Shown: positions 1 through 64,000 of the stretch, piece by piece
Numbering within the stretch: the stretch's first letter is position 1
Layout: every line of letters begins with the position of its first letter
Source: Candidatus Omnitrophota bacterium
GTDB lineage: Bacteria > Omnitrophota > Gorgyraeia > 2-02-FULL-51-18
Reading direction: 5' to 3'
DNA: 64,000 bases
Assembly (NCBI GenBank): GCA_945877765.1
Contig: CAMDWQ010000001.1
Span: forward strand, 86,253 to 150,252
Notes under the pieces: model-generated
Told to the model about the DNA's origin: nothing
Database searches by the model: none
The model's input: only the letters and a program-made list of their open reading frames with translations
Position numbers and translations under genes: made by a program

Positions 1-483
1 TCAAAAACATAAGCTTGCGCGTAAAAAAATATTTGAAATTAACAAGTTTAAGATTGCCTTTGATAACCCAGTTGGGCTCCTGTTCAAACGGCAGCATGAT
101 ATTCAAGCCAAAACTGTGTTCGGCGCCGGCACCCACCATCGCCGCCTCCATGATTCCGCTGGCGCCGCCCGTCGTCACCATCCAGCCTTTTTTCACGACC
201 ATCTGGCCAAACGCCTCGGCCATTTTATAATTGGGATGAGTGGGCTTGGTGCGAGCCGATCCAAACACCGCGACTTTAGGAATTGAGCGGTAAGGTTTAA
301 AAATTTTCATCGCGTGGCGCAATTCTTTAAATGCTGTATTCAAAAGCCGGATTTCGAGCGTGTTTAAATTTTCATCACGCAGCTTGGCGATGTTAAAAAG
401 CATGTCACGAAAAATCTCATCATCCGAACTGGGCGGGAAATCATTGCCCAGGAGACTGGTGATATCCTTTTTAAAACGCAGCA
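1..483 (-). CDS. LOG family protein (TIGR00730-type Rossmann fold; cytokinin riboside 5'-monophosphate phosphoribohydrolase-like), 3' end beyond window start
   Basis: Not in the ORF track because it runs off the window. Manual reverse-strand translation from the ATG at 483-481 gives MLRFKKDITSLL...PKVAVFGSARTKP...WMVTTGGASGIMEAAMVGAG..., the hallmark LOG motifs. An AGGAGG lies about 36 nt upstream. Confidence 0.6.
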
Positions 484-501
484 TGTCTTTTTCGGTAATC
501 T

Positions 502-1293
502 TCAAAACTGAATTCCTCCTAAAAAATCTGGCGGTGGGGACGAATATTCAACCGTTTTGTAGGTTAACGGATGATTGAAGCTTAAAGTTTCTGCGTGCAA
601 TGCTAGACGTCTTAATTTTAGCCGTGCGAGCATTTCCTCGTCAATCCCATTCACCACGTATTTTTGAAAAATAGAAAGGTCGATATAAATTTTGTCGCCC
701 ACGACCGGATGCCCCAAAAAAGCAAGGTGCGCGCGTATCTGATGTGTGCGACCGGTCAAGGGCTCGACCTCCAAATAGGAGTAAACAGCACGTCCAGCCC
801 CAACCCCTTCGTGGACAGAAAGTACTCGGTACTTGGTCTGTGCCTCTTCCCCATTCTCAGGGTCGTGACTGCGCACCGTTTGGAACCCGGAACTTGTGTC
901 GCGCCCCAGACGATATTCCATCATTCCTTCGACCGCTTCGGGACTTCCAAACACCAGTGCCCTGTACTTTTTTTTCACCCGCGCAGCCAAAAATTCCTTC
1001 CCAATAAAACGCGCCGCTTCATAATTTTTGGCGATGAGAATCACACCACTTGTCTCCGCATCCAGGCGATGCATAAAGCGAAGAGTAGCCCCTTCCCACC
1101 GAGGATCTTTTTTTAAAAGTGTGTGCAGATTTTTTTCAGCGTAAGAACCTACCGGGTGGACGGCCAGCGGCGCTGGCTTATCAATGACAAGAATCGCTTC
1201 ATCCTCATGAATCAAGCGATAATTGGTATCGACATAAAAATTGGCCGCTTTGACCCGTTCTCTTGGATAGATAGGCAGCGTCGCTAGAGACAA
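502..1293 (-). CDS. RluA-family 23S/tRNA pseudouridine synthase
   Basis: Motifs ILVIDKPAPLAVHP, HRLDAETSGVILIAK and HQIRAHLAFLGHPVVGD. The track ORF runs to 1506, but its first 70 codons overlap the downstream end of the neighbouring gene. A TTG at 1293 placed immediately after that gene's stop gives a typical roughly 264-aa RluA size. Start is uncertain. Confidence 0.75.
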   Translation of the reverse strand: MSLATLPIYPRERVKAANFYVDTNYRLIHEDEAILVIDKPAPLAVHPVGSYAEKNLHTLLKKDPRWEGATLRFMHRLDAETSGVILIAKNYEAARFIGKEFLAARVKKKYRALVFGSPEAVEGMMEYRLGRDTSSGFQTVRSHDPENGEEAQTKYRVLSVHEGVGAGRAVYSYLEVEPLTGRTHQIRAHLAFLGHPVVGDKIYIDLSIFQKYVVNGIDEEMLARLKLRRLALHAETLSFNHPLTYKTVEYSSPPPDFLGGIQF

Positions 1294-1294
1294 A

Positions 1295-2329
1295 TTATTG
1301 AGTTGCCAAGACGTAGGCAAAAACAAGGGGCGCCACAATCGTAGCGTCTGACTCAATGATGAATCGCGGAGTGTTGCCGTCCAATTTTCCCCACGTAATT
1401 TTCTCGTTGGGAACCGCGCCGCTGTACGAGCCGTAGGAGGTGGTGCTGTCCGAAATCTGACAGAAATAGCCCCACAGACTGACTTTTTCTTTAAGATCCT
1501 GCTCAATCAGCGGAACGACACAGATTGGGAAATCTCCGGCGATGCCGCCGGCTATCTGGAAAAAGCCAATCGATTTTGTTTTTGTGTTTTCTTTGTACCA
1601 TTCAATCAGGTACGCCATCTGCTCAAGACCTGACTTTACCACCTGAAAATTAGACACTTCTTTGCGCATAACATTGGCGACAAAAATATTTCCCAGCGTC
1701 GAATCTTCCCAGCCCGGCGTAAAAATGGGTAAATTCTTTTCGCAAGCTGCTAACAGCCACGAGTCTTTGGGATCAATTTGATAATGTTCTTTAATCACTC
1801 CGCTGTTCAAAAGCTGATACATGTACTCGTAAGGAAAATACCGCTTTTTCTCCTGGTCGGCTTTTTGCCAAAATTTCAGCACCTGCCGCTCGATACGGCG
1901 CATCGCCTCTTCCTCGGGAATACAAGTATCGGTGACGCGATTCATTCCCTGTTCACGAAGCTCTACTTCTTGTTCGGCGGTCAGGTTGCGATATTGCGGC
2001 ACACGCTTGTAGTGGTCATGCGCGACGAGATTGAAGACGTCTTCTTCGAGGTTGGCTCCGGTGCAGGTGATCGCATGGACTTTGCCTTCACGAATCATTT
2101 CAGCAAGGGTGATTCCTAATTCCGCGGTGCTCATTGCGCCGCCCAAAGTCACCATCATTTTATTGCCGTTTCTCAGATGCTCGCAATAAGCCTCGGCAGC
2201 ATCGATGATCACCGCGGAGTTGAAATGACGAAAATTGTGCGTGATAAATTCTTTGACCGCTTTGAAATCAGTAGCTTTGGTAGCCATGCCGGCTTTAGAA
2301 ATTTTGGGTGACTGCGTCTGTATCGCCAT
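1295..2329 (-). CDS. deoxyhypusine synthase-like protein (DHS/homospermidine synthase family)
   Basis: 344-aa ORF with DHS-family stretches (MVTLGGAMSTAELG, AITCTGANLEEDVF, IAGGIAGDFPICVVP). Length and order are typical of bacterial DHS-like proteins. Confidence 0.8.
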   Translation of the reverse strand: MAIQTQSPKISKAGMATKATDFKAVKEFITHNFRHFNSAVIIDAAEAYCEHLRNGNKMMVTLGGAMSTAELGITLAEMIREGKVHAITCTGANLEEDVFNLVAHDHYKRVPQYRNLTAEQEVELREQGMNRVTDTCIPEEEAMRRIERQVLKFWQKADQEKKRYFPYEYMYQLLNSGVIKEHYQIDPKDSWLLAACEKNLPIFTPGWEDSTLGNIFVANVMRKEVSNFQVVKSGLEQMAYLIEWYKENTKTKSIGFFQIAGGIAGDFPICVVPLIEQDLKEKVSLWGYFCQISDSTTSYGSYSGAVPNEKITWGKLDGNTPRFIIESDATIVAPLVFAYVLATQ

Positions 2330-2358
2330 ATTCCCTCTCGTGGGTTCTATTTTTCTAC

Positions 2359-2485
2359 GTCATTCCCGAAAGTTTTAATCGGGAATCAAACCTCTGATCA
2401 TGTCATTCCCGAGGGCTTTAATCGGGAATCAAACCTATGTATGATCCCCGATAAATAATCTCGGGGATGACACTGTGGGATGACA
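2359..2485. repeat. Cluster of 1.5 copies of a palindromic foldback (MITE/RPE-like) repeat
   Basis: Unit is gtcattcccga-N9-tcgggaatcaaacct...atgatccccgata-N7-tctcggggatgacactgtggg. Two short hairpins are bounded by an outer gtcat/atgac inverted repeat. The same unit recurs at 2849-2938, 42219-42286, 42778-42843, 47802-47829 and 56282-56378. Confidence 0.8.
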
Positions 2486-2561
2486 AACTATTCCAAGTCA
2501 TTTTATAGCATTAATATATAACACGAATAGCGCTGGCGCCACAAGACAAATATGGGCCGTC

Positions 2562-2822
2562 TTAAGTTTTTCTAGATAAATTACGAACAAACGCCACTAG
2601 GAGCACGACCGCAACTACCGGAATGACGACATACACAAAAAAGAAGACAAAGAACACCAGCAATCCGACCCCCAAACAAATCCCAAAAATCTTCGTCAGG
2701 AAATTTTGAGGCACCACAAAACTGGACGCTTTGGGCGTGGCGGAATAAGTATAACGGATTTCACCCTGGTCGGGTTTTTCGGGGTGTAATTCAATAATTT
2801 GTTTATTTTCAGACGAAGCCAT
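2562..2822 (-). CDS. hypothetical small membrane protein (86 aa, C-terminal hydrophobic helices)
   Basis: ORF flanked on both sides by copies of the foldback repeat. It contains a strongly hydrophobic stretch LGVGLLVFFVFFFVYVVIPVVAVVLLVAFV. No recognisable family. Confidence 0.4.
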   Translation of the reverse strand: MASSENKQIIELHPEKPDQGEIRYTYSATPKASSFVVPQNFLTKIFGICLGVGLLVFFVFFFVYVVIPVVAVVLLVAFVRNLSRKT

Positions 2823-2848
2823 TAGAGCCCTCTACATCATTCCTACCT

Positions 2849-2938
2849 GTCATTCCCTATGTCATTCCCGAAAGTTTTAATCGGGAATCAAACCTGCACA
2901 TGATCCCCGATAAGAGATCTCGGGGATGACACTGTGGG
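2849..2938. repeat. Foldback (MITE/RPE-like) repeat copy
   Basis: Near-identical to the 2402-2480 unit: gtcattcccgaaagttttaatcgggaatcaaacct...atgatccccgataagagatctcggggatgacactgtggg. Confidence 0.8.
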
Positions 2939-2953
2939 TACTAGTAGAGACAT

Positions 2954-5218
2954 TCAGTTACCTTTCATCAAATTCAGTGCACTGCCCGCTTTGAACCACT
3001 CCACCTGTTCTTGTGTAAACGAGTGTGTGAGCTCAGCGGTATCTTTTGACTCGTCCGCATGCGTTATCGTCAACTTGAGATTTTTTCCGGGCGCCAGGTC
3101 TTTTAGGCCTGTAATGGCCAGCTTGTCATTTTCTTGAATTTTTTCATATTCCATAGGATTCGCAAATCTCGCCGCCAAGACTCCCTGTTTTTTGAGATTG
3201 GTTTCGTGAATGCGGGCAAAGCTCTTGGCAATTACGGCTTTGCAGCCCAAAAATCGCGGAGACATTGCCGCGTGTTCACGGCTGGAGCCTTCTCCGTAAT
3301 TCTCGTCTCCAATGACAACCCACGCCTTGGCGTGCTTTTGATAATCCCGTGCAACCGCAGCAGGGGGCATCTCTTCGGCGCTTTTGAGCCAGTTCTTCGC
3401 TGTGCCAGGTTTGCTGGTAAAAGCGTTGTTGGCGCCTAGAAACATATTGTCTGAAATTTTATCCAGATGACCGCGATACTTTAACCACACACCCGCAGGA
3501 GAAATATGATCCGTGGTGCATTTGCCTTTGGCTTTAAGCAACACCAGCATATTTTCGAAATCATTTCCGTCCCAAGCTTTAAACGGTGCCAACTTCTGCA
3601 AGCGGTCGCTTGAGGGGCTAATCACCACCTCTTTATTTTTTCTCTCGTCCATCGGAAGCGGCGCAATAAATCCCGCCTCACCCGGCGCATAACCTTTGGC
3701 GGGCAACTCGTCCGCGTGGGGGGCTTCCAAAAAGATTTCACGTCCATCCGCGGTTTTTAATTTATCCTTCATCGGATTAAAATCCAGCCGCCCAGCAATC
3801 GCGTAAGCCGTCACAATCTCAGGGGAACCAATAAACGAAAGCGTTTCGGCGTTGCCATCATTGCGTGCTGGGAAATTACGATTAAACGAACTCACAATGG
3901 AATTGGATTCTCCTTTTTTGATGTCATCACGTTTCCACTGGCCGATGCAGGGACCGCAAGCATTCGCTAGCACCGTGCCGCCAATACTTTCAAGCGCTTG
4001 GAGCTGTCCGTCGCGGCGAATCGTATTTTGAATTTGATCGGAGCCCGGAGAAATCAAAAAATAGCTGGCCGCTTGGATGCCCGCTTTCTTGGCCTGCGTG
4101 GCAATGTTGGCAGCGCGTCCTATGTCTTCATACGAAGAATTGGTACAGCTTCCGATGAGTGCCGCTTTCACGGTGACCGGATAGCCCTTCTCTCTGACTT
4201 CTTGGGCAAATTGGGATACAGGCCGCGCCAAATCCGGCGTGTGCGGGCCGACGATGTAAGGCTCAAGCGTCGACAGGTCTATCTCTACCACTTCATCATA
4301 ATATTTCCTGGGGTCCTTTTCGACTTCCGGATCCGCAACGAGAAACTCGCGGTATTCATCGGCAAGTTTGGCGATACCTTCACGCTGAGTTGCGCGAAGA
4401 TAAGCAGCCATGCGCTCATCATAAGGAAACACCGACGTCGTTGCTCCGAGTTCGGCGCCCATATTGGTAATCGTGCCTTTACCGGTACAACTGAGCGACT
4501 TGGTTCCGGGGCCGAAATACTCGACAATTTTATCCGTGCCGCCCTTGACGGTCAAAATGCCGCAAAGTTTTAAAATGACGTCTTTGGCCGATGCCCAGCC
4601 ATTCAAAGAGCCGGTCAATTTGACGCCAATGAGCTTAGGACATTTGACTTCCCAGCTAAGTCCTGCCATCACATCCGCCGCATCCGCTCCGCCCACACCA
4701 ATCGCCAGCATGCCAAGTCCACCGCCATTAGGCGTATGAGAATCGGTTCCTATAATCAAAGCACCCGGAAATGCATAATTTTCAAGCACCACCTGGTGAA
4801 TAATTCCTGAGCCAGGCTTCCAAAATCCCATCCCATAACGCGCCGCCGCCGAACTTAAAAAATCATACACTTCACGATTAATCTCAAGAGCATTTTTCAT
4901 GTCCTCCGCCGCGCCGCTACGCGCCAGAATTAAATGATCGCAATGAATCGTGGACGGCACCGCCACCGTCTCTCGCCCCGCCTGCATAAACTGCAAAATC
5001 GCCATCTGCGCCGTCGCATCCTGCATCGCCACTCGATCCGGCCTTAAAATTAAATAGCTCTCCCCCCTCTTGAATTCTTGCGAGGCTAAATTATCCGCAT
5101 GCGCCGCCAATATCTTTTCAGCAAGCGTCAGAGGCCGCCCAAGCTTCTTGCGAAGCGCTTCAACCGCCGATTTAAATTTAGCGTAAACAGCTTTCACTTG
5201 GGCTTCCATTTCGTTCAT
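2954..5218 (-). CDS. acn: aconitate hydratase (mitochondrial-type, about 754 aa)
   Basis: Aconitase family throughout (Fe-S cluster Cys region [19 protein letters not shown], swivel domain). The track start at 5257 is a TTG. An internal ATG at 5218 (MNEMEAQVK) is preceded by aaaggtaaaaaa and gives a typical length. Confidence 0.9.
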
Positions 5219-5423
5219 TTTTTTACCTTTCGATGAATAAAATTCTTGTGAGAACAATGGTGGTTATTATATCACGCCCCGCCATCCCGAGCGAGCATAG
5301 CGAGGAGGAAGTAGCTCCCGCGAGCGTCGTAGGTTTGCAGCTTGTGTGATCAATAGACACTATAAATTTGACTAAAATTGCCCCACCAAAATTGCTTAAA
5401 TTTGATTTTTGACATTCTCCATA

Positions 5424-5437
5424 CAATATTGTATAGT
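5424..5437. promoter_or_regulatory. Perfect 14-bp palindrome ATACAATATTGTAT in the aconitase upstream region (candidate operator)
   Basis: Seen directly. It lies about 200 nt upstream of the acn start, between acn and the DUF3800 gene. Function is not established. Confidence 0.25.
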
Positions 5438-5533
5438 TGCGTAGGTCGCTACTATTGTTGAACCCTGCACCTTATGGTGCAGTCCCCGCAAAGGGGTGCT
5501 TCCGAAAGGGAGGTAGACAATAGAGCGGCTTTT

Positions 5534-6313
5534 TTATTTATTGCCTCTGGGTGTGCTAGCTTTCCGCTTTGTCAGTGCCACTTCCACGTCAAATGTCCAG
5601 ATATTGAATGGAGCTCCCGCACGAGTATCATATTGGAGCCCCGCCCCCAATAGCTTTTCAATATAATGAATCATCTCTTTCTTGGCCTCTGAGGCATTGG
5701 CTTCTAACGCAAAGTTGTTCCGCACATAACCAATCGCCCCGATCAACACATCTACTATTTGAATGAACCCTTCAGGATGCTCGCCGCTAGAATGTCTGGG
5801 TTCCACGGTTGCTATGACATTCTTCAATTTAAGTTCCCTGGAAATCGAGGCATTTAAAGTTTTCTTAAGCACATCCAATCTGAATGGGTAGCGGTTCTTT
5901 TTATCATCCAACAAAATCAAAACATTGCTCCCATCCTCCTCAATCGCAAGCCTTTTGACAGATTGGAAAAGCAAGTGGAAAAATACTTTGTAAAACGAAT
6001 GCTCTTTATCTCCATCTCCATATTTTCTATATTCTTTTTTATAGGTATCAATCACATGCGCTCTAAATTGAAAATGATTGGCTTTTAAATGTTCAAAGAA
6101 CCATGCCACAAGCTTCTTGTATTTTTCAAGATAAGTTTTGCTTACTTTTGCCCACTTCACCTCACCCTGCCATTTTAATTGAAGGGATTCTTTTAAAGCT
6201 TTTAGTTCTTCGACTAAAAGAAGATGATTGTTCCTGGAAATAATAAGGGCGCCAATAATCAAATGCTTTTTATTAGTGCTACTTTCATCACATACGATTG
6301 TGTACTTCATCAA
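5534..6313 (-). CDS. DUF3800 domain protein
   Basis: N-terminal YTIVCDESSTNKKHLIIGALII matches the DUF3800 signature (hydrophobic-x-x-DES-G/S near the N-terminus). 259 aa. It lies in an AT-richer accessory segment. Confidence 0.65.
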   Translation of the reverse strand: MMKYTIVCDESSTNKKHLIIGALIISRNNHLLLVEELKALKESLQLKWQGEVKWAKVSKTYLEKYKKLVAWFFEHLKANHFQFRAHVIDTYKKEYRKYGDGDKEHSFYKVFFHLLFQSVKRLAIEEDGSNVLILLDDKKNRYPFRLDVLKKTLNASISRELKLKNVIATVEPRHSSGEHPEGFIQIVDVLIGAIGYVRNNFALEANASEAKKEMIHYIEKLLGAGLQYDTRAGAPFNIWTFDVEVALTKRKASTPRGNK

Positions 6314-6487
6314 TTACCCTCAAACTTTTTTTGGGGAGCAATTTTGATAATTATATCACAGGAAGATTTTAATAAGAGGTTCGAGCACCTCACACCTGCG
6401 GGGTGTGCCGCCGCATTTGGCGGTACTCCCCGGAGGTGTGTACACGGTAACACGGTGTTCAGTTGGATGTTGCATCAAATCCAGCAA

Positions 6488-6937
6488 CTACTGGGAGGGC
6501 GTCAAAACCTTTATCTCAAACATAAATTTTTTTTGATGAAAGGATATCTCTTCGACCTGCTCAAAAAAATCTCTCCCAAGAACCCCAATACTATGGTTAT
6601 TCATTTTCTCGGTAAAGGCTGCCTCGCAGGGAAAAACCCGCTCTTCGTTGTTGATGGAGATAATAATATTTATTTTGCGATAGTAACACTTCACGCTACC
6701 GCCAAAACCGGACCTGATGATGCCCGGAACTCCATCCACCACCACACCAATTTTTTCACCAAATGAGGAAGGAAACACAGAATGACGCGAACCGGAATCT
6801 ACCAGGGAGGGAAACAAAAAACTGGTTCTTATGCCCTTGTGCTCTATGGCGGTCTGGACCATCGGGAAATACACCACTTCTTGACTAGCGATAGGGTCCC
6901 CTATTTGGGTATAGGGAATTTGGTAGGTCTTGATCAA
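6488..6937 (-). CDS. retropepsin-like (clan AA) aspartic protease
   Basis: LVDSGSRHSVFP contains the D-S/T-G catalytic triad context of retroviral-type aspartyl proteases. 149 aa is typical of single-domain bacterial retropepsins. Confidence 0.65.
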   Translation of the reverse strand: MIKTYQIPYTQIGDPIASQEVVYFPMVQTAIEHKGIRTSFLFPSLVDSGSRHSVFPSSFGEKIGVVVDGVPGIIRSGFGGSVKCYYRKINIIISINNEERVFPCEAAFTEKMNNHSIGVLGRDFFEQVEEISFHQKKFMFEIKVLTPSQ

Positions 6938-7140
6938 AAGAAAAAAGAGATATCGGCGATATTAGGTACTTTGATCAAAAAAGGATTTGACTCACCCTTG
7001 ATCGTGGCTTCATTTAAAGCCTCATCCATCGTATTCCCTGATCCTAAAACGGTCTTTTCATCACGAGTAAGAGTTACCCACTTTCCTTTGAATGGCTCTA
7101 AAATGTGAGAGAGGTTGATAGGGATCATCGTGTGTTCCAT
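6934..7140 (-). CDS. small DUF5678-like protein, translationally coupled upstream of the retropepsin gene
   Basis: 68 aa. GKWVTLTRDEKTVLGSGNTMDEALNEA resembles DUF5678 small proteins. The 4-nt overlap with the 6488-6937 ORF suggests an operon. Confidence 0.4.
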   Translation of the reverse strand: MEHTMIPINLSHILEPFKGKWVTLTRDEKTVLGSGNTMDEALNEATIKGESNPFLIKVPNIADISFFF

Positions 7141-7361
7141 TTCTTAGGGATTAGGTACGTGCCCCAAAACTCTGTTCCACATCCCCTAATCTCTCCATAT
7201 CACGAAGAACTTCTAAAGAAGATTCTTTTACAAGAGCAGATTCCGTATGCAAGCATTTTTTCAGCATTTTACGATGGCTTAATTTATTGAAAAAACCTAA
7301 CGCTGTATTTCTATGGAGATTTCGTTTCATTTTCATCTGACGGGTACATCTTCGATATCTT

Positions 7362-7568
7362 TTAAGTGCCTACCGGAATCTCAACAAAAGAAGACTGTTG
7401 CATGCGAAACCGCGCCTCAAAATCATGGACGATAGCGCCGACAACTTTTTTGTTATCTTTGTGGTATTTAAGCAGGAGGCCGTTTCCCGCGTCCCGCGCA
7501 ACTGTGTTGGCCTGGTCTCCGAAAAAAACATACAGCGTATCTGTTTTGTCATCATAGGATATTTTCAT
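7362..7568 (-). CDS. DUF2283 domain protein (putative antitoxin-like partner)
   Basis: MKISYDDKTDTLYVFFGD is the characteristic DUF2283 N-terminus. 68 aa. Confidence 0.8.
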   Translation of the reverse strand: MKISYDDKTDTLYVFFGDQANTVARDAGNGLLLKYHKDNKKVVGAIVHDFEARFRMQQSSFVEIPVGT

Positions 7569-7900
7569 GTTAGGAAGTCCTTTGTCTCTTTAAACCACAC
7601 AATGTTGCCGCCCTTGATTTTATCGCTGATGTGCGCTGATTTTACGTGACTCTTCTCAACTTCCACATAAGCGACATGCACTAATGGCTTCTTTGCTCTT
7701 TTATGATAAATAACGGTATTCGGTAATTCATCCTCGGTCAATAATATTGGATCCTTCAATATAGCCTCTACAAATAGAAACGGCTCCCCAACATCAGGAT
7801 GAGACTGACGAATATGATCGATGGTGTGGTCATAAATTTTGACGGATTTCCCCTGAAAATCGACGATAACTCTAAAATCCTGGGATGTTTTTTCTTTCAT
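7565..7900 (-). CDS. DUF4258 domain protein (putative toxin-like partner)
   Basis: 111 aa, overlaps the DUF2283 gene by 4 nt. The DUF4258/DUF2283 pairing is a recurrent two-gene module. Confidence 0.7.
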   Translation of the reverse strand: MKEKTSQDFRVIVDFQGKSVKIYDHTIDHIRQSHPDVGEPFLFVEAILKDPILLTEDELPNTVIYHKRAKKPLVHVAYVEVEKSHVKSAHISDKIKGGNIVWFKETKDFLT

Positions 7901-8000
7901 TGCGCACCAATAGGTTGATATAAATTAACTTGTGTTAATTATGCCATATATTATATGCGCATTCAAATTCTCTAGGCGAGTCTTCAAAACCCCCAGCTTC

Positions 8001-9791
8001 TTACGCAGACTGTTCCGCCATGCGGGCGGCCTGAGAAAGGAGTCGTAGGGCGTTGTCTAGTTGCAGGAGAGGCAGAACCACGTAATGACTCAGATTGGGT
8101 ATCTCGTCGCCTTTCAAGGCTTTAATAAATGCCGCAATGTTACCAATCTTATGTCCCAAAAGAGTCTCGTAGACGCGAACTAACCTCTCGAAATAGCCCT
8201 TTCGCTCAGGAGTCAGCTCAGGAACTCTCGCCGCAAGCCTTGCGGCTCGATGAACGGCAGGATGCATAATGTCATTTTTATCCAATACTTTCACTATAAA
8301 GTGTCGAGCGGGGGTCTTGCCAATGATAGGCAGTTTGGCGGTGATTACTTTACCATCTTTAAAGCCGTCCATAGAAATAACTCTCACATTGTCTATGTCA
8401 TCCTTGTAGGGTTGGGGCAGGTCGGCTGGTTTGCTAATAAAAAGCTTCTGAACGTCAACCGGTAGATCATAAACCTCCGCCATCGCCTGTTCAATTTTCC
8501 AAGAATCTCCACCAAACAGCACTACAAAATTGGGATCCTGTTTCTTTTCCAGAATATAACGCCTTAACAAATAAGTCAGGTTGGGACCAAAAGCCTCTTG
8601 TGGAAGAATATTAAGATCAAATATCTCTACCACTTTAGTCTGGGTGATAGATTCGGGGAGGTCCTCGAAGAATTCATTGACACTTCTATCAGCCTCACCC
8701 AGCATCCTCGTGTAGTCGGACATCGGTAGCTTCACCTGGACTTTCTCAGGACTCAGCAAATCAGTCCCAGCGGGGATAATATTCTTGGGATTAATGACGC
8801 GGGGCATTCCTAAGCCCTTGAGCCAATACCTGCCCTGAGCATCAAGCACCACATGTAAAAGGGTGTCACCCACCACTATATCCCCGGCCCTGGTACGGTT
8901 TTGTTCTCTGATCACGCGCGCAACAAACGTAACTAATTCGCTTTCTTGGGCGGCGGTGCGAGTACTTGTTGGGATAGAAGTAGCAGTAACTGGTTGGGTT
9001 GTAGGGGCAAGACGGGCGGCAGTCGCCACCACTTTTCTAACAAGAGCAGCTTCTTCACCGTCGACCTCAACAAACTCAAATTTCTTTCTAAAATCCGTGA
9101 GATTATTTGGTGCATTGATTGCAATAAACGGATCACCCGTCACCAGCCCCCCATCTGCCATCATGCTATAAAGCTTATCCCACACCGCATCCAATCGATC
9201 TTCCCAAAGCTCGATACGAATCACTCCCGATGCAAAAATCAGTTTAAACTGAGTACCGGTGGGGGGCTCATAATCTAAAATATTATCTCTGACCAAAGTA
9301 ATCCTAGATTTTACGTCATCTTCCATGCGAATAAACGCCCGGATTCTTTTAATTGTATTCTGTAAATCAACATCCAGCGACGTGACGTGAGTCGCCTGGG
9401 CATGCTCTATGAAATACCGCGTTTCGGAGAACCCATCACCCTCCCCTAGCACCAACACGCCGTTATTGAATAAAAGGTTCTCGAGATTATCCAAAGCCAA
9501 GCTCTTTAAATATGCGCTTATGGTTGATTCGAAACGAAATAGCGACATAAAAGACCCTGAACCATCCTGTAGAACGGACGCAGAACGGTCGAGCTCGTCG
9601 TCAGTACGTCGGGATAATTGCACGAGAGTGGCTTTTTCGGTCAGAACATACTGCCTTGAAGCGCTCTCATAACTGACGCTAAAAGCCTTGCGTTTGTTAT
9701 CCCAGCTATCAACGTGTTGGGCATCACCACAACAACAACGAATCCCGTCAATAGTGTTGTCGCCGATGTCTTTCGTCTGACACCCCTGCAC
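8001..9791 (-). CDS. hypothetical two-domain protein; N-terminal class-I SAM-methyltransferase-like fold, C-terminal domain of unknown function
   Basis: VLVLGEGDGFSETRYF (GxGxG motif I), VTSLDVD (acidic end of beta-2) and FKLIFASGV (beta-4) fit a Rossmann methyltransferase. A low-complexity linker ATAARLAPTTQPVTATSIPTSTRT follows, then roughly 330 aa with no recognisable family. The track start is a GTG, so the true start is probably internal. Confidence 0.45.
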   Translation of the reverse strand: MQGCQTKDIGDNTIDGIRCCCGDAQHVDSWDNKRKAFSVSYESASRQYVLTEKATLVQLSRRTDDELDRSASVLQDGSGSFMSLFRFESTISAYLKSLALDNLENLLFNNGVLVLGEGDGFSETRYFIEHAQATHVTSLDVDLQNTIKRIRAFIRMEDDVKSRITLVRDNILDYEPPTGTQFKLIFASGVIRIELWEDRLDAVWDKLYSMMADGGLVTGDPFIAINAPNNLTDFRKKFEFVEVDGEEAALVRKVVATAARLAPTTQPVTATSIPTSTRTAAQESELVTFVARVIREQNRTRAGDIVVGDTLLHVVLDAQGRYWLKGLGMPRVINPKNIIPAGTDLLSPEKVQVKLPMSDYTRMLGEADRSVNEFFEDLPESITQTKVVEIFDLNILPQEAFGPNLTYLLRRYILEKKQDPNFVVLFGGDSWKIEQAMAEVYDLPVDVQKLFISKPADLPQPYKDDIDNVRVISMDGFKDGKVITAKLPIIGKTPARHFIVKVLDKNDIMHPAVHRAARLAARVPELTPERKGYFERLVRVYETLLGHKIGNIAAFIKALKGDEIPNLSHYVVLPLLQLDNALRLLSQAARMAEQSA

Positions 9792-9871
9792 CGGTCACGG
9801 TGATTTAACACATCAGCCTTGCTTTTGTAGGATCCGGAATTTTAAAGCTCTTGACCGGTCTCAAGACGAAT

Positions 9872-10552
9872 TTAGTTTTTTGGTTGCCTATAGGATTTTC
9901 CCTCCAGTGTTAAAAAAGTTCCTTTAAGATTCAATCTGTCGAGAATTGCTGTGGCTGTCGCAGGGTCAAAGATCTTGCCCCACTGAGAAGGAATGAGATT
10001 GGTCGTCACAAGGGTAGATCCGATCTCCGAGCGTTTGGAGATGATCTGAAAGATATCGTTGGCCTCTTCCAGAGACGGGAATACGTAGCCCAACTCATCT
10101 AGGCACAAGACTCTGACGCTTGCGTAGTACTGTATAAGGCTGTGTTTACTCCTGGAATTCTTGAGTTTTCCCACAAGATCGAAGCAACTGATAAAAATCG
10201 CTGTTTCGCCCTCCTGGATCGCTTGGTAACAAAGCGAGGTGGCAAGATGTGTCTTTCCCACCCCTGCCGGACCCACCAGAACGAGATTCTTGGCCTGCTG
10301 TATCCAGGGGGATTTGGCAAACTCCAAAAAAGATTCCCTTGGAAGCTTGGGGCTCATCTTCCAGTCGAAGTCTTGAAGACACTTGATTCTTTTGATGCCT
10401 GAACGATTCAGAAGGTATTGGATCCTCCGGCATTTTCTCTGACGGCACTCCTCCTCAAGGATGGGTGTTAGTGCTTTTATATCCTCTACAGAGAGGTCTT
10501 CGGGGTTTGATACGAACTTCAAGTCCTTCCAGAGTTCAGTTATTTTGGTCAT
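9872..10552 (-). CDS. istB: IS21-family helper ATPase IstB
   Basis: Walker A VLVGPAGVGKTHLA, Walker B VLCLDELGY and the IstB_IS21 family throughout. Start placed at internal M (MTKITELW), which overlaps the istA stop. Confidence 0.9.
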   Translation of the reverse strand: MTKITELWKDLKFVSNPEDLSVEDIKALTPILEEECRQRKCRRIQYLLNRSGIKRIKCLQDFDWKMSPKLPRESFLEFAKSPWIQQAKNLVLVGPAGVGKTHLATSLCYQAIQEGETAIFISCFDLVGKLKNSRSKHSLIQYYASVRVLCLDELGYVFPSLEEANDIFQIISKRSEIGSTLVTTNLIPSQWGKIFDPATATAILDRLNLKGTFLTLEGKSYRQPKN

Positions 10553-11963
10553 ATTCTTCAAGGCTCCTTGGTTGGTAGTGAATATCAAGAAGTTTTTGGT
10601 CGCTTGGGAAGACTTGGTCCGGATCTTTCTGTGCTGGCAGATTCAAAAGGCTAAGAAGAGCTTTTGTTTTATAGGTCCCCATAGACAGAAGTTCGGCAAC
10701 CGCCGAGACCAAGACAGAACGGTTGTGGTTTTTAAGGAGCTTAAAGATCTGATAAGCGCATTCAAGGCGCGCCGAATCATCCTCTCCCTGGGCCCTTAGG
10801 AACTTATAAAACACTGGCTCCATGGATTCGATAAGCCTAAGGATCCTTTGACGCTTAAAAAGAGGGGTTCTATTTAAAAGACTCTCTATGTGAAGAGGAT
10901 TCTGGAATATTTTGTGTTTTTCAAAAGATCTTTTATGCCGTGCCACAATTTTTGAGGCATGCGTAATCTCGATTCTATCCGGATAAATCAAAAGCCCGCA
11001 AGGCTTCTGGGCCAAAGAGGATGGGACGGAGTAGCGATTGGTTTCAAACTCGACAAGTGCTGTTTTTGAGACCACCCCTTGCGCGATTCGCCGCGGCGCG
11101 AACTCGATGCTGGGAAGTTTTAAAAGATTTTCTGATTTAAGCATGTCCATAGGCATCTTACCGGTGGAGCGGTGTATCAGGCTGTTGCGTCCTACAAGCC
11201 ACAGCCTGAAGCACTCGTTTAGGTCTTGGGCGTTTTTAAAAACCTGCCCGTATAGAAAGGAGGCTCTCACATCGCGTCCTAAGCGTTCGACTCTGCCTTT
11301 CTCATTGCCTTTGTAGGGATTGCAGGCGTGGATCTTGAATCCGTAGTGTCTGGCGAATTCCAAGAACTGCGGATTGTATTCGATCTTTTCCGGTGTGTGC
11401 TTTAAAACAACGCTCTTTAGATTGTCATACCGGTGGGTGCGGGCAAGACCGTTTAAGTGCTTGAAGCATTCCAGGTGTCCGTCTAAAAAGAACTCAAACG
11501 ACGTCTTGGGATAAAACTTCCCCCAAGCATATCTGGAATACGAGAGTACGTACAAAAAGAGAGCGACCCGTCCCACATTTTCAAGGTCCGCGAAGAACCA
11601 GTCCACCTGGGCCTCCTCTGAAGGCATAAAGTCCAGGGCATAATAAGTGACAGGCTTTTTTACTCTCCAGGATCTTGTGAAGCGCTCCACACTTGAGAGA
11701 CTACCAGCATAACTATATCCTTGGAGTCTTTTGTAAATCTGAATCGCCTGAAGGCGCGGATACTGCCGGTACCACTCATCCAGAAGATGCCGGTAAGCTT
11801 CCAAGGGTGAGGATTTCTGAGGATTTTGAGAGGGACACTGTTTATCCAGGATGCGTTTTAATCGCCTGTATCCGATATGAAGATGTCCGATCACCTGGCG
11901 GCGGCTTAACCGTTCGACGTCCAAGAGGTAGAGGATTTTTTCTTTCAGCGAGGTATCGTCCAT
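10536..11963 (-). CDS. istA: IS21-family transposase IstA
   Basis: 475 aa with an N-terminal HTH followed by a DDE integrase-core region. Typical IstA size and position upstream of istB. Confidence 0.9.
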   Translation of the reverse strand: MDDTSLKEKILYLLDVERLSRRQVIGHLHIGYRRLKRILDKQCPSQNPQKSSPLEAYRHLLDEWYRQYPRLQAIQIYKRLQGYSYAGSLSSVERFTRSWRVKKPVTYYALDFMPSEEAQVDWFFADLENVGRVALFLYVLSYSRYAWGKFYPKTSFEFFLDGHLECFKHLNGLARTHRYDNLKSVVLKHTPEKIEYNPQFLEFARHYGFKIHACNPYKGNEKGRVERLGRDVRASFLYGQVFKNAQDLNECFRLWLVGRNSLIHRSTGKMPMDMLKSENLLKLPSIEFAPRRIAQGVVSKTALVEFETNRYSVPSSLAQKPCGLLIYPDRIEITHASKIVARHKRSFEKHKIFQNPLHIESLLNRTPLFKRQRILRLIESMEPVFYKFLRAQGEDDSARLECAYQIFKLLKNHNRSVLVSAVAELLSMGTYKTKALLSLLNLPAQKDPDQVFPSDQKLLDIHYQPRSLEEYDQNN

Positions 11964-12110
11964 AAAGTCCTTATTTTTTCTTCTTTGTTTAGGGCGGAGG
12001 TCTTTTTTCCGTCACGATTTGTCCAAGGTTGTACATCGCCTGTCCGAAAGGCCGAACGATCCTTGGCGTATGACCCAGATCCTGGCATGCTCTGCCATAT
12101 TCGGTATATC

Positions 12111-12220
12111 GAGTTTGTTTTTTCAAACGCAGATGCACCCACCCTGATCGCGTGTTTAAGAAGCATCTATCGCTTTTGTTTTCAAGTACTTCCAAGAACA
12201 TTGAGTTTGTTTTTTCAAAC
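12111..12220. repeat. Pair of 18-bp direct repeats (gagtttgttttttcaaac) near the istA-proximal IS end
   Basis: Exact copies at 12111-12128 and 12203-12220, seen directly. Consistent with the reiterated terminal repeats of IS21-family ends. Confidence 0.5.
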
Positions 12221-12827
12221 AGCTTCTGGCTACGGATGCCTCTCATACGCAGTCTTGTGTCTTGGCGATTTTTGAGTGTTATCTTTGGATGATTAGCCCG
12301 GTAGCGCTTTCGATAATCGGGATGGCTTAAAAACCACTGCCGCGTGAGATCTTGCTGGTAGGTGAGGCAGTCGGGATTTTTGAGGTACCACCTTCGATTG
12401 TTTTGGCTATTGCGTTTGGATTGGCAAGAAGGACGGCCACAGCAGTGTTGCCGGTCTTTCTGGCGGCAATCCGGATAAAACATCTCTCGACAGATACGGC
12501 AAGTACGTTTACGGCGTCTCATAGCATCCTCACCCCCTTATAAGGGAAAGAATACTGGACTTTAAAGCAGGTTATCTCGGGAAGGAGGGGCTCTTCATCT
12601 TATCCACAGAATGAAGAACAGAGCTACTACTGAAAATTCTTTAACTAAAATCTAAAACACAACCCCGATAACACCCTGCCGGGATTCGTTATCATTTCTA
12701 TTACGCCCAACAATGATTTAGGGCAGCGCGCAGACGATGACCTTATTTAGGGGTGAGGCGCTAGGGCAGGTTTTGTTAATGATTACGTGACGATTTAGGA
12801 AAAATTTTCTGAAATAAAAAGGAATTT

Positions 12828-13325
12828 ATGGGCAGGCAATCATACTCAAGCCGTCTAACAACGAACGACTGCAAATCCATCTCTGTGAAGTTCTTGAAAA
12901 GTAACCTCTATTTCTATAAGGGCGGTTCCGACGGGATGAAATGGAAAAATACTAAGGGCGCAGAGACGGGGAGTATTGGTTTTTCGGTGTCCATGATTGC
13001 CGGCAACGAGCATATCCGGCTTGTGTATACAAGGGTAGTCGATTTTTCTGGAGAGAAATTCGATCTTGATTACACCGTCCGATTGAGCTCAACGCCTTGT
13101 TACTTCGGAGGCAGACGGTGGTGGTTTCGATGTCCACTAGAGGAGGATGGGCGGGTCTGCAATCGTCGTGCGGGGACATTGTATCTAGCTGGAGACAAAT
13201 ATTTTGGGTGCAGGATTTGCTATAACCTCACCTATGAAAGCTCACGGGATAGTCATAGATTTGATGGTGTGGTCCAGAGGATGGGGTATGCAGACTATAA
13301 GATCTTTAAAAAAATACTTAGATGA
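12828..13325 (+). CDS. hypothetical Cys-rich protein (putative zinc ribbon; CYFGGRRWWFRCP...CNRR...YFGCRICY)
   Basis: 165 aa, good RBS (aaaaggaatttATG), 4-nt overlap with the downstream HTH gene. No family recognised. Confidence 0.5.
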   Translation: MGRQSYSSRLTTNDCKSISVKFLKSNLYFYKGGSDGMKWKNTKGAETGSIGFSVSMIAGNEHIRLVYTRVVDFSGEKFDLDYTVRLSSTPCYFGGRRWWFRCPLEEDGRVCNRRAGTLYLAGDKYFGCRICYNLTYESSRDSHRFDGVVQRMGYADYKIFKKILR

Positions 13326-13522
13326 TGGATAAACTCCTAACCCCCAAACAACTCAGCGAGCTTTTGCAGGTCGATCAAAGCACCGTTTATTGGTGGTCGC
13401 ATACCGGCTTTATCCCGCATATAAAGATTGGAAAACTTGTTCGGTTTAAAGAAGTAGAGGTTGAGGAATGGGTTAAGCAGAGATCAAGACAGGGAAGAAA
13501 ACAGATAAAATATAATTCCTAA
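13322..13522 (+). CDS. AlpA/excisionase-family helix-turn-helix DNA-binding protein
   Basis: LTPKQLSELLQVDQSTVYWWSHTGFIPHIKIGKLVRF matches the Xis/AlpA MerR-like HTH (PF12728-type). 66 aa. Confidence 0.75.
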   Translation: MMDKLLTPKQLSELLQVDQSTVYWWSHTGFIPHIKIGKLVRFKEVEVEEWVKQRSRQGRKQIKYNS

Positions 13523-13644
13523 TATTCTTAAGTACGTATAACATTTGCTTTTTATCAAAGAAGTAGCTAAACTACTTATATAACAATATCTAAGTTAATA
13601 AGATTTAGTACATTTATTAACAAATTTAGCAAAAGGAAAAACTT

Positions 13645-13929
13645 ATGGGATTAATTTCAGTTCGCTGCTATGTAACCATTGGATCCTTTTCTACTGAGTA
13701 TATTGTTCAAGTGAAAGACGGAAACGATTTAAAATGGGAAGGGCCTGTTAGTAGAAAGATGGTTGATATAACTCAAGCAGTAAAACCAGAAGAAGCTGTT
13801 TCCGGAAGAATTAAAGCTTATCTTATAAACTCTGATGAAAAATCAGGGTTGGTAGAAATGCCTAATGATAGTTGGGTTCATGGAAGCAGAGTTAGAATAC
13901 CTCGTGCCTTGTTTGAAACAGCTAAATGA
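13645..13929 (+). CDS. hypothetical small protein (94 aa), translationally coupled to the downstream dCTP-deaminase-family gene
   Basis: Strong RBS aaaaggaaaaacttATG. Stop overlaps the next start (ATGA). Lies in a very AT-rich stretch. No family recognised. Confidence 0.45.
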   Translation: MGLISVRCYVTIGSFSTEYIVQVKDGNDLKWEGPVSRKMVDITQAVKPEEAVSGRIKAYLINSDEKSGLVEMPNDSWVHGSRVRIPRALFETAK

Positions 13930-14513
13930 TTCTTAGTGATATAGACATAAAACAAGCAATTAAAGCCAAAGAAATTATCATTGATCCCCTCCCAGATGAA
14001 ACCCAGTACGGGTCTTCGTCGCTTAATCTTATAGTTGGAAACGAATTTAAAAAGTGGAATCCCGCTCTATTAGGATCTGGAGGCACGAAACCCAGTCACC
14101 AAATACTAATTAATTTTATGGATTTTAATTATTCAACATTTTCAAAAAATTACCTCATTGATGTTCCGCTTGAAAGTGATGGTAGTATTATTCTTGCGCC
14201 AAATGATTTTATGCTTATTCTTTCAAGAGAATATGTTGAATTGCCACGAGAGGGATTGCTCGCAGCCAGAGTCGAGGGTCGGAGCACAATGGCCAGATTA
14301 GGGTTTACAGCGCATCTCTCTGCCCCTACAATCCATGCGGGTTTCGGCGGAAACATTACCTTAGAAGTGAAGAATTTTGGCCCATTTCATATAAAACTAA
14401 CTCCGGGGAAAGACCAAATCTGTCAGTTGATTTTTGAAAAAGTTCAATCCATTGCCGAAAAGACTAATTCTACAATTTTTCAAGGGCAAAAATCAGTCAC
14501 TGGAACTAAATAA
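13926..14513 (+). CDS. dcd: dCTP deaminase family protein (Dcd/dUTPase-fold)
   Basis: Aligns by eye with E. coli Dcd. [21 protein letters not shown] matches [33 protein letters not shown] matches [46 protein letters not shown] matches [34 protein letters not shown]. Confidence 0.85.
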   Translation: [195 protein letters not shown]

Positions 14514-14744
14514 CTTTTGTGACCAATTTGTGTCCAAACAACTTCAAATCCCTTCGAAATACTAGACTCATTCGACATACTCGAAAACTTTTTTAGATCG
14601 ATTCCTCGAGGGAGAAGTGGTAACTTAATGAAACAAAGAGGGTTGGGAGAAAATTAAGTTCAGGACTCCCAGTCTCTCCTCTGGAAATAATCCTCGTGTA
14701 GGTTTTTGACTATGCGAGGGTTTTTTTTGCGCTGATTCCGGTGT

Positions 14745-16373
14745 GTGTTCCTTAGAATGTCGTGTGGTAAGATGAAGCCTTGTTGTGAAAAAAAAGACAG
14801 TTCAGTTGATACGATAGGGCCCCTTTTGATAGCTGCGTTGATACGTCCCCATCAAAAATTCTGGAAAGAATTTTTCCCTCTTATTTTTCTGCTTCTTTTG
14901 AATGCCTTTTTTCTAAATTATAATTTTTTGCGCGGGTTTATTTTTTATGACATGGGTGTTTTTTTGGATGCGAGCTGGCGCGTCACCATCGGTCAAAAAC
15001 CACACATCGATTTTTATTTCATTTCGGGCCCGCTGCATTTGTACATGAACGCGTTTTTCTTTAAATTGTTTGGATTTGGAAAGACAGCGCTTGTCTCACA
15101 TCTTGTTGTTGCCAGCACTTTGGCGATCTTGGCGACTTATTGGGCGGCGCGCGGGAAAATGCCTTGGACCGCGCGTTTTCTCGTCACGACGCTGACGATG
15201 GTCTCATTTTACTGGCCTGTCTCTCATCCCTGGTACAACCAATCGGCGCAGCTTTGGGGGCTCTTGGCAGCCGCGTTATGGATGCGGACGATTCCTTTTC
15301 AAAATTCTCGCCGTGCTTTTTGGATCAGCGCTCTCGGTGGCGCTCTTGCCATGATTTCTTTCATGACAAAAACGAATATCGGCTTCGCTTTTCTTTTCGC
15401 TTTCTTCGTCATGCTTCTTTTTTCTCCTCAAAGAAATCGCGCAATATTGGGCTATTTTCTCGGAGCTATTTTGGCGCTCGGGATCATCACCATTTTATTT
15501 ATTCCCGATTTCAAGCTATTTTTCGAGCAGTCTTTTTTGGAGTATGGTATTGGTCAACGAGGTCGTCTTTTAATCTTACTGAACCCGAGCTATTGGGCTC
15601 AGAATTACTACTGGCCGATTGTCCTTTTTACGGTTTTAGGAGCTTTTTTTTGTTTTAAAAATAATAAAGAACGAGTTGTGCTTTTCGCGGGATTTTGGTT
15701 GATTGCGGTTATCTCAATTTTTACGAGTTCCCTGTTTAACTTAAAAGGGGAATTTCCCCTGATAGGGATTTATGCGGCTCTTGGTTTTATTTTGTTGTAC
15801 GATGCGACGCCGGCAAATTCTTCATGGTTGAAAAATCTAAACCATTTTTCAAAAGCGGCTTTAACGGCGGTATGTTTTTTGCTTATCTTTGTTTGCGTGC
15901 AACAGAGTGTGGTGTTTGGCTGGTGGCGTAATCCTGAGTGGTATAATTACCCGCTCCATGCTGCGCCGCTTCGGGGACTGCGAAGCGATCAAACTCACAT
16001 TCGTACTTTAGATGGATTGGTGGAGTTTTTTGAGAAAGTCCCCAAGAATGAAACGCTTCTGATTTTGACTGACATGCAAGTTCTTTACCCTTTGACCGGC
16101 ATGGAGCCTTACCGTGGAGTTCCCATTGGTTTTGTCGTGGATCTTATTCCTCCGCCGGGAAAACCGCTGGATGCGTTAAAAAAACGTCTTCGGGAAGATC
16201 CGCCGGTATGGATTGTCACTCATAAAAGATTTACGCAGGCCAAAGAGCTTCTTGAAATCGTTCACTATTTAGGGTTTACGAAACAACTGGAAACCAATTA
16301 TATTTTTGCCAAGGAGATTGGTACGTGTGTCGTTTTGCGAAGGAATGATTTTAAAAAGGAATTGCTAAAATGA
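14745..16373 (+). CDS. polytopic integral membrane protein, probable GT-C-type glycosyltransferase (ArnT/PMT-like)
   Basis: 542 aa with at least 10 hydrophobic helices in the first two-thirds and a soluble C-terminal region. First gene of the sugar operon. Start uncertain. Confidence 0.55.
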   Translation: MFLRMSCGKMKPCCEKKDSSVDTIGPLLIAALIRPHQKFWKEFFPLIFLLLLNAFFLNYNFLRGFIFYDMGVFLDASWRVTIGQKPHIDFYFISGPLHLYMNAFFFKLFGFGKTALVSHLVVASTLAILATYWAARGKMPWTARFLVTTLTMVSFYWPVSHPWYNQSAQLWGLLAAALWMRTIPFQNSRRAFWISALGGALAMISFMTKTNIGFAFLFAFFVMLLFSPQRNRAILGYFLGAILALGIITILFIPDFKLFFEQSFLEYGIGQRGRLLILLNPSYWAQNYYWPIVLFTVLGAFFCFKNNKERVVLFAGFWLIAVISIFTSSLFNLKGEFPLIGIYAALGFILLYDATPANSSWLKNLNHFSKAALTAVCFLLIFVCVQQSVVFGWWRNPEWYNYPLHAAPLRGLRSDQTHIRTLDGLVEFFEKVPKNETLLILTDMQVLYPLTGMEPYRGVPIGFVVDLIPPPGKPLDALKKRLREDPPVWIVTHKRFTQAKELLEIVHYLGFTKQLETNYIFAKEIGTCVVLRRNDFKKELLK

Positions 16374-17089
16374 GTAAGCCAATTTTAGCGGATTGCACCC
16401 CCGTCATTCTAGCGGGGGGCTTGGGCAATCGTCTTCGCTCGGTTGTTTCGGACCGGCCCAAAGTGCTTGCCGAAGTAAACCAAAAGCCGTTTTTAACTTA
16501 CCTGCTGGAGCAGCTTCACCGAGCAGGTTTTCGGAAGACAGTTTTATGCACGGGCTATTTGGGAGAGCATATTGAAAAAAATTTCGGATCCCGTTACAAG
16601 CATCTAGCTCTTTTTTATTCTCAAGAAACCAGGCCGTTGGGTACTGCCGGAGCGCTTCGCCTGGCTTTGCCGCTAGTCCAAACAAAGTCAGCTATCATTC
16701 TTAATGGAGATTCTTTCTGCGGGGCTTCTTTAGACAAATTTTATTTCCACTATCAAAAAAGAAAAGTGAGCGCGGCGATAATCCTGGCGCACGTTTCAGA
16801 CGCGCGCCGTTTTGGAAAAGTCTTTGTGGACGCGCAAGGCAGAGTCCTTCATTTTCTGGAAAAGGATAAAAAAGAGGGGAGCGGGTGGATTAATGCCGGT
16901 ATTTATCTAGTGAAAAAGGAGCTTCTCCGGTCGATTCCTTCCGGAGGGCCTGTTTCGCTCGAAAAGCAGCTATTTCCCCAATGGATACAGCAGGGAATTT
17001 ATGGGCATCAAAGCCGTGCCCGTTTCATGGACATTGGCACGGCAGAATCGTATAATTGTGCGGATAATTTTTTTTCGCCCAAAAAATAG
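16370..17089 (+). CDS. sugar-1-phosphate nucleotidyltransferase (HddC-like)
   Basis: N-terminal VILAGGLGNRLRSVVSDRPKVLAEV NTP-transferase motif. 239 aa. Lies with an HddA-like kinase in the same operon. Confidence 0.8.
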   Translation: MSKPILADCTPVILAGGLGNRLRSVVSDRPKVLAEVNQKPFLTYLLEQLHRAGFRKTVLCTGYLGEHIEKNFGSRYKHLALFYSQETRPLGTAGALRLALPLVQTKSAIILNGDSFCGASLDKFYFHYQKRKVSAAIILAHVSDARRFGKVFVDAQGRVLHFLEKDKKEGSGWINAGIYLVKKELLRSIPSGGPVSLEKQLFPQWIQQGIYGHQSRARFMDIGTAESYNCADNFFSPKK

Positions 17090-17098
17090 GACACGCTT

Positions 17099-18058
17099 TT
17101 GAAAATACTGATCACCGGAATTACAGGCATGGTCGGCAGCCATCTGGCCGAGTATGTTCTTGCGGATCATCGGGACGTGGAAATTCATGGGTTGGTCCGC
17201 TGGAGAAGCCCGCTGACGGCGATTCAGGGGCTCGTGCCCCGGGTGACTCTTCATCAGGCGGAATTAAGAGATTTAAATTCTCTCATTCTTTTGTTAAAAA
17301 AAGTACAGCCGGACCGGATTTTTCATTTAGCGGCGCAATCGTATGTGCCGGCAAGTTTTGAAGCGCCTGCCGACACGCTGGCGACCAATGTGATCGGCAC
17401 CACCAATTTGTTGGATGCGGTAAGGCACGCGAAGCTGGATCCCAAAATTCATATTTGCAGTTCCTCGGAAGTGTATGGCCAGGTCACCCAGGAAGAAACG
17501 CCCATCAAAGAAACCAATGCGTTTCGTCCCGCCAGCCCTTACGCGGTTTCCAAAATCGGGGAAGATATGATCGCGCTGCAATATTTTTTATCGTATGGCG
17601 TGAAAACGATCCGCACGCGGATGTTTACGCATACAGGCCCCCGGCGCGGGGATGTTTTTGTTGAGAGCGCTTTTGCCAAACAAATCGCCCAGATTGAGGC
17701 GGGCGTTCGGCCAAATCCGATGAAAGTGGGAAATTTAAACAGCATACGGACCTTCGCGGATGTCCGAGATGCCGTCAAAGCTTATTGGCTCTTATTAGAA
17801 AAGTGTCCGGCGGGGGAAGTTTATAATATCGGCGGGGAAGAAACGATGAGCGTCGGCCAGATGCTGGAGATGCTCAAAAAAATGGCGCGTTGTCCTATCC
17901 AGCACGAGGTGGATGCGTCGCTGTTGCGGCCGTCGGATGTGACGCTGCAGATTCCTGATTCTTCAAAATTTCGCGCCGCGACCGGTTGGAAACCCGAGAT
18001 TCCTTTGCAGACTACGCTGCGCGATTTACTCGATTATCACCGGAACAGGATAAAATAA
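17099..18058 (+). CDS. NAD-dependent epimerase/dehydratase (GDP-mannose 4,6-dehydratase/Rmd-like)
   Basis: LITGITGMVGSHLAEYVL...EIHGLVRWRS closely matches the Gmd N-terminus LITGITGQDGSYLAEFLL...VHGI. 319 aa, SDR extended family. Confidence 0.8.
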   Translation: MKILITGITGMVGSHLAEYVLADHRDVEIHGLVRWRSPLTAIQGLVPRVTLHQAELRDLNSLILLLKKVQPDRIFHLAAQSYVPASFEAPADTLATNVIGTTNLLDAVRHAKLDPKIHICSSSEVYGQVTQEETPIKETNAFRPASPYAVSKIGEDMIALQYFLSYGVKTIRTRMFTHTGPRRGDVFVESAFAKQIAQIEAGVRPNPMKVGNLNSIRTFADVRDAVKAYWLLLEKCPAGEVYNIGGEETMSVGQMLEMLKKMARCPIQHEVDASLLRPSDVTLQIPDSSKFRAATGWKPEIPLQTTLRDLLDYHRNRIK

Positions 18059-18067
18059 AACTATAAA

Positions 18068-19078
18068 ATGCTGATCTCCAAAACCCCTTTTCGTATTTCT
18101 TTTTTTGGCGGCGGCACCGATTATCCCGCTTGGTATACGAAAGAGGGCGGCGTGGTTTTATCGACGACGATCGATAAGTATTGCTATCTCAACTGCCGTT
18201 TTTTACCCCCTTATTTTAATATCAAACACCGCATTGTCTGGTCCCACATCGAAACCGTGATGTCGATTAAAGAAATCTTGCATCCGGCGGTCCGCGAAGG
18301 GCTTCATTTTTTAGGATTTGACGACAGCATGGGTCTGGAGATTCATCATCAAGGGGATTTGCCTGCCAGGGCCGGCATGGGATCCAGCTCCGCTTTCGCG
18401 GTGGGGCTGATTAATGCGCTGACAAATCTCAAAGGCACCTCTATTGAAAAAAAATCACTGGCGTTGAAGGCCATTGAGCTGGAACGCGATATTTTAAAAG
18501 AACATGTCGGGTCTCAGGACCAGGTAGCTGCCGCTTATGGCGGATTGAATCTTATCTTATTTGACCGCCAGGGCGATTTTCGTGTGGAGCCGATGGCGCT
18601 TTCCACGACCCGTTCGTCGTCTCTGGAGTCTCACCTGATGCTTTTTTATACCGGGATGAATCGAATGGCTTCCGAGGTGGCTCAGGGGGTGATCGAAAAT
18701 ATTCCTCACAAGAAGCAGACTTTTTTAAAAATTCGGAATCTTGTGGACCAAGCGTCCACTCTTTTGAAAGGTTCCGGAGATCTGGACGATTTTGGACGCC
18801 TGCTTCATGAGGGATGGAATTTAAAATGCGATTTAAGCGCCGCGGTGACCAATGCGCGCATCGATGATATCTATCAACGGGCATTAAAACACGGCGCGTT
18901 GGGCGGGAAACTTTTAGGCGCCGGCGGCGCCGGATTCATGGTTTTTTATGTGCCTTTGGGAAAACAGGAAGAAGTCAAGCAGGCGCTCAAAGACCATCTG
19001 TATGTTTCATTCAAATTTGAAAACCACGGCAGTGTCGTGACCGAAAGCAAACAGGTTTGGAAAAGCAATGGCAACTAA
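18068..19078 (+). CDS. GHMP kinase, D-glycero-D-manno-heptose 7-phosphate kinase-like (HddA-like)
   Basis: PFRISFFGGGTDYPAWY N-terminus and GHMP motif PARAGMGSSSAFAVGLI. 336 aa. Confidence 0.8.
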   Translation: MLISKTPFRISFFGGGTDYPAWYTKEGGVVLSTTIDKYCYLNCRFLPPYFNIKHRIVWSHIETVMSIKEILHPAVREGLHFLGFDDSMGLEIHHQGDLPARAGMGSSSAFAVGLINALTNLKGTSIEKKSLALKAIELERDILKEHVGSQDQVAAAYGGLNLILFDRQGDFRVEPMALSTTRSSSLESHLMLFYTGMNRMASEVAQGVIENIPHKKQTFLKIRNLVDQASTLLKGSGDLDDFGRLLHEGWNLKCDLSAAVTNARIDDIYQRALKHGALGGKLLGAGGAGFMVFYVPLGKQEEVKQALKDHLYVSFKFENHGSVVTESKQVWKSNGN

Positions 19079-20054
19079 AACAAGCCCCGAGCTGGAGCTC
19101 AATCTCGCTTTATACAGGAAGCTCTATCTCATCCGAAAATCCGAACAGAAGATCATCGAATATTACCCTGAAAATGAAATGAAGACACCGATGCATATGT
19201 CGATGGGGCAGGAAGCGATCGCGGTGGGAGTCTGTGCCGCGTTGGGCGACCGGGGACAGATTTTTTCTTCTTATCGCAGTCATGCCGCTTTTTTGGCCAG
19301 AACCGGCAACGTGGAAATGTTTTTTATGGAGATGTACGGACGCGGAGGCACATTGACCGGTGGCAAGGCGGGATCCATGCATTTGGCAAGCCCTTCGGAG
19401 GGTGTTCTTTGTTCATCCGCTATTGTCGGCAGCGCGATCCCTCTGGCGGCAGGAGCGGCGTTTGCGAATCGATACAAGAAAAATGATTTACTGGCTTGCG
19501 TATTTTTTGGCGACGGGGCGTTGGAAGAAGGAATTTTCTGGGAAACTTTAAATGCGGCGAGCGCCATGAAACTGCCCGTTTTATTGGTGTGTGAAGATAA
19601 CGGCTTTGCCGTGCATACATCCAAGCAAGCGCGGCACGGTTTTCGTTCCATCACGGAAATTGTTCGTCATTACCAGTGCCATGTTTTTCAGGAAGATACG
19701 ACGGATGCCGAAAAAATTTATCAGTTAACGCGGCAGGCGGTCACGGCAATGCAGCGTGATCCGCGTCCCGTGTTTTTACATCTTCAATGTTACCGTTATT
19801 TGGAGCATGTCGGGATCAACGAAGATTTTGATGCCAATTACCGCCCGCGCGAGGACTATGAGAATTGGTTGAAGAGAGACGCGGTGGCGCTCGGGCGAAA
19901 AAAACTTCTCGAAAGCGGTTTGGCGGAAGCCGATATTTCCCGGGAAGAGCGGAAGCTTGACGAGGAGATTGATCGTTGCGTTCAAAAAGCCAAGAACGCG
20001 CCGTTTCCCCAAAAGCAGGAACTGTATCACGGAGTTTTCCATGAGACAAATTAG
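19068..20054 (+). CDS. ThDP-dependent dehydrogenase E1 component, alpha subunit (pyruvate/acetoin dehydrogenase E1-alpha family)
   Basis: ThDP-binding GDG...N region (VFFGDGALEEGIFWETLNAASAMKLPVLLVCEDNGFA). 328 aa. Confidence 0.85.
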   Translation: MATKTSPELELNLALYRKLYLIRKSEQKIIEYYPENEMKTPMHMSMGQEAIAVGVCAALGDRGQIFSSYRSHAAFLARTGNVEMFFMEMYGRGGTLTGGKAGSMHLASPSEGVLCSSAIVGSAIPLAAGAAFANRYKKNDLLACVFFGDGALEEGIFWETLNAASAMKLPVLLVCEDNGFAVHTSKQARHGFRSITEIVRHYQCHVFQEDTTDAEKIYQLTRQAVTAMQRDPRPVFLHLQCYRYLEHVGINEDFDANYRPREDYENWLKRDAVALGRKKLLESGLAEADISREERKLDEEIDRCVQKAKNAPFPQKQELYHGVFHETN

Positions 20055-21081
20055 TTTCTGCGAAGCGCTCAACGAAGCGATGTTTCAGGAGATGGAGCGG
20101 GATCCGTCGGTTTTTGTGTATGGCATCGGTGTGCCCGATCATAAGAAAATTTTTGGTTCCACCGCGCGGTTGTCCGAGCGCTTTGGGGAACAGCGCTGTT
20201 TTGACACGCCTCTTTGCGAAGAAGCGATGACGGGGTTTGGTTTGGGCGCCGCGATCAACGGCCTTCGGCCCATTCATATCCATATCCGGATGGATTTTCT
20301 TCTGCTGGCCATGAACCAGCTGGTCAACATGGTTTCCAATTTTGTTTATTCCACCAATGGGACGCTAAAAGCGCCGCTGGTGATTCGCGTGGTGGTGGGC
20401 AGAGGCTGGGGCCAGGGCTATCAGCACAGTAAATCACTCCATTCTTATTTTGCGCATATTCCCGGCTTGAAAGTCGTGGTTCCGACGACGCCCAAAGATG
20501 CCAAAGGTCTTCTGGCATCCGCCATCCGTGACAACAATCCGGTCGTTTTTATCGAGCACCGCTGGCTTTATTGGGCGGTCGGTGAAGTGCCGGAAGAGCC
20601 TTTTACGATTCCTATCGGCGAAGCGAATATTATAAAAGAAGGCAGCGATCTGACGGTGGTTGCCGTTTCATGGATGAATATTGAAGCGCTGAAAGCGGCC
20701 GAAATTCTCGCCAAACGAGGCGTTCACATTGAGGTCATCGATCCCAGAACACTTTCTCCTTTAGACGATACGCTGATTATCCAATCGGTGAAAAAAACGG
20801 GCCATTGTTTGGTGGCTGACAATGATTGGGTGGATTGCGGTTTTGGCGCGGAAGTGGCGGCACGTGTTTCTGAAAAATGTTTTGGTCATTTGAAATCACC
20901 CGTCAAACGGATTGGGTTCGCGTTTACCCCTTGCCCGACGGTGAGAGTTTTGGAAAATGAGTTTTATCCTAATGCGGTGACGATTATCCGGTCGATTGAA
21001 AAGACGCTGGGGCTTTCTCCGACGGATATTTCCGACGAAGATTTTTACAGCCATGAAAATCGTTTTCAGGGGCCTTTCTAA
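20041..21081 (+). CDS. ThDP-dependent dehydrogenase E1 component, beta subunit (transketolase-like)
   Basis: Transketolase pyrimidine-binding and C-terminal domains (ISFCEALNEAMFQEMERDPSVFVYG...). Start placed at the internal ATG at 20041, which overlaps the E1-alpha stop. Confidence 0.85.
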   Translation: MRQISFCEALNEAMFQEMERDPSVFVYGIGVPDHKKIFGSTARLSERFGEQRCFDTPLCEEAMTGFGLGAAINGLRPIHIHIRMDFLLLAMNQLVNMVSNFVYSTNGTLKAPLVIRVVVGRGWGQGYQHSKSLHSYFAHIPGLKVVVPTTPKDAKGLLASAIRDNNPVVFIEHRWLYWAVGEVPEEPFTIPIGEANIIKEGSDLTVVAVSWMNIEALKAAEILAKRGVHIEVIDPRTLSPLDDTLIIQSVKKTGHCLVADNDWVDCGFGAEVAARVSEKCFGHLKSPVKRIGFAFTPCPTVRVLENEFYPNAVTIIRSIEKTLGLSPTDISDEDFYSHENRFQGPF

Positions 21082-21740
21082 TGACGTTCACGCTGTTTAT
21101 TCTCATGCGCAACGAGATTGAAGCGCTCCGCGTGATTTTGCCGAGGATCAAAAAAGAATGGGTGGATGAAATTCTTTTGCTGGATGGCGGTTCGACCGAC
21201 GGCAGCATCGAATACGCCGAATCCGTGGGCTTTAAAGTGACGCGGCAAAAAAGCAAAGGCCTGCTGGAGGGCACCAAGGAAGGCCATCGGATGGTCCGCA
21301 CCGATTATGTGATCCAATTTACACCCGACAACAACATGATCCCTGAAAAAATCCCCGAATTAACGGCAAAGGTGAGGGAAGGGTATGACATGGTGATCGT
21401 TTCGCGCTATTTAAAAGGCGCTAAGAGTCATGATGATAATGTGATTACCGGTTTTGGCAATTGGATGTTCACGACCATGGTCAATGTGCTTTTTGGCGCG
21501 CATTACACGGATGTGCTGGGTTTTTACAGAGCTTTCCGCACCAACCTTTTTGAAGAACTTGGATTTGAAATCAAACTTTCCGTGGATACGCAACTTTGTA
21601 TCCGCTGTACGAAAAAGAAATTGAGAGTGGCTGAAATTCCAGGCGACGAACCCAAAAGAATCGGCGGCGCGTCCAGCCGCAGTATTTTAAAAAACGGTTG
21701 GATTGAGTTGACAACGATCTTGGGAGAATTTTTCGGATGA
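21081..21740 (+). CDS. family 2 glycosyltransferase
   Basis: GT-A fold signatures (LLLDGGSTDGS, acidic DxD-like region). 219 aa. Confidence 0.65.
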   Translation: MTFTLFILMRNEIEALRVILPRIKKEWVDEILLLDGGSTDGSIEYAESVGFKVTRQKSKGLLEGTKEGHRMVRTDYVIQFTPDNNMIPEKIPELTAKVREGYDMVIVSRYLKGAKSHDDNVITGFGNWMFTTMVNVLFGAHYTDVLGFYRAFRTNLFEELGFEIKLSVDTQLCIRCTKKKLRVAEIPGDEPKRIGGASSRSILKNGWIELTTILGEFFG

Positions 21741-22945
21741 AGAAACTTTCGGACGCCGCGCATCATATTCACGGGCAACCGATGTTCCAGCTTCTTGAAA
21801 AAGCGGAAGCGTTGGAGAAGCAAGGGCGTCGTATCTTGCATTTTGAGATCGGCACTCCCGGTTTTGAAAGTCCCGCTAATGTGGTGGGTGCCGCGATGGA
21901 GGCGCTTCGAGCAGGCAAGACGCGTTATGTCAGCTCCTGGGGTATTGAAGAATTGCGGCAGGCTATTTGCAGGGATGCCGCTGCGGACTTGGGGTTCCAG
22001 CCGACGGACCGCCAAGTCCTGATTTTGCCCGCCAACGCCGGCATTTATTTTTTAATGCGCTGTGTGGTGAATCCCGGCGAAGAGATTCTCGTGCCGGATC
22101 CGGCGTTTTCCAGTTACTACTCGGCGATAGAATTTATGGGCGCCAAGGCGGTCCGTATGCCCTTAAAGGATGAGAACGCGTTTCAGATTGATCTGGAGGA
22201 TCTGGCCAAAAAAGTAAGCGACCAAACCCGCCTTCTGATCGTCAATTCGCCGCACAATCCGACGGGTTCGGTCTTGCAGCCGGAAAATATGCAAAAACTC
22301 GGGGCTTTCGCCAAAAAAAATGACCTCTATATTTTGAGTGATGAAGTTTACCGGAAAGTCCATTATGGCGAGAAAGCGATTGATTCTCCCTCGAGTATCG
22401 ATCATTGCAAGGAGCGGACAATCGTGCTGAATAGTTTTTCAAAATCTCACGCCATGTCGGGCTGGAGGCTTGGTTATGTGATCGGTCCGGAACCAGTGAT
22501 TGAAAAAATGGCGTTGCTGCTTCAGACGATACTTTCCTGTGTACCGCCGTTTATCCAATACGCAGGTATTGCCGCGTTGCGGCCCGAAACCGATGTTTCG
22601 GTCAAAACCATGGTAGCGGAACTAAAAAAAAGAAGAGATGTGATTGTGCGCGGACTCAACTCGATTCCCGGCATTACTTGCCGCGTTCCGGAAGGCGCTT
22701 TTTATGTTTTCCCGGATATTCGCGGCACAGGCCTTGACGCGGGACAATTTGCTTCGCTGATTCTGGAAAAAGCGGGGGTCGCTCTTTTGCCAGGGACGGA
22801 TTTTGGAAAATACGGAGAGGATCATGTGCGCCTCTGCTATTCCACGACAGAGATTTCGGTGATCGAAGAAGCGATTGAAAAAATGAAAGCCGCACTCCAG
22901 CAAGCGGAAAAGCCTCTTTTAAATAGGCAGGAACGGCGGTCTTGA
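21737..22945 (+). CDS. PLP-dependent aminotransferase, class I/II (aspartate/aromatic aminotransferase fold)
   Basis: LIVNSPHNPTG and SFSKSHAMSGWRLGY (Schiff-base lysine motif). 402 aa. Confidence 0.85.
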   Translation: MKKLSDAAHHIHGQPMFQLLEKAEALEKQGRRILHFEIGTPGFESPANVVGAAMEALRAGKTRYVSSWGIEELRQAICRDAAADLGFQPTDRQVLILPANAGIYFLMRCVVNPGEEILVPDPAFSSYYSAIEFMGAKAVRMPLKDENAFQIDLEDLAKKVSDQTRLLIVNSPHNPTGSVLQPENMQKLGAFAKKNDLYILSDEVYRKVHYGEKAIDSPSSIDHCKERTIVLNSFSKSHAMSGWRLGYVIGPEPVIEKMALLLQTILSCVPPFIQYAGIAALRPETDVSVKTMVAELKKRRDVIVRGLNSIPGITCRVPEGAFYVFPDIRGTGLDAGQFASLILEKAGVALLPGTDFGKYGEDHVRLCYSTTEISVIEEAIEKMKAALQQAEKPLLNRQERRS

Positions 22946-24666
22946 GAGTCGCCGACTACATCGCCAAATTTCTTGTCCGGGAGGGAGTGCGCGATATTTT
23001 CGTTCTGACAGGTTACGGAGCGATGTATTTGAATGATGCGATTACGCTGCAGCCCGAGCTTAAATATTATTGCGCGCGCAACGAAGCCGCGGCGCCGATG
23101 ATGGCCGAAGCTTACGCGCGCGTGAAAAAAAGTTTGGGTGCTGTCTGTTTGACCAGCGGTCCCGGGAGCACGAATGCCATTCCGGGTTTGGCGGAAGCTT
23201 GGGTGGATTCGGCCCCGATTCTTATTTTCTCCGGCCAAGTTCAACGCAGCCACACGACGTATGCCGCAGGGCTTCCGGGCCTGCGAACTTTTGGCACCGC
23301 CGAAATCAATATTGTTCCGATCGTGCGGACACTCACCAAATATGCGGAAATGGTCATGGAAGCCGAATCGATCCGCTATCATTTAGAAAAAGCAGTTTAT
23401 TTAGCGACCCACGGCCGGCCGGGACCGGTGTGGTTGGATATCCCGATGGATATTCAAAGCGCTGAAATTGATGAAAATAATCTTCGGCCTTTTATCGCGC
23501 CTGAGGAATCTTTTTCTGCCTCGGATCTGGAAGCTGGTGTAGAAAAAACAGCCAAGCTTTTACTGTCTTCGAAAAGGCCGCTGCTTCTGGGCGGCCATGG
23601 AATACGGCTGGGAAGCGCTATCGAAGAATTCCGCGCTTTATCCGAAAAACTTCAAATCCCTTTTATTCTTTCGCGTTTCGCTCAAGATATTATTCCTTAT
23701 TCGCATCCGCTCAACATGGGCCAGGCCGGCATCAAAGGCGTGCGTTATTGCGGAGCCGTGATGAAATCCGCGGACGTCGTGCTTTCGCTGGGCTGCCGCA
23801 TGGCGGTCCAATTGGCGGGTCATCGTTTTGATGCGTTTGCACCGGATGCCAAAATTGTCATGGTGGATATCGAAGAGGATGAATTAAAAAAACCCGGTGT
23901 CCCGCTGCATCTGGCGGTGCACGCCGATGTGAAAAAGTTCCTGCATAAATTATTAAAATATCTTCCATCGGCATCGTCTGCCGTCGGAGAAAAAAAATGG
24001 CTGGAGGATTGCGCCCAGCTAAAAAAGGATCATCCGATGGTCACGGCTGATTTTAAGAGAAACCCGATAGATCTCTATTATTTCATGTCGAGGCTGGACG
24101 CGCTTTCCGGATCCGAGCATCTGTTTACGACCGATGCCGGGTCCAACTATTACGCGGGAGGGCAGGTGTATCATTTTGAAAAAGGTCAGCGTGAGATTAC
24201 TTCCGGCACTTTCGCGGCGATGGGGCTGAGCATCCCCTTGGCGATAGGAGCGGCGATCGCGGCGAAGGACTCGCAGATTCTCGCGGTCACCGGCGACGGA
24301 TCTCTGGAGCTTAATATTCAGGAACTCAAAACCATTTCCTATTACAAGCTGAACATAAAACTTTTTGTCATCAACAACGGCGGTTATCTTTCGATGAGAA
24401 ATTGGCAGGACGGTTTTTTTGAGGGCCGCCGTATCGGGTCGGATGATGAAACGGGCGCTGAATCACTGAATTTGAAAAAAGTAGCGGAAGCTTTTGACTT
24501 AAAATATGAATGCATCGCGCGCTGCGAAGCGATTGATGACCAATTAAAAAAAATCATGAAAGAAAAAGGGCCCTTGTTTGTGGAAGTCATCTGCGACAAT
24601 CGCCAAAAGATCATCGAGCCGATCAAGGATTTTTCATCGCAGAAAGCGTCTTCGGCATGCAAATAA
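22942..24666 (+). CDS. ThDP-binding acetolactate-synthase-like enzyme (possible YerE-like sugar C-branching enzyme)
   Basis: N-terminal ThDP pyrimidine domain (MRVADYIAKFLVREGVRDIFVLTGYGAMYLNDAI), central and C-terminal ThDP domains with GDGS...NN motif (VTGDGSLELNIQELKTI...INNGGY). 574 aa. Confidence 0.8.
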   Translation: MRVADYIAKFLVREGVRDIFVLTGYGAMYLNDAITLQPELKYYCARNEAAAPMMAEAYARVKKSLGAVCLTSGPGSTNAIPGLAEAWVDSAPILIFSGQVQRSHTTYAAGLPGLRTFGTAEINIVPIVRTLTKYAEMVMEAESIRYHLEKAVYLATHGRPGPVWLDIPMDIQSAEIDENNLRPFIAPEESFSASDLEAGVEKTAKLLLSSKRPLLLGGHGIRLGSAIEEFRALSEKLQIPFILSRFAQDIIPYSHPLNMGQAGIKGVRYCGAVMKSADVVLSLGCRMAVQLAGHRFDAFAPDAKIVMVDIEEDELKKPGVPLHLAVHADVKKFLHKLLKYLPSASSAVGEKKWLEDCAQLKKDHPMVTADFKRNPIDLYYFMSRLDALSGSEHLFTTDAGSNYYAGGQVYHFEKGQREITSGTFAAMGLSIPLAIGAAIAAKDSQILAVTGDGSLELNIQELKTISYYKLNIKLFVINNGGYLSMRNWQDGFFEGRRIGSDDETGAESLNLKKVAEAFDLKYECIARCEAIDDQLKKIMKEKGPLFVEVICDNRQKIIEPIKDFSSQKASSACK

Positions 24667-25487
24667 AGCAGCTTCAACAAAAAGCGGCCTGGGTGAGAAG
24701 ACAGGTGCTGGAAGCCATCGCGGCCAAAGGAAAAGGGCATATTGGGGGGACTTATTCTTGCACGGATGTTCTGGTAGCGCTTTATTATGCCGGAATTCTG
24801 CGGATCGATCTGAAAAATCCGCGTCAGCCGGACCGCGACCGTTTTATTTTAAGCAAAGGCCACGCCTGCCTGGCGCTTTATTCTATTTATCTGGATCAGG
24901 GAATTTTCACTCCTGAAAAATTTGCGGAATATGGAGTCGACGGGGGAAGTTTGGGGGGACAGCTGGACATCCACATTCCCGGCGCTGAATACAATACCGG
25001 CTCGCTCGGCCACGCGCTTGGCATCGGCTGCGGAATGGCGCTGGCGGCCAAAATGGATGAGAAAAAATATAAAACCTATATTTTGATGGGAGACGCCGAA
25101 TGCCTGGAATGGTCCGTATGGGAATCGGTGATGTTTGCCTCTGAACATGGGCTGAATAATTTGATAGGAATTGTGGATCGCAATCGTCTTTCGGTCACGG
25201 ATGTCCTGGACGACGAACATGTGTTTAGAAATTTTAAAGAGAAGCTTCAAATGTTTGGCTGGAACGCGCAAGTGATCAACGGGCACTCTTTCGAAGAAAT
25301 TTTAAGTGCCTTTGAAGCGGCTAAAAATTCCGACAAACCTTTCATGCTATTGGCCAATACGATTAAAGGAAAAGGCATCTCTTTCATGGAAAACGGGATC
25401 AAGTGGCATCATTCGGTGCCAACACCGGCGGAGCTAGACAAGGCCCGCGCAGAGCTCAAAAAAAATGAAGACGCGCTGTCATGCTAA
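24657..25487 (+). CDS. transketolase, N-terminal (ThDP-binding) subunit of a split transketolase
   Basis: GHIGGTYSCTDVLVALYY, GHACLALYS and GSLGHALGIGCGMA transketolase motifs. 276 aa. Confidence 0.85.
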   Translation: MQIKQLQQKAAWVRRQVLEAIAAKGKGHIGGTYSCTDVLVALYYAGILRIDLKNPRQPDRDRFILSKGHACLALYSIYLDQGIFTPEKFAEYGVDGGSLGGQLDIHIPGAEYNTGSLGHALGIGCGMALAAKMDEKKYKTYILMGDAECLEWSVWESVMFASEHGLNNLIGIVDRNRLSVTDVLDDEHVFRNFKEKLQMFGWNAQVINGHSFEEILSAFEAAKNSDKPFMLLANTIKGKGISFMENGIKWHHSVPTPAELDKARAELKKNEDALSC

Positions 25488-26422
25488 AACTCGCCGAACT
25501 TGATATCCGGGACGCGTTTTTTGATGAGATCTATAGAATCGCCGCCGCGGACAAAAATGTCGTGTTTTTGACCGGCGATATGGACGCCTTTTCACTCCGC
25601 AAATTTAAACAGGATTTTCCTTCACGTTTTATCAATACCGGAGTCGCCGAACAGAATATGATCTGTGTGGCGTCCGGCCTTGCCGCCTGCGGGAAAAAAG
25701 TTTTTGTGTATGGGATCAACACCTTTGTGTCGATGCGGTGTTTTGAGCAGATCAAGATCAATATTTGCAGCATGAATCTTCCGGTGGTGATCATCGGCGC
25801 GGGGGCAGGGTTCTCTTTTGGGTTTGACGGCCCGACGCATCATGGCACGCAGGACGTGGCGGTGATGCGCGCCTTGCCGGAAATGGAAATTTGGAACCTG
25901 GCGGATGCCGGAATTGCCGCCGCTTGCGCGAAATTAGCCGCCAAAACAACTCATCCCATGTATATTCGCCTCGACAAGGGAAAATTTCCTGATTTTTATC
26001 AACCAGAAGAAAATATATCTGCCGGTTTTAAGCTATTAAAACCTCTTCAAAAAATAAATCTTGTCAGCACCGGTTTTATGACCCAGCAGGCGATGCAAAC
26101 CGCCCAAGCATTGGAACTTCAGTCGGTCTCCGTCGGGGTCGTCGATGTTTCACGACTCAAACCTTTAAATCAAGATTTAATCAAACAACTGATTGCTTCA
26201 TCCCATAAGATCTTCACGCTGGAAGAACATTGCCTGACGGGCGGCCTGGGATCTATTTTAAATGACGCGCTGGCTTCCCACAAAAACTCTATCACGCTTG
26301 AGCGGCTGGCGATCCCAGACCTTCAGTTTTTAGCTTACGGCAGCCGCGAATGGTTTCATCAAAGCAACGGGTTGGATGTTCAAAGCATCACCAACCGTAT
26401 CCAAAAATTGATTTCACGATGA
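25481..26422 (+). CDS. transketolase, C-terminal (pyrimidine-binding plus C-terminal) subunit
   Basis: FINTGVAEQNMICVASGLA and GPTHHGTQDVAVMRALP. 313 aa. Overlaps the N-terminal subunit gene. Confidence 0.85.
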   Translation: MLKLAELDIRDAFFDEIYRIAAADKNVVFLTGDMDAFSLRKFKQDFPSRFINTGVAEQNMICVASGLAACGKKVFVYGINTFVSMRCFEQIKINICSMNLPVVIIGAGAGFSFGFDGPTHHGTQDVAVMRALPEMEIWNLADAGIAAACAKLAAKTTHPMYIRLDKGKFPDFYQPEENISAGFKLLKPLQKINLVSTGFMTQQAMQTAQALELQSVSVGVVDVSRLKPLNQDLIKQLIASSHKIFTLEEHCLTGGLGSILNDALASHKNSITLERLAIPDLQFLAYGSREWFHQSNGLDVQSITNRIQKLISR

Positions 26423-27354
26423 ACAACGAGATCCAGTGCCTGGGTTTATCGGAATTTGCCTCTCTTTTTGGATGCAAGGCGGAGGAGATTCCTCAAGATT
26501 GCGCGCAGCTTATCGCCGAAAATGATTTTCGCTATCGTGTGGCAGAAGGGAAGGAATATGAGGAAATTCTTCAAGGAGTTCTCCATAAAATTGATTCCGG
26601 CGGATTTTCAATTGCCGGGGAAGAACGCCTTCCCAATTGGGAAAAGGGATGGGGCGAAAATCTGGAAGCTTTTTTAAAAACTAAAAATATTCTGGAGCTC
26701 GTCCCAAAATATTTCAGGCCCGGCCTGCCGCTGAGGCTTTTTCAGCAGTACATTTTGCCGCTGGATCCTAATTTTGAGATCAACTGGTATTCTGTTTTCA
26801 GGCTGTGGCTTTTTAAAACTTACTTCAAGAGTAGCGGCGCTATTTATGAATTCGGCTGCGGCTCCGGTTTCAACCTTCCGGTGTTAAGCAGCCTTTATCC
26901 GGACAGGAAAGTATTTGGTTTGGACTGGTCCCAAGCATCGGTGGATATCGTCAACCAAATGGCCAAAGCCTGCCGCTGGAATATGGAAGGCCGGCGTTTT
27001 GATTTTTTTAAACCCGATAAAAGTTTTATTCTCGAGCCGTCGAGCATTGTCACCACGATCGGAGCTTTAGAACAAACCGGCCAAAAATACATGGATTTTT
27101 TGGATTATCTAGTGGATTCCAAGCCGGCGCTGGTGGTGCATGCCGAACCTACGGTCGAGTGGTATGATAAAAACAATCCCGTGGATGAGGCGGCGATACG
27201 ATTTCACAAAACACGGCGCTACTGGGAAGGATTTATCGACAAACTTCGCCAACTGGAAAAACAGGGCCGTGTGCAGGTCATAAAAACCAAAAGATCGTAT
27301 TTTGGAAGCCTGTACGTGGAAGGTTATTCTCAAACGATTTGGAAATCCGTTTAA
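26419..27354 (+). CDS. class I SAM-dependent methyltransferase
   Basis: YEFGCGSGFNLPVLS motif I and VFGLDWS. Start placed at the internal ATG at 26419, which overlaps the previous stop. Confidence 0.6.
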   Translation: MNNEIQCLGLSEFASLFGCKAEEIPQDCAQLIAENDFRYRVAEGKEYEEILQGVLHKIDSGGFSIAGEERLPNWEKGWGENLEAFLKTKNILELVPKYFRPGLPLRLFQQYILPLDPNFEINWYSVFRLWLFKTYFKSSGAIYEFGCGSGFNLPVLSSLYPDRKVFGLDWSQASVDIVNQMAKACRWNMEGRRFDFFKPDKSFILEPSSIVTTIGALEQTGQKYMDFLDYLVDSKPALVVHAEPTVEWYDKNNPVDEAAIRFHKTRRYWEGFIDKLRQLEKQGRVQVIKTKRSYFGSLYVEGYSQTIWKSV

Positions 27355-27371
27355 AAAAAAGGGCCCCGACG

Positions 27372-28154
27372 ATGGATCTTGGGATCAAAGGAAAATACGC
27401 GCTGGTGACGGGGGGAAGTCACGGCATCGGCTTGGCGGCCGCACGGGCGCTTGCGTCCGAAGGTTGCCATGTGGCAATTTGCTCTCGGGACCCCAAGCGC
27501 CTTTCCACGGCTTTAAAAATTTTAAAAAAAGAGGGCGTGAAGGTTTTGGCGGTCCAGGCGGATGTGTTGGTGGCCGAAGATATTATCAACGCCACCAAAT
27601 TCATCGATAAATCTTGGAAGAAAATCGATATCCTGATTAATAACGTGGGTGGGGGCGGCCGCTGGGGCAGCGAGTCGATGGAAGAAACCTCTGAAAAGGT
27701 GTGGAGCGATGTGTTTGATAAAAACGCGACTGCTGCGGTGCGTTTTACGCGCTGGGCGATTCCACATATGCGGCGGCAGAAATGGGGCCGTATTGTCACG
27801 GTTGCTTCGGTTCACGGGAAAGAAGGCGGCGGCCGTCCGTGGTTTAACATGGCGAAGGCGGCGCAAATCAGCCTGATGAAATGCCTGTCTCTGAAGACGG
27901 ACCTGGTGCGGGATGGGATCACATTTAACACGGTGGCACCCGGCGGTATTCTGATCCCGGACACCGGCTGGGATGAAGAAAGAAAAAAGAATCCGAAGTT
28001 ATTTAAAAAAAAGGTGCTGGAAAATTTTCCGCTCGGCCGGTTGGGCACGCCGGAGGAAGTGGCTGGGGTCCTTTTGTTTTTATGCTCAAAAAATGCAAGC
28101 CTTGTGAACGGGGCGTGCATCACGGTGGACGGCGGCGAAAGTAAAAGTTTCTAA
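27372..28154 (+). CDS. short-chain dehydrogenase/reductase (SDR)
   Basis: ALVTGGSHGIGLAAARAL (TGxxxGxG) and the YxxxK region. About 260 aa. Confidence 0.85.
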   Translation: MDLGIKGKYALVTGGSHGIGLAAARALASEGCHVAICSRDPKRLSTALKILKKEGVKVLAVQADVLVAEDIINATKFIDKSWKKIDILINNVGGGGRWGSESMEETSEKVWSDVFDKNATAAVRFTRWAIPHMRRQKWGRIVTVASVHGKEGGGRPWFNMAKAAQISLMKCLSLKTDLVRDGITFNTVAPGGILIPDTGWDEERKKNPKLFKKKVLENFPLGRLGTPEEVAGVLLFLCSKNASLVNGACITVDGGESKSF

Positions 28155-28162
28155 AAAATCGA

Positions 28163-29161
28163 ATGATCCCTGAAAAAATCTTAAATTCTTTAAAAAATTC
28201 AAATGCGCTGGTGACGGGCGGCACGGGTTTAATCGGCCGGCAGGTCGTAGAACTCTTGGAAGAGGCCGGCGCGCATGTCCGCATTGTTTCTCTAGATCGC
28301 CTGAGGGTGAGCGGGAAAGCGGAACACGTTTATGGGGACCTGACGGATTTCTCTTTTTGCCGGGACACGGTCAAAGGAATGGATTATGTGTTTCATTTGG
28401 CCGGCATCAAGGGCTCGATTGAAGTGACCAAGGCCCGGCCGGCAAGTTTTTTTGTGCCGCTTTTGATGATGAATACGAATCTTCTGGAAGCCTGCCGCCT
28501 CCAAGGCGTCAAAAGGACGGTTTATACCAGTTCCATCGGCGCTTATCCCAGCGCTGAAATTTTTCGTGAAGACGATGACCACGCGGACGCGCCGCCGATG
28601 GATTTTTTCCCGGGGTGGGCCAAAAGAATGGCGGAGCTTCAGTTAAAATCCTATCAACTCGAATACGGCCATGAAAATTTCGCGGTGGTCCGGCCTTCCA
28701 ATGTTTACGGTCCCGGGGATAATTTTGATCCCGAAAACGCTATGGTGATTCCGTCTCTGATCGCGCGTGTTTTTCGCAAGGAAAATCCCGTCATGATTTG
28801 GGGGGACGGCTCGGCGGTGCGTGATTTTGTGTATAGCCGTGACGCGGCCGAGGGCGTCATTCTCGCCCTTATCCACGGCACCGCGCCGGGTTTTGTGAAT
28901 ATAGGCAGCGGCGAGGGAGTTAGCATCCGTGGGCTGGTTGAAACCCTGCGAACGGTCACCCCTTTTGAATACCAATTTGATATCGACAAATCTTCCGGTT
29001 TTCCACGGCGCGTCATGGATATCACGCGAGCCCGGCAGAAAATCGGTTACGCGCCCAGCGTCTCATTGGCGGAAGGGCTGAAGAAGACCTGCGATTGGTT
29101 TATGGCCCACAAAGATGAATATCTTTTAAGAAAAAATTATTTTGCCGATGCCGCTTCCTGA
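28163..29161 (+). CDS. NAD-dependent epimerase/dehydratase (GDP-L-fucose synthase-like extended SDR)
   Basis: ALVTGGTGLIGRQVVELL, YPSAE... and the PSNVYGPGD region. 332 aa. Confidence 0.8.
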   Translation: MIPEKILNSLKNSNALVTGGTGLIGRQVVELLEEAGAHVRIVSLDRLRVSGKAEHVYGDLTDFSFCRDTVKGMDYVFHLAGIKGSIEVTKARPASFFVPLLMMNTNLLEACRLQGVKRTVYTSSIGAYPSAEIFREDDDHADAPPMDFFPGWAKRMAELQLKSYQLEYGHENFAVVRPSNVYGPGDNFDPENAMVIPSLIARVFRKENPVMIWGDGSAVRDFVYSRDAAEGVILALIHGTAPGFVNIGSGEGVSIRGLVETLRTVTPFEYQFDIDKSSGFPRRVMDITRARQKIGYAPSVSLAEGLKKTCDWFMAHKDEYLLRKNYFADAAS

Positions 29162-30140
29162 TTTAAAAAAATCAAAAATCGTTGTCGCCGGAGCCTCGGG
29201 GTTCATCGGCTCTAATTTGGTGCGGTATTTTTTGAATCAAAATTACTCGGTCCGGGGGATTTTACGTCAGCGGCCTCCCGTGGTTGTCGATGACCGTATC
29301 GAATATGTTCACGCGGATCTTGCGACCAAGGAGGGCTGCCGCCTGGCGGTTCGTGACGCGGACTATCTGTTTATGTGTGCGGCTCAGACGGCCGGCGCGG
29401 CGGTAATGGCCGCCGACCCGCTCTCGCAAGTGACCCCGAATGTGCTGATTAATACACAACTTTTACAAGCCGCCTATGAGGCGCGGATCAAAAAAACCGT
29501 TTTTATCTCCAGCAGCGCCGCCTATCCTCCCACAGGCATTACCCCGGTCAAGGAGGAGCAGATGTTCGACGGTGATCCGCATGAAGTTTATTTTAGCGTG
29601 GGCTGGATGAAGCGCTATGCCGAAATTCTCTGCAAGATTTACGCTCAAAAAGTTCCCAACCCCATGCCGGTCGCGGTGGTGCGGCCATCCAATATTTACG
29701 GGCCTTTCGATAAATTTGATTTTAAAACTTCCCATGTCACCGCCGCGCTCTTACGGCGCGTCGTCGAACGCCACCAACCCCTGGAAGTATGGGGAGACGG
29801 TTCGGATATCCGGGATTTGATTTTCGTGGATGATTTTATAGAAGGAATGATGAAAGTATTTCATGCGCCCGACCCTTACGTTGCGGTCAATCTAGCATCC
29901 GGTCAAGGCACCACTGTTCGGCAAATCCTTGAGACTTTGCTGGAGGTCGATGGTTATAAAGACGCGAATATTCGTTATCTTAAGGATAAACCCCGAACGA
30001 TTCCGGCACGTTTTGTCGATACAACATTAGCTGAAAAAAAATTTGGATTTAAACCGGCCCACTCTCTCAAAGAGGGCTTTAAAAAAACAATTTCCTGGTA
30101 TCGGATGAACCCATATGGAGGTGACCGTGTCCGCGCTTGA
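29142..30140 (+). CDS. NAD-dependent epimerase/dehydratase (second extended SDR)
   Basis: VVAGASGFIGSNLVRYF and PSNIYGPFD. 332 aa. Confidence 0.8.
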   Translation: MPMPLPDLKKSKIVVAGASGFIGSNLVRYFLNQNYSVRGILRQRPPVVVDDRIEYVHADLATKEGCRLAVRDADYLFMCAAQTAGAAVMAADPLSQVTPNVLINTQLLQAAYEARIKKTVFISSSAAYPPTGITPVKEEQMFDGDPHEVYFSVGWMKRYAEILCKIYAQKVPNPMPVAVVRPSNIYGPFDKFDFKTSHVTAALLRRVVERHQPLEVWGDGSDIRDLIFVDDFIEGMMKVFHAPDPYVAVNLASGQGTTVRQILETLLEVDGYKDANIRYLKDKPRTIPARFVDTTLAEKKFGFKPAHSLKEGFKKTISWYRMNPYGGDRVRA

Positions 30141-30660
30141 AGTAGAAAAAACAGATTTGGACGGGGTGCTTTTGATTAAACCGTCGACGCATTTTAAAGA
30201 TTTCCGGGGTGAATATGTCGAGACGTATAATGAAAAACTTTATCAAGAAGCCGGGATTGACCTCCATTTTGTGCAGGATGATATTTCGACATCCAAAAAA
30301 AATGTGCTGCGCGGTATCCACGGGGACCAGAAGACGTGGAAGCTGGTCACCTGTCTTTACGGCGAGTTTTATATGGTTGTCGTTAACTGGGATCCGGCCT
30401 CCCCTCAATATAAAAAATGGACCTCGTTTGTTCTTTCCGATAAAAACCGGCATCAAGTTTTGATTCCGCCTAAATTCGGCAACGGGCATCTGGTTTTGTC
30501 GGAACAAGCAGTGTTTCATTACAAACAATCCACCTACTATGACCGCGCGGGTCAATTTACACTCCGTTGGAATGATGCTGATTTAAACCTTCGCTGGCCT
30601 ATCCAGAGCCCTATCTTGTCCGAAAGAGACGGCGGAATACCCACCATGTCGTCTGCCTAA
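30115..30660 (+). CDS. RmlC-like cupin, nucleotide-sugar 3,5-epimerase (dTDP-4-dehydrorhamnose 3,5-epimerase family)
   Basis: LLIKPSTHFKDFRGEYVETY..., RGIHGDQKTWKLVTCLYGEFYMVVVNW and PPKFGNGHLVLSEQAV match the RmlC family. 181 aa. Confidence 0.85.
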   Translation: MEVTVSALEVEKTDLDGVLLIKPSTHFKDFRGEYVETYNEKLYQEAGIDLHFVQDDISTSKKNVLRGIHGDQKTWKLVTCLYGEFYMVVVNWDPASPQYKKWTSFVLSDKNRHQVLIPPKFGNGHLVLSEQAVFHYKQSTYYDRAGQFTLRWNDADLNLRWPIQSPILSERDGGIPTMSSA

Positions 30661-30814
30661 ATCTCGGGGATTTAAATTTACCTCGGGTTCATATGATTGT
30701 TACATTGACTGGCTATACTCCCATTGAAGTCGCAAGAGGGAATAAAGCAGTTCCCTTGCAGTCATTGAAGAATAAAATTTAAAATACGGCTTCGATTAAT
30801 TGAGCGCGGTAAAG

Positions 30815-30852
30815 TAGCCGCTCCCTGTAGGGGGAGCGTTTTTTTTATTTTC
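30815..30852 (+). terminator. Rho-independent terminator ending the sugar operon
   Basis: GC-rich hairpin gccgctccc-tgta-gggggagcg followed by an 8-T run at 30839-30851. Confidence 0.6.
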
Positions 30853-30906
30853 CAATTGGGCGGAGCTTATTTTAAGTTTTAAAAAAGTAGGGGCCATTGG
30901 ATAGCA

Positions 30907-33900
30907 ATGGATGAACAAAAAAAATTCAAAACTCAATATGGAAATAGACTGAAAGCAGTCTCTGCCTTCCTGGTAGTAGCTTTTTTATCTCAGGACGTGG
31001 CTTATGCGATTGGCGGCATTAATTTTAATGCAGATTCCGCCAAGGTAGCCTCTAATCCAATAACATTCTCAAATGACACCGCCATCGTCCGTAAATTTTC
31101 TCAACGTTCGGACGAAATGGTGATCAACATCCAAGACGCCCACCAGAAGCTGGGGGCACAGCAAAGCATTTCCTCTATTCTCGATCGGCTTGTCTGGCAA
31201 TACGATCTTAAGCTCATCGCGGTAGAAGGAGGTAGTGGGGATGTCGATACCTCTGCTCTATCTAGTCTGCCCGATGAGGCGCTCCGGAAAAAAACGGGTG
31301 AGCACCTTCTCAAGGAGGGCCTTATTTCAGCCGCTGAGTTTTATTCGATTGTTTCGGGTAATCAAGTGCGTCTCTACGGCGTCGAAGAGGATGCTGTTTA
31401 CCGAGAAAATTTGGAAGTCTTTAAAAAGTTAATTGACGATAAAAAAGACCTTCGGCGCGAGTTGACACTTTTGCAGGGCGCGCTACGCTCGCTGGAAGAA
31501 AAAATTTATAGCCCCGCGCTCAAGGAGCTTGAAGCCAAAAAGATGAAGCATTTCCGCGGCCAGATGAAGTTTGCCGAGTACTGGGAATATTTTAGTAGCC
31601 TTGCGGCGCGTCTGGGGATTGCATTGGACCCATACCCCAATCTTGAAAAAATTTCAAGCACGGTGGTCTTGGAAAAAAATATCAATTTCTCTGCCGCTTC
31701 CGCAGAGCGTGAGTCTCTTATCAAAAGACTTAGCGCTGAATTACCAAAGCTATCGCTTGAGAAGCTTATTTTTGCTCTGCTTGAATTCAAACAAGGGAAA
31801 ATGGCCTCTGGCAAGTTTTACAAGAACCTCGTGGAGATGGCCGAAGCGGCGTCGATTGAGCCAACAGCATACAGCAATATGAGCACTTATTCGCGGTATG
31901 TATCACTCTACGAGGCGATCGATCTTTTGGCGGTATTTGATGAAGCGGAGCGTTTTGAAAGTAAAATCCGGGAGGCTCTTTTTGCCAACTTAGAGGAACG
32001 CAATCTCTGGGTCCTGACCCATCGAGTGGGCATTGTTTCAAGGCTTTTGGATGTGACGCTGGATTCGGCGGATTATGAACAAATCAAATCCCACAAGGCT
32101 GATTTCCAGATCAAGAAACTAAAAGAAGATCTTTTTTCTCTGGGTGTGCGGCATGGATTTTCCACAGCAGGGGACGTTGATTTTGACCGTCTTGAAAAAA
32201 ATATGCCCCTGGCTCTGCGCTTTTATGAACTAGCGTCGCAGAGAAACCAGATTCTTTTAGCCAACACACTTAAAAAAATGCGCCGGGAAAAAATTCAGGT
32301 GGCGGCACTCGTGACAGGAGGTTTCCATTCGGACGGTATCGCCAAACTCATGGAGGAAGAAAAAATTTCCTGTCTTGTGGTGATGCCCAAGTTTGATGAG
32401 AAGTCGCCGGACCGGCCTTATATCTCAGTATTAACTAAAAAGCCTAAAGAATATGAGCAGCTTTTTAAGGATTCTGATTTTTATCTGACCGCGGAAGTAT
32501 TTTTTAATCATTTTCCTGATTACGGCGAAGATCGGTTGGCGGCGCTGGTGGCAAGTCTAGACCGAGTCAGCGGAAAAAATCATTTCACCTCAGGCGTGGT
32601 CCATCAACGCGATTTTGTCAGGCGCTGGGTGCGTGGTTTACGCGCACGGACGCGTGATATACAAAACCCTGCGGTTTCTGTCAAAAAATTAAATCAGGCC
32701 CTGCGAGGTGTGTCTGCAGTCAGGCGCGAAGGCGATTTTTACCGTGTGAAAGTAGGCGAGCGAGAATTTAACGTACCACTGGATCAAGCTAGCCGTGAGA
32801 TTGATGGTAGTCCGATAGAAATCACAGCGGTCAAGGCGCCCGCTTCATTTTTGATAGAGACCGATAGCCGGCAAGCCACTGCCCAAGACGTCTCGGCGTT
32901 GGTGAATCAGTTTTCATCCAAAGTTTCTGTGTGGACGATGCCTGGTTCCACGCCAAGAACGGTGCGGGTTGCTGTCAATCGTGAAGTGGAGCGGTTTGAA
33001 AGGGCGCGGAAGGTTCGCTTTACTCCCCAACAGAAAAGAAGTTTTCAAACGGTGGGCGCGCGTCTATGCGGGCCGAATCTTACCGCCCGGCTCCGAGCGC
33101 TTCCTGAGAATCAACAGCCAAGTATTCGATTCCAGCCGTCTAAAAAGCCGTCGATCGATGTTATTCGATCTCCTCGACAAAGAGAAGTTGTCCGGGCACA
33201 GCTTGAGATTGCCGAGCTTCGTGGAGGGCAGTCGGGAGGCGCTGCCATCATGGCCCTTGATTCCAAGACTGGGCATGTGGTGGTTGTTTTTGGAAAAACT
33301 AAAAAACGCAAGCGTGAGAGTCCCTCTGTGGCCGTGGATGCGGCCGTAGAAAAACTTGTTTTAAAAGCAGCTAACGCCGGGATTGTCAGTCTTCCGGAAT
33401 ATGACGCCGAGATGTCTCATTTGCGCTGGGCCACTGGTGGTGAAAGTACCTGGGATAATGCTCAGCCACACTGGCATGAAGAGCCCAAAAACGTTGCCGT
33501 TTTTGGAGTTTCCCGTCAGGAACACGGGGGTCTCAAGCTAGGAAGCAAGATTATGACCGTTTTTAATATTATCCAACACAACGGCGACCTGGATTATCTG
33601 AAAAAATCATGGCTTGTTAACGGTATTCAACAGGTGGTGACTTTGCCTTTCAGAAAAGCTCGCGAGATTTATGTCAGGCTCATGCCGCGCTCCAAATCAC
33701 GAGGTACGTCCGACTCCAAAACGATCGCCGAAGACGTTGATTTTGAGCTCACCCAAGGGCAGGTTTGGAAATCGGTGCGTTATGCTTATGGAAAAAATTT
33801 TCATGACAATAGCCATCAAGATCTCCCTTTTAGTGAAAAAACGATCAATGATGCCTCTGCGATTGCCACCAGATGTATTGAGGAGGTTGGTCTGGATCTG

Positions 33901-36900
33901 GGGGATCGGTTTTTCAATCCTGGCGCAGTCACGCTAACCGATGCCAGTCCAGAAGCCGTGCTCGCGGTCAAACAGAGAGTGTTTGACCGGTTTAGAGACG
34001 AAAAAATATTTAATAAAAACTCTGAGCTTGAAGAATTTTCTGATGCTTTCACCAAGGCATTTTTCTATCACGACATGGCTTTTGTGATGCGTTATCTTAG
34101 CTTTGCTTTTGTGGGCACGGCGGTGGTTAATGTTATGTCGACGCTTGAGCCGCGGTGGGGGGTATTTGCCAAGACGCAGTCTTTCTCGATTGGTTTTAAC
34201 AGTGAGGGTGTTCTAGGAGCCGCCGAGCCCGAAGCGGTGACGGTACCCCTCATGCAAGATGGGGATTCAACGGCGCGGCAGATGTTTGTCCCCGATGGCT
34301 ACTACGGGACGATTGAGCAGGACCCCAGGGCGAACAATCTAATTCGTTTGCATGCCCCTTTGGTTGAATTTGACGATCTCTACCAGAGGCCAGCACCTTT
34401 ATCCGAAGGAGAGTTACACCTTTTTCCTGTCATTGGCAACCCCAAAATTGAAGTCGCCTCGGGAGATATTCGCCAGCTGGCCAGTGTGGAAAATAAAAAT
34501 GCCATCGAGGACATTCCTTCGGTGCTTAAGCGCGTGCGCGAATCGGTATTGCCCGGCGGCCGCAATCGAAAAGCACTCGATCATTTAAAAGCGCTCATCA
34601 CACGACAGGCCCAGGAGTGGATTTCGGATGAGGAGACGCTGATAGCCAAACATGCCCAAGAAGGCCGGGTGCACGAAGCTCATAAGGGAGGAAACTACAA
34701 TCTTGTTTTGTATGGCTCTGATTTTAATCTCGATCTGATTCGCCGTGTCGCCGACCAGATGCATGGCGGTATGATGGATTTGAACGTGGCTGTCATGGAT
34801 TCGGGAGAGCTTGTAGAGCTTTTTAAGAAAAAAGCCGCCGGCCGTGAAGTGCCTATCGGACCCAACACGATATTTCTAGCGGTCAGTAACTCGGGTCAGA
34901 CGCAGGCGGTCAAAGCCGCTCATAGCGAAATAGTCAAAATGCAGGAGAGGGGCCAGCTCAGAGAGGGAAACAATCTTGTTTTGACGCAGAAACTTTTCAA
35001 CGCGCTTAGCTCGGAAGGGGGCCAGGGCTATCAGCTTGAGGATGAGGTTTTGCCTTATACGTTTCTTAACCTAAGCCACATCCGTCCAGACGGTAGTATT
35101 ACCCGACGCAATTCCGAAGCAGCCAGCGTGACCACGGCGGCGACGGAGGCTGTGCTGACTGAAATGATGATCGGTGCTTACCAGGCCGTGAATGATTTGG
35201 CGCACAACTCTGCGCAGAATCCACAACAGCTAAGACCCTATAGACTCGCCAAAGATTTAACCAGCGAAGATTTTTTGGCTTTCCGTGAATTCCAGCTAGC
35301 TCACTATGAACAACAGGCGGCCAATCGCATCGGTGTCGATTCCGAAGGTCAGCCCATCACGGATTCGCCCGACCAGAAGGCACTCGGTCTGGAAGTTGAG
35401 TACCGCACTCAGTCGGTGACCGAATGGATCAAGGGATTTATGATATTCAATCTTGGCTACATCGCTTTGATTGCGTGTGTGTTGCAACTTCCTCTTTTCG
35501 GAACGGCACTGGGAAGCATTTTCAACGCCCGTTTTGACGGTGCTCTTGATGCAGTTTTCTACTTATCAGGTTTTTGGCTGACGGTGGTTTTGATTCGCTG
35601 GTGGGAGGGGCGTCCCTTGTGGGATCGTATCTTGCCTCGCGTGGAAATATTCGCCGATCACGTGGGTTATTCGAGAATCATCGAAAGATTCAATGTGGCG
35701 CTTCTTGCCAACGCGCAGGGTTTCTTGAGTCCGCTTTTTTATTCGGCGAATGTGGTGCGCGATGTATTGCACCGCTATTCGATTCGTGGCTGGCGCGGCG
35801 TCTTGTTTTATATTTATAGTCCCGACGAAACCATGGGTTTAAAAGAAGCCGGGGATGCGGACTCCGCTGGCATGGTGGCTAGCCAAGTGCGTTTTAACAC
35901 GTTCAATGCCGGCGGCCCGCACACGCATAAAATTCTTCTACAAAATTCTGCGTACAACCGTGGCATGTCCAAAAAAAGCGGTCACCAAGATGTGGGCCTG
36001 TCAGACGTTACCGATGAATTGAAGAGGAAATATAGCGGCAAAATATCCGAGACGATGCAACACTTAATCAACCGCCGCTTGGGGGATCTAAGCAATTATC
36101 TGATTCCGGAAATCGTGATCGGCTACCGGCGCGCGGTTAATCTCTCGCGTTTTTTTAATCATGTGCTGGACGAAATTTTCCTAAGCTCTCTTGTGGGTAA
36201 GTGGCCGGCTTCCGTGGTACGAAAAACTTTGGTGCTTGTGGGTTTTGGATGGTTTCACGAGACGTTTCCTATCGGCGAAAGCTCAGGACGCGCGGGGATT
36301 CTTTCTACCTCTCACCCGGTGAACTCAAGCCTTCCAGGTGAAGACTCCGCCCGGATGTTGACTCGACGGGAAGCTGCTCAACAAAACCGTAAAAAAGTTT
36401 TAAGTGAGCTTGTCAGTGCTGGCGCCAAGGAAATGGAGCAGTCTCAGATTTTGGAAGAGATAGAAGCTGAGGCCATTGTAATCCAAAAAGTAGCTGAGCG
36501 TACCTATCAGAGAGAAATTGCAGAGGCGGAAGAAGTTTTTGCAAATAAGGTGAGGACGATAGAGGAGCATTTAACTAACGCAAAAGCTTTGACAAATAAT
36601 CCTCTTATAGACGATTCTTTCTCCCCAAGTCTTGATGCGAGAGCGGATCGTGCTCGCGAAGCGGCAGTGGCAGTGAGGGAAGCCACGATGGAACAAGCGG
36701 GAAAAAGAAGAGAAGCGGCGTCAGAAAATGCAATTTTGGACGCGGCTTCACCCAAAATCAAGGCGCTGAAAGCTAACCGGCATTTGCCTGTCCCGGGGAA
36801 TCCGGATCGTATCGAGCTTAGCCAGACATTTGACGTGGTGCAGGCCGATGGGGGCATGGATGTCTATTTTCCTGGTGGAAAAAGAATCTCATTTAGTCTT

Positions 36901-39900
36901 GCGCCCGGCGGCCAATATTATCAAGGCGACAACTCACACCCTTCGGTGAAAGCGGTACGGCAGGTATACAAGGGACAACCAATGCTCGTTATTAGTGGAG
37001 ATCTTTCTTCGGTATGGAAAGAGCATAATCCTGAATATGATCTTGTGCTTCCTCTCGTCGACCAGGGTTCTGCTACCGGAGCTCGTCTGAGTAGCGGCGC
37101 TTTTCTTATCAAAAAAGGCATGCTTTTAGACCCAACCGAATTGGTAAGACCGCAAGAGGTAATCCCAAATGAAGTGTCGGGCAAAGCATATCTAGTCAAA
37201 AGATCCCCCGATGCTGTCGTCGCGGAGTCTTCGATCCGTCCATTCACAAGCGAGCCTTCTGCCGCGTTAAAGAGTGTCATTGCTAAACGTAAAGCATGGT
37301 TTTCAGAAGGAGCGCTCCGTTTATTAGGGATATCATTTCTCTCCGTTGTCATCTGGATTTTTGTGGATATGAACAGCCGCTCAACTAGAAAATCGTTAAG
37401 CACTTCAGCGCATGAAAATAATCCTCCGGCTGCCGCGGCTCTGGAAGAAAAGCCTTTAGTGCCAGAGTCTTCCCCGGTCGTCCCCTCGATAAACCAGGTG
37501 CAGGTTGTGGCAGGGGAGCACTTAAGAAAGGACTTGGCATCCGTGCTAGAAAAATCAAAATCGGAAGAAGAGAAAGCCGAGGAGCTAAAAGCCGCAAAAG
37601 AAATAGCCGAGACGGAACTGGCTTTGCTGGAGCAAGAAAAAAAACAAACTCAAGATGAGCTTGCGATTGTCTTTGCCAAAGAGCAAGTGGCAGAAGAAGA
37701 AAAAAATTCTGCTAGCCATGCACTGGAGGCGGCAAACACCCAGCGCGAACTATTCATCAAGCAAGCCTCACTCGTGGATCAGGAGATAGCGGCCATGGAC
37801 GAGGCGCAATTGCAGAAAGGTGCGGATGTACCGGTTAGTATCAAATCAGAAAGAAAAAAATTGTCGGCCGCCGATCTTGATCGGGCCGCAAGATCTACAG
37901 AGGAAGTTTTGAAATTCCAACCCGCTTTAAGTCCTTATACAAAAGAGCTTCTGTCTAACGGTGTGCTTCACAAGATCAATGAGAAATGGTCTTTTAAGCG
38001 ATTTGAAAGTCCTCAAAGAACCACTTGGTGGCCGTTGACCGAGCAACATCTTGAAGGCGTTAAAACACTTGAGCAGCATTGGAGAGATTCACGTCAAACG
38101 CTGACCGATGCTGGAGTCAACCGCAAGGAAAATGGCGAGTTTTGGGTCTCGGTAGATGGCACCAATTTCAAAATGCCCTTATTGGGAACCGATTTAGTAG
38201 GCATTTATTATCCCCAGAATAAAACAAAAGGTCAGCCTCAACTTTATTTTGTACAACTGGGCCGTGCGGCTTCTGCGAAAATCACACAACAAATCGCTAC
38301 CGAGAATTCTTTGGCGAGAATCGAGGCTGAAAAGAAAGCCCAGGAAGCTATCGAGAGTCACCGTCTTTTAATCGAGAAGAAAGCAGCGATTGATGTTCAA
38401 CATTTAGTGGTCGAGCAATCGATCAAGAGTTTTGGTGAGGAGATTCAAACAGCGGACGAAAAATGGCTAGGATTGAAAAACAAAGAGACCGAGCTCCAGC
38501 GGCTGATTCATTCTATTCAGATCGAAGAAGGTCGGGAAAAGCTGTTACAGCTTACTCACGAGGAAGAGAAGTCGCGTTCCGATGCCGATGAGTTGAAGAC
38601 TCAAGCGAAAAACCTCCAGCGGCAATTAGACGAAGCCCAAAAAAATATTCAATCAACAGAAAAGCCGAACACCTCAGAGACAACGCCGCCCGCCACTGCT
38701 TCGGTTTCGGAGCTTGCACCGCTTTTCAAAAAAGCTCTACAGGCTGATAATTTTATTCAATTCAGAGATCTTGAAAATAAATTTCTGGAACGCCTAGCCA
38801 AACTAAAACGAGGCGACAAAGACAAATTTTCTAAAGATGTCTTGGTGCTGCGCCAATTTCGCCAGTGGCACCTGTCCGTGAAGCGGATTAATGAGGCGAA
38901 GGCCCGAGCAAAAAATGCGGCAGCCACCGGTGATCTTGCGGCTTATCGCCGGGCACTCGGGCAATTTTATAATCACTTGGAAGTTTTGCGCGGTGTCGAA
39001 GAAAAGCTCCCGCCCGGACACCACTTTGTTAACTTCGACAAGGCGGCCAATAGCATTGTTTCGGCGGGAAAAGTATTTGGGGGTCGTAGTCCCGCGTCAC
39101 AGAAAATTGCCCGTCAAATTTTATCGCTTGCCGTCGCATCGACGGCGTCGGGAGGCCGTCTTGCGGCATCTTTTTCAACGGTAAACAACAGGAAATTTAA
39201 TCTTCTATTTCTGGTACCGCCGGGGGTCAGTGTCCAACAATTCTCGCGCCAAAATATCGATTTTAGAACCAGTCTTGGTCCAGCGGCATCGCGATTTAGC
39301 ACGCGCTACGCGCCAACGAGTGTTTATACCGAGCGTTTTCTCCGAGATAAAAATTACCCCGTGGATGCTATTTTGGACAGCACCTCGTCAACGCCTGAAA
39401 GTACTTTGCTACTTTTGACCAAACTTGCCGAAACGGATGCGCGGACGTTTTCAACACTCTATCCTTTCGTACAGCGTCTTCTGGCTCGTCCGGAAAATAT
39501 TTCTCGCTTGTCTTGGGCGGAGGAAGCGCTTCTGGCGGTGTGGGTTGAACAAACTCTACCCAATCCTGCTCCAAGGAGAACATTTGTCTCATCGGGACGT
39601 CTAGTCGCTCAACCTGAAATATTAACCAATCAAGCCGAGCAGGGCGGGCATTCTTCAGAAGTGCTTGCCTCGATACTGGATCAGGCGATGGCTCATACGA
39701 TACTTGCAGAAACTAAAGCAGAAAAAAATTCTGCACGGATCGACCTTCAAACGGCAACTGAAAATATTCTTCAATATCTTTCCCCATCATCCGCCGAAGA
39801 CGGAAGACTCGTATTTTCCGGCAAAGCCAATGCTTTGGCGCTTCAACTGGCTTCGACACAGCGCTCGCGCTATGCGCTTGTGGATCCCAGCTATCGCGTG

Positions 39901-40476
39901 GTTATTCCGGACGTTGCAGGCCAAGCGCGTAAAACGATTGTGACAGAGCTGGATGTGTTTGCCAAAGACGGGGCAGGAGTGCCTTGGAGTTACCGCATGG
40001 AGAATTTAGACCGTAAAGTTCCCGGAGTTTTTAATCACGTCTTATGGGTCAACGATTCTTCCATCCGCTCTCTGGCCGAATTGATCCGGCGGTATCCGCA
40101 GGCGGCGATTTTTGGAGACCAGGTGATTTTTGCGCCAAGCGCCAAAACACACAAAGATATTTACCAGGCACGCGGCACCGTCGCCATCGACGGCGAATCT
40201 ATCGTCCTTACGTCTAAGCCCGGCATGCTCGATGAGGGAACTCAGTCCGTTAGCGATGTCAGGCCCGCGATGGTTTTGGCTTTGGATGCGCAGGCAAAAT
40301 CTACCATCCGGTTTATGGAGGCCGGGGCGAGATACTTGCTGAATCATTCAGCATTGCCAGCATACGTATTTCGTCAACCCGACGGAAGCCTTGTTTTCAG
40401 ACTTCCGAATATAGTGCCTCTGGATTATATTCTTGAAAATCAGAGAGCTGCCCGAACCGCTGAAATGTCCGCTTGA
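30907..40476 (+). CDS. giant secreted protein A (3189 aa); conserved N-terminal module shared with B and C, GlmS-like segment, TM hairpins, long coiled-coil region
   Basis: Signal peptide MDEQKK...AVSAFLVVAFLSQDVAYA. Motifs IQDAH, LVEGGSGD and TGGFHS are shared with the two paralogues. HLRWATGGESTWDNAQPH (Ntn amidotransferase-like) and LAVSNSGQTQAVKAA (SIS-like) occur internally. Hydrophobic stretches around aa 1510-1570. E/K/A-rich heptad regions around aa 1850-2550. Confidence 0.8.
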   Translation: MDEQKKFKTQYGNRLKAVSAFLVVAFLSQDVAYAIGGINFNADSAKVASNPITFSNDTAIVRKFSQRSDEMVINIQDAHQKLGAQQSISSILDRLVWQYDLKLIAVEGGSGDVDTSALSSLPDEALRKKTGEHLLKEGLISAAEFYSIVSGNQVRLYGVEEDAVYRENLEVFKKLIDDKKDLRRELTLLQGALRSLEEKIYSPALKELEAKKMKHFRGQMKFAEYWEYFSSLAARLGIALDPYPNLEKISSTVVLEKNINFSAASAERESLIKRLSAELPKLSLEKLIFALLEFKQGKMASGKFYKNLVEMAEAASIEPTAYSNMSTYSRYVSLYEAIDLLAVFDEAERFESKIREALFANLEERNLWVLTHRVGIVSRLLDVTLDSADYEQIKSHKADFQIKKLKEDLFSLGVRHGFSTAGDVDFDRLEKNMPLALRFYELASQRNQILLANTLKKMRREKIQVAALVTGGFHSDGIAKLMEEEKISCLVVMPKFDEKSPDRPYISVLTKKPKEYEQLFKDSDFYLTAEVFFNHFPDYGEDRLAALVASLDRVSGKNHFTSGVVHQRDFVRRWVRGLRARTRDIQNPAVSVKKLNQALRGVSAVRREGDFYRVKVGEREFNVPLDQASREIDGSPIEITAVKAPASFLIETDSRQATAQDVSALVNQFSSKVSVWTMPGSTPRTVRVAVNREVERFERARKVRFTPQQKRSFQTVGARLCGPNLTARLRALPENQQPSIRFQPSKKPSIDVIRSPRQREVVRAQLEIAELRGGQSGGAAIMALDSKTGHVVVVFGKTKKRKRESPSVAVDAAVEKLVLKAANAGIVSLPEYDAEMSHLRWATGGESTWDNAQPHWHEEPKNVAVFGVSRQEHGGLKLGSKIMTVFNIIQHNGDLDYLKKSWLVNGIQQVVTLPFRKAREIYVRLMPRSKSRGTSDSKTIAEDVDFELTQGQVWKSVRYAYGKNFHDNSHQDLPFSEKTINDASAIATRCIEEVGLDLGDRFFNPGAVTLTDASPEAVLAVKQRVFDRFRDEKIFNKNSELEEFSDAFTKAFFYHDMAFVMRYLSFAFVGTAVVNVMSTLEPRWGVFAKTQSFSIGFNSEGVLGAAEPEAVTVPLMQDGDSTARQMFVPDGYYGTIEQDPRANNLIRLHAPLVEFDDLYQRPAPLSEGELHLFPVIGNPKIEVASGDIRQLASVENKNAIEDIPSVLKRVRESVLPGGRNRKALDHLKALITRQAQEWISDEETLIAKHAQEGRVHEAHKGGNYNLVLYGSDFNLDLIRRVADQMHGGMMDLNVAVMDSGELVELFKKKAAGREVPIGPNTIFLAVSNSGQTQAVKAAHSEIVKMQERGQLREGNNLVLTQKLFNALSSEGGQGYQLEDEVLPYTFLNLSHIRPDGSITRRNSEAASVTTAATEAVLTEMMIGAYQAVNDLAHNSAQNPQQLRPYRLAKDLTSEDFLAFREFQLAHYEQQAANRIGVDSEGQPITDSPDQKALGLEVEYRTQSVTEWIKGFMIFNLGYIALIACVLQLPLFGTALGSIFNARFDGALDAVFYLSGFWLTVVLIRWWEGRPLWDRILPRVEIFADHVGYSRIIERFNVALLANAQGFLSPLFYSANVVRDVLHRYSIRGWRGVLFYIYSPDETMGLKEAGDADSAGMVASQVRFNTFNAGGPHTHKILLQNSAYNRGMSKKSGHQDVGLSDVTDELKRKYSGKISETMQHLINRRLGDLSNYLIPEIVIGYRRAVNLSRFFNHVLDEIFLSSLVGKWPASVVRKTLVLVGFGWFHETFPIGESSGRAGILSTSHPVNSSLPGEDSARMLTRREAAQQNRKKVLSELVSAGAKEMEQSQILEEIEAEAIVIQKVAERTYQREIAEAEEVFANKVRTIEEHLTNAKALTNNPLIDDSFSPSLDARADRAREAAVAVREATMEQAGKRREAASENAILDAASPKIKALKANRHLPVPGNPDRIELSQTFDVVQADGGMDVYFPGGKRISFSLAPGGQYYQGDNSHPSVKAVRQVYKGQPMLVISGDLSSVWKEHNPEYDLVLPLVDQGSATGARLSSGAFLIKKGMLLDPTELVRPQEVIPNEVSGKAYLVKRSPDAVVAESSIRPFTSEPSAALKSVIAKRKAWFSEGALRLLGISFLSVVIWIFVDMNSRSTRKSLSTSAHENNPPAAAALEEKPLVPESSPVVPSINQVQVVAGEHLRKDLASVLEKSKSEEEKAEELKAAKEIAETELALLEQEKKQTQDELAIVFAKEQVAEEEKNSASHALEAANTQRELFIKQASLVDQEIAAMDEAQLQKGADVPVSIKSERKKLSAADLDRAARSTEEVLKFQPALSPYTKELLSNGVLHKINEKWSFKRFESPQRTTWWPLTEQHLEGVKTLEQHWRDSRQTLTDAGVNRKENGEFWVSVDGTNFKMPLLGTDLVGIYYPQNKTKGQPQLYFVQLGRAASAKITQQIATENSLARIEAEKKAQEAIESHRLLIEKKAAIDVQHLVVEQSIKSFGEEIQTADEKWLGLKNKETELQRLIHSIQIEEGREKLLQLTHEEEKSRSDADELKTQAKNLQRQLDEAQKNIQSTEKPNTSETTPPATASVSELAPLFKKALQADNFIQFRDLENKFLERLAKLKRGDKDKFSKDVLVLRQFRQWHLSVKRINEAKARAKNAAATGDLAAYRRALGQFYNHLEVLRGVEEKLPPGHHFVNFDKAANSIVSAGKVFGGRSPASQKIARQILSLAVASTASGGRLAASFSTVNNRKFNLLFLVPPGVSVQQFSRQNIDFRTSLGPAASRFSTRYAPTSVYTERFLRDKNYPVDAILDSTSSTPESTLLLLTKLAETDARTFSTLYPFVQRLLARPENISRLSWAEEALLAVWVEQTLPNPAPRRTFVSSGRLVAQPEILTNQAEQGGHSSEVLASILDQAMAHTILAETKAEKNSARIDLQTATENILQYLSPSSAEDGRLVFSGKANALALQLASTQRSRYALVDPSYRVVIPDVAGQARKTIVTELDVFAKDGAGVPWSYRMENLDRKVPGVFNHVLWVNDSSIRSLAELIRRYPQAAIFGDQVIFAPSAKTHKDIYQARGTVAIDGESIVLTSKPGMLDEGTQSVSDVRPAMVLALDAQAKSTIRFMEAGARYLLNHSALPAYVFRQPDGSLVFRLPNIVPLDYILENQRAARTAEMSA

Positions 40477-40519
40477 TTCGTACGCGAAGAAAGTCGTTTG
40501 AATTCACAGCTTCTTTTAT

Positions 40520-40978
40520 TTAAGGATGGTATTCCTGGACCCACTTTTGAAGTTTAGAATCATGAGGATCGTGCGAGAAATATCCTTTGATAACGAATTT
40601 TTTAAATTCTTCGTAGGGGTCCGTTTTGGAACAGGCTTTGCGAAGATGCTTTTCATCGTTTAGATAGAGGTAAAGGATTGTTTTGGGTTGATTTGAAAAA
40701 CAAAAGAACAGCCGGTATCGTTGCAAACCTTGTTTGTACCGCCGGTATTTTTTAAGCTCACCAGCTAGACGGTATTCAGGTCGGTCAGGATCTCGCGGAA
40801 TAATCTCCTGGTCCGCTTGCCGGATACGATAAGCAAATTTAACCACCTCGTGTCGTTTAAATTCCTCGTCGCTTAAATCACGGCGCAGTTCTTTGACTTG
40901 CTCTTTGAGCTTTTCAATCCTCTGGTAGTAAAATTCGTGGTAGCGGACAAGGTAACTATTTGTCATCAGCCGTGACAC
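40520..40978 (-). CDS. yhaV: type II toxin YhaV family (ribosome-dependent RNase)
   Basis: RYRLFFCFSNQPKTILYLYLNDEKHLRKACSKTDPYEEFKKFVIKGYFSHD aligns with E. coli YhaV RYRLFFRYSEKEKVIILAWMNDENTLRTYGKKTDAYTVFSKMLKRGHPPAD. Confidence 0.8.
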   Translation of the reverse strand: MSRLMTNSYLVRYHEFYYQRIEKLKEQVKELRRDLSDEEFKRHEVVKFAYRIRQADQEIIPRDPDRPEYRLAGELKKYRRYKQGLQRYRLFFCFSNQPKTILYLYLNDEKHLRKACSKTDPYEEFKKFVIKGYFSHDPHDSKLQKWVQEYHP

Positions 40979-41252
40979 CTTTAAGAAGCTCGTCCCATTC
41001 TTTACTCCAAACTTCTTTCGCTTGGCGAAGTTTTTCTGGGTGCTTCATGGCATCGGCCGCCAATGCTTGAATGAAGGTTGCAAAGAGAGGTTCGGACTCC
41101 ATCGTATCAAGTTCTGTTTTGTGGGAAATACTGATTTTTTGACCAACAACTTCCAAAATTACGTCATGACTTTTTGTCTGTCTAGCAAAACCAATGGGAA
41201 TATCTACGGCGTAGCTTCCGCCGTGTTTGAATAATTTCTTAAGTAGAATCAT
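40956..41252 (-). CDS. AbrB/SpoVT-type antitoxin (PrlF-like), partner of the YhaV-like toxin
   Basis: KHGGSYAVDIPIGFARQ is a SpoVT/AbrB swapped-hairpin motif. Start placed at the internal ATG at 41252, which has aaggag 8 nt upstream. Overlaps the toxin start. Confidence 0.65.
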   Translation of the reverse strand: MILLKKLFKHGGSYAVDIPIGFARQTKSHDVILEVVGQKISISHKTELDTMESEPLFATFIQALAADAMKHPEKLRQAKEVWSKEWDELLKGVTADDK

Positions 41253-41298
41253 GGCAAGGTCTCCTTTTCTATAGGAAGTATACATATAAATATATACT

Positions 41299-44200
41299 AT
41301 GTCAATCGTTGAAAAATTTGCTTTTTACCTGTTTATCAGCCATATTTTATGCATAGTTAAGCAATCTTATGTATGGGGTTCACTAGGCTATAAACAAGGG
41401 GATTTTGTATTGAATAATCGTAGTCTTTTAATAAGACATATCTCATTGGTGCTAATCGCGACTTTTTTGTGCCAAGAGTTGTCTTACTCAGCACCTGCTA
41501 TTCTGACACCAGCCGCACTTAGCGATTCCGTGGCTTCCTTTCAAGCCCCCACTGAGTTTTGTTCCCTGAAAGAATTTCACCAGGGGCAGGTAGGCAAACC
41601 CTTGATCATTCATATCCAGGATGCCCACTCCAATCTTTCCGGCCAGGAAAATCTCGCTAAGACCCTGGATCAAATCATGACCAAGTACAGTGTCTCCACT
41701 GTGCTCGTCGAGGGCGGTGGCACTGACGGCACGCTGGATCCTCTCAAGCAACTAGCGTCCCCTGAAATCATCCGGCGTATCGCCAAAAAGTTACTCATCG
41801 AAGGCAAGCTTGCAGGCGAGGAATATCTAAATCTGACTTCGGATCACCCAATGAAGATTCAGGGAATCGAAGACATGACCCTCTACAAAAAAAGCGTTGA
41901 AAACTATGCGAAGCTCGCCGATAGACGTGAGGCGATACAGGACTATCTGTCGGTTATTGAAAGATCTGCCGAGAAACTAAAGCGTAAATTATACCCCCAA
42001 GAGCTAATTTCCTACGAAGCGCAAAAGCAAAAGGACACGGATGGAGCTCTGGGATTTAAGTTCAAAGAACTTTTGAGCCTGGCAAAATTAAAAGAGGTGG
42101 AGATCACCAATTTCCCCAACCTTCAAAAACTGTCAGCTCTCGAGGAAAAGGAAAAGAGCATTGATTTCAATCTTGCGAATTTGGAACAGGCGGCGTTGAT
42201 GGAAAAAATCAACACAACGTCATCCCCGAAATCTTTAATCGGGGATCAAACCAAGTATGATTCCCGATTAAAACTCTCGGGAATGACGGTAGATCAATTT
42301 ACCTTCTTTCGTAACATTTTAAATATCGCCAAAGAAAAGAACATTGCCACTGAAGAATATCCCAACCTTCTGCGTTATTTTAATTATTTAAAAGACTTCA
42401 CCGATTTAGATCTGGAAGAAGTCCTAAATGAGTTTGAGCATCTAGAGGATAAAGTCTACGTAGCATGGCTCCCTAAAGAGGACTCGCGCCTTCTTCGCGC
42501 CATTGACCGCTACCTCGCCCTCTTAAAAATTGCTTACCGCATCCAGATGTCCACCAAGGATTTTGAATTCTTTAAAGCCAACGAGCCTGATTTTTCTACT
42601 GCGTCTTATCAGGCATTTTTGAACCGAAAATTAATAGAGCTTGGGTATTTTGAGGATGTGATTCCGTATAAGAATATCTTGGAAGAAGGCAAAAAAGCGT
42701 TGGAGGATTTTTATGATTCGGTGAGCCAGAGAGACCTTGCGTTTATTCAAAACACGAAACGGATATTGGGAGATTCTGTCATCCCCGCGAAAGCGGGGAT
42801 CCGTTCATCACTCGGTGCAGATTCCCGCTTTCGCGGGAATGACAACGCTAACATAGCTGTCCTCATCACTGGCGGTTACCACACGTCTCACTTGAAAAAA
42901 CTTTTTCAACAAGAAGGTTTCTCCTATGTAGTTCTGACACCGATCGTGACCGCCGAGACCAACCAGAAAAAATATGAAAATCTCCTTCTCTCAAGTGTTC
43001 GGAAGGAATCTAAAACAATCGAGGTCGTGCAGGGAGAATCCAAGCAAAATAAAACCTCAGTTCAATTGGATGTAGATTTATTAAAGATTGCAAAAAAAGA
43101 GGGTGCGCGTTTTGCGGGGGCGGTGATGACGCCTGCGAGGCTTGCTCAGACGTTGGAATCGTTCGGAGGATTAAATGACAGAGCGCTTAATACAATTCAA
43201 AAGGAATTCGCGGCAAGACTCGCGAACAACATCTCCGAAGAGACAAAAACTCCGGCGGCGACGCGGTTGGCGAATGAGCCAATCGCATCCTCAAACAACC
43301 CCTCTAGGTTGGGCTTGGTAGCTTTAACTTTAAATCTCAGGGTGGCGCTGTGGAAGCTTTCCTTGTACAGCGGATTTTCATTTGGACGTCTGCAGACGTT
43401 TTCATGGTTGGAAAAAAACGATCAGGGGTATTCGAATAGCTATTGGTTGTCGCCTCGGAAAACCGCGACATGGCAGGGAAAACAGGTCATCCCAAATTCC
43501 CGTTTAAGAAAATCCGGAATTCAACTCCATACTTTAGCCCTGACGCTTCTTGATCTTATGGACCAGGGGTTGTCCGATCCTTTGAAAGAGGAACTATTTC
43601 GTTTACTGGAAAAATCCGTTGCGCAACATAATCTATTGGCGCAATCAGAACATGATCCCGGAGCCAAGATGTCTTTACCGCTTCTACTTGTCAGAGCAAC
43701 GAGTGTCTTAATCAGGCCGGATAGTAATTATGTTCGATTGTCGCGCGCCATGATGCAAGCACCGAAGCGCTTTTTAAAGCCCATAGCCATTCTTCAGCTT
43801 AGAGCTAAGCAGATCCATCTCAACTTTATTTATTTATCGCCCGACATAGTGGATTTTTACGCTAGCCATGAGGCTATAAAATTTATTCTTGAGCCCGAAA
43901 ACATAGAAGACCCAAAACTTAAAAGCGCACTCATTGGATTTTTGGCAGGTGTTTTTAAAAAAAAGACTTGGCAGGACCTAGCGAAGATGGTGGAGGAATA
44001 TGGTTTGGGAGAGTTTGATGTTAACTCTGACGATTCCAAAGCGATGTTTGATGATTTTAAGACTCTCCTAAAAAAGCATGATATCCAGATGGTGAATTGG
44101 ATGAAAAGCCAAGCGTTGTCGACGGGATTGGAAAGAATCGGGGTTCAGTTTCTTCCCTATCTTGAGTTGTCGCGGCTTCTCACATCGCATTCGGAAAATT

Positions 44201-47200
44201 TAGAATCTTTATTGTTGGATCCGCAGAGCGCTTCAAATCAATCATTTTTTTTAAAAATATCCAAGGATGTCACTTTTGGTCTAGAGCCCAGCGCCCGGAA
44301 TATTGTTGAGGGCATTTACATTCAAGAGGACATAGATGTTGACCAATACTATCAAGACGTTTCCAACAACTTCATGACTTTCGAAAATGTCGGCGCGCGG
44401 TCGGCGAATAGTTTAAGCGACCAGATTAATTCTATACAGATTGATCAAGCTTTAGAAGATCAGGCTGGGCTGATTCGTGATGTCTTGCAAAAAGCCATGA
44501 CCAATCTTTTTGAGGTTGACTCTCCGGAGTATTTACGCGTTCTTGAAAGCCTGAAAAAACTAAGGTTTATGCGAGCGTATCAAAAGCGCGGTCATGAAGG
44601 TGCCAGCAGCCACTATGTGCCTAATTATATTTCTTTGATGTCATTCGCCGATGAACATACGATTATTCATGAATTCGGCCATCACCTAACCTATGCTTTA
44701 AAATTAAATGATCCAGTATCTGTGATGGGAAATATCACCGAAGCTGTTTATGATGCGGGAGAAAATCAACGTGATCCTACACATTTCCAAATCGGGGCAA
44801 AGTTTGTCGATGATTTTTCAGCGGAAAAAATTACCGACCCCGAATTCAAACTGCAAATAATGCGGCTTTGGAGTGAACGCGAATATAGGGAGGGGCCTAT
44901 GGGTGATATCAAGGAAGCATATACCTCGGCAACTATTCTCGCGGGCATTCTCTATGAACTAAATGGCAGAGATAAGAGAAAAGCTATGAATGCCGCTATT
45001 CACCTTTCTAAAGAAGACTGGTTCACGAGAGCGCTTGCCGTGGATCGCAAGCTTGAATTTTTTAAAAATTTGGCGAGTCTTGGATTAATCGCCCCGCTTG
45101 CGATGGGATCCTACAGAGCTGCATTTGTTGCCTATCGAGCGACGAATTCGGTTTTATATGGAGCCCTTGCTTTTATGGTGCCCATTATTTCTGTGCTGCC
45201 TTTTTTATTTTATTTAGGCCCAAAACTTTTTACTTACTGGGAAAACAAATTTTTTCAATCCATTGATTGGGGGCCTCCTTTTGTTGTGAACGCTAAAACA
45301 AAAGCGACTTTGTTGCAGGCCGAGGGACCAGAGAATGTGGGGGCGCGGTTGGCAGTTAGAGATGAGTTGGCTGGTGAAATCTCTCGCGGTGAATGGGATT
45401 TATTTGAGAGGCGCTTCGAAGCTTATGACAGGGACACATTACTTAGTTTGCTTACAACCTTAAGCCAAATGGCTCACGATTCAAATAAGAATGTGACGAC
45501 TGAGATTTCTGGGGATGCCGCGAGAAGAATATTTGGGATTCTGTCGGATTCATATCTAATTGAGTATTACCAGGATCCCTTCATCATGGCTTGGTATACG
45601 ACTCTTGCCCAATCCCTGATGGTTTTGATGCCTGACCAGGGTGACGAGAATACTATACTCGCGCGAAAAACACACGAGGAAACCACAGAGATGGTTCTGA
45701 TATCTGTGCTTGCTCATGTCAAATTTTCAGATCTATTGAATAGGCTGGTTTCTGATTTTGAGCCTGTCCGCCACCGTCGAGTTGTCCAGGCATTGTTCAG
45801 CAAATTTGAAAGTGAAGATGAGAGCGCAGAGGATATCGTGAGGGTTTTGCAGGATGATTTCACAGGTGGCCATATGTTCCGGCTATTTTTATTTATTTGG
45901 CAACATTTTGACCAGCCATTTGCCCAAAGCGTCGCAAGGCTTTTGAGGAAATTAAATAGGTATTTAAAGCTTATAGGTCAAAGTGAGGCGATGTTGTTGG
46001 ACGCGCAGATTGAAATTTTTAGAAGCGCTCTGTTTTCTGATAATGTAGCTGAGAGAAAAATTGCGATCGCCTTCTTTAGTGAGTTCATCCAAGGGGGTGT
46101 CACCGATACGCCTGAATTTGTAAATCGCTTGAAGAAATTGTACTGGAGCGTGGCGGAAAGTCTTGATATTTACGATCAGAGTACGGCGTCATATATTCGG
46201 AATATATTATTTTCCCAAACACATTCAATTGATGCCGCCGACTTAAAGGAGCTGGACGCTGATAGACTTGATCACCACCGTTTGGAATATCGAGATCAAG
46301 GGGTTATCGACATGGTTTTATATCATCTCTATGACTCTTTTGGTTTCGACATTCGAAGAAAGGAAATACGCGAGCAAATCATTGCCAATACCTATTTTTC
46401 GGACATCCTTGATATCGTTCTGACCAATCTTTCCGACGACGATTCCCCTTTTGCCGCCAATTTTAACTATGCAACTAAACTACTGGCCCTTAGAGAGCTT
46501 TTTGGTTCTCGAGGTGAAGGTATGACCCCGACTGGAGCCCAGGAGATGATTATCGACATCGTAGTGGATATCACGGCGGAGAGGATGGATGATGCCGCGC
46601 GGCTTGCCTCGCTAAACATTCCCTCCGGCTGGAAAAGATGGGCGCCGGCTGGGGCGGTGGTGATGGGACTTATTTTTTCGTCGAAGGGTAATACCCTTTC
46701 ACAAGTTAATCAACAGCCTGCGTCAGCGGTTGCTCATGATGGAGTCGGGGCGCCTGAGGTAAACAGCCTTAAGCAAATATTCAAAGTTGCTGGTGGCCCT
46801 ATGAAGAGCGCAAATGAATCTGATATCCTCAACATCGACAATGAATCGGTTCAATTGATCACCCGGTGGTATGTGGGGATGCACGGAAACACGCAGGGTC
46901 CAGCCTCTGTTATGATACAGACCAAACACGCGCTTATTACCTTTGTCCATGAGGAGGGAGATCCGGAGATTCAGTTTCGCGATGTGGCTAATACAGCGGA
47001 GATTCTTGGACGCATTCCTCTTTCTGTGGACATGCTAAATGCCGCTAAAACTGCCAATGAAGAGGCGAAGGCGCTTCCTACCGAACAAGTTATGAACGTT
47101 GAGGCCGAAGCTCTCGCGGCCGCGGTTAAGACAAGAAGTATTAATCACCTGGTGGTTAAGCGCCTATTTCCTTGGATACTCAAAAATATTTTAGAGGATC

Positions 47201-47784
47201 AGCAGGTGGTGATTTTCCAGGCAATTGACCGTGATCGTATCAGTCAAGATCCGATCGCCAAGGCGCAAATGGACCTTATCGAAGCGACGATCAAATCCAT
47301 CCAAAATTTGCTTGGCGAAGAAAAGAAAAAATTCGTTCATTTTGTATTTACGGATCCAAAGGGAGTTGCACAATCAGATGTATCTAGATTTAACTCCAAA
47401 GAATTTAGAAAGATTTATGTCGCCCAGCCAAACACAGATGTTCTCCATCAGGCTTATCTTGCGCAAGCAGGATTTTTTGCGTTACCGGACCTGTCCAAGG
47501 GAGATGGTGTTGTTCCACTACAAGCCTTGTATTCGGGAGCGCTTGGTGTGGCTTTGTCAGAAACAATGACCGATCCGCTAGCCTGGAGCCTGAATAAATT
47601 AATTCGTCCGGACTCTTCGTCAACACTGGATCCTCAAAAAGACTACCCAAGACTCAAACAAGTGACTAACGAGAAGGATAGAGATTACTTTGGGAATCTT
47701 ATGATCAGGCCGCTTGCTATCAATATTCAGGCATACCTCACCGCCGCTCGCTTGGCCATCCAGTATGTGGAGAGCGCGGCTTAA
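41299..47784 (+). CDS. giant secreted protein B (2161 aa); shared N-terminal module, HEFGHH zincin motif, two in-frame foldback-repeat insertions
   Basis: N-terminal signal-like LIRHISLVLIATFLCQELSYSA. The real start is possibly the TTG at 41410. Motifs IHIQDAHSN, LVEGGGTDG and ITGGYHTSHL. HEFGHH at 44668-44685. Hydrophobic hairpin around 45080-45240. Confidence 0.8.
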   Translation: MSIVEKFAFYLFISHILCIVKQSYVWGSLGYKQGDFVLNNRSLLIRHISLVLIATFLCQELSYSAPAILTPAALSDSVASFQAPTEFCSLKEFHQGQVGKPLIIHIQDAHSNLSGQENLAKTLDQIMTKYSVSTVLVEGGGTDGTLDPLKQLASPEIIRRIAKKLLIEGKLAGEEYLNLTSDHPMKIQGIEDMTLYKKSVENYAKLADRREAIQDYLSVIERSAEKLKRKLYPQELISYEAQKQKDTDGALGFKFKELLSLAKLKEVEITNFPNLQKLSALEEKEKSIDFNLANLEQAALMEKINTTSSPKSLIGDQTKYDSRLKLSGMTVDQFTFFRNILNIAKEKNIATEEYPNLLRYFNYLKDFTDLDLEEVLNEFEHLEDKVYVAWLPKEDSRLLRAIDRYLALLKIAYRIQMSTKDFEFFKANEPDFSTASYQAFLNRKLIELGYFEDVIPYKNILEEGKKALEDFYDSVSQRDLAFIQNTKRILGDSVIPAKAGIRSSLGADSRFRGNDNANIAVLITGGYHTSHLKKLFQQEGFSYVVLTPIVTAETNQKKYENLLLSSVRKESKTIEVVQGESKQNKTSVQLDVDLLKIAKKEGARFAGAVMTPARLAQTLESFGGLNDRALNTIQKEFAARLANNISEETKTPAATRLANEPIASSNNPSRLGLVALTLNLRVALWKLSLYSGFSFGRLQTFSWLEKNDQGYSNSYWLSPRKTATWQGKQVIPNSRLRKSGIQLHTLALTLLDLMDQGLSDPLKEELFRLLEKSVAQHNLLAQSEHDPGAKMSLPLLLVRATSVLIRPDSNYVRLSRAMMQAPKRFLKPIAILQLRAKQIHLNFIYLSPDIVDFYASHEAIKFILEPENIEDPKLKSALIGFLAGVFKKKTWQDLAKMVEEYGLGEFDVNSDDSKAMFDDFKTLLKKHDIQMVNWMKSQALSTGLERIGVQFLPYLELSRLLTSHSENLESLLLDPQSASNQSFFLKISKDVTFGLEPSARNIVEGIYIQEDIDVDQYYQDVSNNFMTFENVGARSANSLSDQINSIQIDQALEDQAGLIRDVLQKAMTNLFEVDSPEYLRVLESLKKLRFMRAYQKRGHEGASSHYVPNYISLMSFADEHTIIHEFGHHLTYALKLNDPVSVMGNITEAVYDAGENQRDPTHFQIGAKFVDDFSAEKITDPEFKLQIMRLWSEREYREGPMGDIKEAYTSATILAGILYELNGRDKRKAMNAAIHLSKEDWFTRALAVDRKLEFFKNLASLGLIAPLAMGSYRAAFVAYRATNSVLYGALAFMVPIISVLPFLFYLGPKLFTYWENKFFQSIDWGPPFVVNAKTKATLLQAEGPENVGARLAVRDELAGEISRGEWDLFERRFEAYDRDTLLSLLTTLSQMAHDSNKNVTTEISGDAARRIFGILSDSYLIEYYQDPFIMAWYTTLAQSLMVLMPDQGDENTILARKTHEETTEMVLISVLAHVKFSDLLNRLVSDFEPVRHRRVVQALFSKFESEDESAEDIVRVLQDDFTGGHMFRLFLFIWQHFDQPFAQSVARLLRKLNRYLKLIGQSEAMLLDAQIEIFRSALFSDNVAERKIAIAFFSEFIQGGVTDTPEFVNRLKKLYWSVAESLDIYDQSTASYIRNILFSQTHSIDAADLKELDADRLDHHRLEYRDQGVIDMVLYHLYDSFGFDIRRKEIREQIIANTYFSDILDIVLTNLSDDDSPFAANFNYATKLLALRELFGSRGEGMTPTGAQEMIIDIVVDITAERMDDAARLASLNIPSGWKRWAPAGAVVMGLIFSSKGNTLSQVNQQPASAVAHDGVGAPEVNSLKQIFKVAGGPMKSANESDILNIDNESVQLITRWYVGMHGNTQGPASVMIQTKHALITFVHEEGDPEIQFRDVANTAEILGRIPLSVDMLNAAKTANEEAKALPTEQVMNVEAEALAAAVKTRSINHLVVKRLFPWILKNILEDQQVVIFQAIDRDRISQDPIAKAQMDLIEATIKSIQNLLGEEKKKFVHFVFTDPKGVAQSDVSRFNSKEFRKIYVAQPNTDVLHQAYLAQAGFFALPDLSKGDGVVPLQALYSGALGVALSETMTDPLAWSLNKLIRPDSSSTLDPQKDYPRLKQVTNEKDRDYFGNLMIRPLAINIQAYLTAARLAIQYVESAA
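42219..42286. repeat. Foldback (MITE/RPE-like) repeat copy embedded in-frame in giant gene B
   Basis: gtcatccccgaaatctttaatcggggatcaaaccaagtatgattcccgattaaaactctcgggaatgac. Translated in the gene frame as SSPKSLIGDQTKYDSRLKLSGMT. Confidence 0.8.
42778..42843. repeat. Variant foldback repeat copy embedded in-frame in giant gene B
   Basis: gtcatccccgcgaaagcggggatccgttcatcactcggtgcagattcccgctttcgcgggaatgac (two GAAA/TTTC-looped hairpins). Translated as VIPAKAGIRSSLGADSRFRGND. Confidence 0.8.
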
Positions 47785-47801
47785 AGATTCTATCATTTTA
47801 A

Positions 47802-47829
47802 GTATGATTCCCGCTTTCGCGGGAATGAC
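47802..47829. repeat. Half-copy of the variant foldback repeat immediately 3' of giant gene B
   Basis: gtatgattcccgctttcgcgggaatgac. It generates the spurious antisense ORF 47620-47868 (TPGVIPAKAGI). Confidence 0.7.
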
Positions 47830-47954
47830 ACCGGGAGTTGTTCGGACTACAACGGACAAGCCGATCAATCAATCACTGAGTAGTTTTACTCAGTCATTGA
47901 GTAATATTGACAACGCGGCAGTAGCCCAAAATTTATTGCATGCCGGGCTATTTT

Positions 47955-48692
47955 CTAGGGAAGACTTCTTTCGATCTCGGTAAGAAGTGTGGATTTAAAA
48001 TTTTTAAGCAACACATGCTGGCCAGTGGGCAAGAATCGCTTAAGTTCGCTTCGTATATCGAGTTTTTGGCGGTCAATCATGGCTAGAAGTTTCGTCTTCA
48101 ATGTTTTATCCTTCGAAAAAGTTTCCTTGAACGCCATGCGGCTTCGCAAGATAAAATAAACGTCGTAGAAATCCCGGGCTTTGGCGCGGGTCAGGCAAGC
48201 TTGAATCTTCTCGGCAACCAATCTCTTTTGGTCAAGATGCACCAACGTGTAAGGCGGCAATAAATCTGAATTGACCAGAGAGGCGACACCGGCATCTTTT
48301 GGCTGGGCTCGAAGAGAAACTTCCACTTGAATGCCGCTTTCGTATTCGTCCGTTTTGAAATGGAAAATGGCAAGATAGCCGCCGGATGTTTTCTTGGATT
48401 CTTCGATATCTGTTTTAATCCCTTCGCTTTCAATCTTTTTCAGGACAGCTTCCATCAGCGATTCAATTCCGGCGATGGAAATTTTTGAACCCGTAAAATC
48501 CAGATCCTCGGAAAATCGGGGACTTCTCCAAACAAGCCGCAACGCGGTTCCTCCTTTGAAAAGAAGAGATTCGGATTTCTTTTCCTGATACAGAAAAGAA
48601 AGAAAAAGGTGCTGGAGGTATTCCCTCACAACGTTATCCATTGTCGTTTGGTAGCGATCCGAAAATTGTTTAAGAGTTTTTGCCTCAATCAT
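47955..48692 (-). CDS. abiEii: AbiEii/AbiGii-family nucleotidyltransferase toxin (DUF1814, type IV TA)
   Basis: LLFKGGTALRLVWRSPRFSEDLDF is the nucleotidyltransferase motif of AbiEii. 245 aa. 4-nt overlap with the upstream AbiEi gene. Confidence 0.85.
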   Translation of the reverse strand: MIEAKTLKQFSDRYQTTMDNVVREYLQHLFLSFLYQEKKSESLLFKGGTALRLVWRSPRFSEDLDFTGSKISIAGIESLMEAVLKKIESEGIKTDIEESKKTSGGYLAIFHFKTDEYESGIQVEVSLRAQPKDAGVASLVNSDLLPPYTLVHLDQKRLVAEKIQACLTRAKARDFYDVYFILRSRMAFKETFSKDKTLKTKLLAMIDRQKLDIRSELKRFLPTGQHVLLKNFKSTLLTEIERSLP

Positions 48693-49282
48693 AGAATGCT
48701 CTTTACAAGTTTTGTGAGGCTTTTTCTTTTAAAAAAATGGGCGTAAGAAAGTACCGACTTTTTATTGATGTTTCGGAGATTCAACCTCTCGTTTAGAGTT
48801 CTTCGCTTTAAATCAACGAAATAAAGGTAATCAATCAAGGCTTTCTCAGGCTCGGCAATGAAAATTACTCCTTGCCCTTTTTTCTCGGATCGATACCCTC
48901 GGTAGGCTTCGATTTTAATTCGGTAGTATTCATAGGATTTTTCTTGCGCTGTAAATTCCCTCGTGATTTTCGGCGTCGCTGAGGTGATTGTATAGACGGA
49001 TTCGGGGATGATACGGTAGTGAGCCAGTGCATACTCAAAAGATACGTAGGAAGGAAAATAAAGCCGGTTGGCTATTTCAAGCTCTGCCGGAGGATCCGAT
49101 TTAAGTCCATAGAGACCATTGCGAAGTTTGATAAAAATATCTTTCGTATGGTTCTTGATAAAAGCTTGAGCCGCCCATTCTTTAACCGAAAAAATACGAC
49201 GAAACTCTTCAGGTGAAAAGAGCCGGAGCCCCTTCGCCCTCAGTGTTTCCTGGACTTTTATAGGTTTCAGTTTTTGTGTCAT
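48689..49282 (-). CDS. abiEi: AbiEi-family antitoxin / transcriptional regulator
   Basis: 197 aa. N-terminal winged-helix-like region and C-terminal AbiEi_4-type domain. Canonical position upstream of AbiEii. Confidence 0.75.
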   Translation of the reverse strand: MTQKLKPIKVQETLRAKGLRLFSPEEFRRIFSVKEWAAQAFIKNHTKDIFIKLRNGLYGLKSDPPAELEIANRLYFPSYVSFEYALAHYRIIPESVYTITSATPKITREFTAQEKSYEYYRIKIEAYRGYRSEKKGQGVIFIAEPEKALIDYLYFVDLKRRTLNERLNLRNINKKSVLSYAHFFKRKSLTKLVKSIL

Positions 49283-49473
49283 ATAGTACTAAAAGTGAAA
49301 TGTATATTTAAGCCAATTATAGCTTATTTCCAGCCGGATTCAAGCGCTTTTGGAAAATCGGTAAAAGTGCTTTTGCAAGGGGTAATTTGACTTTTCACCT
49401 GTTTAGAGGTAACCTCATGAAATCATTGATGATACAAAAATAGGTTGCGCCCTAAAAAAAGGATTAATCCACG

Positions 49474-49704
49474 ATGAGAAAAAGAAGCCATTCCGAAGTG
49501 ACCAAGCAAAAAATGAGCCGCAAAGCCAAGGGGAAAAACAACGCCATGTTTGGCAAGAAACACACCCAAGAGGCGCTCAAAAAAATTCAGCGGGCCAGCA
49601 AGGGTAAAAATAATCCGATGTTTGGCAAGACTCACTCGGTCGCCGCGCGCAAGAAAATCGGTTTGGCGGCCCGCAAGCGTTGGAGCCGGGTCAATTCCAA
49701 ATAG
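49474..49704 (+). CDS. small basic protein made of three NUMOD3 DNA-binding motifs
   Basis: Three repeats of the K-G-K-N-N-x-M-F-G-K-x-H-(S/T) pattern (GKNNAMFGKKHTQE, GKNNPMFGKTHSVA, RKAKGKNN...), as in homing-endonuclease NUMOD3 modules. 76 aa, no nuclease domain. Confidence 0.55.
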   Translation: MRKRSHSEVTKQKMSRKAKGKNNAMFGKKHTQEALKKIQRASKGKNNPMFGKTHSVAARKKIGLAARKRWSRVNSK

Positions 49705-49788
49705 AACATCGTTTTTTAAGTAAGTCTTTTCAAAATTAAAAGCCAGCCGGTCTCTTCTTTGCCGCCTACTCCCCAGCGGTTTTATTTT

Positions 49789-50868
49789 ATGGATGCTTTG
49801 CGTGCAGGAGCGATGATTGCCGTCGTCTTTCTGCATGCCTCGATTACTTACATGACCATCCGGATTCCGGATCTTGCCTGGCATATACAGGAAGCCTACG
49901 CGGTGCCGTTTTTTGACGGCTTTTTTTTATTCATCCAGGGATTTGTCATGCCTCTTTTTTTCATTCTTTCAGGATTTTTTTCCGAGTACTTAACGCAGTC
50001 TGCGGGAGCTTCCGGTTTTCTGACCAATCGGAAAAATAAAATTTTATTCCCATTTCTCTGGGGATGCCTGATTCTTTTGCCGGTGATTTATTTTATCTGG
50101 TCTTACGGATGGTGGATGTCCGGCCAGTGCGAATTGGGTGAAGTTGTAAGAGTGAATTTTTCTAGCCCATTTCTTAAAAAAAATTTGTATGGCCCCGCTC
50201 ATTTATGGTATCTCGAGTATCTTTTAATTTATTCCATTGTTTTTTTTCTATGGCGAAAAACACGAAAGCTGCCGGCTGTCCCTGCTTTCCTTTTTGTGCC
50301 GGCAACGGCGCTCATTCTTTTCTTTGGGCCGAGCGCGATGTTTAACTTTAAAAATTCTTTTGTGCCGGACCCGATGCGCCTTCTTCACTACGCTGTATTC
50401 TTTTATTTTGGGGCATGGTTTTACGCTTTTGGCCAAAAGTCGGACCGCTGGGTGCGTCTGGCGCCGCTGTGTTTGGTTTTGTCGCTTGTCGCTTTTTTGG
50501 TAGAGATGAGTTGCTTTCTACAGCAACAACCCATCGTTGCTGGAAGCATCGGATCAGCGGGCTTGGCGGTGTCGACGGCTTTTTTCACTTGGTTTTTTAT
50601 CGTGGGATGCCTGGGTCTTGGCTTTAAATTTTTTAACCGGCCCATCAAGTGGATCCGCTATCTCTCGGATGCCTCCTACTGGGTTTACTTGATTCATCTA
50701 CCGGCGGTGGGCTTGGCTCAGGTGATATTATTTCAATTTCATCTATCTTCCGTTTTAAAATTTTTAATCGTTGCTGTGTCGGCCATGGTTTTTAGCTTGC
50801 TCAGCTATCCTATTTTTGTCCGCGGTTTGGGCAGGGTAGGTTTTTTTAAAAGGAAGGCTGTGTTATAA
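49789..50868 (+). CDS. acyltransferase family 3 (OafA/OatA-like) integral membrane protein
   Basis: MDALRAGAMIAVVFLHASITY, typical of the acyltransferase-3 N-terminus, followed by about 10 TM helices. Start placed at an internal ATG. Confidence 0.8.
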   Translation: MDALRAGAMIAVVFLHASITYMTIRIPDLAWHIQEAYAVPFFDGFFLFIQGFVMPLFFILSGFFSEYLTQSAGASGFLTNRKNKILFPFLWGCLILLPVIYFIWSYGWWMSGQCELGEVVRVNFSSPFLKKNLYGPAHLWYLEYLLIYSIVFFLWRKTRKLPAVPAFLFVPATALILFFGPSAMFNFKNSFVPDPMRLLHYAVFFYFGAWFYAFGQKSDRWVRLAPLCLVLSLVAFLVEMSCFLQQQPIVAGSIGSAGLAVSTAFFTWFFIVGCLGLGFKFFNRPIKWIRYLSDASYWVYLIHLPAVGLAQVILFQFHLSSVLKFLIVAVSAMVFSLLSYPIFVRGLGRVGFFKRKAVL

Positions 50869-50875
50869 TTTGTCC

Positions 50876-51847
50876 ATGAAAACTATTTTAGTGACGGGTG
50901 GGGCAGGCTACATCGGTTCGGCGATGGTCCATGAATTGATTGCCGAAAAATACAGGGTCGTTGTGCTGGATGATCTTAGCATGGGGCATCGGAGGCTGGT
51001 GCCAAAACAGGCGGAATTTTTCAAAGGCGATTTAAAAAATATTACTGACTGCCGACAGATTTTTAAAAAATATAAAATTACCGCGGTGATGCATTTTGCG
51101 GCGTCGGCTCTAGTGGGTGAGTCGGTTGCCAAGCCTCTTCTTTATTATCAAAATAACACAGCAGCCTGCGTGAATCTTCTTAATGCCATGCAGGAAGCCC
51201 GCGTTCACCAGTTTATTTTTTCATCCACCTGCGCCACTTACGGGGAGCCCAAGACGATTCCGATGCCAGAGTCTCATCCCCAGGATCCGACCAATCCTTA
51301 CGGCCGGTCGAAGCTTATGATTGAGTGGATGTTAAGAGACCTCGCAAAAATCTCCAACTTTTCTTACATTGCCTTGCGGTATTTTAATGCCGCGGGCGCG
51401 CATTCATCGGGGTTGACGGGGGAAATTCACGAACCCGAGGCTCATCTAATCCCCAACATTCTTAAAGCGGTGCGCAACCCCAAAAGAAAATTGGTGATTT
51501 TTGGAGGTGATTTTGACACGCCAGACGGTACTTGTATGCGGGATTATGTGCACATTCAGGATATTACCCACGCGCATTTTTTGGCGCTTAAGGCGCTGGG
51601 GAGGGGCGTGAAGAATGAAGTGTTTAATCTGGGGCTTGGACGGGGGATATCCAATCTTGAGATTTTAAAAATGGCTGAAAAGGTGACGGGTAAAAAAATT
51701 GGCTACAAAATTGGAGCGCGGCGTCCGGGGGATCCCTCTCGGCTGGTGGCTGATAACTCCAAGGCTAAGAAAATACTTGGGTGGACTCCTAAGCGCGGAT
51801 TAGAGGAGATTATTCGGTCGGCGTGGGAGTGGGAGTTATCACTGTAA
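50876..51847 (+). CDS. galE: UDP-glucose 4-epimerase
   Basis: MKTILVTGGAGYIGS, the YGEPK.. region and YxxxK. About 324 aa, GalE family. Confidence 0.9.
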   Translation: MKTILVTGGAGYIGSAMVHELIAEKYRVVVLDDLSMGHRRLVPKQAEFFKGDLKNITDCRQIFKKYKITAVMHFAASALVGESVAKPLLYYQNNTAACVNLLNAMQEARVHQFIFSSTCATYGEPKTIPMPESHPQDPTNPYGRSKLMIEWMLRDLAKISNFSYIALRYFNAAGAHSSGLTGEIHEPEAHLIPNILKAVRNPKRKLVIFGGDFDTPDGTCMRDYVHIQDITHAHFLALKALGRGVKNEVFNLGLGRGISNLEILKMAEKVTGKKIGYKIGARRPGDPSRLVADNSKAKKILGWTPKRGLEEIIRSAWEWELSL

Positions 51848-51851
51848 TTTT

Positions 51852-51872
51852 CCTCCCCTTTCGAAGGGGAGG
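51852..51872 (+). terminator. Perfect palindromic hairpin after galE (cctcccctttcgaaggggagg)
   Basis: Seen directly. It lies 5 nt after the galE stop, in a convergent intergenic region. Confidence 0.45.
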
Positions 51873-51958
51873 TGCCAGAGGCGGAGGGGTTGTAAGGTCT
51901 GTTGTAGGAACTATGTTTGAAGCGCGACGTGTCAACCACCCCGTCGCCTTCGGCGCCA

Positions 51959-51979
51959 CCCCTCCTTCGAAAGGAGGGG
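51959..51979 (-). terminator. Perfect palindromic hairpin after pepF (cccctccttcgaaaggagggg)
   Basis: Seen directly. It lies immediately 3' of the pepF stop on the minus strand. It mirrors the galE hairpin and shares its TCGAA centre. Confidence 0.45.
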
Positions 51980-51982
51980 AAA

Positions 51983-53776
51983 TTAACCAGCCAAACTTTC
52001 CGTTTGGATTACTAAATCTTCCAGAATTTTTAATCCCGACTTCCAAAAATCTTTATTCTTAATATCTAGCCCTGCAATCTTGGCGATGTCTTCGGGTTTT
52101 TTGGAGCCGCCAAGAGAAAGCATTTCAAAATACTTGGGAATAAATTCTTTGGGGTTCTCTTTGTATTTTTGGTAGAGGGAGAGGACAAAAAGCTGGGCAA
52201 AGGCGTAGGCGTAGCAATAAAATGGTGAGTGGACAAAGTGTGGAATGTACTTCCAGCCGTGGCGGTAATTGTCCGTGAGGACGACACTTTTTCCATAAAA
52301 GCCTGCGTTAACCTGTATCCAAAAATCGCTTAGGCGGTCGCTTGAGAGCTCGCCTTCTTTTAAACCTGATTCATGGGCCAGAAGCTCAAAATCGGTCATG
52401 GTGATCTGGCGAAACACTGTCGCAAAATTATCATCGATTTTTCCGCACAGAAGTGCTAGTCGTTTTTTGGGATCTGTTTCTTTTTCGAGAATTTTTTCAA
52501 AAATAAGCATTTCACCGAAAACGGAAGCGCATTCGGCCATTGTCAGCGGCGCGCCTGATTCCAAAATCCCCGAGCGGCGGGCCAGGTACTGGTGCATGCC
52601 GTGGCCGAGTTCGTGGGCGACGGTCATGACGTCGCGGAGACTGCCGGTGTAATTGACGAGAATGTAGGGGTGGAGTGACGGGGTAGTTTCACAACAGAAA
52701 CCACCGCCTTGTTTTCCCTCGCGGACTTCGGCGTCGATCCAGCGGCGTGTAAAAAACTGCTCGACGATTTTCCCAGCCTCCGGCGAAAAGGCGTTGTATC
52801 CATCCAAAACAATTTGGCGGCACTCGGAAAAATCAATTTTAGTTTCCTCAGCTTCGACGGTGGCGTAGCGGTCGTAATCGTACATCGTATCCAGCCCCAA
52901 GAGTTTTTTCTTAAGCGCATAATAGCGCTGTGCTAGCGGAAAGGCCGCGTGGACGTTCTCGATGAGATTGCGCACACTTTCTAAATCAATCTCATTGGAA
53001 AGGTTCATGGCGTCCATGGGGTGTGCGTAATTGCGAATCTTAAGCGACGAGCGGTGATCGGCGAGAATCATATTGTAGATATAAGTCAGAAGGTGCGTGT
53101 TTTGCGAAAGGCCCTCGGCCAGACTGTCAGAGGCTTTTTTTCTTTCGGTGCGGTCGGCGCTGTGAAAAAGAGACAGGACTTCGCCCTCGGTTTTTTTGAC
53201 GCGCTGGCCCTGGCTTTCGATATAAAAGGGAATGTTGTTCATTACCTCATCAAATAGCCGCGAGAAGGCACTGCCGGACGTATTGGATTTGATGGACATG
53301 ATTTTTTCCTCGCCCTCGGCGAGTGTGTGAGGCGCCCAAACGCGCATTTTTTCAAGAAAATGGCGGTCGTTTTGTACGGAGGCATCGCTCATCAGCCGGT
53401 CGGCTATTTTGGCGTCGAGTTTATTCCAGCGGACTTCAAAAAAAAGTAGGTGGGCGTTGATATCCGTGAGTGTCACCTGGATTTTTTGCATGAAGGCGCC
53501 GATTTTGGCGTCGTTGGTTTTTCCGGCAAAGGACAGATGAGAAAAAACTCCCGGTTTAGTCAGGAGCTCGATGATTTCTTTGTAGTCCTTGAGCAGATCC
53601 GCCAGAGGGAAAGCGCTTTTTTCATCCAAAGAATCAAAAAGTGGCTTGTATTGACTTTCAAAGCCTACTGCCCGCGACTGTGCCAGATTCAGGTCGGACT
53701 GAATCTTGGGGTCCTCCATAGAAGCATAAAGATCAGACAAATCCCAGCGGATACCCTTGGCAAAATTTTCTGACAT
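51983..53776 (-). CDS. pepF: oligoendopeptidase F (M3B metallopeptidase)
   Basis: HELGHGMHQY zinc-binding motif, M3 family length (597 aa) and conserved C-terminal region. Confidence 0.9.
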   Translation of the reverse strand: MSENFAKGIRWDLSDLYASMEDPKIQSDLNLAQSRAVGFESQYKPLFDSLDEKSAFPLADLLKDYKEIIELLTKPGVFSHLSFAGKTNDAKIGAFMQKIQVTLTDINAHLLFFEVRWNKLDAKIADRLMSDASVQNDRHFLEKMRVWAPHTLAEGEEKIMSIKSNTSGSAFSRLFDEVMNNIPFYIESQGQRVKKTEGEVLSLFHSADRTERKKASDSLAEGLSQNTHLLTYIYNMILADHRSSLKIRNYAHPMDAMNLSNEIDLESVRNLIENVHAAFPLAQRYYALKKKLLGLDTMYDYDRYATVEAEETKIDFSECRQIVLDGYNAFSPEAGKIVEQFFTRRWIDAEVREGKQGGGFCCETTPSLHPYILVNYTGSLRDVMTVAHELGHGMHQYLARRSGILESGAPLTMAECASVFGEMLIFEKILEKETDPKKRLALLCGKIDDNFATVFRQITMTDFELLAHESGLKEGELSSDRLSDFWIQVNAGFYGKSVVLTDNYRHGWKYIPHFVHSPFYCYAYAFAQLFVLSLYQKYKENPKEFIPKYFEMLSLGGSKKPEDIAKIAGLDIKNKDFWKSGLKILEDLVIQTESLAG

Positions 53777-53802
53777 TTAAGCTCCTTTAGACGGCTGGCG
53801 GT

Positions 53803-54273
53803 TTAGTGGGAATGGCCGTGTTCGCCGTGCGCGTGGCCGTGTTCAAGCTCTTGCGCCGTGGCTTCACGAAGGCCTGTGATTTCGATCGCAAACGTCAAAT
53901 CCACACCTGCCAGCGGATGATTACCGTCCAAAGACACCTCGGTGTCATGGATTTCGGTGACGGTAAAAACCGGCGAGTGGTCGTCGGCGCCTCCACGGAA
54001 TTTATCCCCGAGCTTTATTTCTTGGGTCGGAAGGGAAGATTTGGGGGCCTTGATGATCAATTCCGTGTCTTTTTCGCCGTACGCATCAGCGGCGACGACA
54101 TTAATTTGTTTCTTATCGCCAATGTTTAATTGTAGCAATTCTTTTTCAAGTCCCGGAATAATTTGTCCCGCCCCCTCCATAAACGTAAGGGGTTCGCGGC
54201 CTGCGGACGAATCCATGGTGGCACCGAAAGCGTTGGTCAGTGTGTAATGGAAGGAAATCACTTTTGGGGTCAT
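53803..54273 (-). CDS. slyD: FKBP-type peptidyl-prolyl cis-trans isomerase SlyD-like with His-rich C-terminal tail
   Basis: MTPKVISFHYTLTN...FMEGAGQIIPGLEKEL is the FKBP/SlyD fold. The C-terminus ELEHGHAHGEHGHSH is a metal-binding tail. Start placed at the internal ATG at 54273. Confidence 0.85.
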   Translation of the reverse strand: MTPKVISFHYTLTNAFGATMDSSAGREPLTFMEGAGQIIPGLEKELLQLNIGDKKQINVVAADAYGEKDTELIIKAPKSSLPTQEIKLGDKFRGGADDHSPVFTVTEIHDTEVSLDGNHPLAGVDLTFAIEITGLREATAQELEHGHAHGEHGHSH

Positions 54274-54403
54274 CGACGTCTCCTGTTTATTTAACGGCGA
54301 TAATTCTACCACACAATCTTTTGGGGGAGGTAAGGCCTTTATTTGTAGGATTTTTTTGGGACGGGTGATAAAATACCGTGCATGTTCACCCGAGGGCATT
54401 CCG

Positions 54404-55120
54404 ATGCATAAATCTTTTTCAATTCTAAGTGCGGTGGTGTTCTTTACCGCTTTGTTTCCTGCGTCCGTCATCGCCGCTGAGGCTCCCTATTGTGAAGTCG
54501 TGCGTGTCGCTGGAAGTGTCCAATTAAACCGCCGCGGTCAGGCTCCGGCGGATATTCAGCAGGGCATGATGATTTTGAAAGGGGACAAGCTGGTTGTCTC
54601 GAAGGCTTCTTCGGCGGATCTTGCTTTTGACCCACAGTGGCAAAATGTCGCTCACTTAAATGAGAACACGCGCGTGGTCGTGCGCTATCTCAACCCCACC
54701 CGCCTTGAAATGGTGTCCGGCGATATTTATTCGAAGCTGGACAGCCTGCCGAAAGGATCTAGTTTTGAAGTCGTTACGCCGACCGCGATTGCTTCTGTGC
54801 GAGGGACCAAGTTTAGGACCACGCATGAAAAGGGGACAACGACCGTTTACAATGATTCAGAGACTTCTTTGGTTTACGTGTATCGCCTGGATGAAAACGG
54901 AAATCGCTCCGGCCGCGCTGTCGTTCTTAAGCCGGGAGAATCTACGACGTTGATTGGTGAGGTAGAGGTCTATGATTCTATGATTGAAGATCTTCAAGAC
55001 TCTCGTGACCGAGAGGACCAGGATCAGCTTAATGATGATCTTAAAAATCGCGTAAAAAATGAAGCTTCTTCTGGTGACGGTGAACAATTCGGAGACGGGG
55101 AAGGGGATACTCAGCGCTGA
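54404..55120 (+). CDS. FecR-domain protein (secreted)
   Basis: Signal peptide MHKSFSILSAVVFFTALFPASVIA. TAIASVRGTKF matches the FecR-family motif. Acidic C-terminus. Confidence 0.55.
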   Translation: MHKSFSILSAVVFFTALFPASVIAAEAPYCEVVRVAGSVQLNRRGQAPADIQQGMMILKGDKLVVSKASSADLAFDPQWQNVAHLNENTRVVVRYLNPTRLEMVSGDIYSKLDSLPKGSSFEVVTPTAIASVRGTKFRTTHEKGTTTVYNDSETSLVYVYRLDENGNRSGRAVVLKPGESTTLIGEVEVYDSMIEDLQDSRDREDQDQLNDDLKNRVKNEASSGDGEQFGDGEGDTQR

Positions 55121-56226
55121 TGCCTACAAAAAATTTGAAAATGAAGAAGCTGTTATTTTTAGCCCCCAAACTTTTAAAAACAGCAGGAGTCTTTGGGCTT
55201 CTAACAATTTTGACGGTCACTTCCGTCGTGGCGGCGAATCTTTCTGATGAAGAAAAAGCACAAAAGCGCCAGGATCTTGAGAAATTTTTCTCCAACGCTC
55301 TTATCCAGACCAAACCCGAGGCCGTCAAAAAAACCTACCAAACTTTACAGATGACTGGTAGTGGCTCCACTCGCTATGGTTATGACAGCAATGTCGATCT
55401 TGACAGCAGTGAAGAGGGTGATTTTTTCTACCAAGAGAAAATTGGCGGTAAATTGGAGTACGCGCCGGAGGGGGCCTCGCTTTGGGGGATGCCTATCTTA
55501 GGAGGCGTTGAAGGCCGCTATGATTATTGGGGGTACTTTGACCGCGATGATATGAATCGCCAGACGATTTACGGCGCGCCTTATCTTCAATTAAACATCA
55601 ACCAGGATTTGGAGCTTCAAGCCGCGTATGAGTTCCGGGCGCGCCTCTACGATACGCGTGATGATTTAAGTTATTTTTCTAACGGCGCCAAGACTTCGTT
55701 GACTCACCGAATTATCCCTGGCTTGACGCAAAAAGGCACGTTTAGCTACGAACGTCTGGATTATACGGATCGCGCCGCGCTTTTACCCGATGGAAATTTT
55801 TCAGCCAGCGACCGGCAGGATAACCGGTACGAAGCATCTTATGGAATTAGAGACCGGATAGGGCCTTGGACCATTGACCTAGGAGGAAGTTGGCTCTGGA
55901 ATGATTCCAACGATCAGTATTTTGATTACAATGATTTCAACGAAGCGGGAATTGACGGGTCCGTGTCCTACCGCGCGACAGAGAGACTAGTGTTGACCGG
56001 CTTCGGCGGCTGGCACAAAAGAGAGTATGACTCCCGTTTAATTTCGCCAGAGTTTACCACGGTGCAGAGTGACGATTGGTATTATGCCGGCGCAAGGGCT
56101 TTTTATGCCATCAATGCCTGGTCGGGCCTGGATGTGACTTTCACCTACTATCAAAATGACTCCAATGACCCCAACCATGAGTACGACTCCATGATTACTA
56201 GTGCTGGGTATCATATTTATTTTTAA
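55120..56226 (+). CDS. putative outer-membrane beta-barrel protein
   Basis: Signal peptide. Alternating amphipathic strands rich in Y/G/D. C-terminal ...GYHIYF ends in an aromatic residue, as OMP beta-barrels do. Start overlaps the FecR-like stop by 1 nt. Confidence 0.5.
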   Translation: MPTKNLKMKKLLFLAPKLLKTAGVFGLLTILTVTSVVAANLSDEEKAQKRQDLEKFFSNALIQTKPEAVKKTYQTLQMTGSGSTRYGYDSNVDLDSSEEGDFFYQEKIGGKLEYAPEGASLWGMPILGGVEGRYDYWGYFDRDDMNRQTIYGAPYLQLNINQDLELQAAYEFRARLYDTRDDLSYFSNGAKTSLTHRIIPGLTQKGTFSYERLDYTDRAALLPDGNFSASDRQDNRYEASYGIRDRIGPWTIDLGGSWLWNDSNDQYFDYNDFNEAGIDGSVSYRATERLVLTGFGGWHKREYDSRLISPEFTTVQSDDWYYAGARAFYAINAWSGLDVTFTYYQNDSNDPNHEYDSMITSAGYHIYF

Positions 56227-56227
56227 A

Positions 56228-56420
56228 GGGGGTCCAAATTTGTAACCCCTTAGCATTTCCGAACGATTAATGAGCGCCCATGTCATCCCCGAAATTTTTA
56301 ATCGGGGATCATGTTAAAGGGACAGTCTATGGATTATTTTAAGTATGATCCCCGATTAAAAATTTCGGGGATGACATTAGGGGGAGTTGTTCGGAGATGC
56401 TAAGGGGTTACCCAAATTTT
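56228..56420. mobile_element. Composite MITE-like element: roughly 33-bp terminal inverted repeats enclosing a perfect foldback copy of the repeat family
   Basis: ggtccaaatttgtaaccccttagcatttccgaac at 56229-56263 is the near-exact reverse complement of gttcggagatgctaaggggttacccaaattt at 56386-56420. The core 56282-56378 is gtcatccccgaaatttttaatcggggat ... atccccgattaaaaatttcggggatgac. The motif gggagttgttcgga is shared with 47827-47840. Confidence 0.7.
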
Positions 56421-56539
56421 CTCCCCAAGATCTAATTCAAAATTGCTTATATAAGCTTTAAATTAATCACTAAAGTTAAAAAATATTTAATTTAAAATTT
56501 TTAGAAATAATTTTTTTTGTCCTATTTTTGGTTCTTCTA

Positions 56540-56568
56540 TTGTATTTGTACAAAACCTCAGGTAAAAT
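56540..56568 (+). promoter_or_regulatory. candidate sigma70-like promoter for giant gene C (ttgtat-N17-taaaat)
   Basis: Seen directly in an AT-rich leader about 45 nt upstream of the gaggag RBS and the ATG at 56611. Speculative outside model organisms. Confidence 0.3.
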
Positions 56569-56610
56569 TTCGATGTCCAAATCCCGCAAACTCATTTCGA
56601 GGAGAAACTA

Positions 56611-59600
56611 ATGAAGTTATTCAATAAGTCGTATTCGGTTCGTGTGATGAAGGCATTTAGCTTCATTCTTCTTGTTTCTTTCGCGGGTTCTGAGATTGCC
56701 CAAGCGGCTTCTCTTTCCGGCGTTTCTAGTTTGCCGGCAGCTTCTAAAATTTCTTCACCTCTTCTCGATGTTTCGTCTTTCCAGGTTCCTGGCGCCTACA
56801 GCCAATATAAGGAAAGCCACCAAGCTCCCTTACAGAACGGTTCCCCTGCGCCGCTGATTATTTTGATCCAGGATGCGCATGCCAATTTGTCCAGCCAGGA
56901 AAATCTTGCCAAGACTCTCGATGACTTGATGGAACGCTACCAGTTTAGCGATGTTCTGGTGGAAGGCGGAAGCGGGGATGTGTCGCTTAGTCCCTTGCGC
57001 GAACTGATGGATGCCGCGTCGATGAAGCGTGTGGCAGGACGCTATCTGCGCGATGCTGAGATTTCCGGGGCAGAATATCTCAACCTGACTTCTTCTCGGC
57101 CGATGAATCTGAAGGGCATTGAAGACTTGGATCTCTACGTACAAGGACTTAAAGCCTACGCCCAGTTGGCGGATCAGCGAGAAAAAATTCTAAGCTATCT
57201 AGATAAAAGCCGCATAGCCGTGGAAAATCTTAAGAAAAGACATTACCCCTACGCTTTGTTGTCCTATGAAAAATCAGCCAACAGAGCGGTTTCGCCTGAA
57301 AAATTGGTGGAAGTGGCCCAAAAACAGGGCATCTCATTTTCTGAATTTGCCGAACTAACAAAACTTTCTTTTCTGTTGATCGAAGAGAAGCAAATTGATT
57401 TTAGCCTCGCTCAGCTTGAGCTGGGGTCGATCGTCGAGAAGATCGGCGCTAAAGATGCTGGCAGTCTTGTGCGGGAGCTCTCCCTCGAGCCCAAGCAAAA
57501 GGGCGCGGGGCAGTATGCCTATTTTAGAAAGATTATCGAAGCAGCTAAAGCTCACAACGTCGACCTCTCCTCGATGAGCCAATTTCAAAACTACACCGCG
57601 TATCTAGAAAAGTTTTCAAAACTAGACATGGCGGTACTTCTTGAAGAGGCCGAGAAATTTGAGCAAATCGTTTATAGCCGCCTGCTCGATCATGAGACCG
57701 CCCATACGCTGCGTGCCGTGGACCGCTACCTCGAGCTTCTAGAGACGGCCTACCGCATCCAGATGACCTCGTCTGAATTCGCTTTGTTTCTTGAAAATAC
57801 ACCCGATTTTCCGACGATCTCCTGGCAAGCTTTTTTAAATCGCAATCTTTTGGAAGAAGGCTTCAACGAAAGCCTCGTGCCCCTTGAAAAATATCTCGAA
57901 GAGGGCCGTGTGGCGCTGGAAGCGTTTTATCGCGCGGTAGACGCAAGAGATCTTGCGTTTATCAAAAATATAGAAAATTGGAAAAAGGAAAATCAGGCTA
58001 ATACACAATCCAAGATTTGTGCTTTAATTGCCGGAGGTTATCACACCAGCCACCTGGCCAAACTTTTGAAGGAAAAAGGTTATTCATATGTAGTGATCAC
58101 CCCCATTGTCACTTCCGCGACCAACCAGGCCAAGTATGAAAAAGTACTCCTAGCGCCTTTAAAATCCGAAACCAAGATCGTCCAGACCGTCAACGGCAAA
58201 GCGCATATTGCCGGGGTCGATGGACAGGCGACCTATGCCGCTTTCGCGGGACAGGTTCCGGTTGCTATTGTCAGAGAATCCGGAAGGACGCGGCTTTCTC
58301 CACGCGTGGAAGGTTTTGTTGGTCAGACGACGCGGGCGAGACGCAATTTCCAAGGCGCTCTTTTGAAAAATACAGGCGTATCGTCTGCGACAACTTTAGC
58401 TCCGGCGAGGTTGGCGGAAGTCCGTTTCGGTTTCGAAAACGCAGAAAAACAGACAACTCATTCTTTTGCTTCTTTCAATATTGGAAAATTGCTGAATCGG
58501 CAGCTTTCGATTCTTCCTGATGCGGCAGTCGATGCTGTGCGCGAATATCTGCAGAGAGCCTATGATAAAAAATGGATCAAAGGGTTTAAAGTTGTGGATT
58601 TGACGGCCTCCCAGATTAACATTCATATTTCTCACAATCATGGAGAGAACAACGCGGATGTGCACCGGATCATGCTTGAAGCTATTCGTGCAGGTCTTGA
58701 AACCAAATCAATGAAGGGTCGATTAAATATTAATCCTTCCGCAATTAGCGCGCTTGAGTTGACGAAGGCGCTCCAGGTTTCTTTTGCGGATCACCGTTTT
58801 CTGGAAAGGCCCGGAGTTTCTGAGAGCGTTGAGGTGGCGATGGGTGTGAATGTGGACATTTCCGCGTTCAACAATACAGCCTATGATCTTTTCGGCAGCC
58901 TTGATTTCAATCCCGCCCCGACGCTCAGCGGAGACAAGATCCGTGGTGTCCGGTTTTACTTCCAAAAACGTGCAGATATTCTTCGCGGGATCACCAAGAT
59001 CAGTGTTTTGGAAGTCTCTAAAAAAGAAGAAGGCGGGTATGATATTAACCAGCTTGATAAAATAAAAATAATGCTCTCGCAAAATGAAAATATTGTCACT
59101 GCAGTGTATCCAGTTCGGGGGGCTGCGTTTAAAGATCCAAGCGAACCATTGATGACGGTGACATTCCAGCCAGTGTTCGGTTCCGACGGCGAACCTGCTC
59201 TCAATCCCATCGCTATTTTTCGTGGACAAAGCGGGGGCCCTCCTGTTGGCGCGATCGGGCATACGGTCGCTAATACGCGCTATGTTTTAGGGGGACCTAA
59301 AGCAGACCGCTATGTTGCGGTTAGACCTTATACGCTTAAACAAGCGCGCAAACCTATCAGAGAAAAGGGTATTGGCGGCTTTGTGATGTATGGTTATGAA
59401 CAAGCGGGCAACGGGTATATGCCACGAAATGGCTATATCTCAGATTATTTTGGTTTAAGCGTGACATTTCTTTATGCCTACATTCAAAAAGCAAGAAGGT
59501 TTGCCAAGGTGATGCTTGCACACGAAGGATTCCAGCCTTTTCTTCACCCGCGTGCAGCAGCCAAGTACGCTGAGCCCGTCAGACATGAGCTCAATGATCG

Positions 59601-62600
59601 ATTTGTCGATGTCGTCAAAGACTTCGAAACGGATCCATTTTATACGGACGTCGACCGTCGGGTGGCGGCCGGAGAATTGGTTAAATTTACATCCGGTAAA
59701 GTCGATTTTGGTGCGACCAATGGGCATACGAAGGCACCCGCCATATACACAGCACTCCAGAGAGCATATTTAGAGGTAATGAAAGAACGCGGATTGATCA
59801 CGGACTACTTTACTCTTGGACAGGATACCGATGACAAAATGAAGCGTGTAAGTCTGGAAGCTAATTATGGGACGGGCGATGATACTCACGTGACTGTCAT
59901 TGGAGGAGAAGCCGAGGACGTCCAGTTGATCATCAAAAGAGCCCTGGGGGCGGGACCTGTTTTTCATATGCTTGCTTTTAAAGATACGGACCAGAAAGAG
60001 AAGCCCGGTGTCGGCACTTACGGTCTTTTGCAGGATCTGCAAGGCTCGGACGCGGAGGCTGTTAAAAAGAATCCTTTCGGCTGGCTGGGACTAGGAGACA
60101 AAGCTGTTGCTGAGAGATTTTTTGAACTGGCCAATCAATTGGCGGATGAGCGTGATATCAAAGCCGGCGTGATCGAGTCCCTTTATAACCAATGGAAAAC
60201 TTGGAACCTGACGCAAGATCAAGAAGAGCAAGAGCTCGTTAGGGGAAGCGGTAATACTTCCGCCCAGGGTATCGGAGTGGCTTACCAATACATGGATGCT
60301 AAGAGGGACAAGGGCTACGCGGAGTTGAATGCCGATAAAATGGGGCCGCAATCCAAGAATGTCCTCTGGGCCCACGTGATCCAGCAGGATGTGCCAGCCA
60401 ACGGCCGAACGGTTGAAATTTGGGATGTAAAGGCTTTTGATGAAAAGGGCAATATTGCAAGTAAAGATCTTCCCAGAAGCTGGTCGGATTTAAGCTATCT
60501 GGTTCTTTCCGCTCTAAAGGCGAAAGAGCAGCGTATTACGCCCGCGGATGCTGAATGGCTTGAAAAAACAGCCTATGCGGGTGGCACGCTGTCAGACGCT
60601 GCGAAATATGACCGTTTGAATACTATTTTAAAGCACATTGGTTATGTGCCCTCCAAACGCATTTTCATGGATGTGGAAACAGAGCTTGAGCAGATCAAAA
60701 CCATCCTCGGAGACTCTGATCGTTTTAATGTGAAGGCGCTTTGGGACAAGAAGCAGTCGGGTTGGGATCCTAGTCGCGCTGAGGATTATCTGGACCGCCC
60801 TGTTGCCATGTCTACCGTATCCCGTTTGGGACTTTTGGCGGGCGGAGAATATGTCGGAAAAGATGATGACAAAATTATGGGTACCCCTGACGTGATGCAA
60901 CATTTTTTTGATTACTTGGAAAAGACTCCATGGATGCTTCAGGGGGATATGAATGGCTCCCATCAGCTTCAGGCATTACTTCTTCCTTTAGACGAAGCGG
61001 TGGCCACGATCAATAGCGCTCCTATTGCCGTAGCACTGATTAATCACTTTGACGAAAATGGCCGGCCGACAGGAGTGACAGACGTCTTCAAAAGCAAAGC
61101 ATTTCAAAAACGAAGCAAGCAAGCCGCTGTTTTTAATCTTGATTTTATTTTGGCGCAACGAGCCACCAACCCTCATCTAGCACATCGGGAACAGGTAGAA
61201 GGGGCTTATGCCATCGAAGCTATCTCTCGGGCATTGGATTCTCCCGATAGCCCGTATTGGCTTGATAAACTACAAGCTCAACATCCGGGAGAGTACCCAC
61301 GGCCGGTATCTGCTGATGCATCGATGCTCTATACCGCGGTGGGCGGAAATCGGGTGGCTTCCTATCTAGAGCTTTCCGCTGCGCGACTTGCTGTCAATAC
61401 TGTCCAATTAACTCAAGATCGCCTCAACACCATCTCACTTGATTTTACCGATAACACATCGGATGCGGTGATTAACAGGGCGATTGAAAATGGAGCTACT
61501 GAAGTGACCACCAACCCATTCTCTATCGCCACTTCTCTTGTGAAGGGAAATGATCCAGCACTGTCCGCACTTATCGCTGCGGCTCCACCAACTTTAAGAG
61601 GGCGGGAGCTTTTGAAGTGGGTGTATTGGAATCGCGGCAAGCAAATTGCCAAAAATCCACAGCTCGTGAAATTTTTTAAGGAAAGCAAGGGAGATCATGG
61701 CTGGGTCACTGTCGAAGTAGATCCGACGTTCTCTTATCTTTGGGAAGTGCAAACCACCGACGGCATAATAGTCACGCCTGTCCTCGATGAAAAGGGTATT
61801 TTTATCCGTAAGGAGCTCCAAGGTGTGCTTGGGGAACAAGTTGAGAGTTTGCAGGCTCTTGAAAGAATGTTGTCTGATGGATCTCTTAGAGTACAAGTTC
61901 ATAATGCGCTTGTAAAAGCAATACTTCTTGAAGTTAAAGAAATTGCAACGTATGCCCCCAACATCGCGGTCACGGTAGGCAATACTCGTGGTTTAAAACA
62001 ATACCTCGGAGAAGACTTGGCTCTGTCGGTCGGGCTTACAGTTCTTGAGGAAGCCACAGCCCTAGGCATTTCGACTAATTTTACGCGGATTTTTGGCCGT
62101 GTGGATGCCCAAGCTAACCAGGCCGCCTGGCGGCAAGGCTATCTTCGTGCACAAAATGTAGGCTTGGTCAGTGCCGATAACCCTGTTCGCGGGCATAACA
62201 GTGTTTTTGTCAGCCCTGTCGAGCCCTACACACTTGCCAACATTAGGGATAAAGGCGATTTGGACTATGCTCAAGGGATGGTAGGTCTCGTGACAGCCGT
62301 GGAAACTTATTTGCGAGGTTACAGTGAAAACCTGACCAATGATAGTACTATTAATAGGGATCAAAATTTAATTATTGCAAGTCTCGAAAACGAAGGTGAT
62401 GGTCCTCCCGATTTTAATATGTCAGCGCTGATTGGCGGCGGTGAACGGGCGGTGTTAACTATCACGCCGGATATTATTGATAGTTTTAATCAAAATGACC
62501 CAAATAGTATAACGCCCACTCTTGGTGAAGCCAGGACGATATACCAGAGCACGAGGTCTTTGGAAGCTGCCATAGTCCCTCTCATTACTCCTTTTTTTAA

Positions 62601-64000
62601 GATGGCTGATAGACTCCAACCTCTTTTCAATACCGGATACATGGTTGATTTAAAAGAGGGACGCATCAATGCTGAAATGGCCGCCGTGCGTGCCTACAGA
62701 GAATACAATAGATTTAGGACCTTGTCTTCCAGTAAAACCATGCTTGATACTCTTTCTGTTGAGGGAGACGTCAAGTTTGCTGGTCTATTCCTTCTGGCTA
62801 TTTCAAAAGTTGACCAGGCTGGTGCAGCCGCCAGACTTGCTTCAAACACCAACCAATTAAGTGACGCTGGCCCCAATGCAGATCTTGCATCAACCATCAC
62901 CGTTAATTTAGCGAATCAAAGCTCCAGCCTAGCTGCCGCAAATGTAACTGCGGCTCCCGCAGCGGCAGGTCTGGTATCCACTGGCATTGATGGTTTAGCT
63001 CCTAATGGCAGGAACCTAGTTAGCAGCACAAGCACAGTTGAGACTTCCGCGTCAATCATCCATTTCGCTTCGGGTGAGGTGCGCATTCCACCAAGTCAAT
63101 TAACGGCTGAGCAGGCAGAGTCTATTCAATTCACCCAACGTGACAGCGCGGCTTTGGCTCAACTAGCGGAAACACCAACTACCTTATCCACGTCGTTCGC
63201 TTTTTCTTTAGAGAGTGTAAATGGATTGGCTGTGACCGCTACACCGACGTCGGCTGTTACGGTTGTTATTACCACCAATCAAGGCAGTGCACGTACCGAA
63301 TTTCGTTCAACTTCTCAAGACCGCAGCGCCGCACAAGGTCAAGCTAGTAGCCTCCGGAATGTGTCTAGCGCTGTTTCAAATGAGAGTCGGTATATCGAAC
63401 AAGCCAGAGATGTTTATCATAGCGAAGTCCAAGCTGCGGGAGGCATCAAAAAAATCGAAGCTCGTATGATTGATATATCGCTATCTCGATACGCCACAGG
63501 ATCTCCAGCGCTTCAAAAAGAGCGAATCTTTAATCTGTTGGAAGCGCTTCTTCAAGTTGCCAACGCTGAAGGTGACAGTCTCTTTATGCACCGCTTTGTA
63601 GACGTGGAGAGTGTGAATGCAAATGTTCTAAACGACAGCGCTATTCAGGTGCTTGTGGATATTTTAGTAAGCAAGAATGTTTTAGCTCCAGACCCATTGT
63701 CTGGCACCATGTCTCCTTACAAGGATGCGGTCACGGGGCTTGCGGTAAAGGAATTTACGATGGCTTCCTCTGTGAACTTAGCCGAGGTGACCACAGGTTA
63801 TTTGCCTTTTGCTCCATATAGCGCAGATGGTGGAGGATATGCCAGAGAGCTAGCTTGGCTGTATCTGATTAGGACAGCGAGTATTCAGGATGCCAACGAC
63901 CCTTCCCAGGCATTTATGGAACTGTATCTATCTTATTTACCTCTGGCACAACGAAATGATACCAATCGGACCGCTCGTATTAAAGCCTTCTTAAGGGGTG
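56611..64000 (+). CDS. giant secreted protein C (more than 2460 aa, 3' end beyond window); paralogue of A and B
   Basis: Not in the ORF track because it has no in-window stop. Manual translation from the ATG at 56611 (gaggag RBS) gives signal peptide MKLFNKSYSVRVMKAFSFILLVSFAGSEIAQA, then LIILIQDAHANLSSQENLAKTLDDLMERY...LVEGGSGD and ALIAGGYHTSHLAKLLKEKGYSYVVITPIVT at 58021-58110. These are in frame with, and collinear with, giant gene B. A Ser/Thr/Ala-rich low-complexity tract lies at about 62860-63360. Confidence 0.8.
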   Translation, partial: MKLFNKSYSVRVMKAFSFILLVSFAGSEIAQAASLSGVSSLPAASKISSPLLDVSSFQVPGAYSQYKESHQAPLQNGSPAPLIILIQDAHANLSSQENLAKTLDDLMERYQFSDVLVEGGSGDVSLSPLRELMDAASMKRVAGRYLRDAEISGAEYLNLTSSRPMNLKGIEDLDLYVQGLKAYAQLADQREKILSYLDKSRIAVENLKKRHYPYALLSYEKSANRAVSPEKLVEVAQKQGISFSEFAELTKLSFLLIEEKQIDFSLAQLELGSIVEKIGAKDAGSLVRELSLEPKQKGAGQYAYFRKIIEAAKAHNVDLSSMSQFQNYTAYLEKFSKLDMAVLLEEAEKFEQIVYSRLLDHETAHTLRAVDRYLELLETAYRIQMTSSEFALFLENTPDFPTISWQAFLNRNLLEEGFNESLVPLEKYLEEGRVALEAFYRAVDARDLAFIKNIENWKKENQANTQSKICALIAGGYHTSHLAKLLKEKGYSYVVITPIVTSATNQAKYEKVLLAPLKSETKIVQTVNGKAHIAGVDGQATYAAFAGQVPVAIVRESGRTRLSPRVEGFVGQTTRARRNFQGALLKNTGVSSATTLAPARLAEVRFGFENAEKQTTHSFASFNIGKLLNRQLSILPDAAVDAVREYLQRAYDKKWIKGFKVVDLTASQINIHISHNHGENNADVHRIMLEAIRAGLETKSMKGRLNINPSAISALELTKALQVSFADHRFLERPGVSESVEVAMGVNVDISAFNNTAYDLFGSLDFNPAPTLSGDKIRGVRFYFQKRADILRGITKISVLEVSKKEEGGYDINQLDKIKIMLSQNENIVTAVYPVRGAAFKDPSEPLMTVTFQPVFGSDGEPALNPIAIFRGQSGGPPVGAIGHTVANTRYVLGGPKADRYVAVRPYTLKQARKPIREKGIGGFVMYGYEQAGNGYMPRNGYISDYFGLSVTFLYAYIQKARRFAKVMLAHEGFQPFLHPRAAAKYAEPVRHELNDRFVDVVKDFETDPFYTDVDRRVAAGELVKFTSGKVDFGATNGHTKAPAIYTALQRAYLEVMKERGLITDYFTLGQDTDDKMKRVSLEANYGTGDDTHVTVIGGEAEDVQLIIKRALGAGPVFHMLAFKDTDQKEKPGVGTYGLLQDLQGSDAEAVKKNPFGWLGLGDKAVAERFFELANQLADERDIKAGVIESLYNQWKTWNLTQDQEEQELVRGSGNTSAQGIGVAYQYMDAKRDKGYAELNADKMGPQSKNVLWAHVIQQDVPANGRTVEIWDVKAFDEKGNIASKDLPRSWSDLSYLVLSALKAKEQRITPADAEWLEKTAYAGGTLSDAAKYDRLNTILKHIGYVPSKRIFMDVETELEQIKTILGDSDRFNVKALWDKKQSGWDPSRAEDYLDRPVAMSTVSRLGLLAGGEYVGKDDDKIMGTPDVMQHFFDYLEKTPWMLQGDMNGSHQLQALLLPLDEAVATINSAPIAVALINHFDENGRPTGVTDVFKSKAFQKRSKQAAVFNLDFILAQRATNPHLAHREQVEGAYAIEAISRALDSPDSPYWLDKLQAQHPGEYPRPVSADASMLYTAVGGNRVASYLELSAARLAVNTVQLTQDRLNTISLDFTDNTSDAVINRAIENGATEVTTNPFSIATSLVKGNDPALSALIAAAPPTLRGRELLKWVYWNRGKQIAKNPQLVKFFKESKGDHGWVTVEVDPTFSYLWEVQTTDGIIVTPVLDEKGIFIRKELQGVLGEQVESLQALERMLSDGSLRVQVHNALVKAILLEVKEIATYAPNIAVTVGNTRGLKQYLGEDLALSVGLTVLEEATALGISTNFTRIFGRVDAQANQAAWRQGYLRAQNVGLVSADNPVRGHNSVFVSPVEPYTLANIRDKGDLDYAQGMVGLVTAVETYLRGYSENLTNDSTINRDQNLIIASLENEGDGPPDFNMSALIGGGERAVLTITPDIIDSFNQNDPNSITPTLGEARTIYQSTRSLEAAIVPLITPFFKMADRLQPLFNTGYMVDLKEGRINAEMAAVRAYREYNRFRTLSSSKTMLDTLSVEGDVKFAGLFLLAISKVDQAGAAARLASNTNQLSDAGPNADLASTITVNLANQSSSLAAANVTAAPAAAGLVSTGIDGLAPNGRNLVSSTSTVETSASIIHFASGEVRIPPSQLTAEQAESIQFTQRDSAALAQLAETPTTLSTSFAFSLESVNGLAVTATPTSAVTVVITTNQGSARTEFRSTSQDRSAAQGQASSLRNVSSAVSNESRYIEQARDVYHSEVQAAGGIKKIEARMIDISLSRYATGSPALQKERIFNLLEALLQVANAEGDSLFMHRFVDVESVNANVLNDSAIQVLVDILVSKNVLAPDPLSGTMSPYKDAVTGLAVKEFTMASSVNLAEVTTGYLPFAPYSADGGGYARELAWLYLIRTASIQDANDPSQAFMELYLSYLPLAQRNDTNRTARIKAFLRG

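Follow-up and report, generated by a model that had tools for sequence, protein, structure and literature searches.

Omnitrophota, a widespread phylum of very small bacteria that are for the most part uncultured, have giant genes that pose a recognised puzzle: why do glycolysis-type domains occur in proteins with a predicted site beyond the cytoplasm, and are these giants cut? The stretch of DNA analysed here (64,000 nucleotides, henceforth the window) raises this question on a smaller scale, with three long ORFs (A, B and C) sharing an N-terminal module. What are these proteins, where would they act and are they likely to be processed?

The locus and its three long reading frames

All three ORFs are real, lying on the + strand with zero internal stops, and ORF C could be read for 2,463 codons before the window edge (Table 1). 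ORF B probably starts at TTG 41410, which would give a protein of 2,124 aa; this codon is preceded by the ribosome-binding site AAGGGGA, and the 37 residues upstream of it have no counterpart in homologues (positions in the motifs and domains of B follow the 2,161-aa numbering, start 41299). The initial annotation saw a tandem array filling about half of the window. The genes are indeed clustered on one strand, but not strictly in tandem, as other genes lie between them, and together they occupy 37% of the window. A YhaV/antitoxin pair separates A from B, and the 8.8 kb gap from B to C holds at least nine unrelated genes. The neighbours include toxin-antitoxin genes, an acyltransferase, an epimerase, PepF, FKBP, FecR and a porin-like gene. 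The scan of the window's ORFs, which covered part of the small ones, detected no secretion genes of type I, II, V or VI, and the ORFs flanking A, B and C included no PilZ gene and no type II/IV secretion or pilus genes. A PilZ gene is present at one related locus (L003). Promoter and terminator scans gave counts no different from those of shuffled sequence.

Table 1. Features of ORFs A, B and C, with nucleotide positions in the window.
Feature	Position	Strand	Evidence
ORF A, 3,189 aa: head, GlmS-like module, TM hairpin, variable/coiled-coil middle, HAD-fold C-terminal domain	30907..40476	+	intact ORF
A signal-peptide-like N-terminus (aa 1-34, ...VAYA/IGG cleavage-like site)	30907..31008	+	hydropathy; family-wide pattern
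A head, TIKI-superfamily-like hydrolase domain with long helical insert (aa ~60-520; D77-x-H79, E107, GGFH474)	31084..32466	+	fold by homology to C model
A GlmS-like module, class-II (Ntn) glutamine amidotransferase + SIS (aa 721-~1500)	33067..35406	+	profile match to GlmS, conserved motifs
A hydrophobic hairpin, two TM-like helices (aa 1508-1565)	35428..35601	+	Kyte-Doolittle; conserved in orthologues
A third TM-like helix (aa 2135-2153)	37309..37365	+	hydropathy
A C-terminal domain, HAD-phosphatase-like fold (aa 2915-3189), ending in amphipathic helix + ...AEMSA-COOH	39649..40473	+	
ORF B, 2,161 aa as annotated	41299..47784	+	
B head (aa ~75-563; D108-x-H110, E138, GGYH528)	41521..42987	+	BLASTP + motifs
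Palindromic repeat element inside B head coding sequence, in frame	42202..42295	+	repeat families D1/D2, inverted pairs I1, I2, I4, I5
Second palindromic repeat element inside B head, in frame, VIPAKAGIRSSLGADSRFRGNDN	42777..42844	+	repeats I10, D10
B conserved body module (aa 678-1030)	43330..44388	+	55% identity to head-less 1,727-aa protein P0122
B possible gluzincin zinc site, weak: HEFGHH (aa 1124-1129) + GNITEAVYD 20 residues on	44668..44754	+	sequence
B hydrophobic hairpin (aa ~1255-1306, peak 1285-1303)	45061..45216	+	hydropathy + sequence
B C-terminal domain (aa 1864-2161), ending in ...YVESAA-COOH	46888..47781	+	local profile
ORF C, >2,463 aa, cut by window end	56611..64000	+	
C head (aa ~60-520; D88-x-H90, E118, GGYH478)	56788..58170	+	copy used for modelling
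C fructose-1,6-bisphosphate aldolase/phosphatase-like domain with insertions (aa ~1001-1560)	59611..61290	+	PF01950, alignment to 1umg/3r1m
C transaldolase-like region, weak (aa ~1612-1900), sub-threshold	61444..62310	+	PF00923, NCBIfam

A TIKI-like, putative hydrolase head

The N-terminal module that had been proposed as common and collinear gave significant BLASTP alignments in all three pairs: A1-509 with B45-563 (24% identity, E 2e-42), B44-658 with C12-602 (39%, E 5e-114) and A with C (25%, E 7e-40). This module, here called the head, measures ~520 aa with the signal peptide included (~460 aa without it) and not roughly 450, and no significant similarity was found past it in the pairwise comparisons. 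Every motif quoted in the initial annotation was located in the three proteins, i.e. IQDAH (A75-79, B106-110, C86-90), (L)VEGG (A106-109, B136-140, C116-120) and GG(F/Y)H(S/T) (A471-475, B525-529, C475-479), after which comes S(Y/C)(V/L)V(L/I/M)(T/P)P. Across a divergent set of 42 sequences (21-43% identity to the C head), D88, H90 and E118 (C numbering) were invariant, while G475, G476 and H478 were conserved at 90% or more. The spacing between His and Glu is 28 in A, B and C alike, equal to that of H85/E113 in Bcr135 and H3902/E3930 in RRSP, which also has E3900-x-H3902 (PMC6254334). The second palindromic repeat element gives the B head ~18 extra residues relative to C.

A structure model of the C head (pLDDT 88.6) has an alpha/beta core with a parallel beta-sheet that is superimposable on solved members of the TIKI superfamily (Tiki, TraB/PrgY/GumN, EreA-C, Bcr135/136, ChaN, HopBA1, RRSP, PMT C2), several of which are extracytoplasmic. 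The head also has the catalytic two-His/two-acid set of the superfamily, with acid-x-His, Glu 28 residues on and a second His in GxxH, and, as in the Ere enzymes, a helical domain lies between the two halves of the core. A distant TraB/GumN/Tiki-like hydrolase fold had been raised as a possibility, and the core and motifs agree with it. What sets the head apart from the rest of the superfamily is the size of the helical insert (~290 aa), Asp instead of Glu as first acid, scores below every Pfam clan threshold, and its position, which is always that of N-terminal module of a very large multi-enzyme protein or of a gene directly upstream of one. When the model was compared with the PDB using Foldseek, EreC ranked first at a non-significant level. 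A, B and C themselves gave no hit to PF04187 (ChaN) or PF01963 (TraB); sub-threshold PF04187 matches appeared in 5 of the 42 head relatives (best E 4.2e-5; 16.8 bits for P0017 versus a threshold of 27.7), and the single one inspected falls on the GxxH end of the profile. Because the thresholds of both families are not reached, we treat the head as a new family within the TIKI superfamily and not as a member of either. When the head profile (A1) was run on PDB sequences, it matched helical proteins only, and these matches were judged spurious. From the literature searched, the head appears not to have been described before.

Enzyme-like bodies, tails and family history

Past the head, the three proteins are not diverged copies of one another but unrelated domain sets, which include diverged metabolic-enzyme domains. 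With complete A and B as queries, neither Pfam nor NCBIfam gave a usable match, nor did Pfam when run on chunks of 500 aa at up to E 5, and the sole match of A, B and C by phmmer to PDB sequences was FBP aldolase/phosphatase for C.

In A, the profile of the module behind the head (A2) matches E. coli GlmS (1jxa) with E 3e-6 in three collinear blocks. Exhaustive phmmer searches with this module across 1.8 billion representatives retrieved 70 of them, with no sequence-level match to ordinary GlmS. Class-II glutamine amidotransferase (GATase-II) motifs are followed by the SIS motif S-x-S-G-x-T, the same order as in GlmS (C721, HLRWATGG 838-845, QHNGD 890-894, SDSKTIA 935-941, SNSGQT 1327-1332), and the elements conserved are Cys-Gly, R-x-x-T, N-G, D and S-x-S-G-x-T. 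The equivalent of Cys721 is nearly invariant in ~45 homologues, three short ones of which begin MCGN(F/L)G. In GlmS the nucleophile Cys must become N-terminal, whereas the module of A has ~1,000 aa with large insertions, a TM hairpin after it and, as encoded, its Cys not at position 1 but 720 residues in. Propeptides do occur among Ntn class-II amidotransferases (B. subtilis PurF and GltB); to our knowledge, a "propeptide" of 720 residues before the Ntn cysteine has no precedent. At the other end of A, the C-terminal domain has a Rossmannoid HAD fold from which the canonical DxDxT (motif I, DxDx(T/V)) is absent: at the corresponding position, placed by eye on the first strand of the fold, A reads LWVNDSS and the orthologue consensus LLVRDPS.

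In C, the FBP aldolase/phosphatase-like domain matches PF01950 with E 3.7e-22 (79.4 bits, gathering score 25); the NCBIfam equivalog NF041126 gave 75 bits, far below its cut-off of 520. The domain aligns collinearly, in N-terminal, central and C-terminal blocks, with the archaeal-type enzyme of S. tokodaii (ST0318, 1umg/3r1m). The blocks KxDxG..GH, YVGKDD and GxMxGSH are kept (KVDFGATNGH 1030-1039, EYVGKDDD 1413-1420, GDMNGSH 1445-1451), with EYVGKDDD opposite the YVGKDD of 1umg that contains the Tyr, the Schiff-base Lys and two Asp. Unlike that enzyme (~360-385 aa), the domain of C extends over ~560 aa with insertions and, preceded by the signal peptide and the head, forms part of a protein of more than 2,463 aa. 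A weak transaldolase-like domain may follow, suggested by PF00923 (E 1.3e-4 at 1612-1709) and the NCBIfam transaldolase (E 2e-5 at 1807-1900). In B, the conserved body module had no Pfam match. The HEFGH of B is a possible zincin (metalloprotease) site; its best PDB match was the active site of oligopeptidase A (M3) at a non-significant E of 0.24, by our own estimate ~0.2 chance occurrences of HEFGH are expected in 7.8 kaa, and none of the homologues found covers the region.

In species-representative genomes, the head is found at 558 loci or more, with several copies per genome, and its relatives are essentially all from MAGs of Omnitrophota, in keeping with the Omnitrophota-type origin suggested at the outset. 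The head was N-terminal in all 90 ORFs traced. Some 20 of these were standalone heads of 504-579 aa; the others ranged from 800 to more than 3,870 aa, and the longest complete head-bearing protein seen, with flanks traced to 10 kb, had 5,087 aa. Other genomes also hold same-strand arrays of head-bearing ORFs. Directly downstream of standalone head genes lie large proteins with signal-like N-termini of their own and with FBPase_3, PFK/GatZ, PPDK+PGK, FBA-II+PFK+GAPDH, GPI+GatZ+GAPDH, DeoC/LacD or GlpX domains, so that C resembles a fusion of a head with such a next gene. Orthology of the C body with one syntenic FBPase_3 protein (983 aa, locus L001) was rejected, the alignment being confined to the catalytic block.

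When the bodies of A, B and C were compared by BLASTP with the 90 other head-bearing ORFs, there were no matches past the head, and searching a word index for homologues of the A body and of the B body found one protein each. A has orthologues that are collinear over its full length (P0052, P0053, P0054, P0056 and P0058; 3,309-5,087 aa), and its head is 43% identical to that of P0058 but only 24% to that of B. The heads of B and C are 45-48% identical to proteins of other genomes and 39% to each other, against the local duplication originally envisaged. Given the full-length orthologues of A and the closer relatives in other genomes, A, B and C are ancient paralogues. The diversifying selection suggested in the initial annotation is not supported either, synonymous sites being saturated when proteins are only 24-39% identical.

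The C-termini share a short signature. An [AS][AVLI] tail ends 29 of 49 ORFs of at least 1000 aa, compared with 18 of 386 ORFs of 200-600 aa, and the last two residues are SA, AA or QA in 18 of the 20 GlmS-like proteins that carry a head. The idea that the whole family has one C-terminal domain in common was rejected, since an iterated local HMM recovered only five members. A local profile recovers the B C-terminal domain at the C-termini of family proteins from four other loci (L062, L005, L008 and L013), and hhalign detected no profile-profile similarity between the A and B C-terminal profiles. The shared signature is limited to the last ~20 residues (helix and tail), and the tail was not found in the literature searched.

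Export, processing and alternative readings

As initially annotated, A, B and C have signal-peptide-like N-termini, with a positive n-region and an uncharged h-region of ~11-13 residues, on which their predicted secretion rests. The pattern is family-wide (median net charge +3 and a 12-residue h-region in 65 of 67 heads), and AxA-like sites often come after the h-region, e.g. AQA|A in C and AYA|I in A. The hydrophobic hairpins reported in the bodies were recovered in A and B by a Kyte-Doolittle scan.

We class the three proteins as mid-size members of the published class of multi-enzyme long proteins of Omnitrophota, described as "Archaeovorins" (West-Roberts et al. 2023, bioRxiv 10.1101/2023.11.21.568195) and as the "multi-enzyme metabolic cluster" class (bioRxiv 10.64898/2026.06.07.730766). 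Common to both are the phylum (from homologue distribution), a signal peptide and/or TM segments, long stretches without recognisable domains, and glycolysis-type domains (FBPase, aldolase, PPDK and others) in long polypeptides predicted outside the cytoplasm, here FBPase_3 and the weak transaldolase in C and the GlmS-like module in A. The published giants are much longer, at least 30,000 aa for Archaeovorins or 10,000 aa in the 2026 catalogue compared with 2.1-3.2 kaa here (3,189, 2,161 and >2,463 aa), and they have PilZ or secretion genes nearby, which A, B and C do not among the scanned window ORFs. Post-translational cleavage of the giants is already suspected, and C39 and S8 peptidases near N-termini are cited (bioRxiv 10.1101/2023.11.21.568195; 10.64898/2026.06.07.730766); both papers are silent on a TIKI/TraB/Ere-like domain at the N-terminus and on a tail signature at the C-terminus.

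Our preferred reading, with a probability of about one half, is that A, B and C are real ancient paralogues from an Omnitrophota-wide set of large exported or membrane-associated proteins, built of a Sec signal and hydrolase-like head, a variable enzyme body and a tailed C-terminal domain. The bodies often hold highly diverged, motif-intact sugar-phosphate enzymes plus membrane hairpins and helical stretches, and the C-terminal domain finishes with an amphipathic helix and a small-aliphatic [AS][AVLI]-COOH tail. Sec would export the polypeptide, and the head, as an active hydrolase (peptidase or esterase), could cut its own protein or, in trans, the enzyme fusion encoded next door, amounting to polyprotein maturation. 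In A, the GlmS-like glutaminase would be active only if the chain were cut before Cys721, so that the head would part from the body. At the membrane or envelope, the freed enzyme domains might then work on substrates of the fructose-phosphate type. In a bolder version, head and tail would mark a dedicated export-and-maturation pathway, by which an entire set of motif-intact enzymes (sugar-phosphate, glycolytic and hexosamine) reaches an enlarged periplasm or the interior of an attached host or prey cell, and the head would be the cutting protease, cleaving for instance before Cys721 of A and so unmasking an Ntn glutaminase; this seems to us doubtful.

Counting against export, related proteins hold ATP-/NAD-dependent PFK, PGK, PPDK and GAPDH domains, and A a glutamine amidotransferase; outside the cytoplasm these would be without their cofactors and therefore argue against export as the site of action. 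The proteins could instead form a membrane-tethered metabolon facing the cytoplasm, the N-terminal segment being an uncleaved anchor or its topology mispredicted, the enzymes serving the cell's own upper glycolysis, gluconeogenesis and hexosamine metabolism and the head acting as a cytoplasmic regulatory or processing hydrolase. EreA/B are cytoplasmic. The enzyme domains, with their catalytic motifs kept, require cytoplasmic glutamine and F6P/FBP, just as the syntenic PFK/PGK/PPDK/GAPDH fusions require ATP or NAD. GAPDH, PGK and pfkA, called in 176 of 176 complete Omnitrophota genomes (bioRxiv 10.64898/2026.06.07.730766), could be these very fusions, and West-Roberts et al. caution that a missed TM segment could invert the predicted location of domains (bioRxiv 10.1101/2023.11.21.568195). 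Such tethering is a tentative alternative that we find somewhat unlikely, since a median h-region of 12 residues is too short for a standard TM anchor and, by the positive-inside rule, the charge before it (with AxA-like sites often after) puts the following chain outside; head-less syntenic enzyme fusions have the same type of N-terminus, and DeepTMHMM calls SP+TM for many such proteins (bioRxiv 10.64898/2026.06.07.730766).

Quite unlikely, in our view, is a family of secreted effectors or adhesins delivered to the surface or to a host or prey, in which the bodies would be swappable payloads and the head, like RRSP, a protease with a trafficking or effector role. Hypervariable bodies behind one conserved N-terminal module, over 90 ORFs, do recall MARTX and polymorphic toxins, and TIKI-fold effectors are known in MARTX (RRSP), PMT and HopBA1 (PMC6254334). 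The genes have toxin-antitoxin modules and repeat elements beside them, a setting typical of variable islands, secretion and pilus genes are reported near giant genes (bioRxiv 10.1101/2023.11.21.568195; 10.64898/2026.06.07.730766), and ATP-/NAD-dependent payloads would fit a host cytoplasm. Yet there were no adhesin or RTX repeats, autoprocessing CPD or immunity-like small genes, nor the secretion genes sought among the scanned ORFs; the payloads resemble metabolic enzymes and not toxins, and the N-terminal Sec signal is one that T1SS substrates do not have. Moreover, the architecture of A is kept end to end among orthologues and not shuffled, recent duplication leaves no sign, and the internal TM hairpins point to membrane retention. 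That the head is a non-catalytic binding domain (ChaN-like, for haem or another ligand) or docking scaffold that only anchors or assembles the proteins is very unlikely: PMT shows that TIKI folds can lose catalysis (PMC6254334), but conservation of the acid-x-His/Glu(+28)/GG-x-His set in the 42 divergent sequences leads us to expect a maintained catalytic site and not a mere scaffold. An assembly artefact or pseudogenes have a next to negligible probability; the source is probably metagenome-assembled and B contains repeat elements, but the frames run uninterrupted for 6.5-9.6 kb, orthologues from independent assemblies align along the whole of A, and the repeat insertions of B are in frame and map to predicted loops.

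For the puzzle of the giants, the window supplies small and tractable representatives of the class, of 2-3 kaa rather than 30-150 kaa. The analysis adds an N-terminal domain that occurs throughout the phylum, fused to enzyme-bearing proteins or encoded directly upstream of them; its fold is assigned with confidence and its hydrolase motif is complete. If the export-and-maturation pathway were true, these ultra-small parasitic bacteria would have an extracytoplasmic or host-directed "glycolysis kit"; if the enzymes were the cell's only copies, they would instead point to a membrane-tethered central metabolism.

Three giant genes and their surroundings

The ORF listing recovered all three giant genes (A, B and C) described in the initial annotation, and internal stops, which would speak against real genes, are absent from each of them. 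Together they take up 37% of the window rather than the half previously estimated, and their description as a tandem array holds for the clustering but not for contiguity, since unrelated genes lie between A and B and between B and C. The latter interval contains the AbiEii/AbiEi pair, an acyltransferase, an epimerase, PepF, FKBP, FecR and a porin-like gene. A hydropathy scan confirmed the reported N-terminal hydrophobic segments and hydrophobic hairpins. With the ATG start of B (window 41299-41412), the protein gains 37 residues to which nothing corresponds in homologues; the true start is probably the TTG at 41410, preceded by AAGGGGA at 41394-41400, from which B begins with a canonical signal peptide, MNNRSLLIRHISLVLIATFLCQELSYSA.

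Features of the window (nucleotide positions, or residues of A and B)
Feature	Position	Strand	Remarks
ORF A	30907-40476	+	3,189 aa; ORF listing
ORF B	41299-47784	+	2,161 aa; ORF listing
ORF C	56611 to window end	+	open frame >2,463 codons
A two-helix hairpin	A1508-1565	+	hydropathy scan
A further TM-like segment	A2135-2153	+	hydropathy scan
B hairpin	around B1255-1306	+	hydropathy scan
YhaV-family toxin (E 3.5e-27) and adjacent 109-aa probable antitoxin	40520-41285	-	directly after A, between A and B
AbiEii toxin (E 3.9e-29) and upstream 197-aa partner (AbiEi)	47955-49282	-	directly after B
Palindromic repeats	2355-2479, 2857-2938, 42202-42295, 42777-42844, 47792-47833, 56278-56383		repeat search
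IS21-type insertion sequence	9872-11963	-	IstB-like ATPase (E 3.7e-49) and transposase
Sugar-nucleotide / surface-polysaccharide cluster	14745-30660	+	long, same-strand, immediately upstream of A
153-aa ORF	49423-49884	-	no Pfam match
Tandem 72-nt direct repeat	49527-49658		in the 153-aa ORF
FKBP-type PPIase (-), FecR-domain protein, 368-aa protein	53803-56226		upstream of C

The palindromic repeats form a family of short hairpin pairs with a unit of approximately GTCATYCCCG-loop-CGGGRATGAC. The coding sequence of the B head (the N-terminal module described below) contains two of them, both in frame and one translated to VIPAKAGIRSSLGADSRFRGNDN, and these insertions fall at loop positions of the model of its paralogue C; others lie 8 nt past the B stop and upstream of the C start. 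The transposase of the insertion sequence carries rve and Mu-transposase C-terminal domains. The polysaccharide cluster encodes a PMT_2-like glycosyltransferase, GDP-mannose-dehydratase-type enzymes, GT2, an aminotransferase, a TPP enzyme, an SDR, two epimerases, a dTDP-4-dehydrorhamnose 3,5-epimerase and two transketolase-type sets (pyrimidine-binding and C-terminal subunit, 19957-21081; split pair, 24657-26422). Read by hand on the plus strand, opposite to its ORF, the 72-nt repeat gives roughly ...KGKNNxMFGK.H..., which we take to recall NUMOD3 DNA-binding motifs of homing endonucleases. The 368-aa protein upstream of C has a weak beta-barrel-porin match and ends in ...YHIYF, like outer-membrane proteins. 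The PPIase there is of FKBP type, whereas the one conserved near the giants of West-Roberts et al. 2023 (bioRxiv 10.1101/2023.11.21.568195) is of Rotamase_2 type.

The shared N-terminal head

Pairwise BLASTP aligned the N-termini of the three proteins collinearly and significantly (A1-509 with B45-563, 24% identity, E 2e-42; B44-658 with C12-602, 39%, E 5e-114; A with C, 25%, E 7e-40) and found nothing significant beyond this shared module, henceforth the head, the rest of each chain being its body. Every head motif listed earlier occurs in A, B and C, and the module exists as proposed, although with the signal peptide it measures about 520 aa and not about 450. A search with C1-530 gave 50 relatives, none with a precomputed Pfam domain, many of them complete proteins of only ~470-550 aa, and every one with a named source came from Omnitrophota/Omnitrophica. 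With each species represented by a single genome, a scan located at least 558 loci that encode the head; among the matches listed, nearly all lie in MAGs named Omnitrophota/Omnitrophica or in generically labelled TPA bins, and several genomes hold 3-5 copies.

ORFs were traced in 84 fetched loci (L001-L084), and the head is always N-terminal in them. About 20 end after 504-579 aa (standalone heads), and the remaining, fused ones extend for 800 to >3,870 aa, many of them running off the 10-kb flank. Same-strand arrays of 2-3 head-bearing genes also occur at L023, L051, L068, L080 and L081. In 65 of 67 heads an n-region of net positive charge (median +3) and an uncharged h-region (median 12 residues) lie about 75 residues ahead of IQDAH, a pattern that, as judged from sequence, marks a Sec signal peptide and not a TM anchor.

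An AlphaFold2 model of the C head from a 42-sequence alignment was confident (pLDDT 88.6, pTM 0.79). The predicted core is small and of alpha/beta type (strands 64-70, 82-88, 114-117, 166-170, 469-475 and 492-498), and an all-helical insert, residues 173-461, interrupts it. The alignment shows no variation at D88, H90, Q96, E118, G119, G169, Y176, Y440 and R446 (C numbering), and G475, G476, H478 and T479 are at least 90% conserved. Among known structures the top-ranked match, TorS, covers the helical insert only, and RRSP and PMT are among the lower-ranked matches; Foldseek of the head placed EreC first, at a non-significant E of 0.19. Sub-threshold matches to PF04187 (ChaN, Tiki superfamily) were obtained for 5 of the 42 relatives (best E 4.2e-5), that of the homologue P0017 corresponding to the GxxH end of the profile.

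Active TIKI enzymes have a catalytic set of two His and two Glu; in RRSP this set is E3900-x-H3902, E3930 and H4030, and the Bcr135 His-Glu pair is H85/E113 (PMC6254334). The head has D-x-H where RRSP has E-x-H (PMC6254334), a Glu exactly 28 residues past this His in A, B and C, and a second His within GG-x-H. We class the head, with a probability that we put at roughly 0.8, as a new family within the TIKI/Ere/ChaN/TraB superfamily. It has probably retained the predicted hydrolase activity, and the tentative earlier guess of a distant TraB/GumN/Tiki-like hydrolase fold is borne out.

Enzyme-like bodies, neighbouring genes and C-terminal tails

By BLASTP, the bodies of A, B and C had no match among 90 other head-bearing ORFs. 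When A561-1760 was run by phmmer exhaustively against 1.8 billion representatives, it retrieved 70 proteins with a common ~1,000-aa module, nearly all large (about 500 to 5,926 aa, with a few short fragments) and none an ordinary GlmS. The best PDB match of the module profile was E. coli GlmS (1jxa, E 3e-6); three blocks align collinearly, namely HTRWATHG, the latter half of the glutaminase domain and SQSGET, the SIS loop. A keeps the motifs C721-G, HLRWATGG, QHNGD, SDSKTIA and SNSGQT; about 45 homologues retain the Cys-Gly almost without exception, and MCGN(F/L)G is the N-terminus of three short ones. The nucleophile Cys of Ntn amidotransferases must be the N-terminal residue, and therefore an internal copy such as C721 needs a cut before the Cys. 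About 20 homologues (within P0065-P0115), head-bearing and head-less alike, have an HExxH inside hydrophobic sequence that precedes the Ntn Cys by 103-177 (mostly ~120) residues, which suggests a putative membrane metalloprotease module set just before the cleavage point; A has no HExxH upstream of its Ntn Cys. Five orthologues of 3,309-5,087 aa (P0052, P0053, P0054, P0056 and P0058) are collinear with A over head, GlmS-like module plus hairpin, and C-terminal domain.

C matches PF01950 (FBP aldolase/phosphatase) at E 3.7e-22, with a score well below the NCBIfam equivalog cut-off. Residues 1001-1600 are collinear with S. tokodaii 1umg and preserve KxDxG..GH, a central SGN..G.GVA, EYVGKDDD (Tyr/Lys/Asp/Asp) and GxMxGSH; a sub-threshold transaldolase-like region follows. 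Pfam gave two stretches in C. Ahead of the domain, C ~600-1000 (window ~58400-59610) contains NPIAIFRGQSGGPPVG, resembling DPGLLFRAQSDFPATG, a segment past GKDDP in the FBPase_3 protein of locus L001; it may be the trace of a second copy of the fold, degenerate and without the Lys. In B, the only module with a detectable relative is B678-1030 (55% identity to the head-less P0122). HEFGHH at 1124-1129, followed 20 residues on by E-A-x-x-D, resembles a gluzincin site; the only supporting match, to the active site of oligopeptidase A, is non-significant. The C-terminal 300 aa of B recur as C-termini of four other family members.

Standalone heads have a conserved gene order: a very large gene upstream (6,624 aa at L001, 11,572 aa at L003), sometimes PilZ, the head, and directly after it 1-2 large proteins, each with its own signal-like N-terminus. 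The latter carry FBPase_3, then PPDK (L001); PFK/GatZ, then PPDK+PGK (L003); DeoC/LacD aldolase (L057); FBA class II, PFK and GAPDH in a single chain (L059, L069); PFK, then GPI, GatZ-like and GAPDH (L064); or FBPase GlpX (L053). C thus looks like the head joined to a downstream gene of this kind, and this apparent fusion/fission pattern is a functional link between the head and these enzyme fusions. Among the remaining fused bodies, some contain a Ser/Thr kinase or HAD domain and others no recognisable domain.

At these loci large proteins, with and without the head, often end in an amphipathic helix and [AS][AVLI]-COOH. Among distinct ORFs in the window and L001-L084, which are not independent since many are paralogues, 43 of 49 with a stop and at least 1,000 aa terminate in A, V, L or I, and 29 in [AS][AVLI], against 108 and 18 of 386 ORFs of 200-600 aa (Fisher p about 4e-16 and 4e-20, respectively). 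A ends in ...AEMSA (40420-40473) and B in ...YVESAA (47728-47781). The signature is found in 18 of 20 head-bearing GlmS-like proteins, on head-less neighbours, on P0122 and on the 6,624- and 11,572-aa giants upstream of standalone heads (...LLATNI, ...LTQSSI); standalone heads lack it and have acidic tails instead. The tail may be a sorting signal, or a recognition signal of PDZ/Ctp type.

Proposed export and maturation, and relation to known giants

Omnitrophota giants have been described in which FBPase, aldolase, TPI, GPI, PGM and PPDK domains are predicted to lie outside the cell, PilZ genes follow downstream and cleavage is suspected (West-Roberts et al. 2023, bioRxiv 10.1101/2023.11.21.568195), and a 'multi-enzyme metabolic cluster' class of SP+TM topology has been defined (2026 preprint, bioRxiv 10.64898/2026.06.07.730766). 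The literature searched, including both preprints, did not link Omnitrophota to a TIKI/TraB/Ere-like domain, and the head-body-tail organisation, the standalone/fused alternation and the tail signature are unmentioned in it. The multi-enzyme class has small relatives in A, B and C.

We propose that chains of this type would be exported via Sec. Chief among the alternatives is a membrane-tethered metabolon on the cytoplasmic side, which would suit the cofactor needs of the enzyme domains and draws support from GAPDH, PGK and pfkA being called in 176 of 176 complete Omnitrophota genomes (2026 preprint, bioRxiv 10.64898/2026.06.07.730766); the short h-regions and the charge distribution of the head N-termini argue against it. 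Both sets of observations would also fit delivery into a host or prey cell, a more speculative possibility. Under Sec export, a catalytically competent TIKI-type head would mature the attached or adjacent polyprotein, with a recognition step that may depend on the C-terminal tail; A would be processed before Cys721, and the enzyme domains would act on fructose-phosphate-type substrates at the envelope.

Follow-up and report, generated by a model that had tools for sequence, protein, structure and literature searches.

A probable hydrolase module of Tiki/Ere/ChaN type at the head of giant Omnitrophota proteins

Giant proteins are the hallmark of the Omnitrophota, a phylum of uncultured, very small and probably predatory or parasitic bacteria. 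They have been reported at lengths of up to 147,155 aa, their functions are obscure, and their N-terminal regions are said to "generally lack identifiable domains". The described systems closest to the domain reported here belong to the Tiki/Ere/ChaN superfamily. In EreC the published pentad is E47, H50, E78, R261 and H289, with spacings of 28 (first His to Glu) and 28 (Arg to second His), and R261 stabilises the transition state. The published residues of RRSP are E3900, H3902, E3930, R4001 and H4030, with spacings of 28 and 29. RRSP is an endopeptidase whose activity requires extra helical domains. Metal-independent action has been reported for both Ere and RRSP, and metal dependence for Tiki. 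The C1/C2 domains of the Pasteurella toxin (PMT) are non-enzymes and lack the 2His/2Glu motif.

Three giant ORFs (A, B and C) were examined in the window, by which we mean the whole 64,000-nucleotide stretch of Omnitrophota DNA that was analysed (Table 1). An earlier note had proposed that a conserved N-terminal module heads all three proteins, and this was borne out. One domain of ~450 residues is present in each of them, and nothing else is common to A, B and C. We suggest, with a probability of roughly 0.7, that the module is a very divergent and so far unmodelled member of the Tiki/Ere/ChaN superfamily and an active exported hydrolase. It is not described in the literature searched.

Table 1. 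Positions in the window of the giant ORFs, their N-terminal modules and the candidate catalytic residues.
Feature	Position	Strand	Extent	Basis or remark
Giant ORF A	30907..40476	+	3189 aa	ORF list
Predicted Sec signal peptide of A	30907..31008	+	aa 1-34	sequence, hydropathy
Module A	31054..32433	+	about aa 50-509	AlphaFold2; family HMM aa 13-528, E 8e-167
Asp77-Ala78-His79 of A	31135..31143	+		directly follows core strand 1
Glu107 of A	31225..31227	+		VEGG motif, end of core strand 2
Glu160 of A	31384..31386	+		G-V-E motif, end of core strand 3
All-helical lobe of A	31390..32286	+	about aa 162-460, ~13 helices	both models
Arg446 of A	32242..32244	+		28 residues ahead of His474
TGGFH of A	32314..32328	+	aa 470-474	second GxxH motif, His474
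Giant ORF B	41299..47784	+	2161 aa	counted from first ATG
Module B	41491..42987	+	about aa 65-563	family HMM, E 4e-137
Module B pentad	41620-41628; 41710-41712; 42730-42732; 42880-42882	+	D108 and H110; E138; R478; H528	
Palindromic element	42778-42843	.	66 nt	each arm a GC-rich hairpin; in frame within module B
Giant ORF C	56611..64000	+	>2463 aa	continues past window end
Signal peptide of C	56611-56706	+	aa 1-32	
Module C	56707..58155	+	about aa 33-515	family HMM, E 9e-132
Module C pentad	56872-56880; 56962-56964; 57946-57948; 58042-58044	+	D88 and H90; E118; R446; H478	second motif AGGYH

The motifs on which the proposal was based were checked by translation. IQDAH lies at 31129-31143 in A and at 56866-56880 in C, and TGGYH at 42868-42882 in B, all as previously claimed. 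In B, IQDAH was found at 41614-41628, and the range given for it before, 41623-41637, reads AHSNL. The second His motif of A is TGGFH, as described, though it begins 3 nt further on than had been claimed. In C the motif is also present, but as AGGYH at 58030-58044, so that the Thr and the position (again by 3 nt) had to be corrected. Three of the six claimed coordinates were wrong, by 3-9 nt. Of the supposedly invariant LVEGG(S/G)GD only V-E-G-G...D is common to the three proteins, which read AVEGGSGD (A), LVEGGGTD (B) and LVEGGSGD (C). Six-frame translation of the whole window confined each motif to the three giant ORFs, and the number of IQDAH occurrences expected there by chance is 0.013.

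The fixed spacing between the two His motifs that had been claimed was not found, as the His-to-His distances are only similar (395 aa in A, 418 aa in B and 388 aa in C). The distance from the first His to the Glu of VEGG is, by contrast, exactly 28 residues in all three. The longer His-to-His distance in B is explained by the 66-nt palindromic element, which is inserted in frame and places 22 extra aa (VIPAKAGIRSSLGADSRFRGND) between the helix bearing Arg and the strand that leads to GGYH. Arg and the second His are accordingly 50 residues apart in B, or 28 without the 22 inserted residues, against 28 in A and 32 in C. A further copy of the palindrome arm was found directly past the stop codon of B (47806-47829), where 0 matches were expected by chance. 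One copy also occurs in locus L030.

In each giant the module is one folded domain, and it starts a few residues past a cleavable Sec signal peptide. Modules A and B share 25% identity. The fold was predicted with AlphaFold2 for module A (aa 66-505; pLDDT 91, pTM 0.80) and for a standalone relative, P0029 (pLDDT 92.6). Both models predict a parallel alpha/beta core interrupted by an all-helical lobe of ~300 residues, and module A has in addition an extra N-terminal strand (b0) ahead of the core. The elements follow one another as (b0), b1 leading to His, b2 leading to Glu, b3 leading to Glu, the helical lobe, the helix bearing Arg, b4 leading to GGxH, and b5. The lobe is therefore placed between strand 3 and the Arg helix. 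The conserved polar residues of both models all lie either at C-terminal strand ends of the core or on the helix preceding the penultimate strand. Judging from this topology, the residues of the pentad would be clustered in space. The helical lobe is probably a substrate-binding pocket or a lid. It gave weak PAH- and EF-hand-like matches. A pore-forming bundle of the ClyA/AhlB type recurs in both Foldseek lists and was considered for the lobe, but it was rejected, as its probability was at most 0.23 and hydropathy shows no hydrophobic segment in the lobe.

The motif residues were invariant in 51 relatives and again in a set of 195 relatives, which takes in 143 representatives mutually no more than 50% identical. 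The first motif is Q-D/E-A-H, with the acid (D or E) and the His each kept in 194 of 194 relatives. The superfamily usually has G-x-x-H at this place, and the module, with Q-D-A-H, has an invariant Gln instead of the Gly. The Glu of VEGG and the Arg at position 446 are each kept in 195 of 195 relatives, as are both Gly residues and the His of the second motif, G-G-F/Y-H, which follows the penultimate core strand. The position of Glu160, an extra conserved acid near the predicted site, is occupied by Glu in 189 and by Asp in 6 of the 195. Three Tyr residues (Y165, Y440 and Y505, in A numbering) are also invariant in the family.

The Asp/His/Glu/Arg/His set of the module agrees with the EreC and RRSP sites in order and spacing. 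On this comparison of sequences, Asp77 and His79 would be equivalent to EreC E47 and H50 and to RRSP E3900 and H3902, Glu107 to E78 and E3930, Arg446 to R261 and R4001, and His474 to H289 and H4030. The structural features of the superfamily are likewise present, namely polar residues at strand ends, an acid-His pair, a Glu on strand 2, a basic residue and a second GxxH. His79 is the predicted general base and Asp77 would be the acid that orients it. In the mechanism that we propose, His79, Glu107 and His474 would hold and activate a water molecule, and Arg446 would stabilise the tetrahedral oxyanion. As the pentad is complete, we infer an active hydrolase, which would act outside the cytoplasmic membrane and cleave either a peptide bond or an ester bond.

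Relatives of known fold were sought with Foldseek among 350,542 PDB chains. With the model of module A, EreC was the first match (6xcq, E 0.032, probability 0.95, TM-score about 0.25), and 6xcs, 2rad, 3b55 and 2g5g were also among the matches listed. With the P0029 model, these same entries were found at ranks 2, 4, 7, 13 and 27 with weaker scores, and the list was headed by McpZ (8f7n), a helical-bundle sensor domain (E 0.022). For both models, the only alpha/beta proteins among the matches listed were EreC (6xcq, 6xcs), the Ere-like BcR135 (3b55, 2rad) and ChaN (2g5g), and the remaining matches listed were generic long helical bundles. No match had an E value of 1e-3 or less, TM-scores were about 0.25, and the alignment with ChaN spanned 112-119 columns of the core with an rmsd of 6-7 A.

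Profile searches gave similar indications. Among 24,736 Pfam models and those of NCBIfam, none attained its cut-off with the modules of the family, and the module was without a match in the full proteins A, B and C. PF04187 (ChaN) was the sole Pfam family matched repeatedly by the core, in 6 of the 51 full-length modules and in 5 of the 21 sequences reduced to the core. The best of these matches scored 21.2 bits (E 3.2e-4), where the cut-off is 27.7. The register was constant, with core positions 119-165 aligned to positions 158-203 of the 213 in the profile, that is, to the Arg...GxxH segment. None of A, B and C matches PF04187, and the module falls outside the ChaN family proper. PF01963 and DUF5694 were each matched once or twice (PF01963 by 1 of 21 cores, E 0.067), and the module does not belong to the TraB/PrgY/GumN family proper (PF01963) either. 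PF05139 was unmatched in the scan of A, B and C, among the 25 most-matched families of the 51 modules and among all 19 families of the 21 cores (E<=10). The module does not belong to PF05139, though its mechanism is likely to be Ere-like.

Comparison by hhalign with TraB/YbaP/PrgY alignments gave probabilities of 0.3-6%. These alignments were shallow; the relatives of E. coli YbaP in them all had 59% or more identity to YbaP, and PrgY of pCF10 was also compared. PDB sequences were searched with HMMs of the full module, of the core alone and of one ChaN-like core, and no superfamily member was recovered. Three other matches were rejected as chance or local resemblance. Centrin/calmodulin resembled the helical lobe (E 0.007), phycobilisome linker repeats of Gloeobacter a helix with AExxLxxGxISxxEY (E 0.003), and "VVDGGSPD" of a GT2 glycosyltransferase the helix, strand and "VEGGSGD" of the module (E 0.26-0.5).

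Since each similarity score, taken singly, falls short of a curated threshold, membership of the superfamily rests on the agreement of several weak lines. This lack of significant scores, shared by the hhalign comparison with TraB, together with the weak GT2 likeness, would fit a new Rossmann-like alpha/beta fold, for example that of a transferase, whose resemblance to Tiki, Ere and ChaN is convergent or accidental. We regard this as barely credible, as structure search, profile search and the order and spacing of the motifs independently pick the same superfamily, and no glycosyltransferase is found among the 50 top-ranked Foldseek matches listed for either model. The same three lines support the suggestion of the earlier note that the module is a catalytic domain and not a structural repeat, and the families named there for comparison (TraB/PrgY/GumN/Tiki and ChaN/EreA) are the ones that the evidence favours.

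The prominence of ChaN in the Pfam matches also bears on a reading without catalysis, in which the module is a ligand-binding domain of the same fold, as the haem-binding ChaN is, and holds a cofactor, a metal or a small molecule in the periplasm. The conserved His, Glu and Tyr residues would then contact the ligand and have no part in catalysis. The three invariant Tyr residues and the sensor domain of McpZ at the head of the P0029 list are in line with it, and the superfamily does include non-enzymes (ChaN, PMT C1/C2). The ChaN matches, though, are limited to a segment that the whole superfamily has in common. Moreover, 195 of 195 relatives retain the entire pentad, Arg included, a pattern that marks the active members of the superfamily, and PMT C1/C2, the sole non-enzyme with relevant data, is without the 2His/2Glu set. 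A purely ligand-binding module is therefore quite unlikely in our view.

In A, the signal peptide and the hydrolase-like module are followed by a body without recognisable domains, for which no Pfam, NCBIfam or PDB sequence match was found. Hydropathy predicts TM helices in this body near aa 1508-1563 and 2135-2153. The signal peptide of A has a start rich in Lys and Arg, a hydrophobic stretch (AVSAFLVVAFL) and AYA preceding the predicted cut. Its hydropathy peak is at aa 17-38, and the N-termini of relatives are laid out likewise. Small residues at -3 and -1 are present in the signal peptides of A, B, C and relatives. The true start of B is probably later than the first ATG, just ahead of a hydrophobic segment at aa 43-61. 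Protein B has a single TM region near aa 1285-1310, and a PDB sequence search with its body gave nothing. In C the module is followed by FBP aldolase/phosphatase-like and transaldolase-like regions recognised by Pfam and NCBIfam (FBPase_3 at 3.7e-22, aa 1348-1532; TAL_FSA at 1.3e-4, below its cut-off). We infer that the modules of A, B and C sit outside the cytoplasmic membrane. No gene recurs beside the three giants in the 64-kb window; upstream are sugar-nucleotide genes for A, A itself for B, and FecR-like and porin-like genes for C.

The family is large. Its HMM matched 10,161 representative clusters (50% identity) at E<=1e-3, almost entirely from Omnitrophota. The module is always N-terminal (about aa 10-530) in proteins of 500 to about 6000 aa. 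In 80 Omnitrophota loci it begins no more than 77 codons from the start of the open frame, and it is fused to further protein in 63 of 64 Omnitrophota loci. Standalone versions of ~500 aa with nothing attached are also common in the family. Throughout the family the module is either the first domain past the signal peptide or a separate gene directly ahead of cargo genes. The standalone P0029 gene is followed after 41 nt by an FBPase_3 gene and then by a PPDK_N gene, a split order that parallels the fused layout of protein C. When C was compared with the split locus L001 by tblastn, only the module was matched, and the FBPase-like parts were too divergent. Neither a conserved cleavage site nor a conserved partner gene was found.

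In all cases examined the module comes strictly first past the signal peptide, irrespective of what it precedes, and it is all that A, B and C share. This would suit a leader for export or anchoring. Such a leader would be the first part to fold in the periplasm and would help very long polypeptides to be translocated, retained or docked, and its conserved residues would be needed for folding or for a metal site of structural kind. The frequency of standalone versions speaks against such a leader, which would also leave unexplained the absolute conservation of five residues whose order and spacing are those of a known catalytic site. We consider this explanation highly improbable.

Because the module is the sole common part and is always the first domain or the gene ahead of the cargo, we prefer, tentatively, the view that the hydrolase serves, in cis or in trans, to process or mature the giant protein or its neighbours. 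It is conceivable that the hydrolytic head attacks the envelope of a target cell, but we find this rather doubtful. We also put forward, as an unlikely but broader form of the processing role, a phylum-wide scheme of leader hydrolase plus cargo, in which the module would be the common maturation enzyme of giants that bear signal peptides and are extracytoplasmic polyproteins. The head peptidase, of Tiki/Ere type, would cut the polypeptide that follows, or the products of neighbouring genes in split versions, into working pieces.

Giants that start like A, B and C share a well-folded head domain, from a large family without a Pfam or NCBIfam model, and this domain carries a predicted intact hydrolase active site of known type. 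The module may serve as a sequence marker by which giant genes in fragmented assemblies can be traced to their true starts, and it is a possible link between fused and split "multi-enzyme" giants. It also makes a biochemical hypothesis testable on a 50-kDa construct instead of a protein of several thousand residues. The polyprotein reading, if true, would be the first mechanistic handle on the extracellular maturation of proteins of at least 3,000 aa.

Among known systems, the Ere family (EreA/B/C/D and B. cereus BcR135/136; PF05139) provides the best structural matches for both models. Like the module, Ere enzymes have two lobes, an alpha/beta major lobe and a second lobe between the strand-2 Glu and the Arg helix. 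They also have the order acid-His, Glu, Arg/Lys, His, with both spacings at 28. Their proposed metal-independent mechanism, with water activated by His and an oxyanion held by Arg, would be transferable to the module. The acid and His are two residues apart in the module (D-x-H) and three in Ere (E-x-x-H), and the interval from Glu to Arg, which carries the second lobe, is 339 residues in the module against 183 in EreC. In contrast to Ere, the module is predicted to be exported by a signal peptide and is usually fused to a giant protein; we know of no signal peptide or giant fusion partner reported for the Ere enzymes, which are ~400 aa long.

ChaN (PF04187; 2G5G) acts outside the cytoplasm, as the module is predicted to do. 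It is a haem-binding protein not known as an enzyme. Its chain of 255 residues has no room for a helical insertion of ~300 residues and is not fused to giants.

The TraB family shows a comparable series of motifs. YbaP reads GSIH...VEAD...QRN...GALH and PrgY reads GTAH...LEWD...ERD...GQAH, against QDAH...VEGG...QRN/QRD...GGFH in the module. The TraB spacings are 24-26 and 23-24 (His to Glu 26 in YbaP and 24 in PrgY) and those of the module 28 and 28, and TraB proteins are without the large helical lobe that the module has. PrgY shares the layout of the giants, with the hydrolase domain first and hydrophobic, probably membrane-spanning segments after it. Tiki also has its hydrolase domain first, followed by membrane-spanning segments. 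The Tiki/TraB family acts on peptides or protein N-termini, which is a precedent for the processing role that we prefer.

Viral polyproteins and the self-processing MARTX toxins are analogous to the giants if these are read as polyproteins, but the enzyme is unrelated. MARTX toxins process themselves by a separate cysteine protease. No sequence or Foldseek match of RRSP to the module was seen. The RRSP (DUF5) domain of MARTX toxins and C1/C2 of the Pasteurella toxin place the Tiki fold inside a very large secreted multidomain protein, and RRSP combines a 2His/2Glu site with an essential Arg, the two spacings being 28 and 29. Within its toxin RRSP is an internal domain and reaches host cells as an effector, whereas the Omnitrophota module is the first domain past the signal peptide.

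By BLASTP, the similarity among giant ORFs A, B and C is confined to the first 510-660 residues, which carry a module of about 450 residues with roughly 25% identity between A and B and between A and C. The IQDAH, VEGG and xGG(F/Y)H motifs of the earlier note were found in all three, and in the six-frame translation of the window none of them occurred outside these ORFs (0.013 occurrences of IQDAH are expected). Several details required correction. IQDAH of B is located at 41614-41628, not 41623-41637. The second histidine motif of A, at 32314-32328, had been placed slightly off, and in C this motif is AGGYH (58030-58044) rather than TGG(Y/F)H, with GGYH and its histidine kept. LVEGG(S/G)GD is not invariant: A has AVEGGSGD, B has LVEGGGTD and C has LVEGGSGD. 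The histidines are 395, 418 and 388 residues apart in A, B and C, respectively, so the spacing is similar and not fixed. In substance, the observation holds.

The longer distance in B is due to a palindromic element inserted in frame, composed of two GC-rich hairpin arms (GTCATCCCCGCGAAAGCGGGGATC and its near-complement). Single arms were found behind B and in a different Omnitrophota MAG. The element resembles a small repeat of a mobile or terminator-like kind, tolerated in a coding loop.

Coordinates of the features in the window and in related Omnitrophota loci (L001, L003 and L030)
Feature	Position	Strand	Remark
Giant ORF A	30907-40476	+	3189 aa
Giant ORF B	41299-47784	+	2161 aa
Giant ORF C	56611 to beyond window end	+	>2463 aa
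Palindromic element	42778-42843		66 nt, in frame within module B, adds 22 aa
Single arm copy	47806-47829		22 nt after stop codon of B
Single arm copy	L030 442-465		just upstream of module gene
Region with standalone module genes	L001 10001-20672		FBPase_3-like and PPDK_N-like genes follow immediately
Region with standalone module genes	L003 1670-11692		FBPase_3-like and PPDK_N-like genes follow immediately
Cluster upstream of A	14745-30660		same strand; PMT_2-like glycosyltransferase, two split transketolase subunit sets, TPP enzyme, aminotransferase, methyltransferase, short-chain dehydrogenase, two epimerases, dTDP-sugar 3,5-epimerase
AbiEii-type toxin gene with 197-aa ORF	47955-49282	-	between B and C
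197-aa ORF	48689-49282	-	just upstream of AbiEii gene; no Pfam match
FecR-like and porin-like genes	54356-56226		directly upstream of C

The N-termini of A, B and C have the typical layout of a Sec signal peptide, a basic start and then a hydrophobic stretch, with AYA, SYS or AQA preceding the predicted cleavage site. In ORF B (41299-41430) the first ATG adds about 40 residues with a second hydrophobic stretch before the signal-peptide-like segment, and the true start is probably downstream of it. Cysteine is nearly absent from the three proteins (0.0-0.1%), in contrast to many standalone relatives, which have a conserved Cys directly after the first catalytic His (QDAHCNYEAQKN). After the module, no recognisable domain was detected in A and B by Pfam, NCBIfam and PDB sequence searches; hydropathy predicted a few membrane helices, more than 1000 residues downstream of the module. 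In C, FBP aldolase/phosphatase-like and transaldolase-like regions are present (aa ~640-1900, Pfam and NCBIfam; FBPase_3 at 3.7e-22 in Pfam), which fit the "multi-enzyme metabolic" giants of a 2026 preprint. These sugar-phosphate enzyme-like regions lie downstream of a signal peptide, and an extracytoplasmic location would be odd.

The long cluster immediately upstream of A consists of sugar-nucleotide and surface-polysaccharide genes. Between B and C, the 197-aa ORF could be the antitoxin of the nucleotidyltransferase toxin (Pfam 3.9e-29). The FecR-like gene and the putative beta-barrel porin-like (BBP2_2) gene are a possible envelope partner.

A profile of the three modules detected 49 relatives, all labelled hypothetical and from Omnitrophica/Omnitrophota or the "PVC group". 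Among 1.84 billion cluster representatives searched with HMMER, 10,161 matched at E<=1e-3, of which 7,017 also passed E<=1e-30; in the 150 matches listed, the module always occupied about residues 10-530 of proteins of 469 to 5973 aa. Scanning one genome per species yielded at least 568 module loci, nearly all from Omnitrophota MAGs; some were labelled "uncultured Planctomycetia" and two, from one MAG, Eisenbacteria. Among the best 80 of these loci, the module began no more than 77 codons into the open frame, more than 120 further residues followed it in 63 of 64 cases, and 60 open frames extended beyond the 3-kb flank. Standalone module genes of about 500 aa also occur. Downstream of one of them (P0029), after 41 nt, come a gene for an FBPase_3 protein (983 aa) and a gene for a PPDK_N protein (2010 aa), so that the layout fused in C is here split over separate genes. 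In locus L003, three genes with the module are packed into 12 kb between giant genes, one of which carries a Peptidase_C39 domain. The layout exists side by side in fused and in split form. The family's size, its near-confinement to one phylum and its fixed N-terminal place in giants are its notable features. Giants that combine many enzyme-like domains with a topology of signal peptide plus membrane helix have already been described. The papers and preprints searched on Omnitrophota giant proteins do not mention the module, one of them stating that identifiable domains are generally lacking from the N-terminal regions, and a full-text search found no paper combining Omnitrophota with Tiki or erythromycin esterase. 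The new elements are the head domain and its assignment.

We consider the module, with a probability of about 0.8, to be a new, highly divergent family within the Tiki/Ere/ChaN superfamily, as structure, profile and residue signals, each weak and independent, agree. AlphaFold2 models of module A (pLDDT 91, pTM 0.80) and P0029 (pLDDT 92.6, pTM 0.83) gave the same order. The signal peptide and a short linker are followed by a conserved strand ("IPxxxGxIKE" in most relatives) and by core strands 1, leading to Q-D-A-H, 2, leading to V-E-G-G, and 3, leading to G-V-E, then some 300 all-helical residues (the lobe), a long helix with invariant Arg and Asn, a strand leading to G-G-F/Y-H and a last strand. 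Foldseek placed module A closest to the erythromycin esterase EreC (6xcq, E 0.032, probability 0.95), then 6xcs, the Ere-like BcR135 (2rad, 3b55) and ChaN (2g5g); with P0029 the same entries ranked 2, 4, 7, 13 and 27. The remaining matches were long helical bundles aligned to the lobe. A core helix motif, "AExxLxxGxISxxEY" (A aa ~122-150), weakly resembles linker repeats of Gloeobacter phycobilisome Glr1262 and Glr2806 (PDB 9k9w, E 0.003-0.014), probably by chance.

Apart from one lobe match, no Pfam or NCBIfam model reached its cut-off for A, B, C or family members, and the module falls outside the Ere, ChaN and TraB families in their Pfam definition. When members were scanned singly, PF04187 (ChaN, "Tiki superfamily") was the only family matched repeatedly by the core, in 6 of 51 modules and 5 of 21 lobe-removed cores (best E 3.2e-4), in constant register (core 119-165 against profile 158-203); all these matches were below cut-off and no similarity score to the superfamily was formally significant. 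PF01963 and DUF5694 appeared once or twice. HMM searches of PDB sequences found nothing relevant to the superfamily, and hhalign against shallow TraB alignments gave no significant match.

In the literature, active superfamily members are recognised by a paired acid and His, followed by a Glu, a basic residue and another His: E47/H50, E78, R261 and H289 in EreC; E3900/H3902, E3930, R4001 and H4030 in RRSP. The module counterparts are D77/H79, E107, R446 and H474 (A numbering), unchanged except for Asp to Glu in 195 sequences, including 143 representatives at most 50% identical. The His-to-Glu and Arg-to-His spacings, 28 and 28, equal those of EreC, and both are within one residue in RRSP; E. 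coli YbaP and pCF10 PrgY share this arrangement of motifs, although their spacings are slightly shorter. Together with the Foldseek and Pfam core matches, this order and spacing support the catalytic hydrolase-type domain proposed in the earlier note.

Judging by the predicted signal peptide, the module would lie on the outer side of the cytoplasmic membrane. Its strict place at the front of the exported protein, the variety of the parts behind it and the split loci together suggest that it acts on its own giant protein or on products encoded nearby. The Tiki, TraB and RRSP proteins known so far have peptidase function, and a role in removing leader peptides has been proposed for the Tiki/TraB peptidases; we therefore favour a putative processing peptidase as first choice, with a target-directed hydrolase as the second.

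If the mechanism put forward for EreC carries over, His79, oriented by Asp77, would deprotonate a water bound by Glu107 and His474; the hydroxide so formed would attack an ester or peptide carbonyl, and Arg446 would stabilise the oxyanion. Ere and RRSP are reported to be metal-independent and Tiki metal-dependent. Weak hints suggest that a four-helix peptide-binding unit may form part of the lobe: PAH_ZNF598 (paired-amphipathic-helix) matched 28 of 51 members weakly, one above the Pfam cut-off (A aa ~240-330, relatives aa ~255-340), and centrin/calmodulin EF-hand pairs weakly matched the family profile (E 0.007). The lobe is likely the substrate-binding part; it occupies the same interval of the chain, from the Glu of strand 2 to the Arg-bearing helix, in which the much shorter EreC has 183 residues and a second lobe.

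What the first reader, a model, noticed from the sequence alone, without database searches (positions are those of the whole stretch)
33200..34990. GlmS-like (Ntn glutamine-amidotransferase plus SIS) segment embedded inside giant protein A
HLRWATGGESTWDNAQPHWHEE (nt about 33421-33480) closely matches the class-II glutamine amidotransferase signature of GlmS (HTRWATHGEPSEVNAHPH). About 480 aa downstream, LAVSNSGQTQAVKAAHSEIVKMQERG (nt 34873-34950) resembles the SIS phosphosugar-binding motif (ISQSGETADTLAAL). The spacing is comparable to a full GlmS. An Ntn-hydrolase needs an N-terminal Cys nucleophile, which is impossible internally unless the protein is autoprocessed. So this is either a repurposed sugar-binding module or a self-cleaving domain inside a giant secreted protein.
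Basis: partly seen in the sequence, partly recalled or inferred. Interest (0 to 1): 0.6.

Follow-up and report, generated by a model that had tools for sequence, protein, structure and literature searches.

The report
Membrane GlmS-like enzyme inside giant protein
A 3189-residue membrane protein carries, from residue 721 on, a complete but very diverged copy of the sugar-aminating enzyme GlmS whose catalytic cysteine is buried mid-chain, so the protein probably has to cut itself in two to become active.

Summary
Both motifs lie in one 3189-aa ORF (window 30907-40476, +).

They belong to a full GlmS/GFAT-type architecture spanning aa 721 to about 1700 (nt 33067-36006). It has an Ntn class-II glutaminase domain, then two SIS subdomains with a two-helix membrane hairpin between them.

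- **Fold evidence.** AlphaFold2 models are confident (pLDDT 86 and 79). Foldseek's best PDB matches are full-length human GFAT1 and E. coli GlmS (E about 1e-13, both domains collinear).
- **Family.** An exhaustive HMMER search found 77 relatives, mostly giant membrane proteins. Those that carry a source name are called 'hypothetical protein', and no Pfam or NCBIfam model covers the family.
- **Cys-Gly.** It is conserved in 62 of 63 relatives.
- **Catalytic set.** The glutamine-site residues R840, T843, N892-G893 and D936 are conserved in 67 of 67.
- **Cys position.** In relatives this Cys sits anywhere from residue 2 to residue 2180. Three members are true Met-Cys starts.

Best reading: an active Ntn amidotransferase that is matured by cleavage before Cys721. 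This is inferred, not shown. The acceptor substrate is unknown, because the GlmS isomerase base Glu488 has no evident counterpart. I class it as a new variant of a known kind.

The parts
30907..40476 (+). Giant ORF A, 3189 aa, host of the module
   Evidence: ORF list and translation. The identical protein is found on a metagenome contig.
30955..31020 (+). N-terminal hydrophobic, signal-peptide-like segment (aa 17-38, AYA|I)
   Evidence: Kyte-Doolittle scan. Cleavage-site reading by eye (inference).
31024..32826 (+). Conserved N-domain of the giant family (aa about 40-640; invariant IQDAH, EG, GGFH), function unknown. It would be the large 'pro' fragment if cleavage occurs.
   Evidence: Shared with giant B (24% identity, E 2e-42) and with at least 25 homologs. 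No Pfam or PDB match.
33067..33075 (+). Cys721-Gly722-Pro723: candidate N-terminal nucleophile and predicted scissile bond Leu720|Cys721
   Evidence: Cys conserved in 62/63 and Gly in 63/63 homologs. The first beta-strand of the model starts at residue 18 (Gly722), and the 16 residues before the Cys are disordered. BLASTP to the Methylococcus capsulatus homolog begins exactly at this Cys.
33067..34356 (+). Ntn (class II) glutaminase-like domain, aa 721 to about 1150, with an extra helical insertion at roughly aa 960-1050
   Evidence: AlphaFold2 model. Foldseek: GFAT1/GlmS E 1e-13, GlmS glutaminase domain 1xff TM 0.66, PurF 7e-7. HMM stretches matching GlmS 68-93 and 144-219.
33220..33240 (+). 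RGGQSGG (aa 772-778), counterpart of GlmS Arg26-Gly27...Gly32
   Evidence: R772 and G773 conserved 64/64, Q775 61/64, G778 64/64. Motif correspondence assigned by eye against the GlmS numbering.
33418..33441 (+). HLRWATGG (aa 838-845), counterpart of GlmS H-T-R73-W74-A-T76
   Evidence: H838, R840 and T843 conserved 67/67; position 841 is aromatic in 66/67. HMM alignment to GlmS 68-93.
33577..33588 (+). HNGD (aa 891-894), counterpart of GlmS Asn98-Gly99 (oxyanion hole)
   Evidence: N892, G893 and D894 conserved 67/67. BLASTP alignment to GlmS.
33709..33717 (+). SDS (aa 935-937); Asp936 is the counterpart of GlmS Asp123, which binds the alpha-amino group of glutamine
   Evidence: D936 conserved 67/67. 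BLASTP aligns TSDSKTIAE with SETDTEVIA.
34684..35106 (+). SIS subdomain 1 (aa about 1260-1400)
   Evidence: Five parallel strands with flanking helices in both models. Foldseek matches to SIS isomerases.
34885..34902 (+). SNSGQT (aa 1327-1332), counterpart of the GlmS phosphate loop S347-Q-S349-G-E-T352
   Evidence: S1327 56/67 (+9 Thr), S1329 62/67, G1330 57/67, T1332 59/67. HMM and hhalign alignments to GlmS 329-366.
35428..35595 (+). Two hydrophobic helices (cores aa 1508-1531 and 1545-1563) forming a membrane hairpin between SIS1 and SIS2
   Evidence: Hydropathy peaks of 2.0 and 1.8. Two long helices in model 2 (aa 1488-1525, 1544-1567). Present in homologs.
35629..36006 (+). SIS subdomain 2 (aa about 1575-1700)
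   Evidence: Second alpha/beta subdomain in model 2 (pLDDT 79.3). Foldseek aligns about 530 columns to double-SIS isomerases (AgaS 1.5e-7; GlmS isomerase domain about 1e-6, TM 0.6).
36007..36396 (+). Conserved helical extension after SIS2 (aa about 1701-1830)
   Evidence: Conserved in the close homologs. Long helix aa 1715-1763 in model 2.
37309..37365 (+). Further predicted transmembrane helix (aa 2135-2153)
   Evidence: Hydropathy peak of 2.15.
39427..40473 (+). Conserved C-terminal domain of the giant family (aa about 2841-3189), function unknown
   Evidence: BLASTP to 8 homologs, 26-46% identity.

Best explanation
**Shown.** Residues 721 to about 1700 of giant protein A are a very diverged homolog of glucosamine-6-phosphate synthase (GlmS/GFAT). 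The unit is an Ntn class-II glutaminase domain followed by a tandem SIS domain. It is anchored in the membrane by a two-helix hairpin inserted between the two SIS subdomains. It belongs to an unannotated family of at least 77 cluster representatives, found as a core module in giant and mid-sized membrane proteins. Genome matches come from Planctomycetia, Omnitrophota and Methylococcaceae (including cultured Methylococcus capsulatus), and one cluster holds a Stanieria (cyanobacterial) protein.

**Inferred.** The glutaminase half is catalytically competent. Cys721, Arg772-Gly773, Arg840, Thr843, Asn892-Gly893 and Asp936, the counterparts of GlmS Cys1, Arg26-Gly27, Arg73, Thr76, Asn98-Gly99 and Asp123, are essentially invariant. 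An Ntn nucleophile needs a free alpha-amino group, so the polypeptide must be cut at Leu720|Cys721. The most likely route is the autocatalytic N-to-S acyl shift typical of Ntn hydrolases. The cut would give an N-terminal fragment (aa about 39-720) and a C-terminal chain that starts with the catalytic Cys. Ammonia from glutamine would then pass to a phosphorylated sugar held by the conserved Ser-x-Ser-Gly-x-Thr loop of SIS1, at the cytoplasmic face of the membrane. The acceptor and product are unknown and are probably not simply Fru6P to GlcN6P.
For: **Homology**
- Family HMM against GlmS: 35.7 bits, three collinear stretches.
- Family profile against PDB: only GlmS/GFAT, E 2.3e-5.
- NCBIfam glmS models hit family member P0013 at E 1.6e-8, below the cut-off.
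- AlphaFold2 models: pLDDT 86.3 with pTM 0.85, and pLDDT 79.3 with pTM 0.81.
- Foldseek: the top 26 hits are full-length GFAT1/GlmS, E 2.6e-13 to 2e-10. Double-SIS isomerases match the second model at E 1e-7 to 1e-6.

**Catalytic set**
- Cys 62/63, Gly 63/63, R772 and G773 64/64.
- R840, T843, N892, G893 and D936 all 67/67, at about 20-40% overall identity.

**N-terminal nucleophile logic**
- Distant members carry the canonical CGNFG[FLI] start motif.
- Three members (P0049, P0076, P0043) begin Met-Cys, with an in-frame stop 3-12 codons upstream.
- In 28 of 63 relatives the Cys lies at residue 600 or later, up to 2180.
- Similarity to the M. capsulatus protein starts exactly at the Cys.
- The residues before Cys721 are disordered in the model, and the first strand follows the Cys directly.
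- Class II amidotransferases are known to remove short propeptides autocatalytically (PMC9140057, read).

**Membrane hairpin**.
Against: - Cleavage has not been observed. No proteomic or biochemical data exist for any member.
- Known class-II amidotransferase propeptides are only 'a few amino acids' (PMC9140057). A 720-residue or longer pro-region has no precedent in this family.
- The residue before the Cys is not conserved (Y, A, L, C, F, M, H, R).
- By hand alignment, the GlmS isomerase base Glu488 has no acidic counterpart (Ala in giant A, Ser in the family consensus). Lys603 and His504 could not be mapped. The synthase half may therefore be non-catalytic or use different chemistry.
- The topology of giant A is unresolved. 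It has a signal-like N-terminus and no transmembrane helix before Cys721, which conflicts with a cytoplasmic module.
- Sequence identity to GlmS is only about 12%.
Confidence: 0.6

Rival explanations
1. Pseudo-enzyme. The GlmS-like module is never cleaved and has no glutaminase activity. It serves as a ligand-sensing or scaffold module, for example binding glutamine and/or a sugar phosphate, within a giant membrane protein.
For: - The nucleophile is internal in most members.
- There is no evident counterpart of the isomerase base Glu488.
- The module has large insertions and is fused to non-enzymatic regions: coiled-coil-like sequence in giant A, HEAT repeats in the giants P0001 and P0005.
- SIS and Ntn folds are reused elsewhere as sensor modules (general knowledge).
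Against: - Cys-Gly is near-invariant (62/63, 63/63). The oxyanion Asn-Gly and the Arg and Asp that hold the glutamine carboxylate and amine are invariant in 67/67. This holds across sequences only about 20% identical and is more than binding alone would need.
- Members with a true Met-Cys start exist.
Confidence: 0.2
2. The module is catalytically active but not self-processed. Either the Cys works while internal, using another general base, or the bond before the Cys is cut in trans by a protease, possibly the conserved N-domain of the same protein family.
For: - The N-domain (invariant IQDAH, EG, GGFH) is conserved next to the module in at least 25 giants. Its motif pattern resembles TraB/Tiki-type metalloproteases from memory, which was not tested.
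- The residue at position -1 is variable.
Against: - Mid-sized members such as the M. capsulatus 1357-aa protein lack the N-domain but keep an internal Cys at residue 174.
- The N-domain has no detectable match to any protease family.
- Every characterised Ntn amidotransferase uses the free alpha-amine of Cys1 (established knowledge; PMC9140057).
Confidence: 0.15
3. Chance resemblance: two short motifs that happen to look like GlmS signatures inside an unrelated giant protein.
For: Single-sequence searches of giant A against Pfam, NCBIfam and PDB find nothing. The motif spacing differs from GlmS.
Against: Collinear fold match to full-length GlmS/GFAT at E 1e-13. The family profile hits only GlmS/GFAT in the PDB. 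NCBIfam glmS hits a family member. A second SIS subdomain is present.
Confidence: 0.01

Closest known systems
Glucosamine-6-phosphate synthase GlmS / GFAT (glutamine--fructose-6-phosphate transaminase, EC 2.6.1.16; PDB 2J6H, 4AMV, 6R4E)
   Same: - Same domain order: Ntn class-II glutaminase, then SIS, then SIS.
- Best structural and only PDB-sequence match.
- Counterparts of Cys1, Arg26-Gly27, Arg73, Thr76, Asn98-Gly99 and Asp123, and of the Ser347/Ser349/Thr352 phosphate loop, are conserved.
   Different: - About 12% identity, far below the Pfam and NCBIfam thresholds.
- The Cys is internal, at residue 721 here and up to 2180 in relatives, rather than at residue 2.
- About 100-aa helical insertion in the glutaminase domain.
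- Two-helix membrane hairpin between the SIS subdomains.
- No evident Glu488 equivalent.
- Embedded in giant membrane proteins.
Class-II amidotransferases made with a propeptide (MEROPS C44; e.g. Bacillus subtilis PurF, PDB 1GPH)
   Same: Same Ntn fold (Foldseek 1gph, E 7e-7). Same requirement that residues before the catalytic Cys be removed, reported as autocatalytic (PMC9140057).
   Different: Known propeptides are a few residues long (11 in B. subtilis PurF, from memory). Here the segment before the Cys is 720 residues, with a folded conserved domain. In relatives it holds 1-4 hydrophobic helices and reaches 2179 residues.
Two-chain Ntn hydrolases that self-cleave internally (penicillin G acylase, gamma-glutamyltranspeptidase, glycosylasparaginase, acid ceramidase)
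   Same: They work the way proposed here. A long N-terminal chain is released by attack of the future N-terminal nucleophile on its own preceding peptide bond (established knowledge; reviewed in PMC9140057).
   Different: They belong to different Ntn families (Ser, Thr or Cys nucleophile, other substrates). None is a glutamine amidotransferase with a coupled SIS acceptor domain.
Double-SIS sugar-phosphate isomerases/deaminases (AgaS 3C3J, GlmD-like 1J5X, FrlB-like 2AML)
   Same: The tandem SIS fold of aa about 1260-1700 matches them as well as it matches the GlmS isomerase domain.
   Different: They lack a glutaminase domain and a membrane hairpin.

Membership tests
GlmS/GFAT (glutamine--fructose-6-phosphate transaminase, isomerizing) | Sequence passes the curated family models (NCBIfam TIGR01135 / NF001484; Pfam GATase_6/7 plus SIS) | tested here: not met
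   Giant A has no hit at E<=1-10. One of 18 family members gives a weak SIS hit. P0013 scores 33 bits against a cut-off of 381.
GlmS/GFAT (glutamine--fructose-6-phosphate transaminase, isomerizing) | Architecture: Ntn glutaminase domain followed by two SIS subdomains, collinear | tested here: met
   AlphaFold2 models plus Foldseek matches to full-length GFAT1/GlmS (E 2.6e-13) and to double-SIS domains (E about 1e-6).
GlmS/GFAT (glutamine--fructose-6-phosphate transaminase, isomerizing) | Catalytic Cys is the N-terminal residue of the mature chain | not testable with these tools
   The Cys is encoded at residue 721. Whether it becomes N-terminal depends on cleavage, which no sequence tool can show. 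Three relatives encode Met-Cys.
GlmS/GFAT (glutamine--fructose-6-phosphate transaminase, isomerizing) | Glutamine-site residues Arg26, Gly27, Arg73, Thr76, Asn98, Gly99 and Asp123 | tested here: met
   R772, G773, R840, T843, N892, G893 and D936 are invariant in 64-67 homologs. The mapping comes from HMM and BLAST alignments and the GlmS numbering.
GlmS/GFAT (glutamine--fructose-6-phosphate transaminase, isomerizing) | Sugar-phosphate loop Ser347-x-Ser349-Gly-x-Thr352 | tested here: met
   S1327-N-S1329-G-Q-T1332. Conserved in 56-62 of 67 homologs and aligned by HMMER and hhalign.
GlmS/GFAT (glutamine--fructose-6-phosphate transaminase, isomerizing) | Isomerase/synthase catalytic residues Glu488, Lys485, His504 and Lys603 | tested here: inconclusive
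   Sequence and profile alignments do not reach SIS2. A hand alignment places Ala (giant A) or Ser (family consensus) opposite Glu488. No model coordinates were available for superposition.
Ntn-hydrolase superfamily, class II glutamine amidotransferase fold | Alpha-beta-beta-alpha core with the nucleophile at the start of the first strand | tested here: met
   The model strand starts at residue 18 (Gly722), directly after Cys721, and the preceding residues are disordered. Foldseek hits include the GlmS glutaminase domain (TM 0.66), PurF, AsnS and EgtC.
Ntn-hydrolase superfamily, class II glutamine amidotransferase fold | Autocatalytic removal of the residues preceding the nucleophile | not testable with these tools
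   Needs protein chemistry. Only indirect support is available: invariant catalytic residues and Met-Cys relatives.

The most novel reading that the evidence does not exclude
The family is a previously unrecognised self-cleaving Ntn module. In giant membrane proteins of Planctomycetia, Omnitrophota, methanotrophs and cyanobacteria, a GlmS-derived amidotransferase cuts the polypeptide at Xaa|Cys. This removes pro-regions of hundreds to more than 2000 residues, far beyond any known class-II amidotransferase propeptide. The module then works as a membrane-embedded glutamine-dependent aminating enzyme on a phosphosugar other than the GlmS substrate. Maturation of a giant protein would thereby be coupled to a new envelope or glycan modification step.
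Probability: 0.4. Interest if true: 0.8.

Novelty: new variant of a known kind. Interest (0 to 1): 0.62.

Why it matters
**For enzymology.** Class-II (Ntn) glutamine amidotransferases are textbook enzymes whose catalytic Cys is residue 1 after loss of Met or a short propeptide. This family keeps every glutaminase catalytic residue but places the Cys up to 2180 residues into the chain. It also threads a membrane hairpin through the SIS tandem. If cleavage occurs, it extends Ntn self-processing in this family from propeptides of a few residues to whole domains.

**For giant proteins.** It would give a concrete maturation step for giant bacterial proteins, whose biology is almost unknown.

**For testing.** Pfam and NCBIfam do not detect the family, and the members that carry a source name are called 'hypothetical protein'. 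A mid-sized version exists in cultured Methylococcus capsulatus, so the hypothesis can be tested directly.

Tried and rejected
- **Single-sequence searches of giant A.** Pfam, NCBIfam, PDB phmmer and PADLOC gave nothing.
- **Word-index homolog search of aa 734-1500.** No hits, although the exhaustive HMMER search later found 77 relatives. The index search misses this family.
- **The search for related loci with the wide alignment A1.** It worked with the closer set A2.
- **hhalign of the family profiles against one GlmS sequence.** It aligned only GlmS 152-227 and the SIS loop.
- **Attempt to build a diverse GlmS profile.** It returned only enterobacterial sequences at least 85% identical, so it was useless for mapping Glu488, His504 and Lys603.
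- **Literature.** Searches found no description of the module. Two giant-gene papers do not mention it.
- **N-domain.** No PDB or Pfam match.
- **HEAT-repeat partner.** The partner protein of the Methylococcaceae homologs has no BLAST counterpart in giant A or B.
- **Source organism.** The taxonomy of the window's organism was not determined.

Full report
**1. The observation**

The flagged interval lies inside one ORF, window 30907-40476 (+), 3189 aa. HLRWATGGESTWDNAQPHWHEE starts at aa 838 (nt 33418). LAVSNSGQT... starts at aa 1324 (nt 34876). The RWAT-type pattern occurs once in all six frames of the window.

On its own, the giant protein matches nothing in Pfam, NCBIfam, PDB sequences or PADLOC. 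Pairwise BLASTP to E. coli GlmS gave E 4e-5 around the RWAT motif. The GlmS sequence was recalled from memory and verified as near-identical to 4AMV (one mismatch). BLASTP also gave a weak alignment placing YNLVLYGSDFN...FLAVSNSGQT on GlmS IQILACGTSYN...ITLSQSGET, collinear with the RWAT match.

**2. Relatives**

A word-index search found none. An exhaustive HMMER search of 1.84 billion cluster representatives with aa 700-1700 found 77 relatives (32 at E<=1e-10). Most are 1000-5900 aa long. The shared region in the close relatives corresponds to giant A aa about 714-1686.

A profile of the family hits E. coli GlmS in three collinear stretches: GlmS 68-93, 144-219 and 329-366 (35.7 bits). Searched against all PDB sequences, the profile of alignment A1 finds only GlmS and human GFAT1 (E 2.3e-5 and 3e-3). 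NCBIfam's glmS models hit P0013, whose 90% cluster includes a Stanieria (cyanobacterial) protein, at E 1.6e-8. That is 33 bits against a cut-off of 381.

Pfam recognises essentially none of 18 members. The few members that carry a source name are all called 'hypothetical protein'.

**3. Fold**

AlphaFold2 on A1 (aa 705-1500, 18 sequences) gave pLDDT 86.3 and pTM 0.85. Foldseek against the PDB returned full-length GFAT1/GlmS as the top 26 hits. E-values ran from 2.6e-13 to 2e-10 over 720-810 alignment columns. Next came PurF, the isolated GlmS glutaminase domain (TM 0.66), asparagine synthetase, MurQ and EgtC.

A second model (aa 1200-1840; pLDDT 79.3, pTM 0.81) shows four elements in order:
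- SIS subdomain 1.
- Two long hydrophobic helices (aa 1488-1525 and 1544-1567). Their hydropathy cores are at aa 1508-1531 and 1545-1563.
- A second alpha/beta subdomain.
- A long helix.

Foldseek aligns about 530 columns of this model to double-SIS isomerases: AgaS at 1.5e-7 and the GlmS isomerase domains at about 1e-6 with TM about 0.6.

So the whole GlmS architecture is present from aa 721 to about 1700. It carries an extra helical insertion in the glutaminase domain and a membrane hairpin between the SIS subdomains. The statement that the motif spacing is GlmS-like is wrong: it is 487 aa against 274 aa.

**4. The nucleophile**

It aligns with aCGPxF in the close relatives and with the canonical CGNFG[FLI] in the distant ones. 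In the model, the 16 residues before the Cys are disordered and the first strand starts directly after it.

Conservation across all relatives that cover each site:

| Giant A residue | GlmS counterpart | Conserved |
|---|---|---|
| Cys721 | Cys1 | 62/63 |
| Gly722 | Gly2 | 63/63 |
| Arg772-Gly773 | Arg26-Gly27 | 64/64 |
| His838 | His71 | 67/67 |
| Arg840 | Arg73 | 67/67 |
| Thr843 | Thr76 | 67/67 |
| Asn892-Gly893 | Asn98-Gly99 | 67/67 |
| Asp936 | Asp123 | 67/67 |

The SIS phosphate loop S1327-x-S1329-G-x-T1332 is conserved in 56-62 of 67. This degree of conservation at about 20-40% overall identity argues for retained glutaminase chemistry rather than mere fold reuse.

**5. Position of the Cys**

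In the 63 relatives the Cys sits at residues 2 to 2180, and at residue 600 or later in 28 of them. Four begin MCGN.... For three of these I read the DNA. An in-frame stop lies 12 (P0049), 9 (P0076) and 3 (P0043) codons upstream of the ATG. For P0049 I also checked that no alternative start codon lies between the stop and the ATG. A fourth, P0044/P0084, has at most a 17-residue leader. The family therefore contains ordinary N-terminal-Cys enzymes as well as internal-Cys forms.

BLASTP of the Methylococcus capsulatus 1357-aa homolog against giant A starts exactly at the Cys (Mc 174 = A 721) and runs to A 1806. [quoted passage not shown] A pro-region of 720 residues, or up to 2179 in relatives, would be a large extension of that behaviour.

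**6. Mechanism proposed**

Shown:
- Homology to GlmS/GFAT and the same domain architecture.
- Invariant glutaminase residues.
- A membrane hairpin.

Inferred:
- The Leu720|Cys721 bond is cleaved, most simply by the Cys itself, to free the alpha-amine that Ntn catalysis needs.
- Glutamine is hydrolysed, and ammonia passes to a phosphosugar bound at the SIS tandem.
- The module faces the cytoplasm. The flank after the hairpin is arginine-rich (IRWWEGRPLWDRILPR, with invariant Arg positions in A3), which fits the positive-inside rule.

Not resolved:
- The acceptor. A hand alignment of SIS2 helix 1 puts Ala (giant A) or Ser (family consensus) opposite the GlmS base Glu488. Lys603 and His504 could not be mapped.
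- The topology of giant A. It has a signal-like N-terminus and, unlike most relatives, no hydrophobic helix between aa 39 and Cys721.

**7. Context**

Giant A belongs to a recurrent architecture:
- A conserved N-domain (aa about 40-640; invariant IQDAH, EG, GGFH). It is also present in the neighbouring giant B and in at least 25 relatives.
- The GlmS-like module.
- A conserved C-domain (aa about 2841-3189), found in 8 relatives.

Neither flanking domain matches anything known.

Genome-collection matches lie in Planctomycetia MAGs (best 45%), Omnitrophota and many Methylococcaceae, including cultured M. capsulatus Texas. In 11 Methylococcaceae loci the 1357-aa protein is followed at once by an 815-aa HEAT-repeat protein. 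HEAT repeats are also fused into the giants P0001 (on a Planctomycetia MAG contig) and P0005. Giant A lacks this part by BLAST.

Directly upstream of giant A is a roughly 17-gene nucleotide-sugar and glycan cluster on the same strand. That is compatible with a sugar-related role, but it is not conserved in the Methylococcus locus, where only the HEAT-repeat gene and one gene on the opposite strand recur next to the homolog in other loci.

**8. Comparison with known systems, and novelty**

The module works like, and descends from, GlmS/GFAT. It fails the curated sequence thresholds, has an internal nucleophile and a membrane hairpin, and probably lacks the isomerase base. I therefore do not file it as a GlmS. 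The processing I propose resembles two-chain Ntn hydrolases such as penicillin acylase and gamma-glutamyltranspeptidase more than any known amidotransferase. No paper in the searchable library describes it.

Verdict: a real feature and a new variant of a known kind. It is interesting chiefly for the likely self-cleavage of giant proteins by an amidotransferase domain, which can be tested in a cultured methanotroph.

Noticed in passing
window 14745-30660 (+): A roughly 17-gene nucleotide-sugar and glycan cluster lies directly upstream of giant A on the same strand. It includes a PMT_2-like glycosyltransferase, NTP transferase, 4,6-dehydratase, GHMP kinase, two split TPP E1/transketolase pairs, GT2, an aminotransferase, an acetolactate-synthase-like TPP enzyme, a methyltransferase, an SDR, two epimerases and an RmlC-like epimerase. 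The TPP enzymes suggest a branched or unusual sugar.
   Followed up: partly
window 41299-47784 (+): A second giant ORF (B, 2161 aa) shares only the N-domain with giant A (24% identity over A aa 15-509, E 2e-42). It has no GlmS-like module and no Pfam or PADLOC hit.
   Followed up: partly
window 31024-32826 (+) and homologs: The conserved N-domain has invariant IQDAH, EG and GGFH motifs and no Pfam, NCBIfam or PDB-sequence match. From memory the motif pattern resembles TraB/Tiki/GumN-type proteins. This was not tested.
   Followed up: partly
window 40520-40978 (-): An ORF between the two giants carries a precomputed YhaV-type toxin hit (PF11663), with a 98-aa ORF next to it. This looks like a toxin-antitoxin pair.
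   Followed up: no
window 47955-49282 (-): An AbiEii-family nucleotidyltransferase toxin ORF (E 3.9e-29) overlaps an upstream 197-aa partner ORF. This looks like a type IV toxin-antitoxin / abortive-infection pair.
   Followed up: no
L004 13588-16035 and 10 other Methylococcaceae loci (L003, L006-L012, L014, L015): An 815-aa HEAT-repeat protein always follows the 1357-aa GlmS-like membrane protein. HEAT repeats are also fused into the giants P0001 and P0005. This gene-fusion pattern suggests a functional partnership.
   Followed up: partly
method note (vs 23): The word-index homolog search returned no hits for a query that has relatives at 35-39% identity over 900 aa in the exhaustive search. 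A negative result from the index search is not evidence of orphan status here.
   Followed up: yes
window 39427-40473 (+): The C-terminal roughly 350 aa of giant A form a separately conserved domain (26-46% identity in 8 giants) with no known family match.
   Followed up: no
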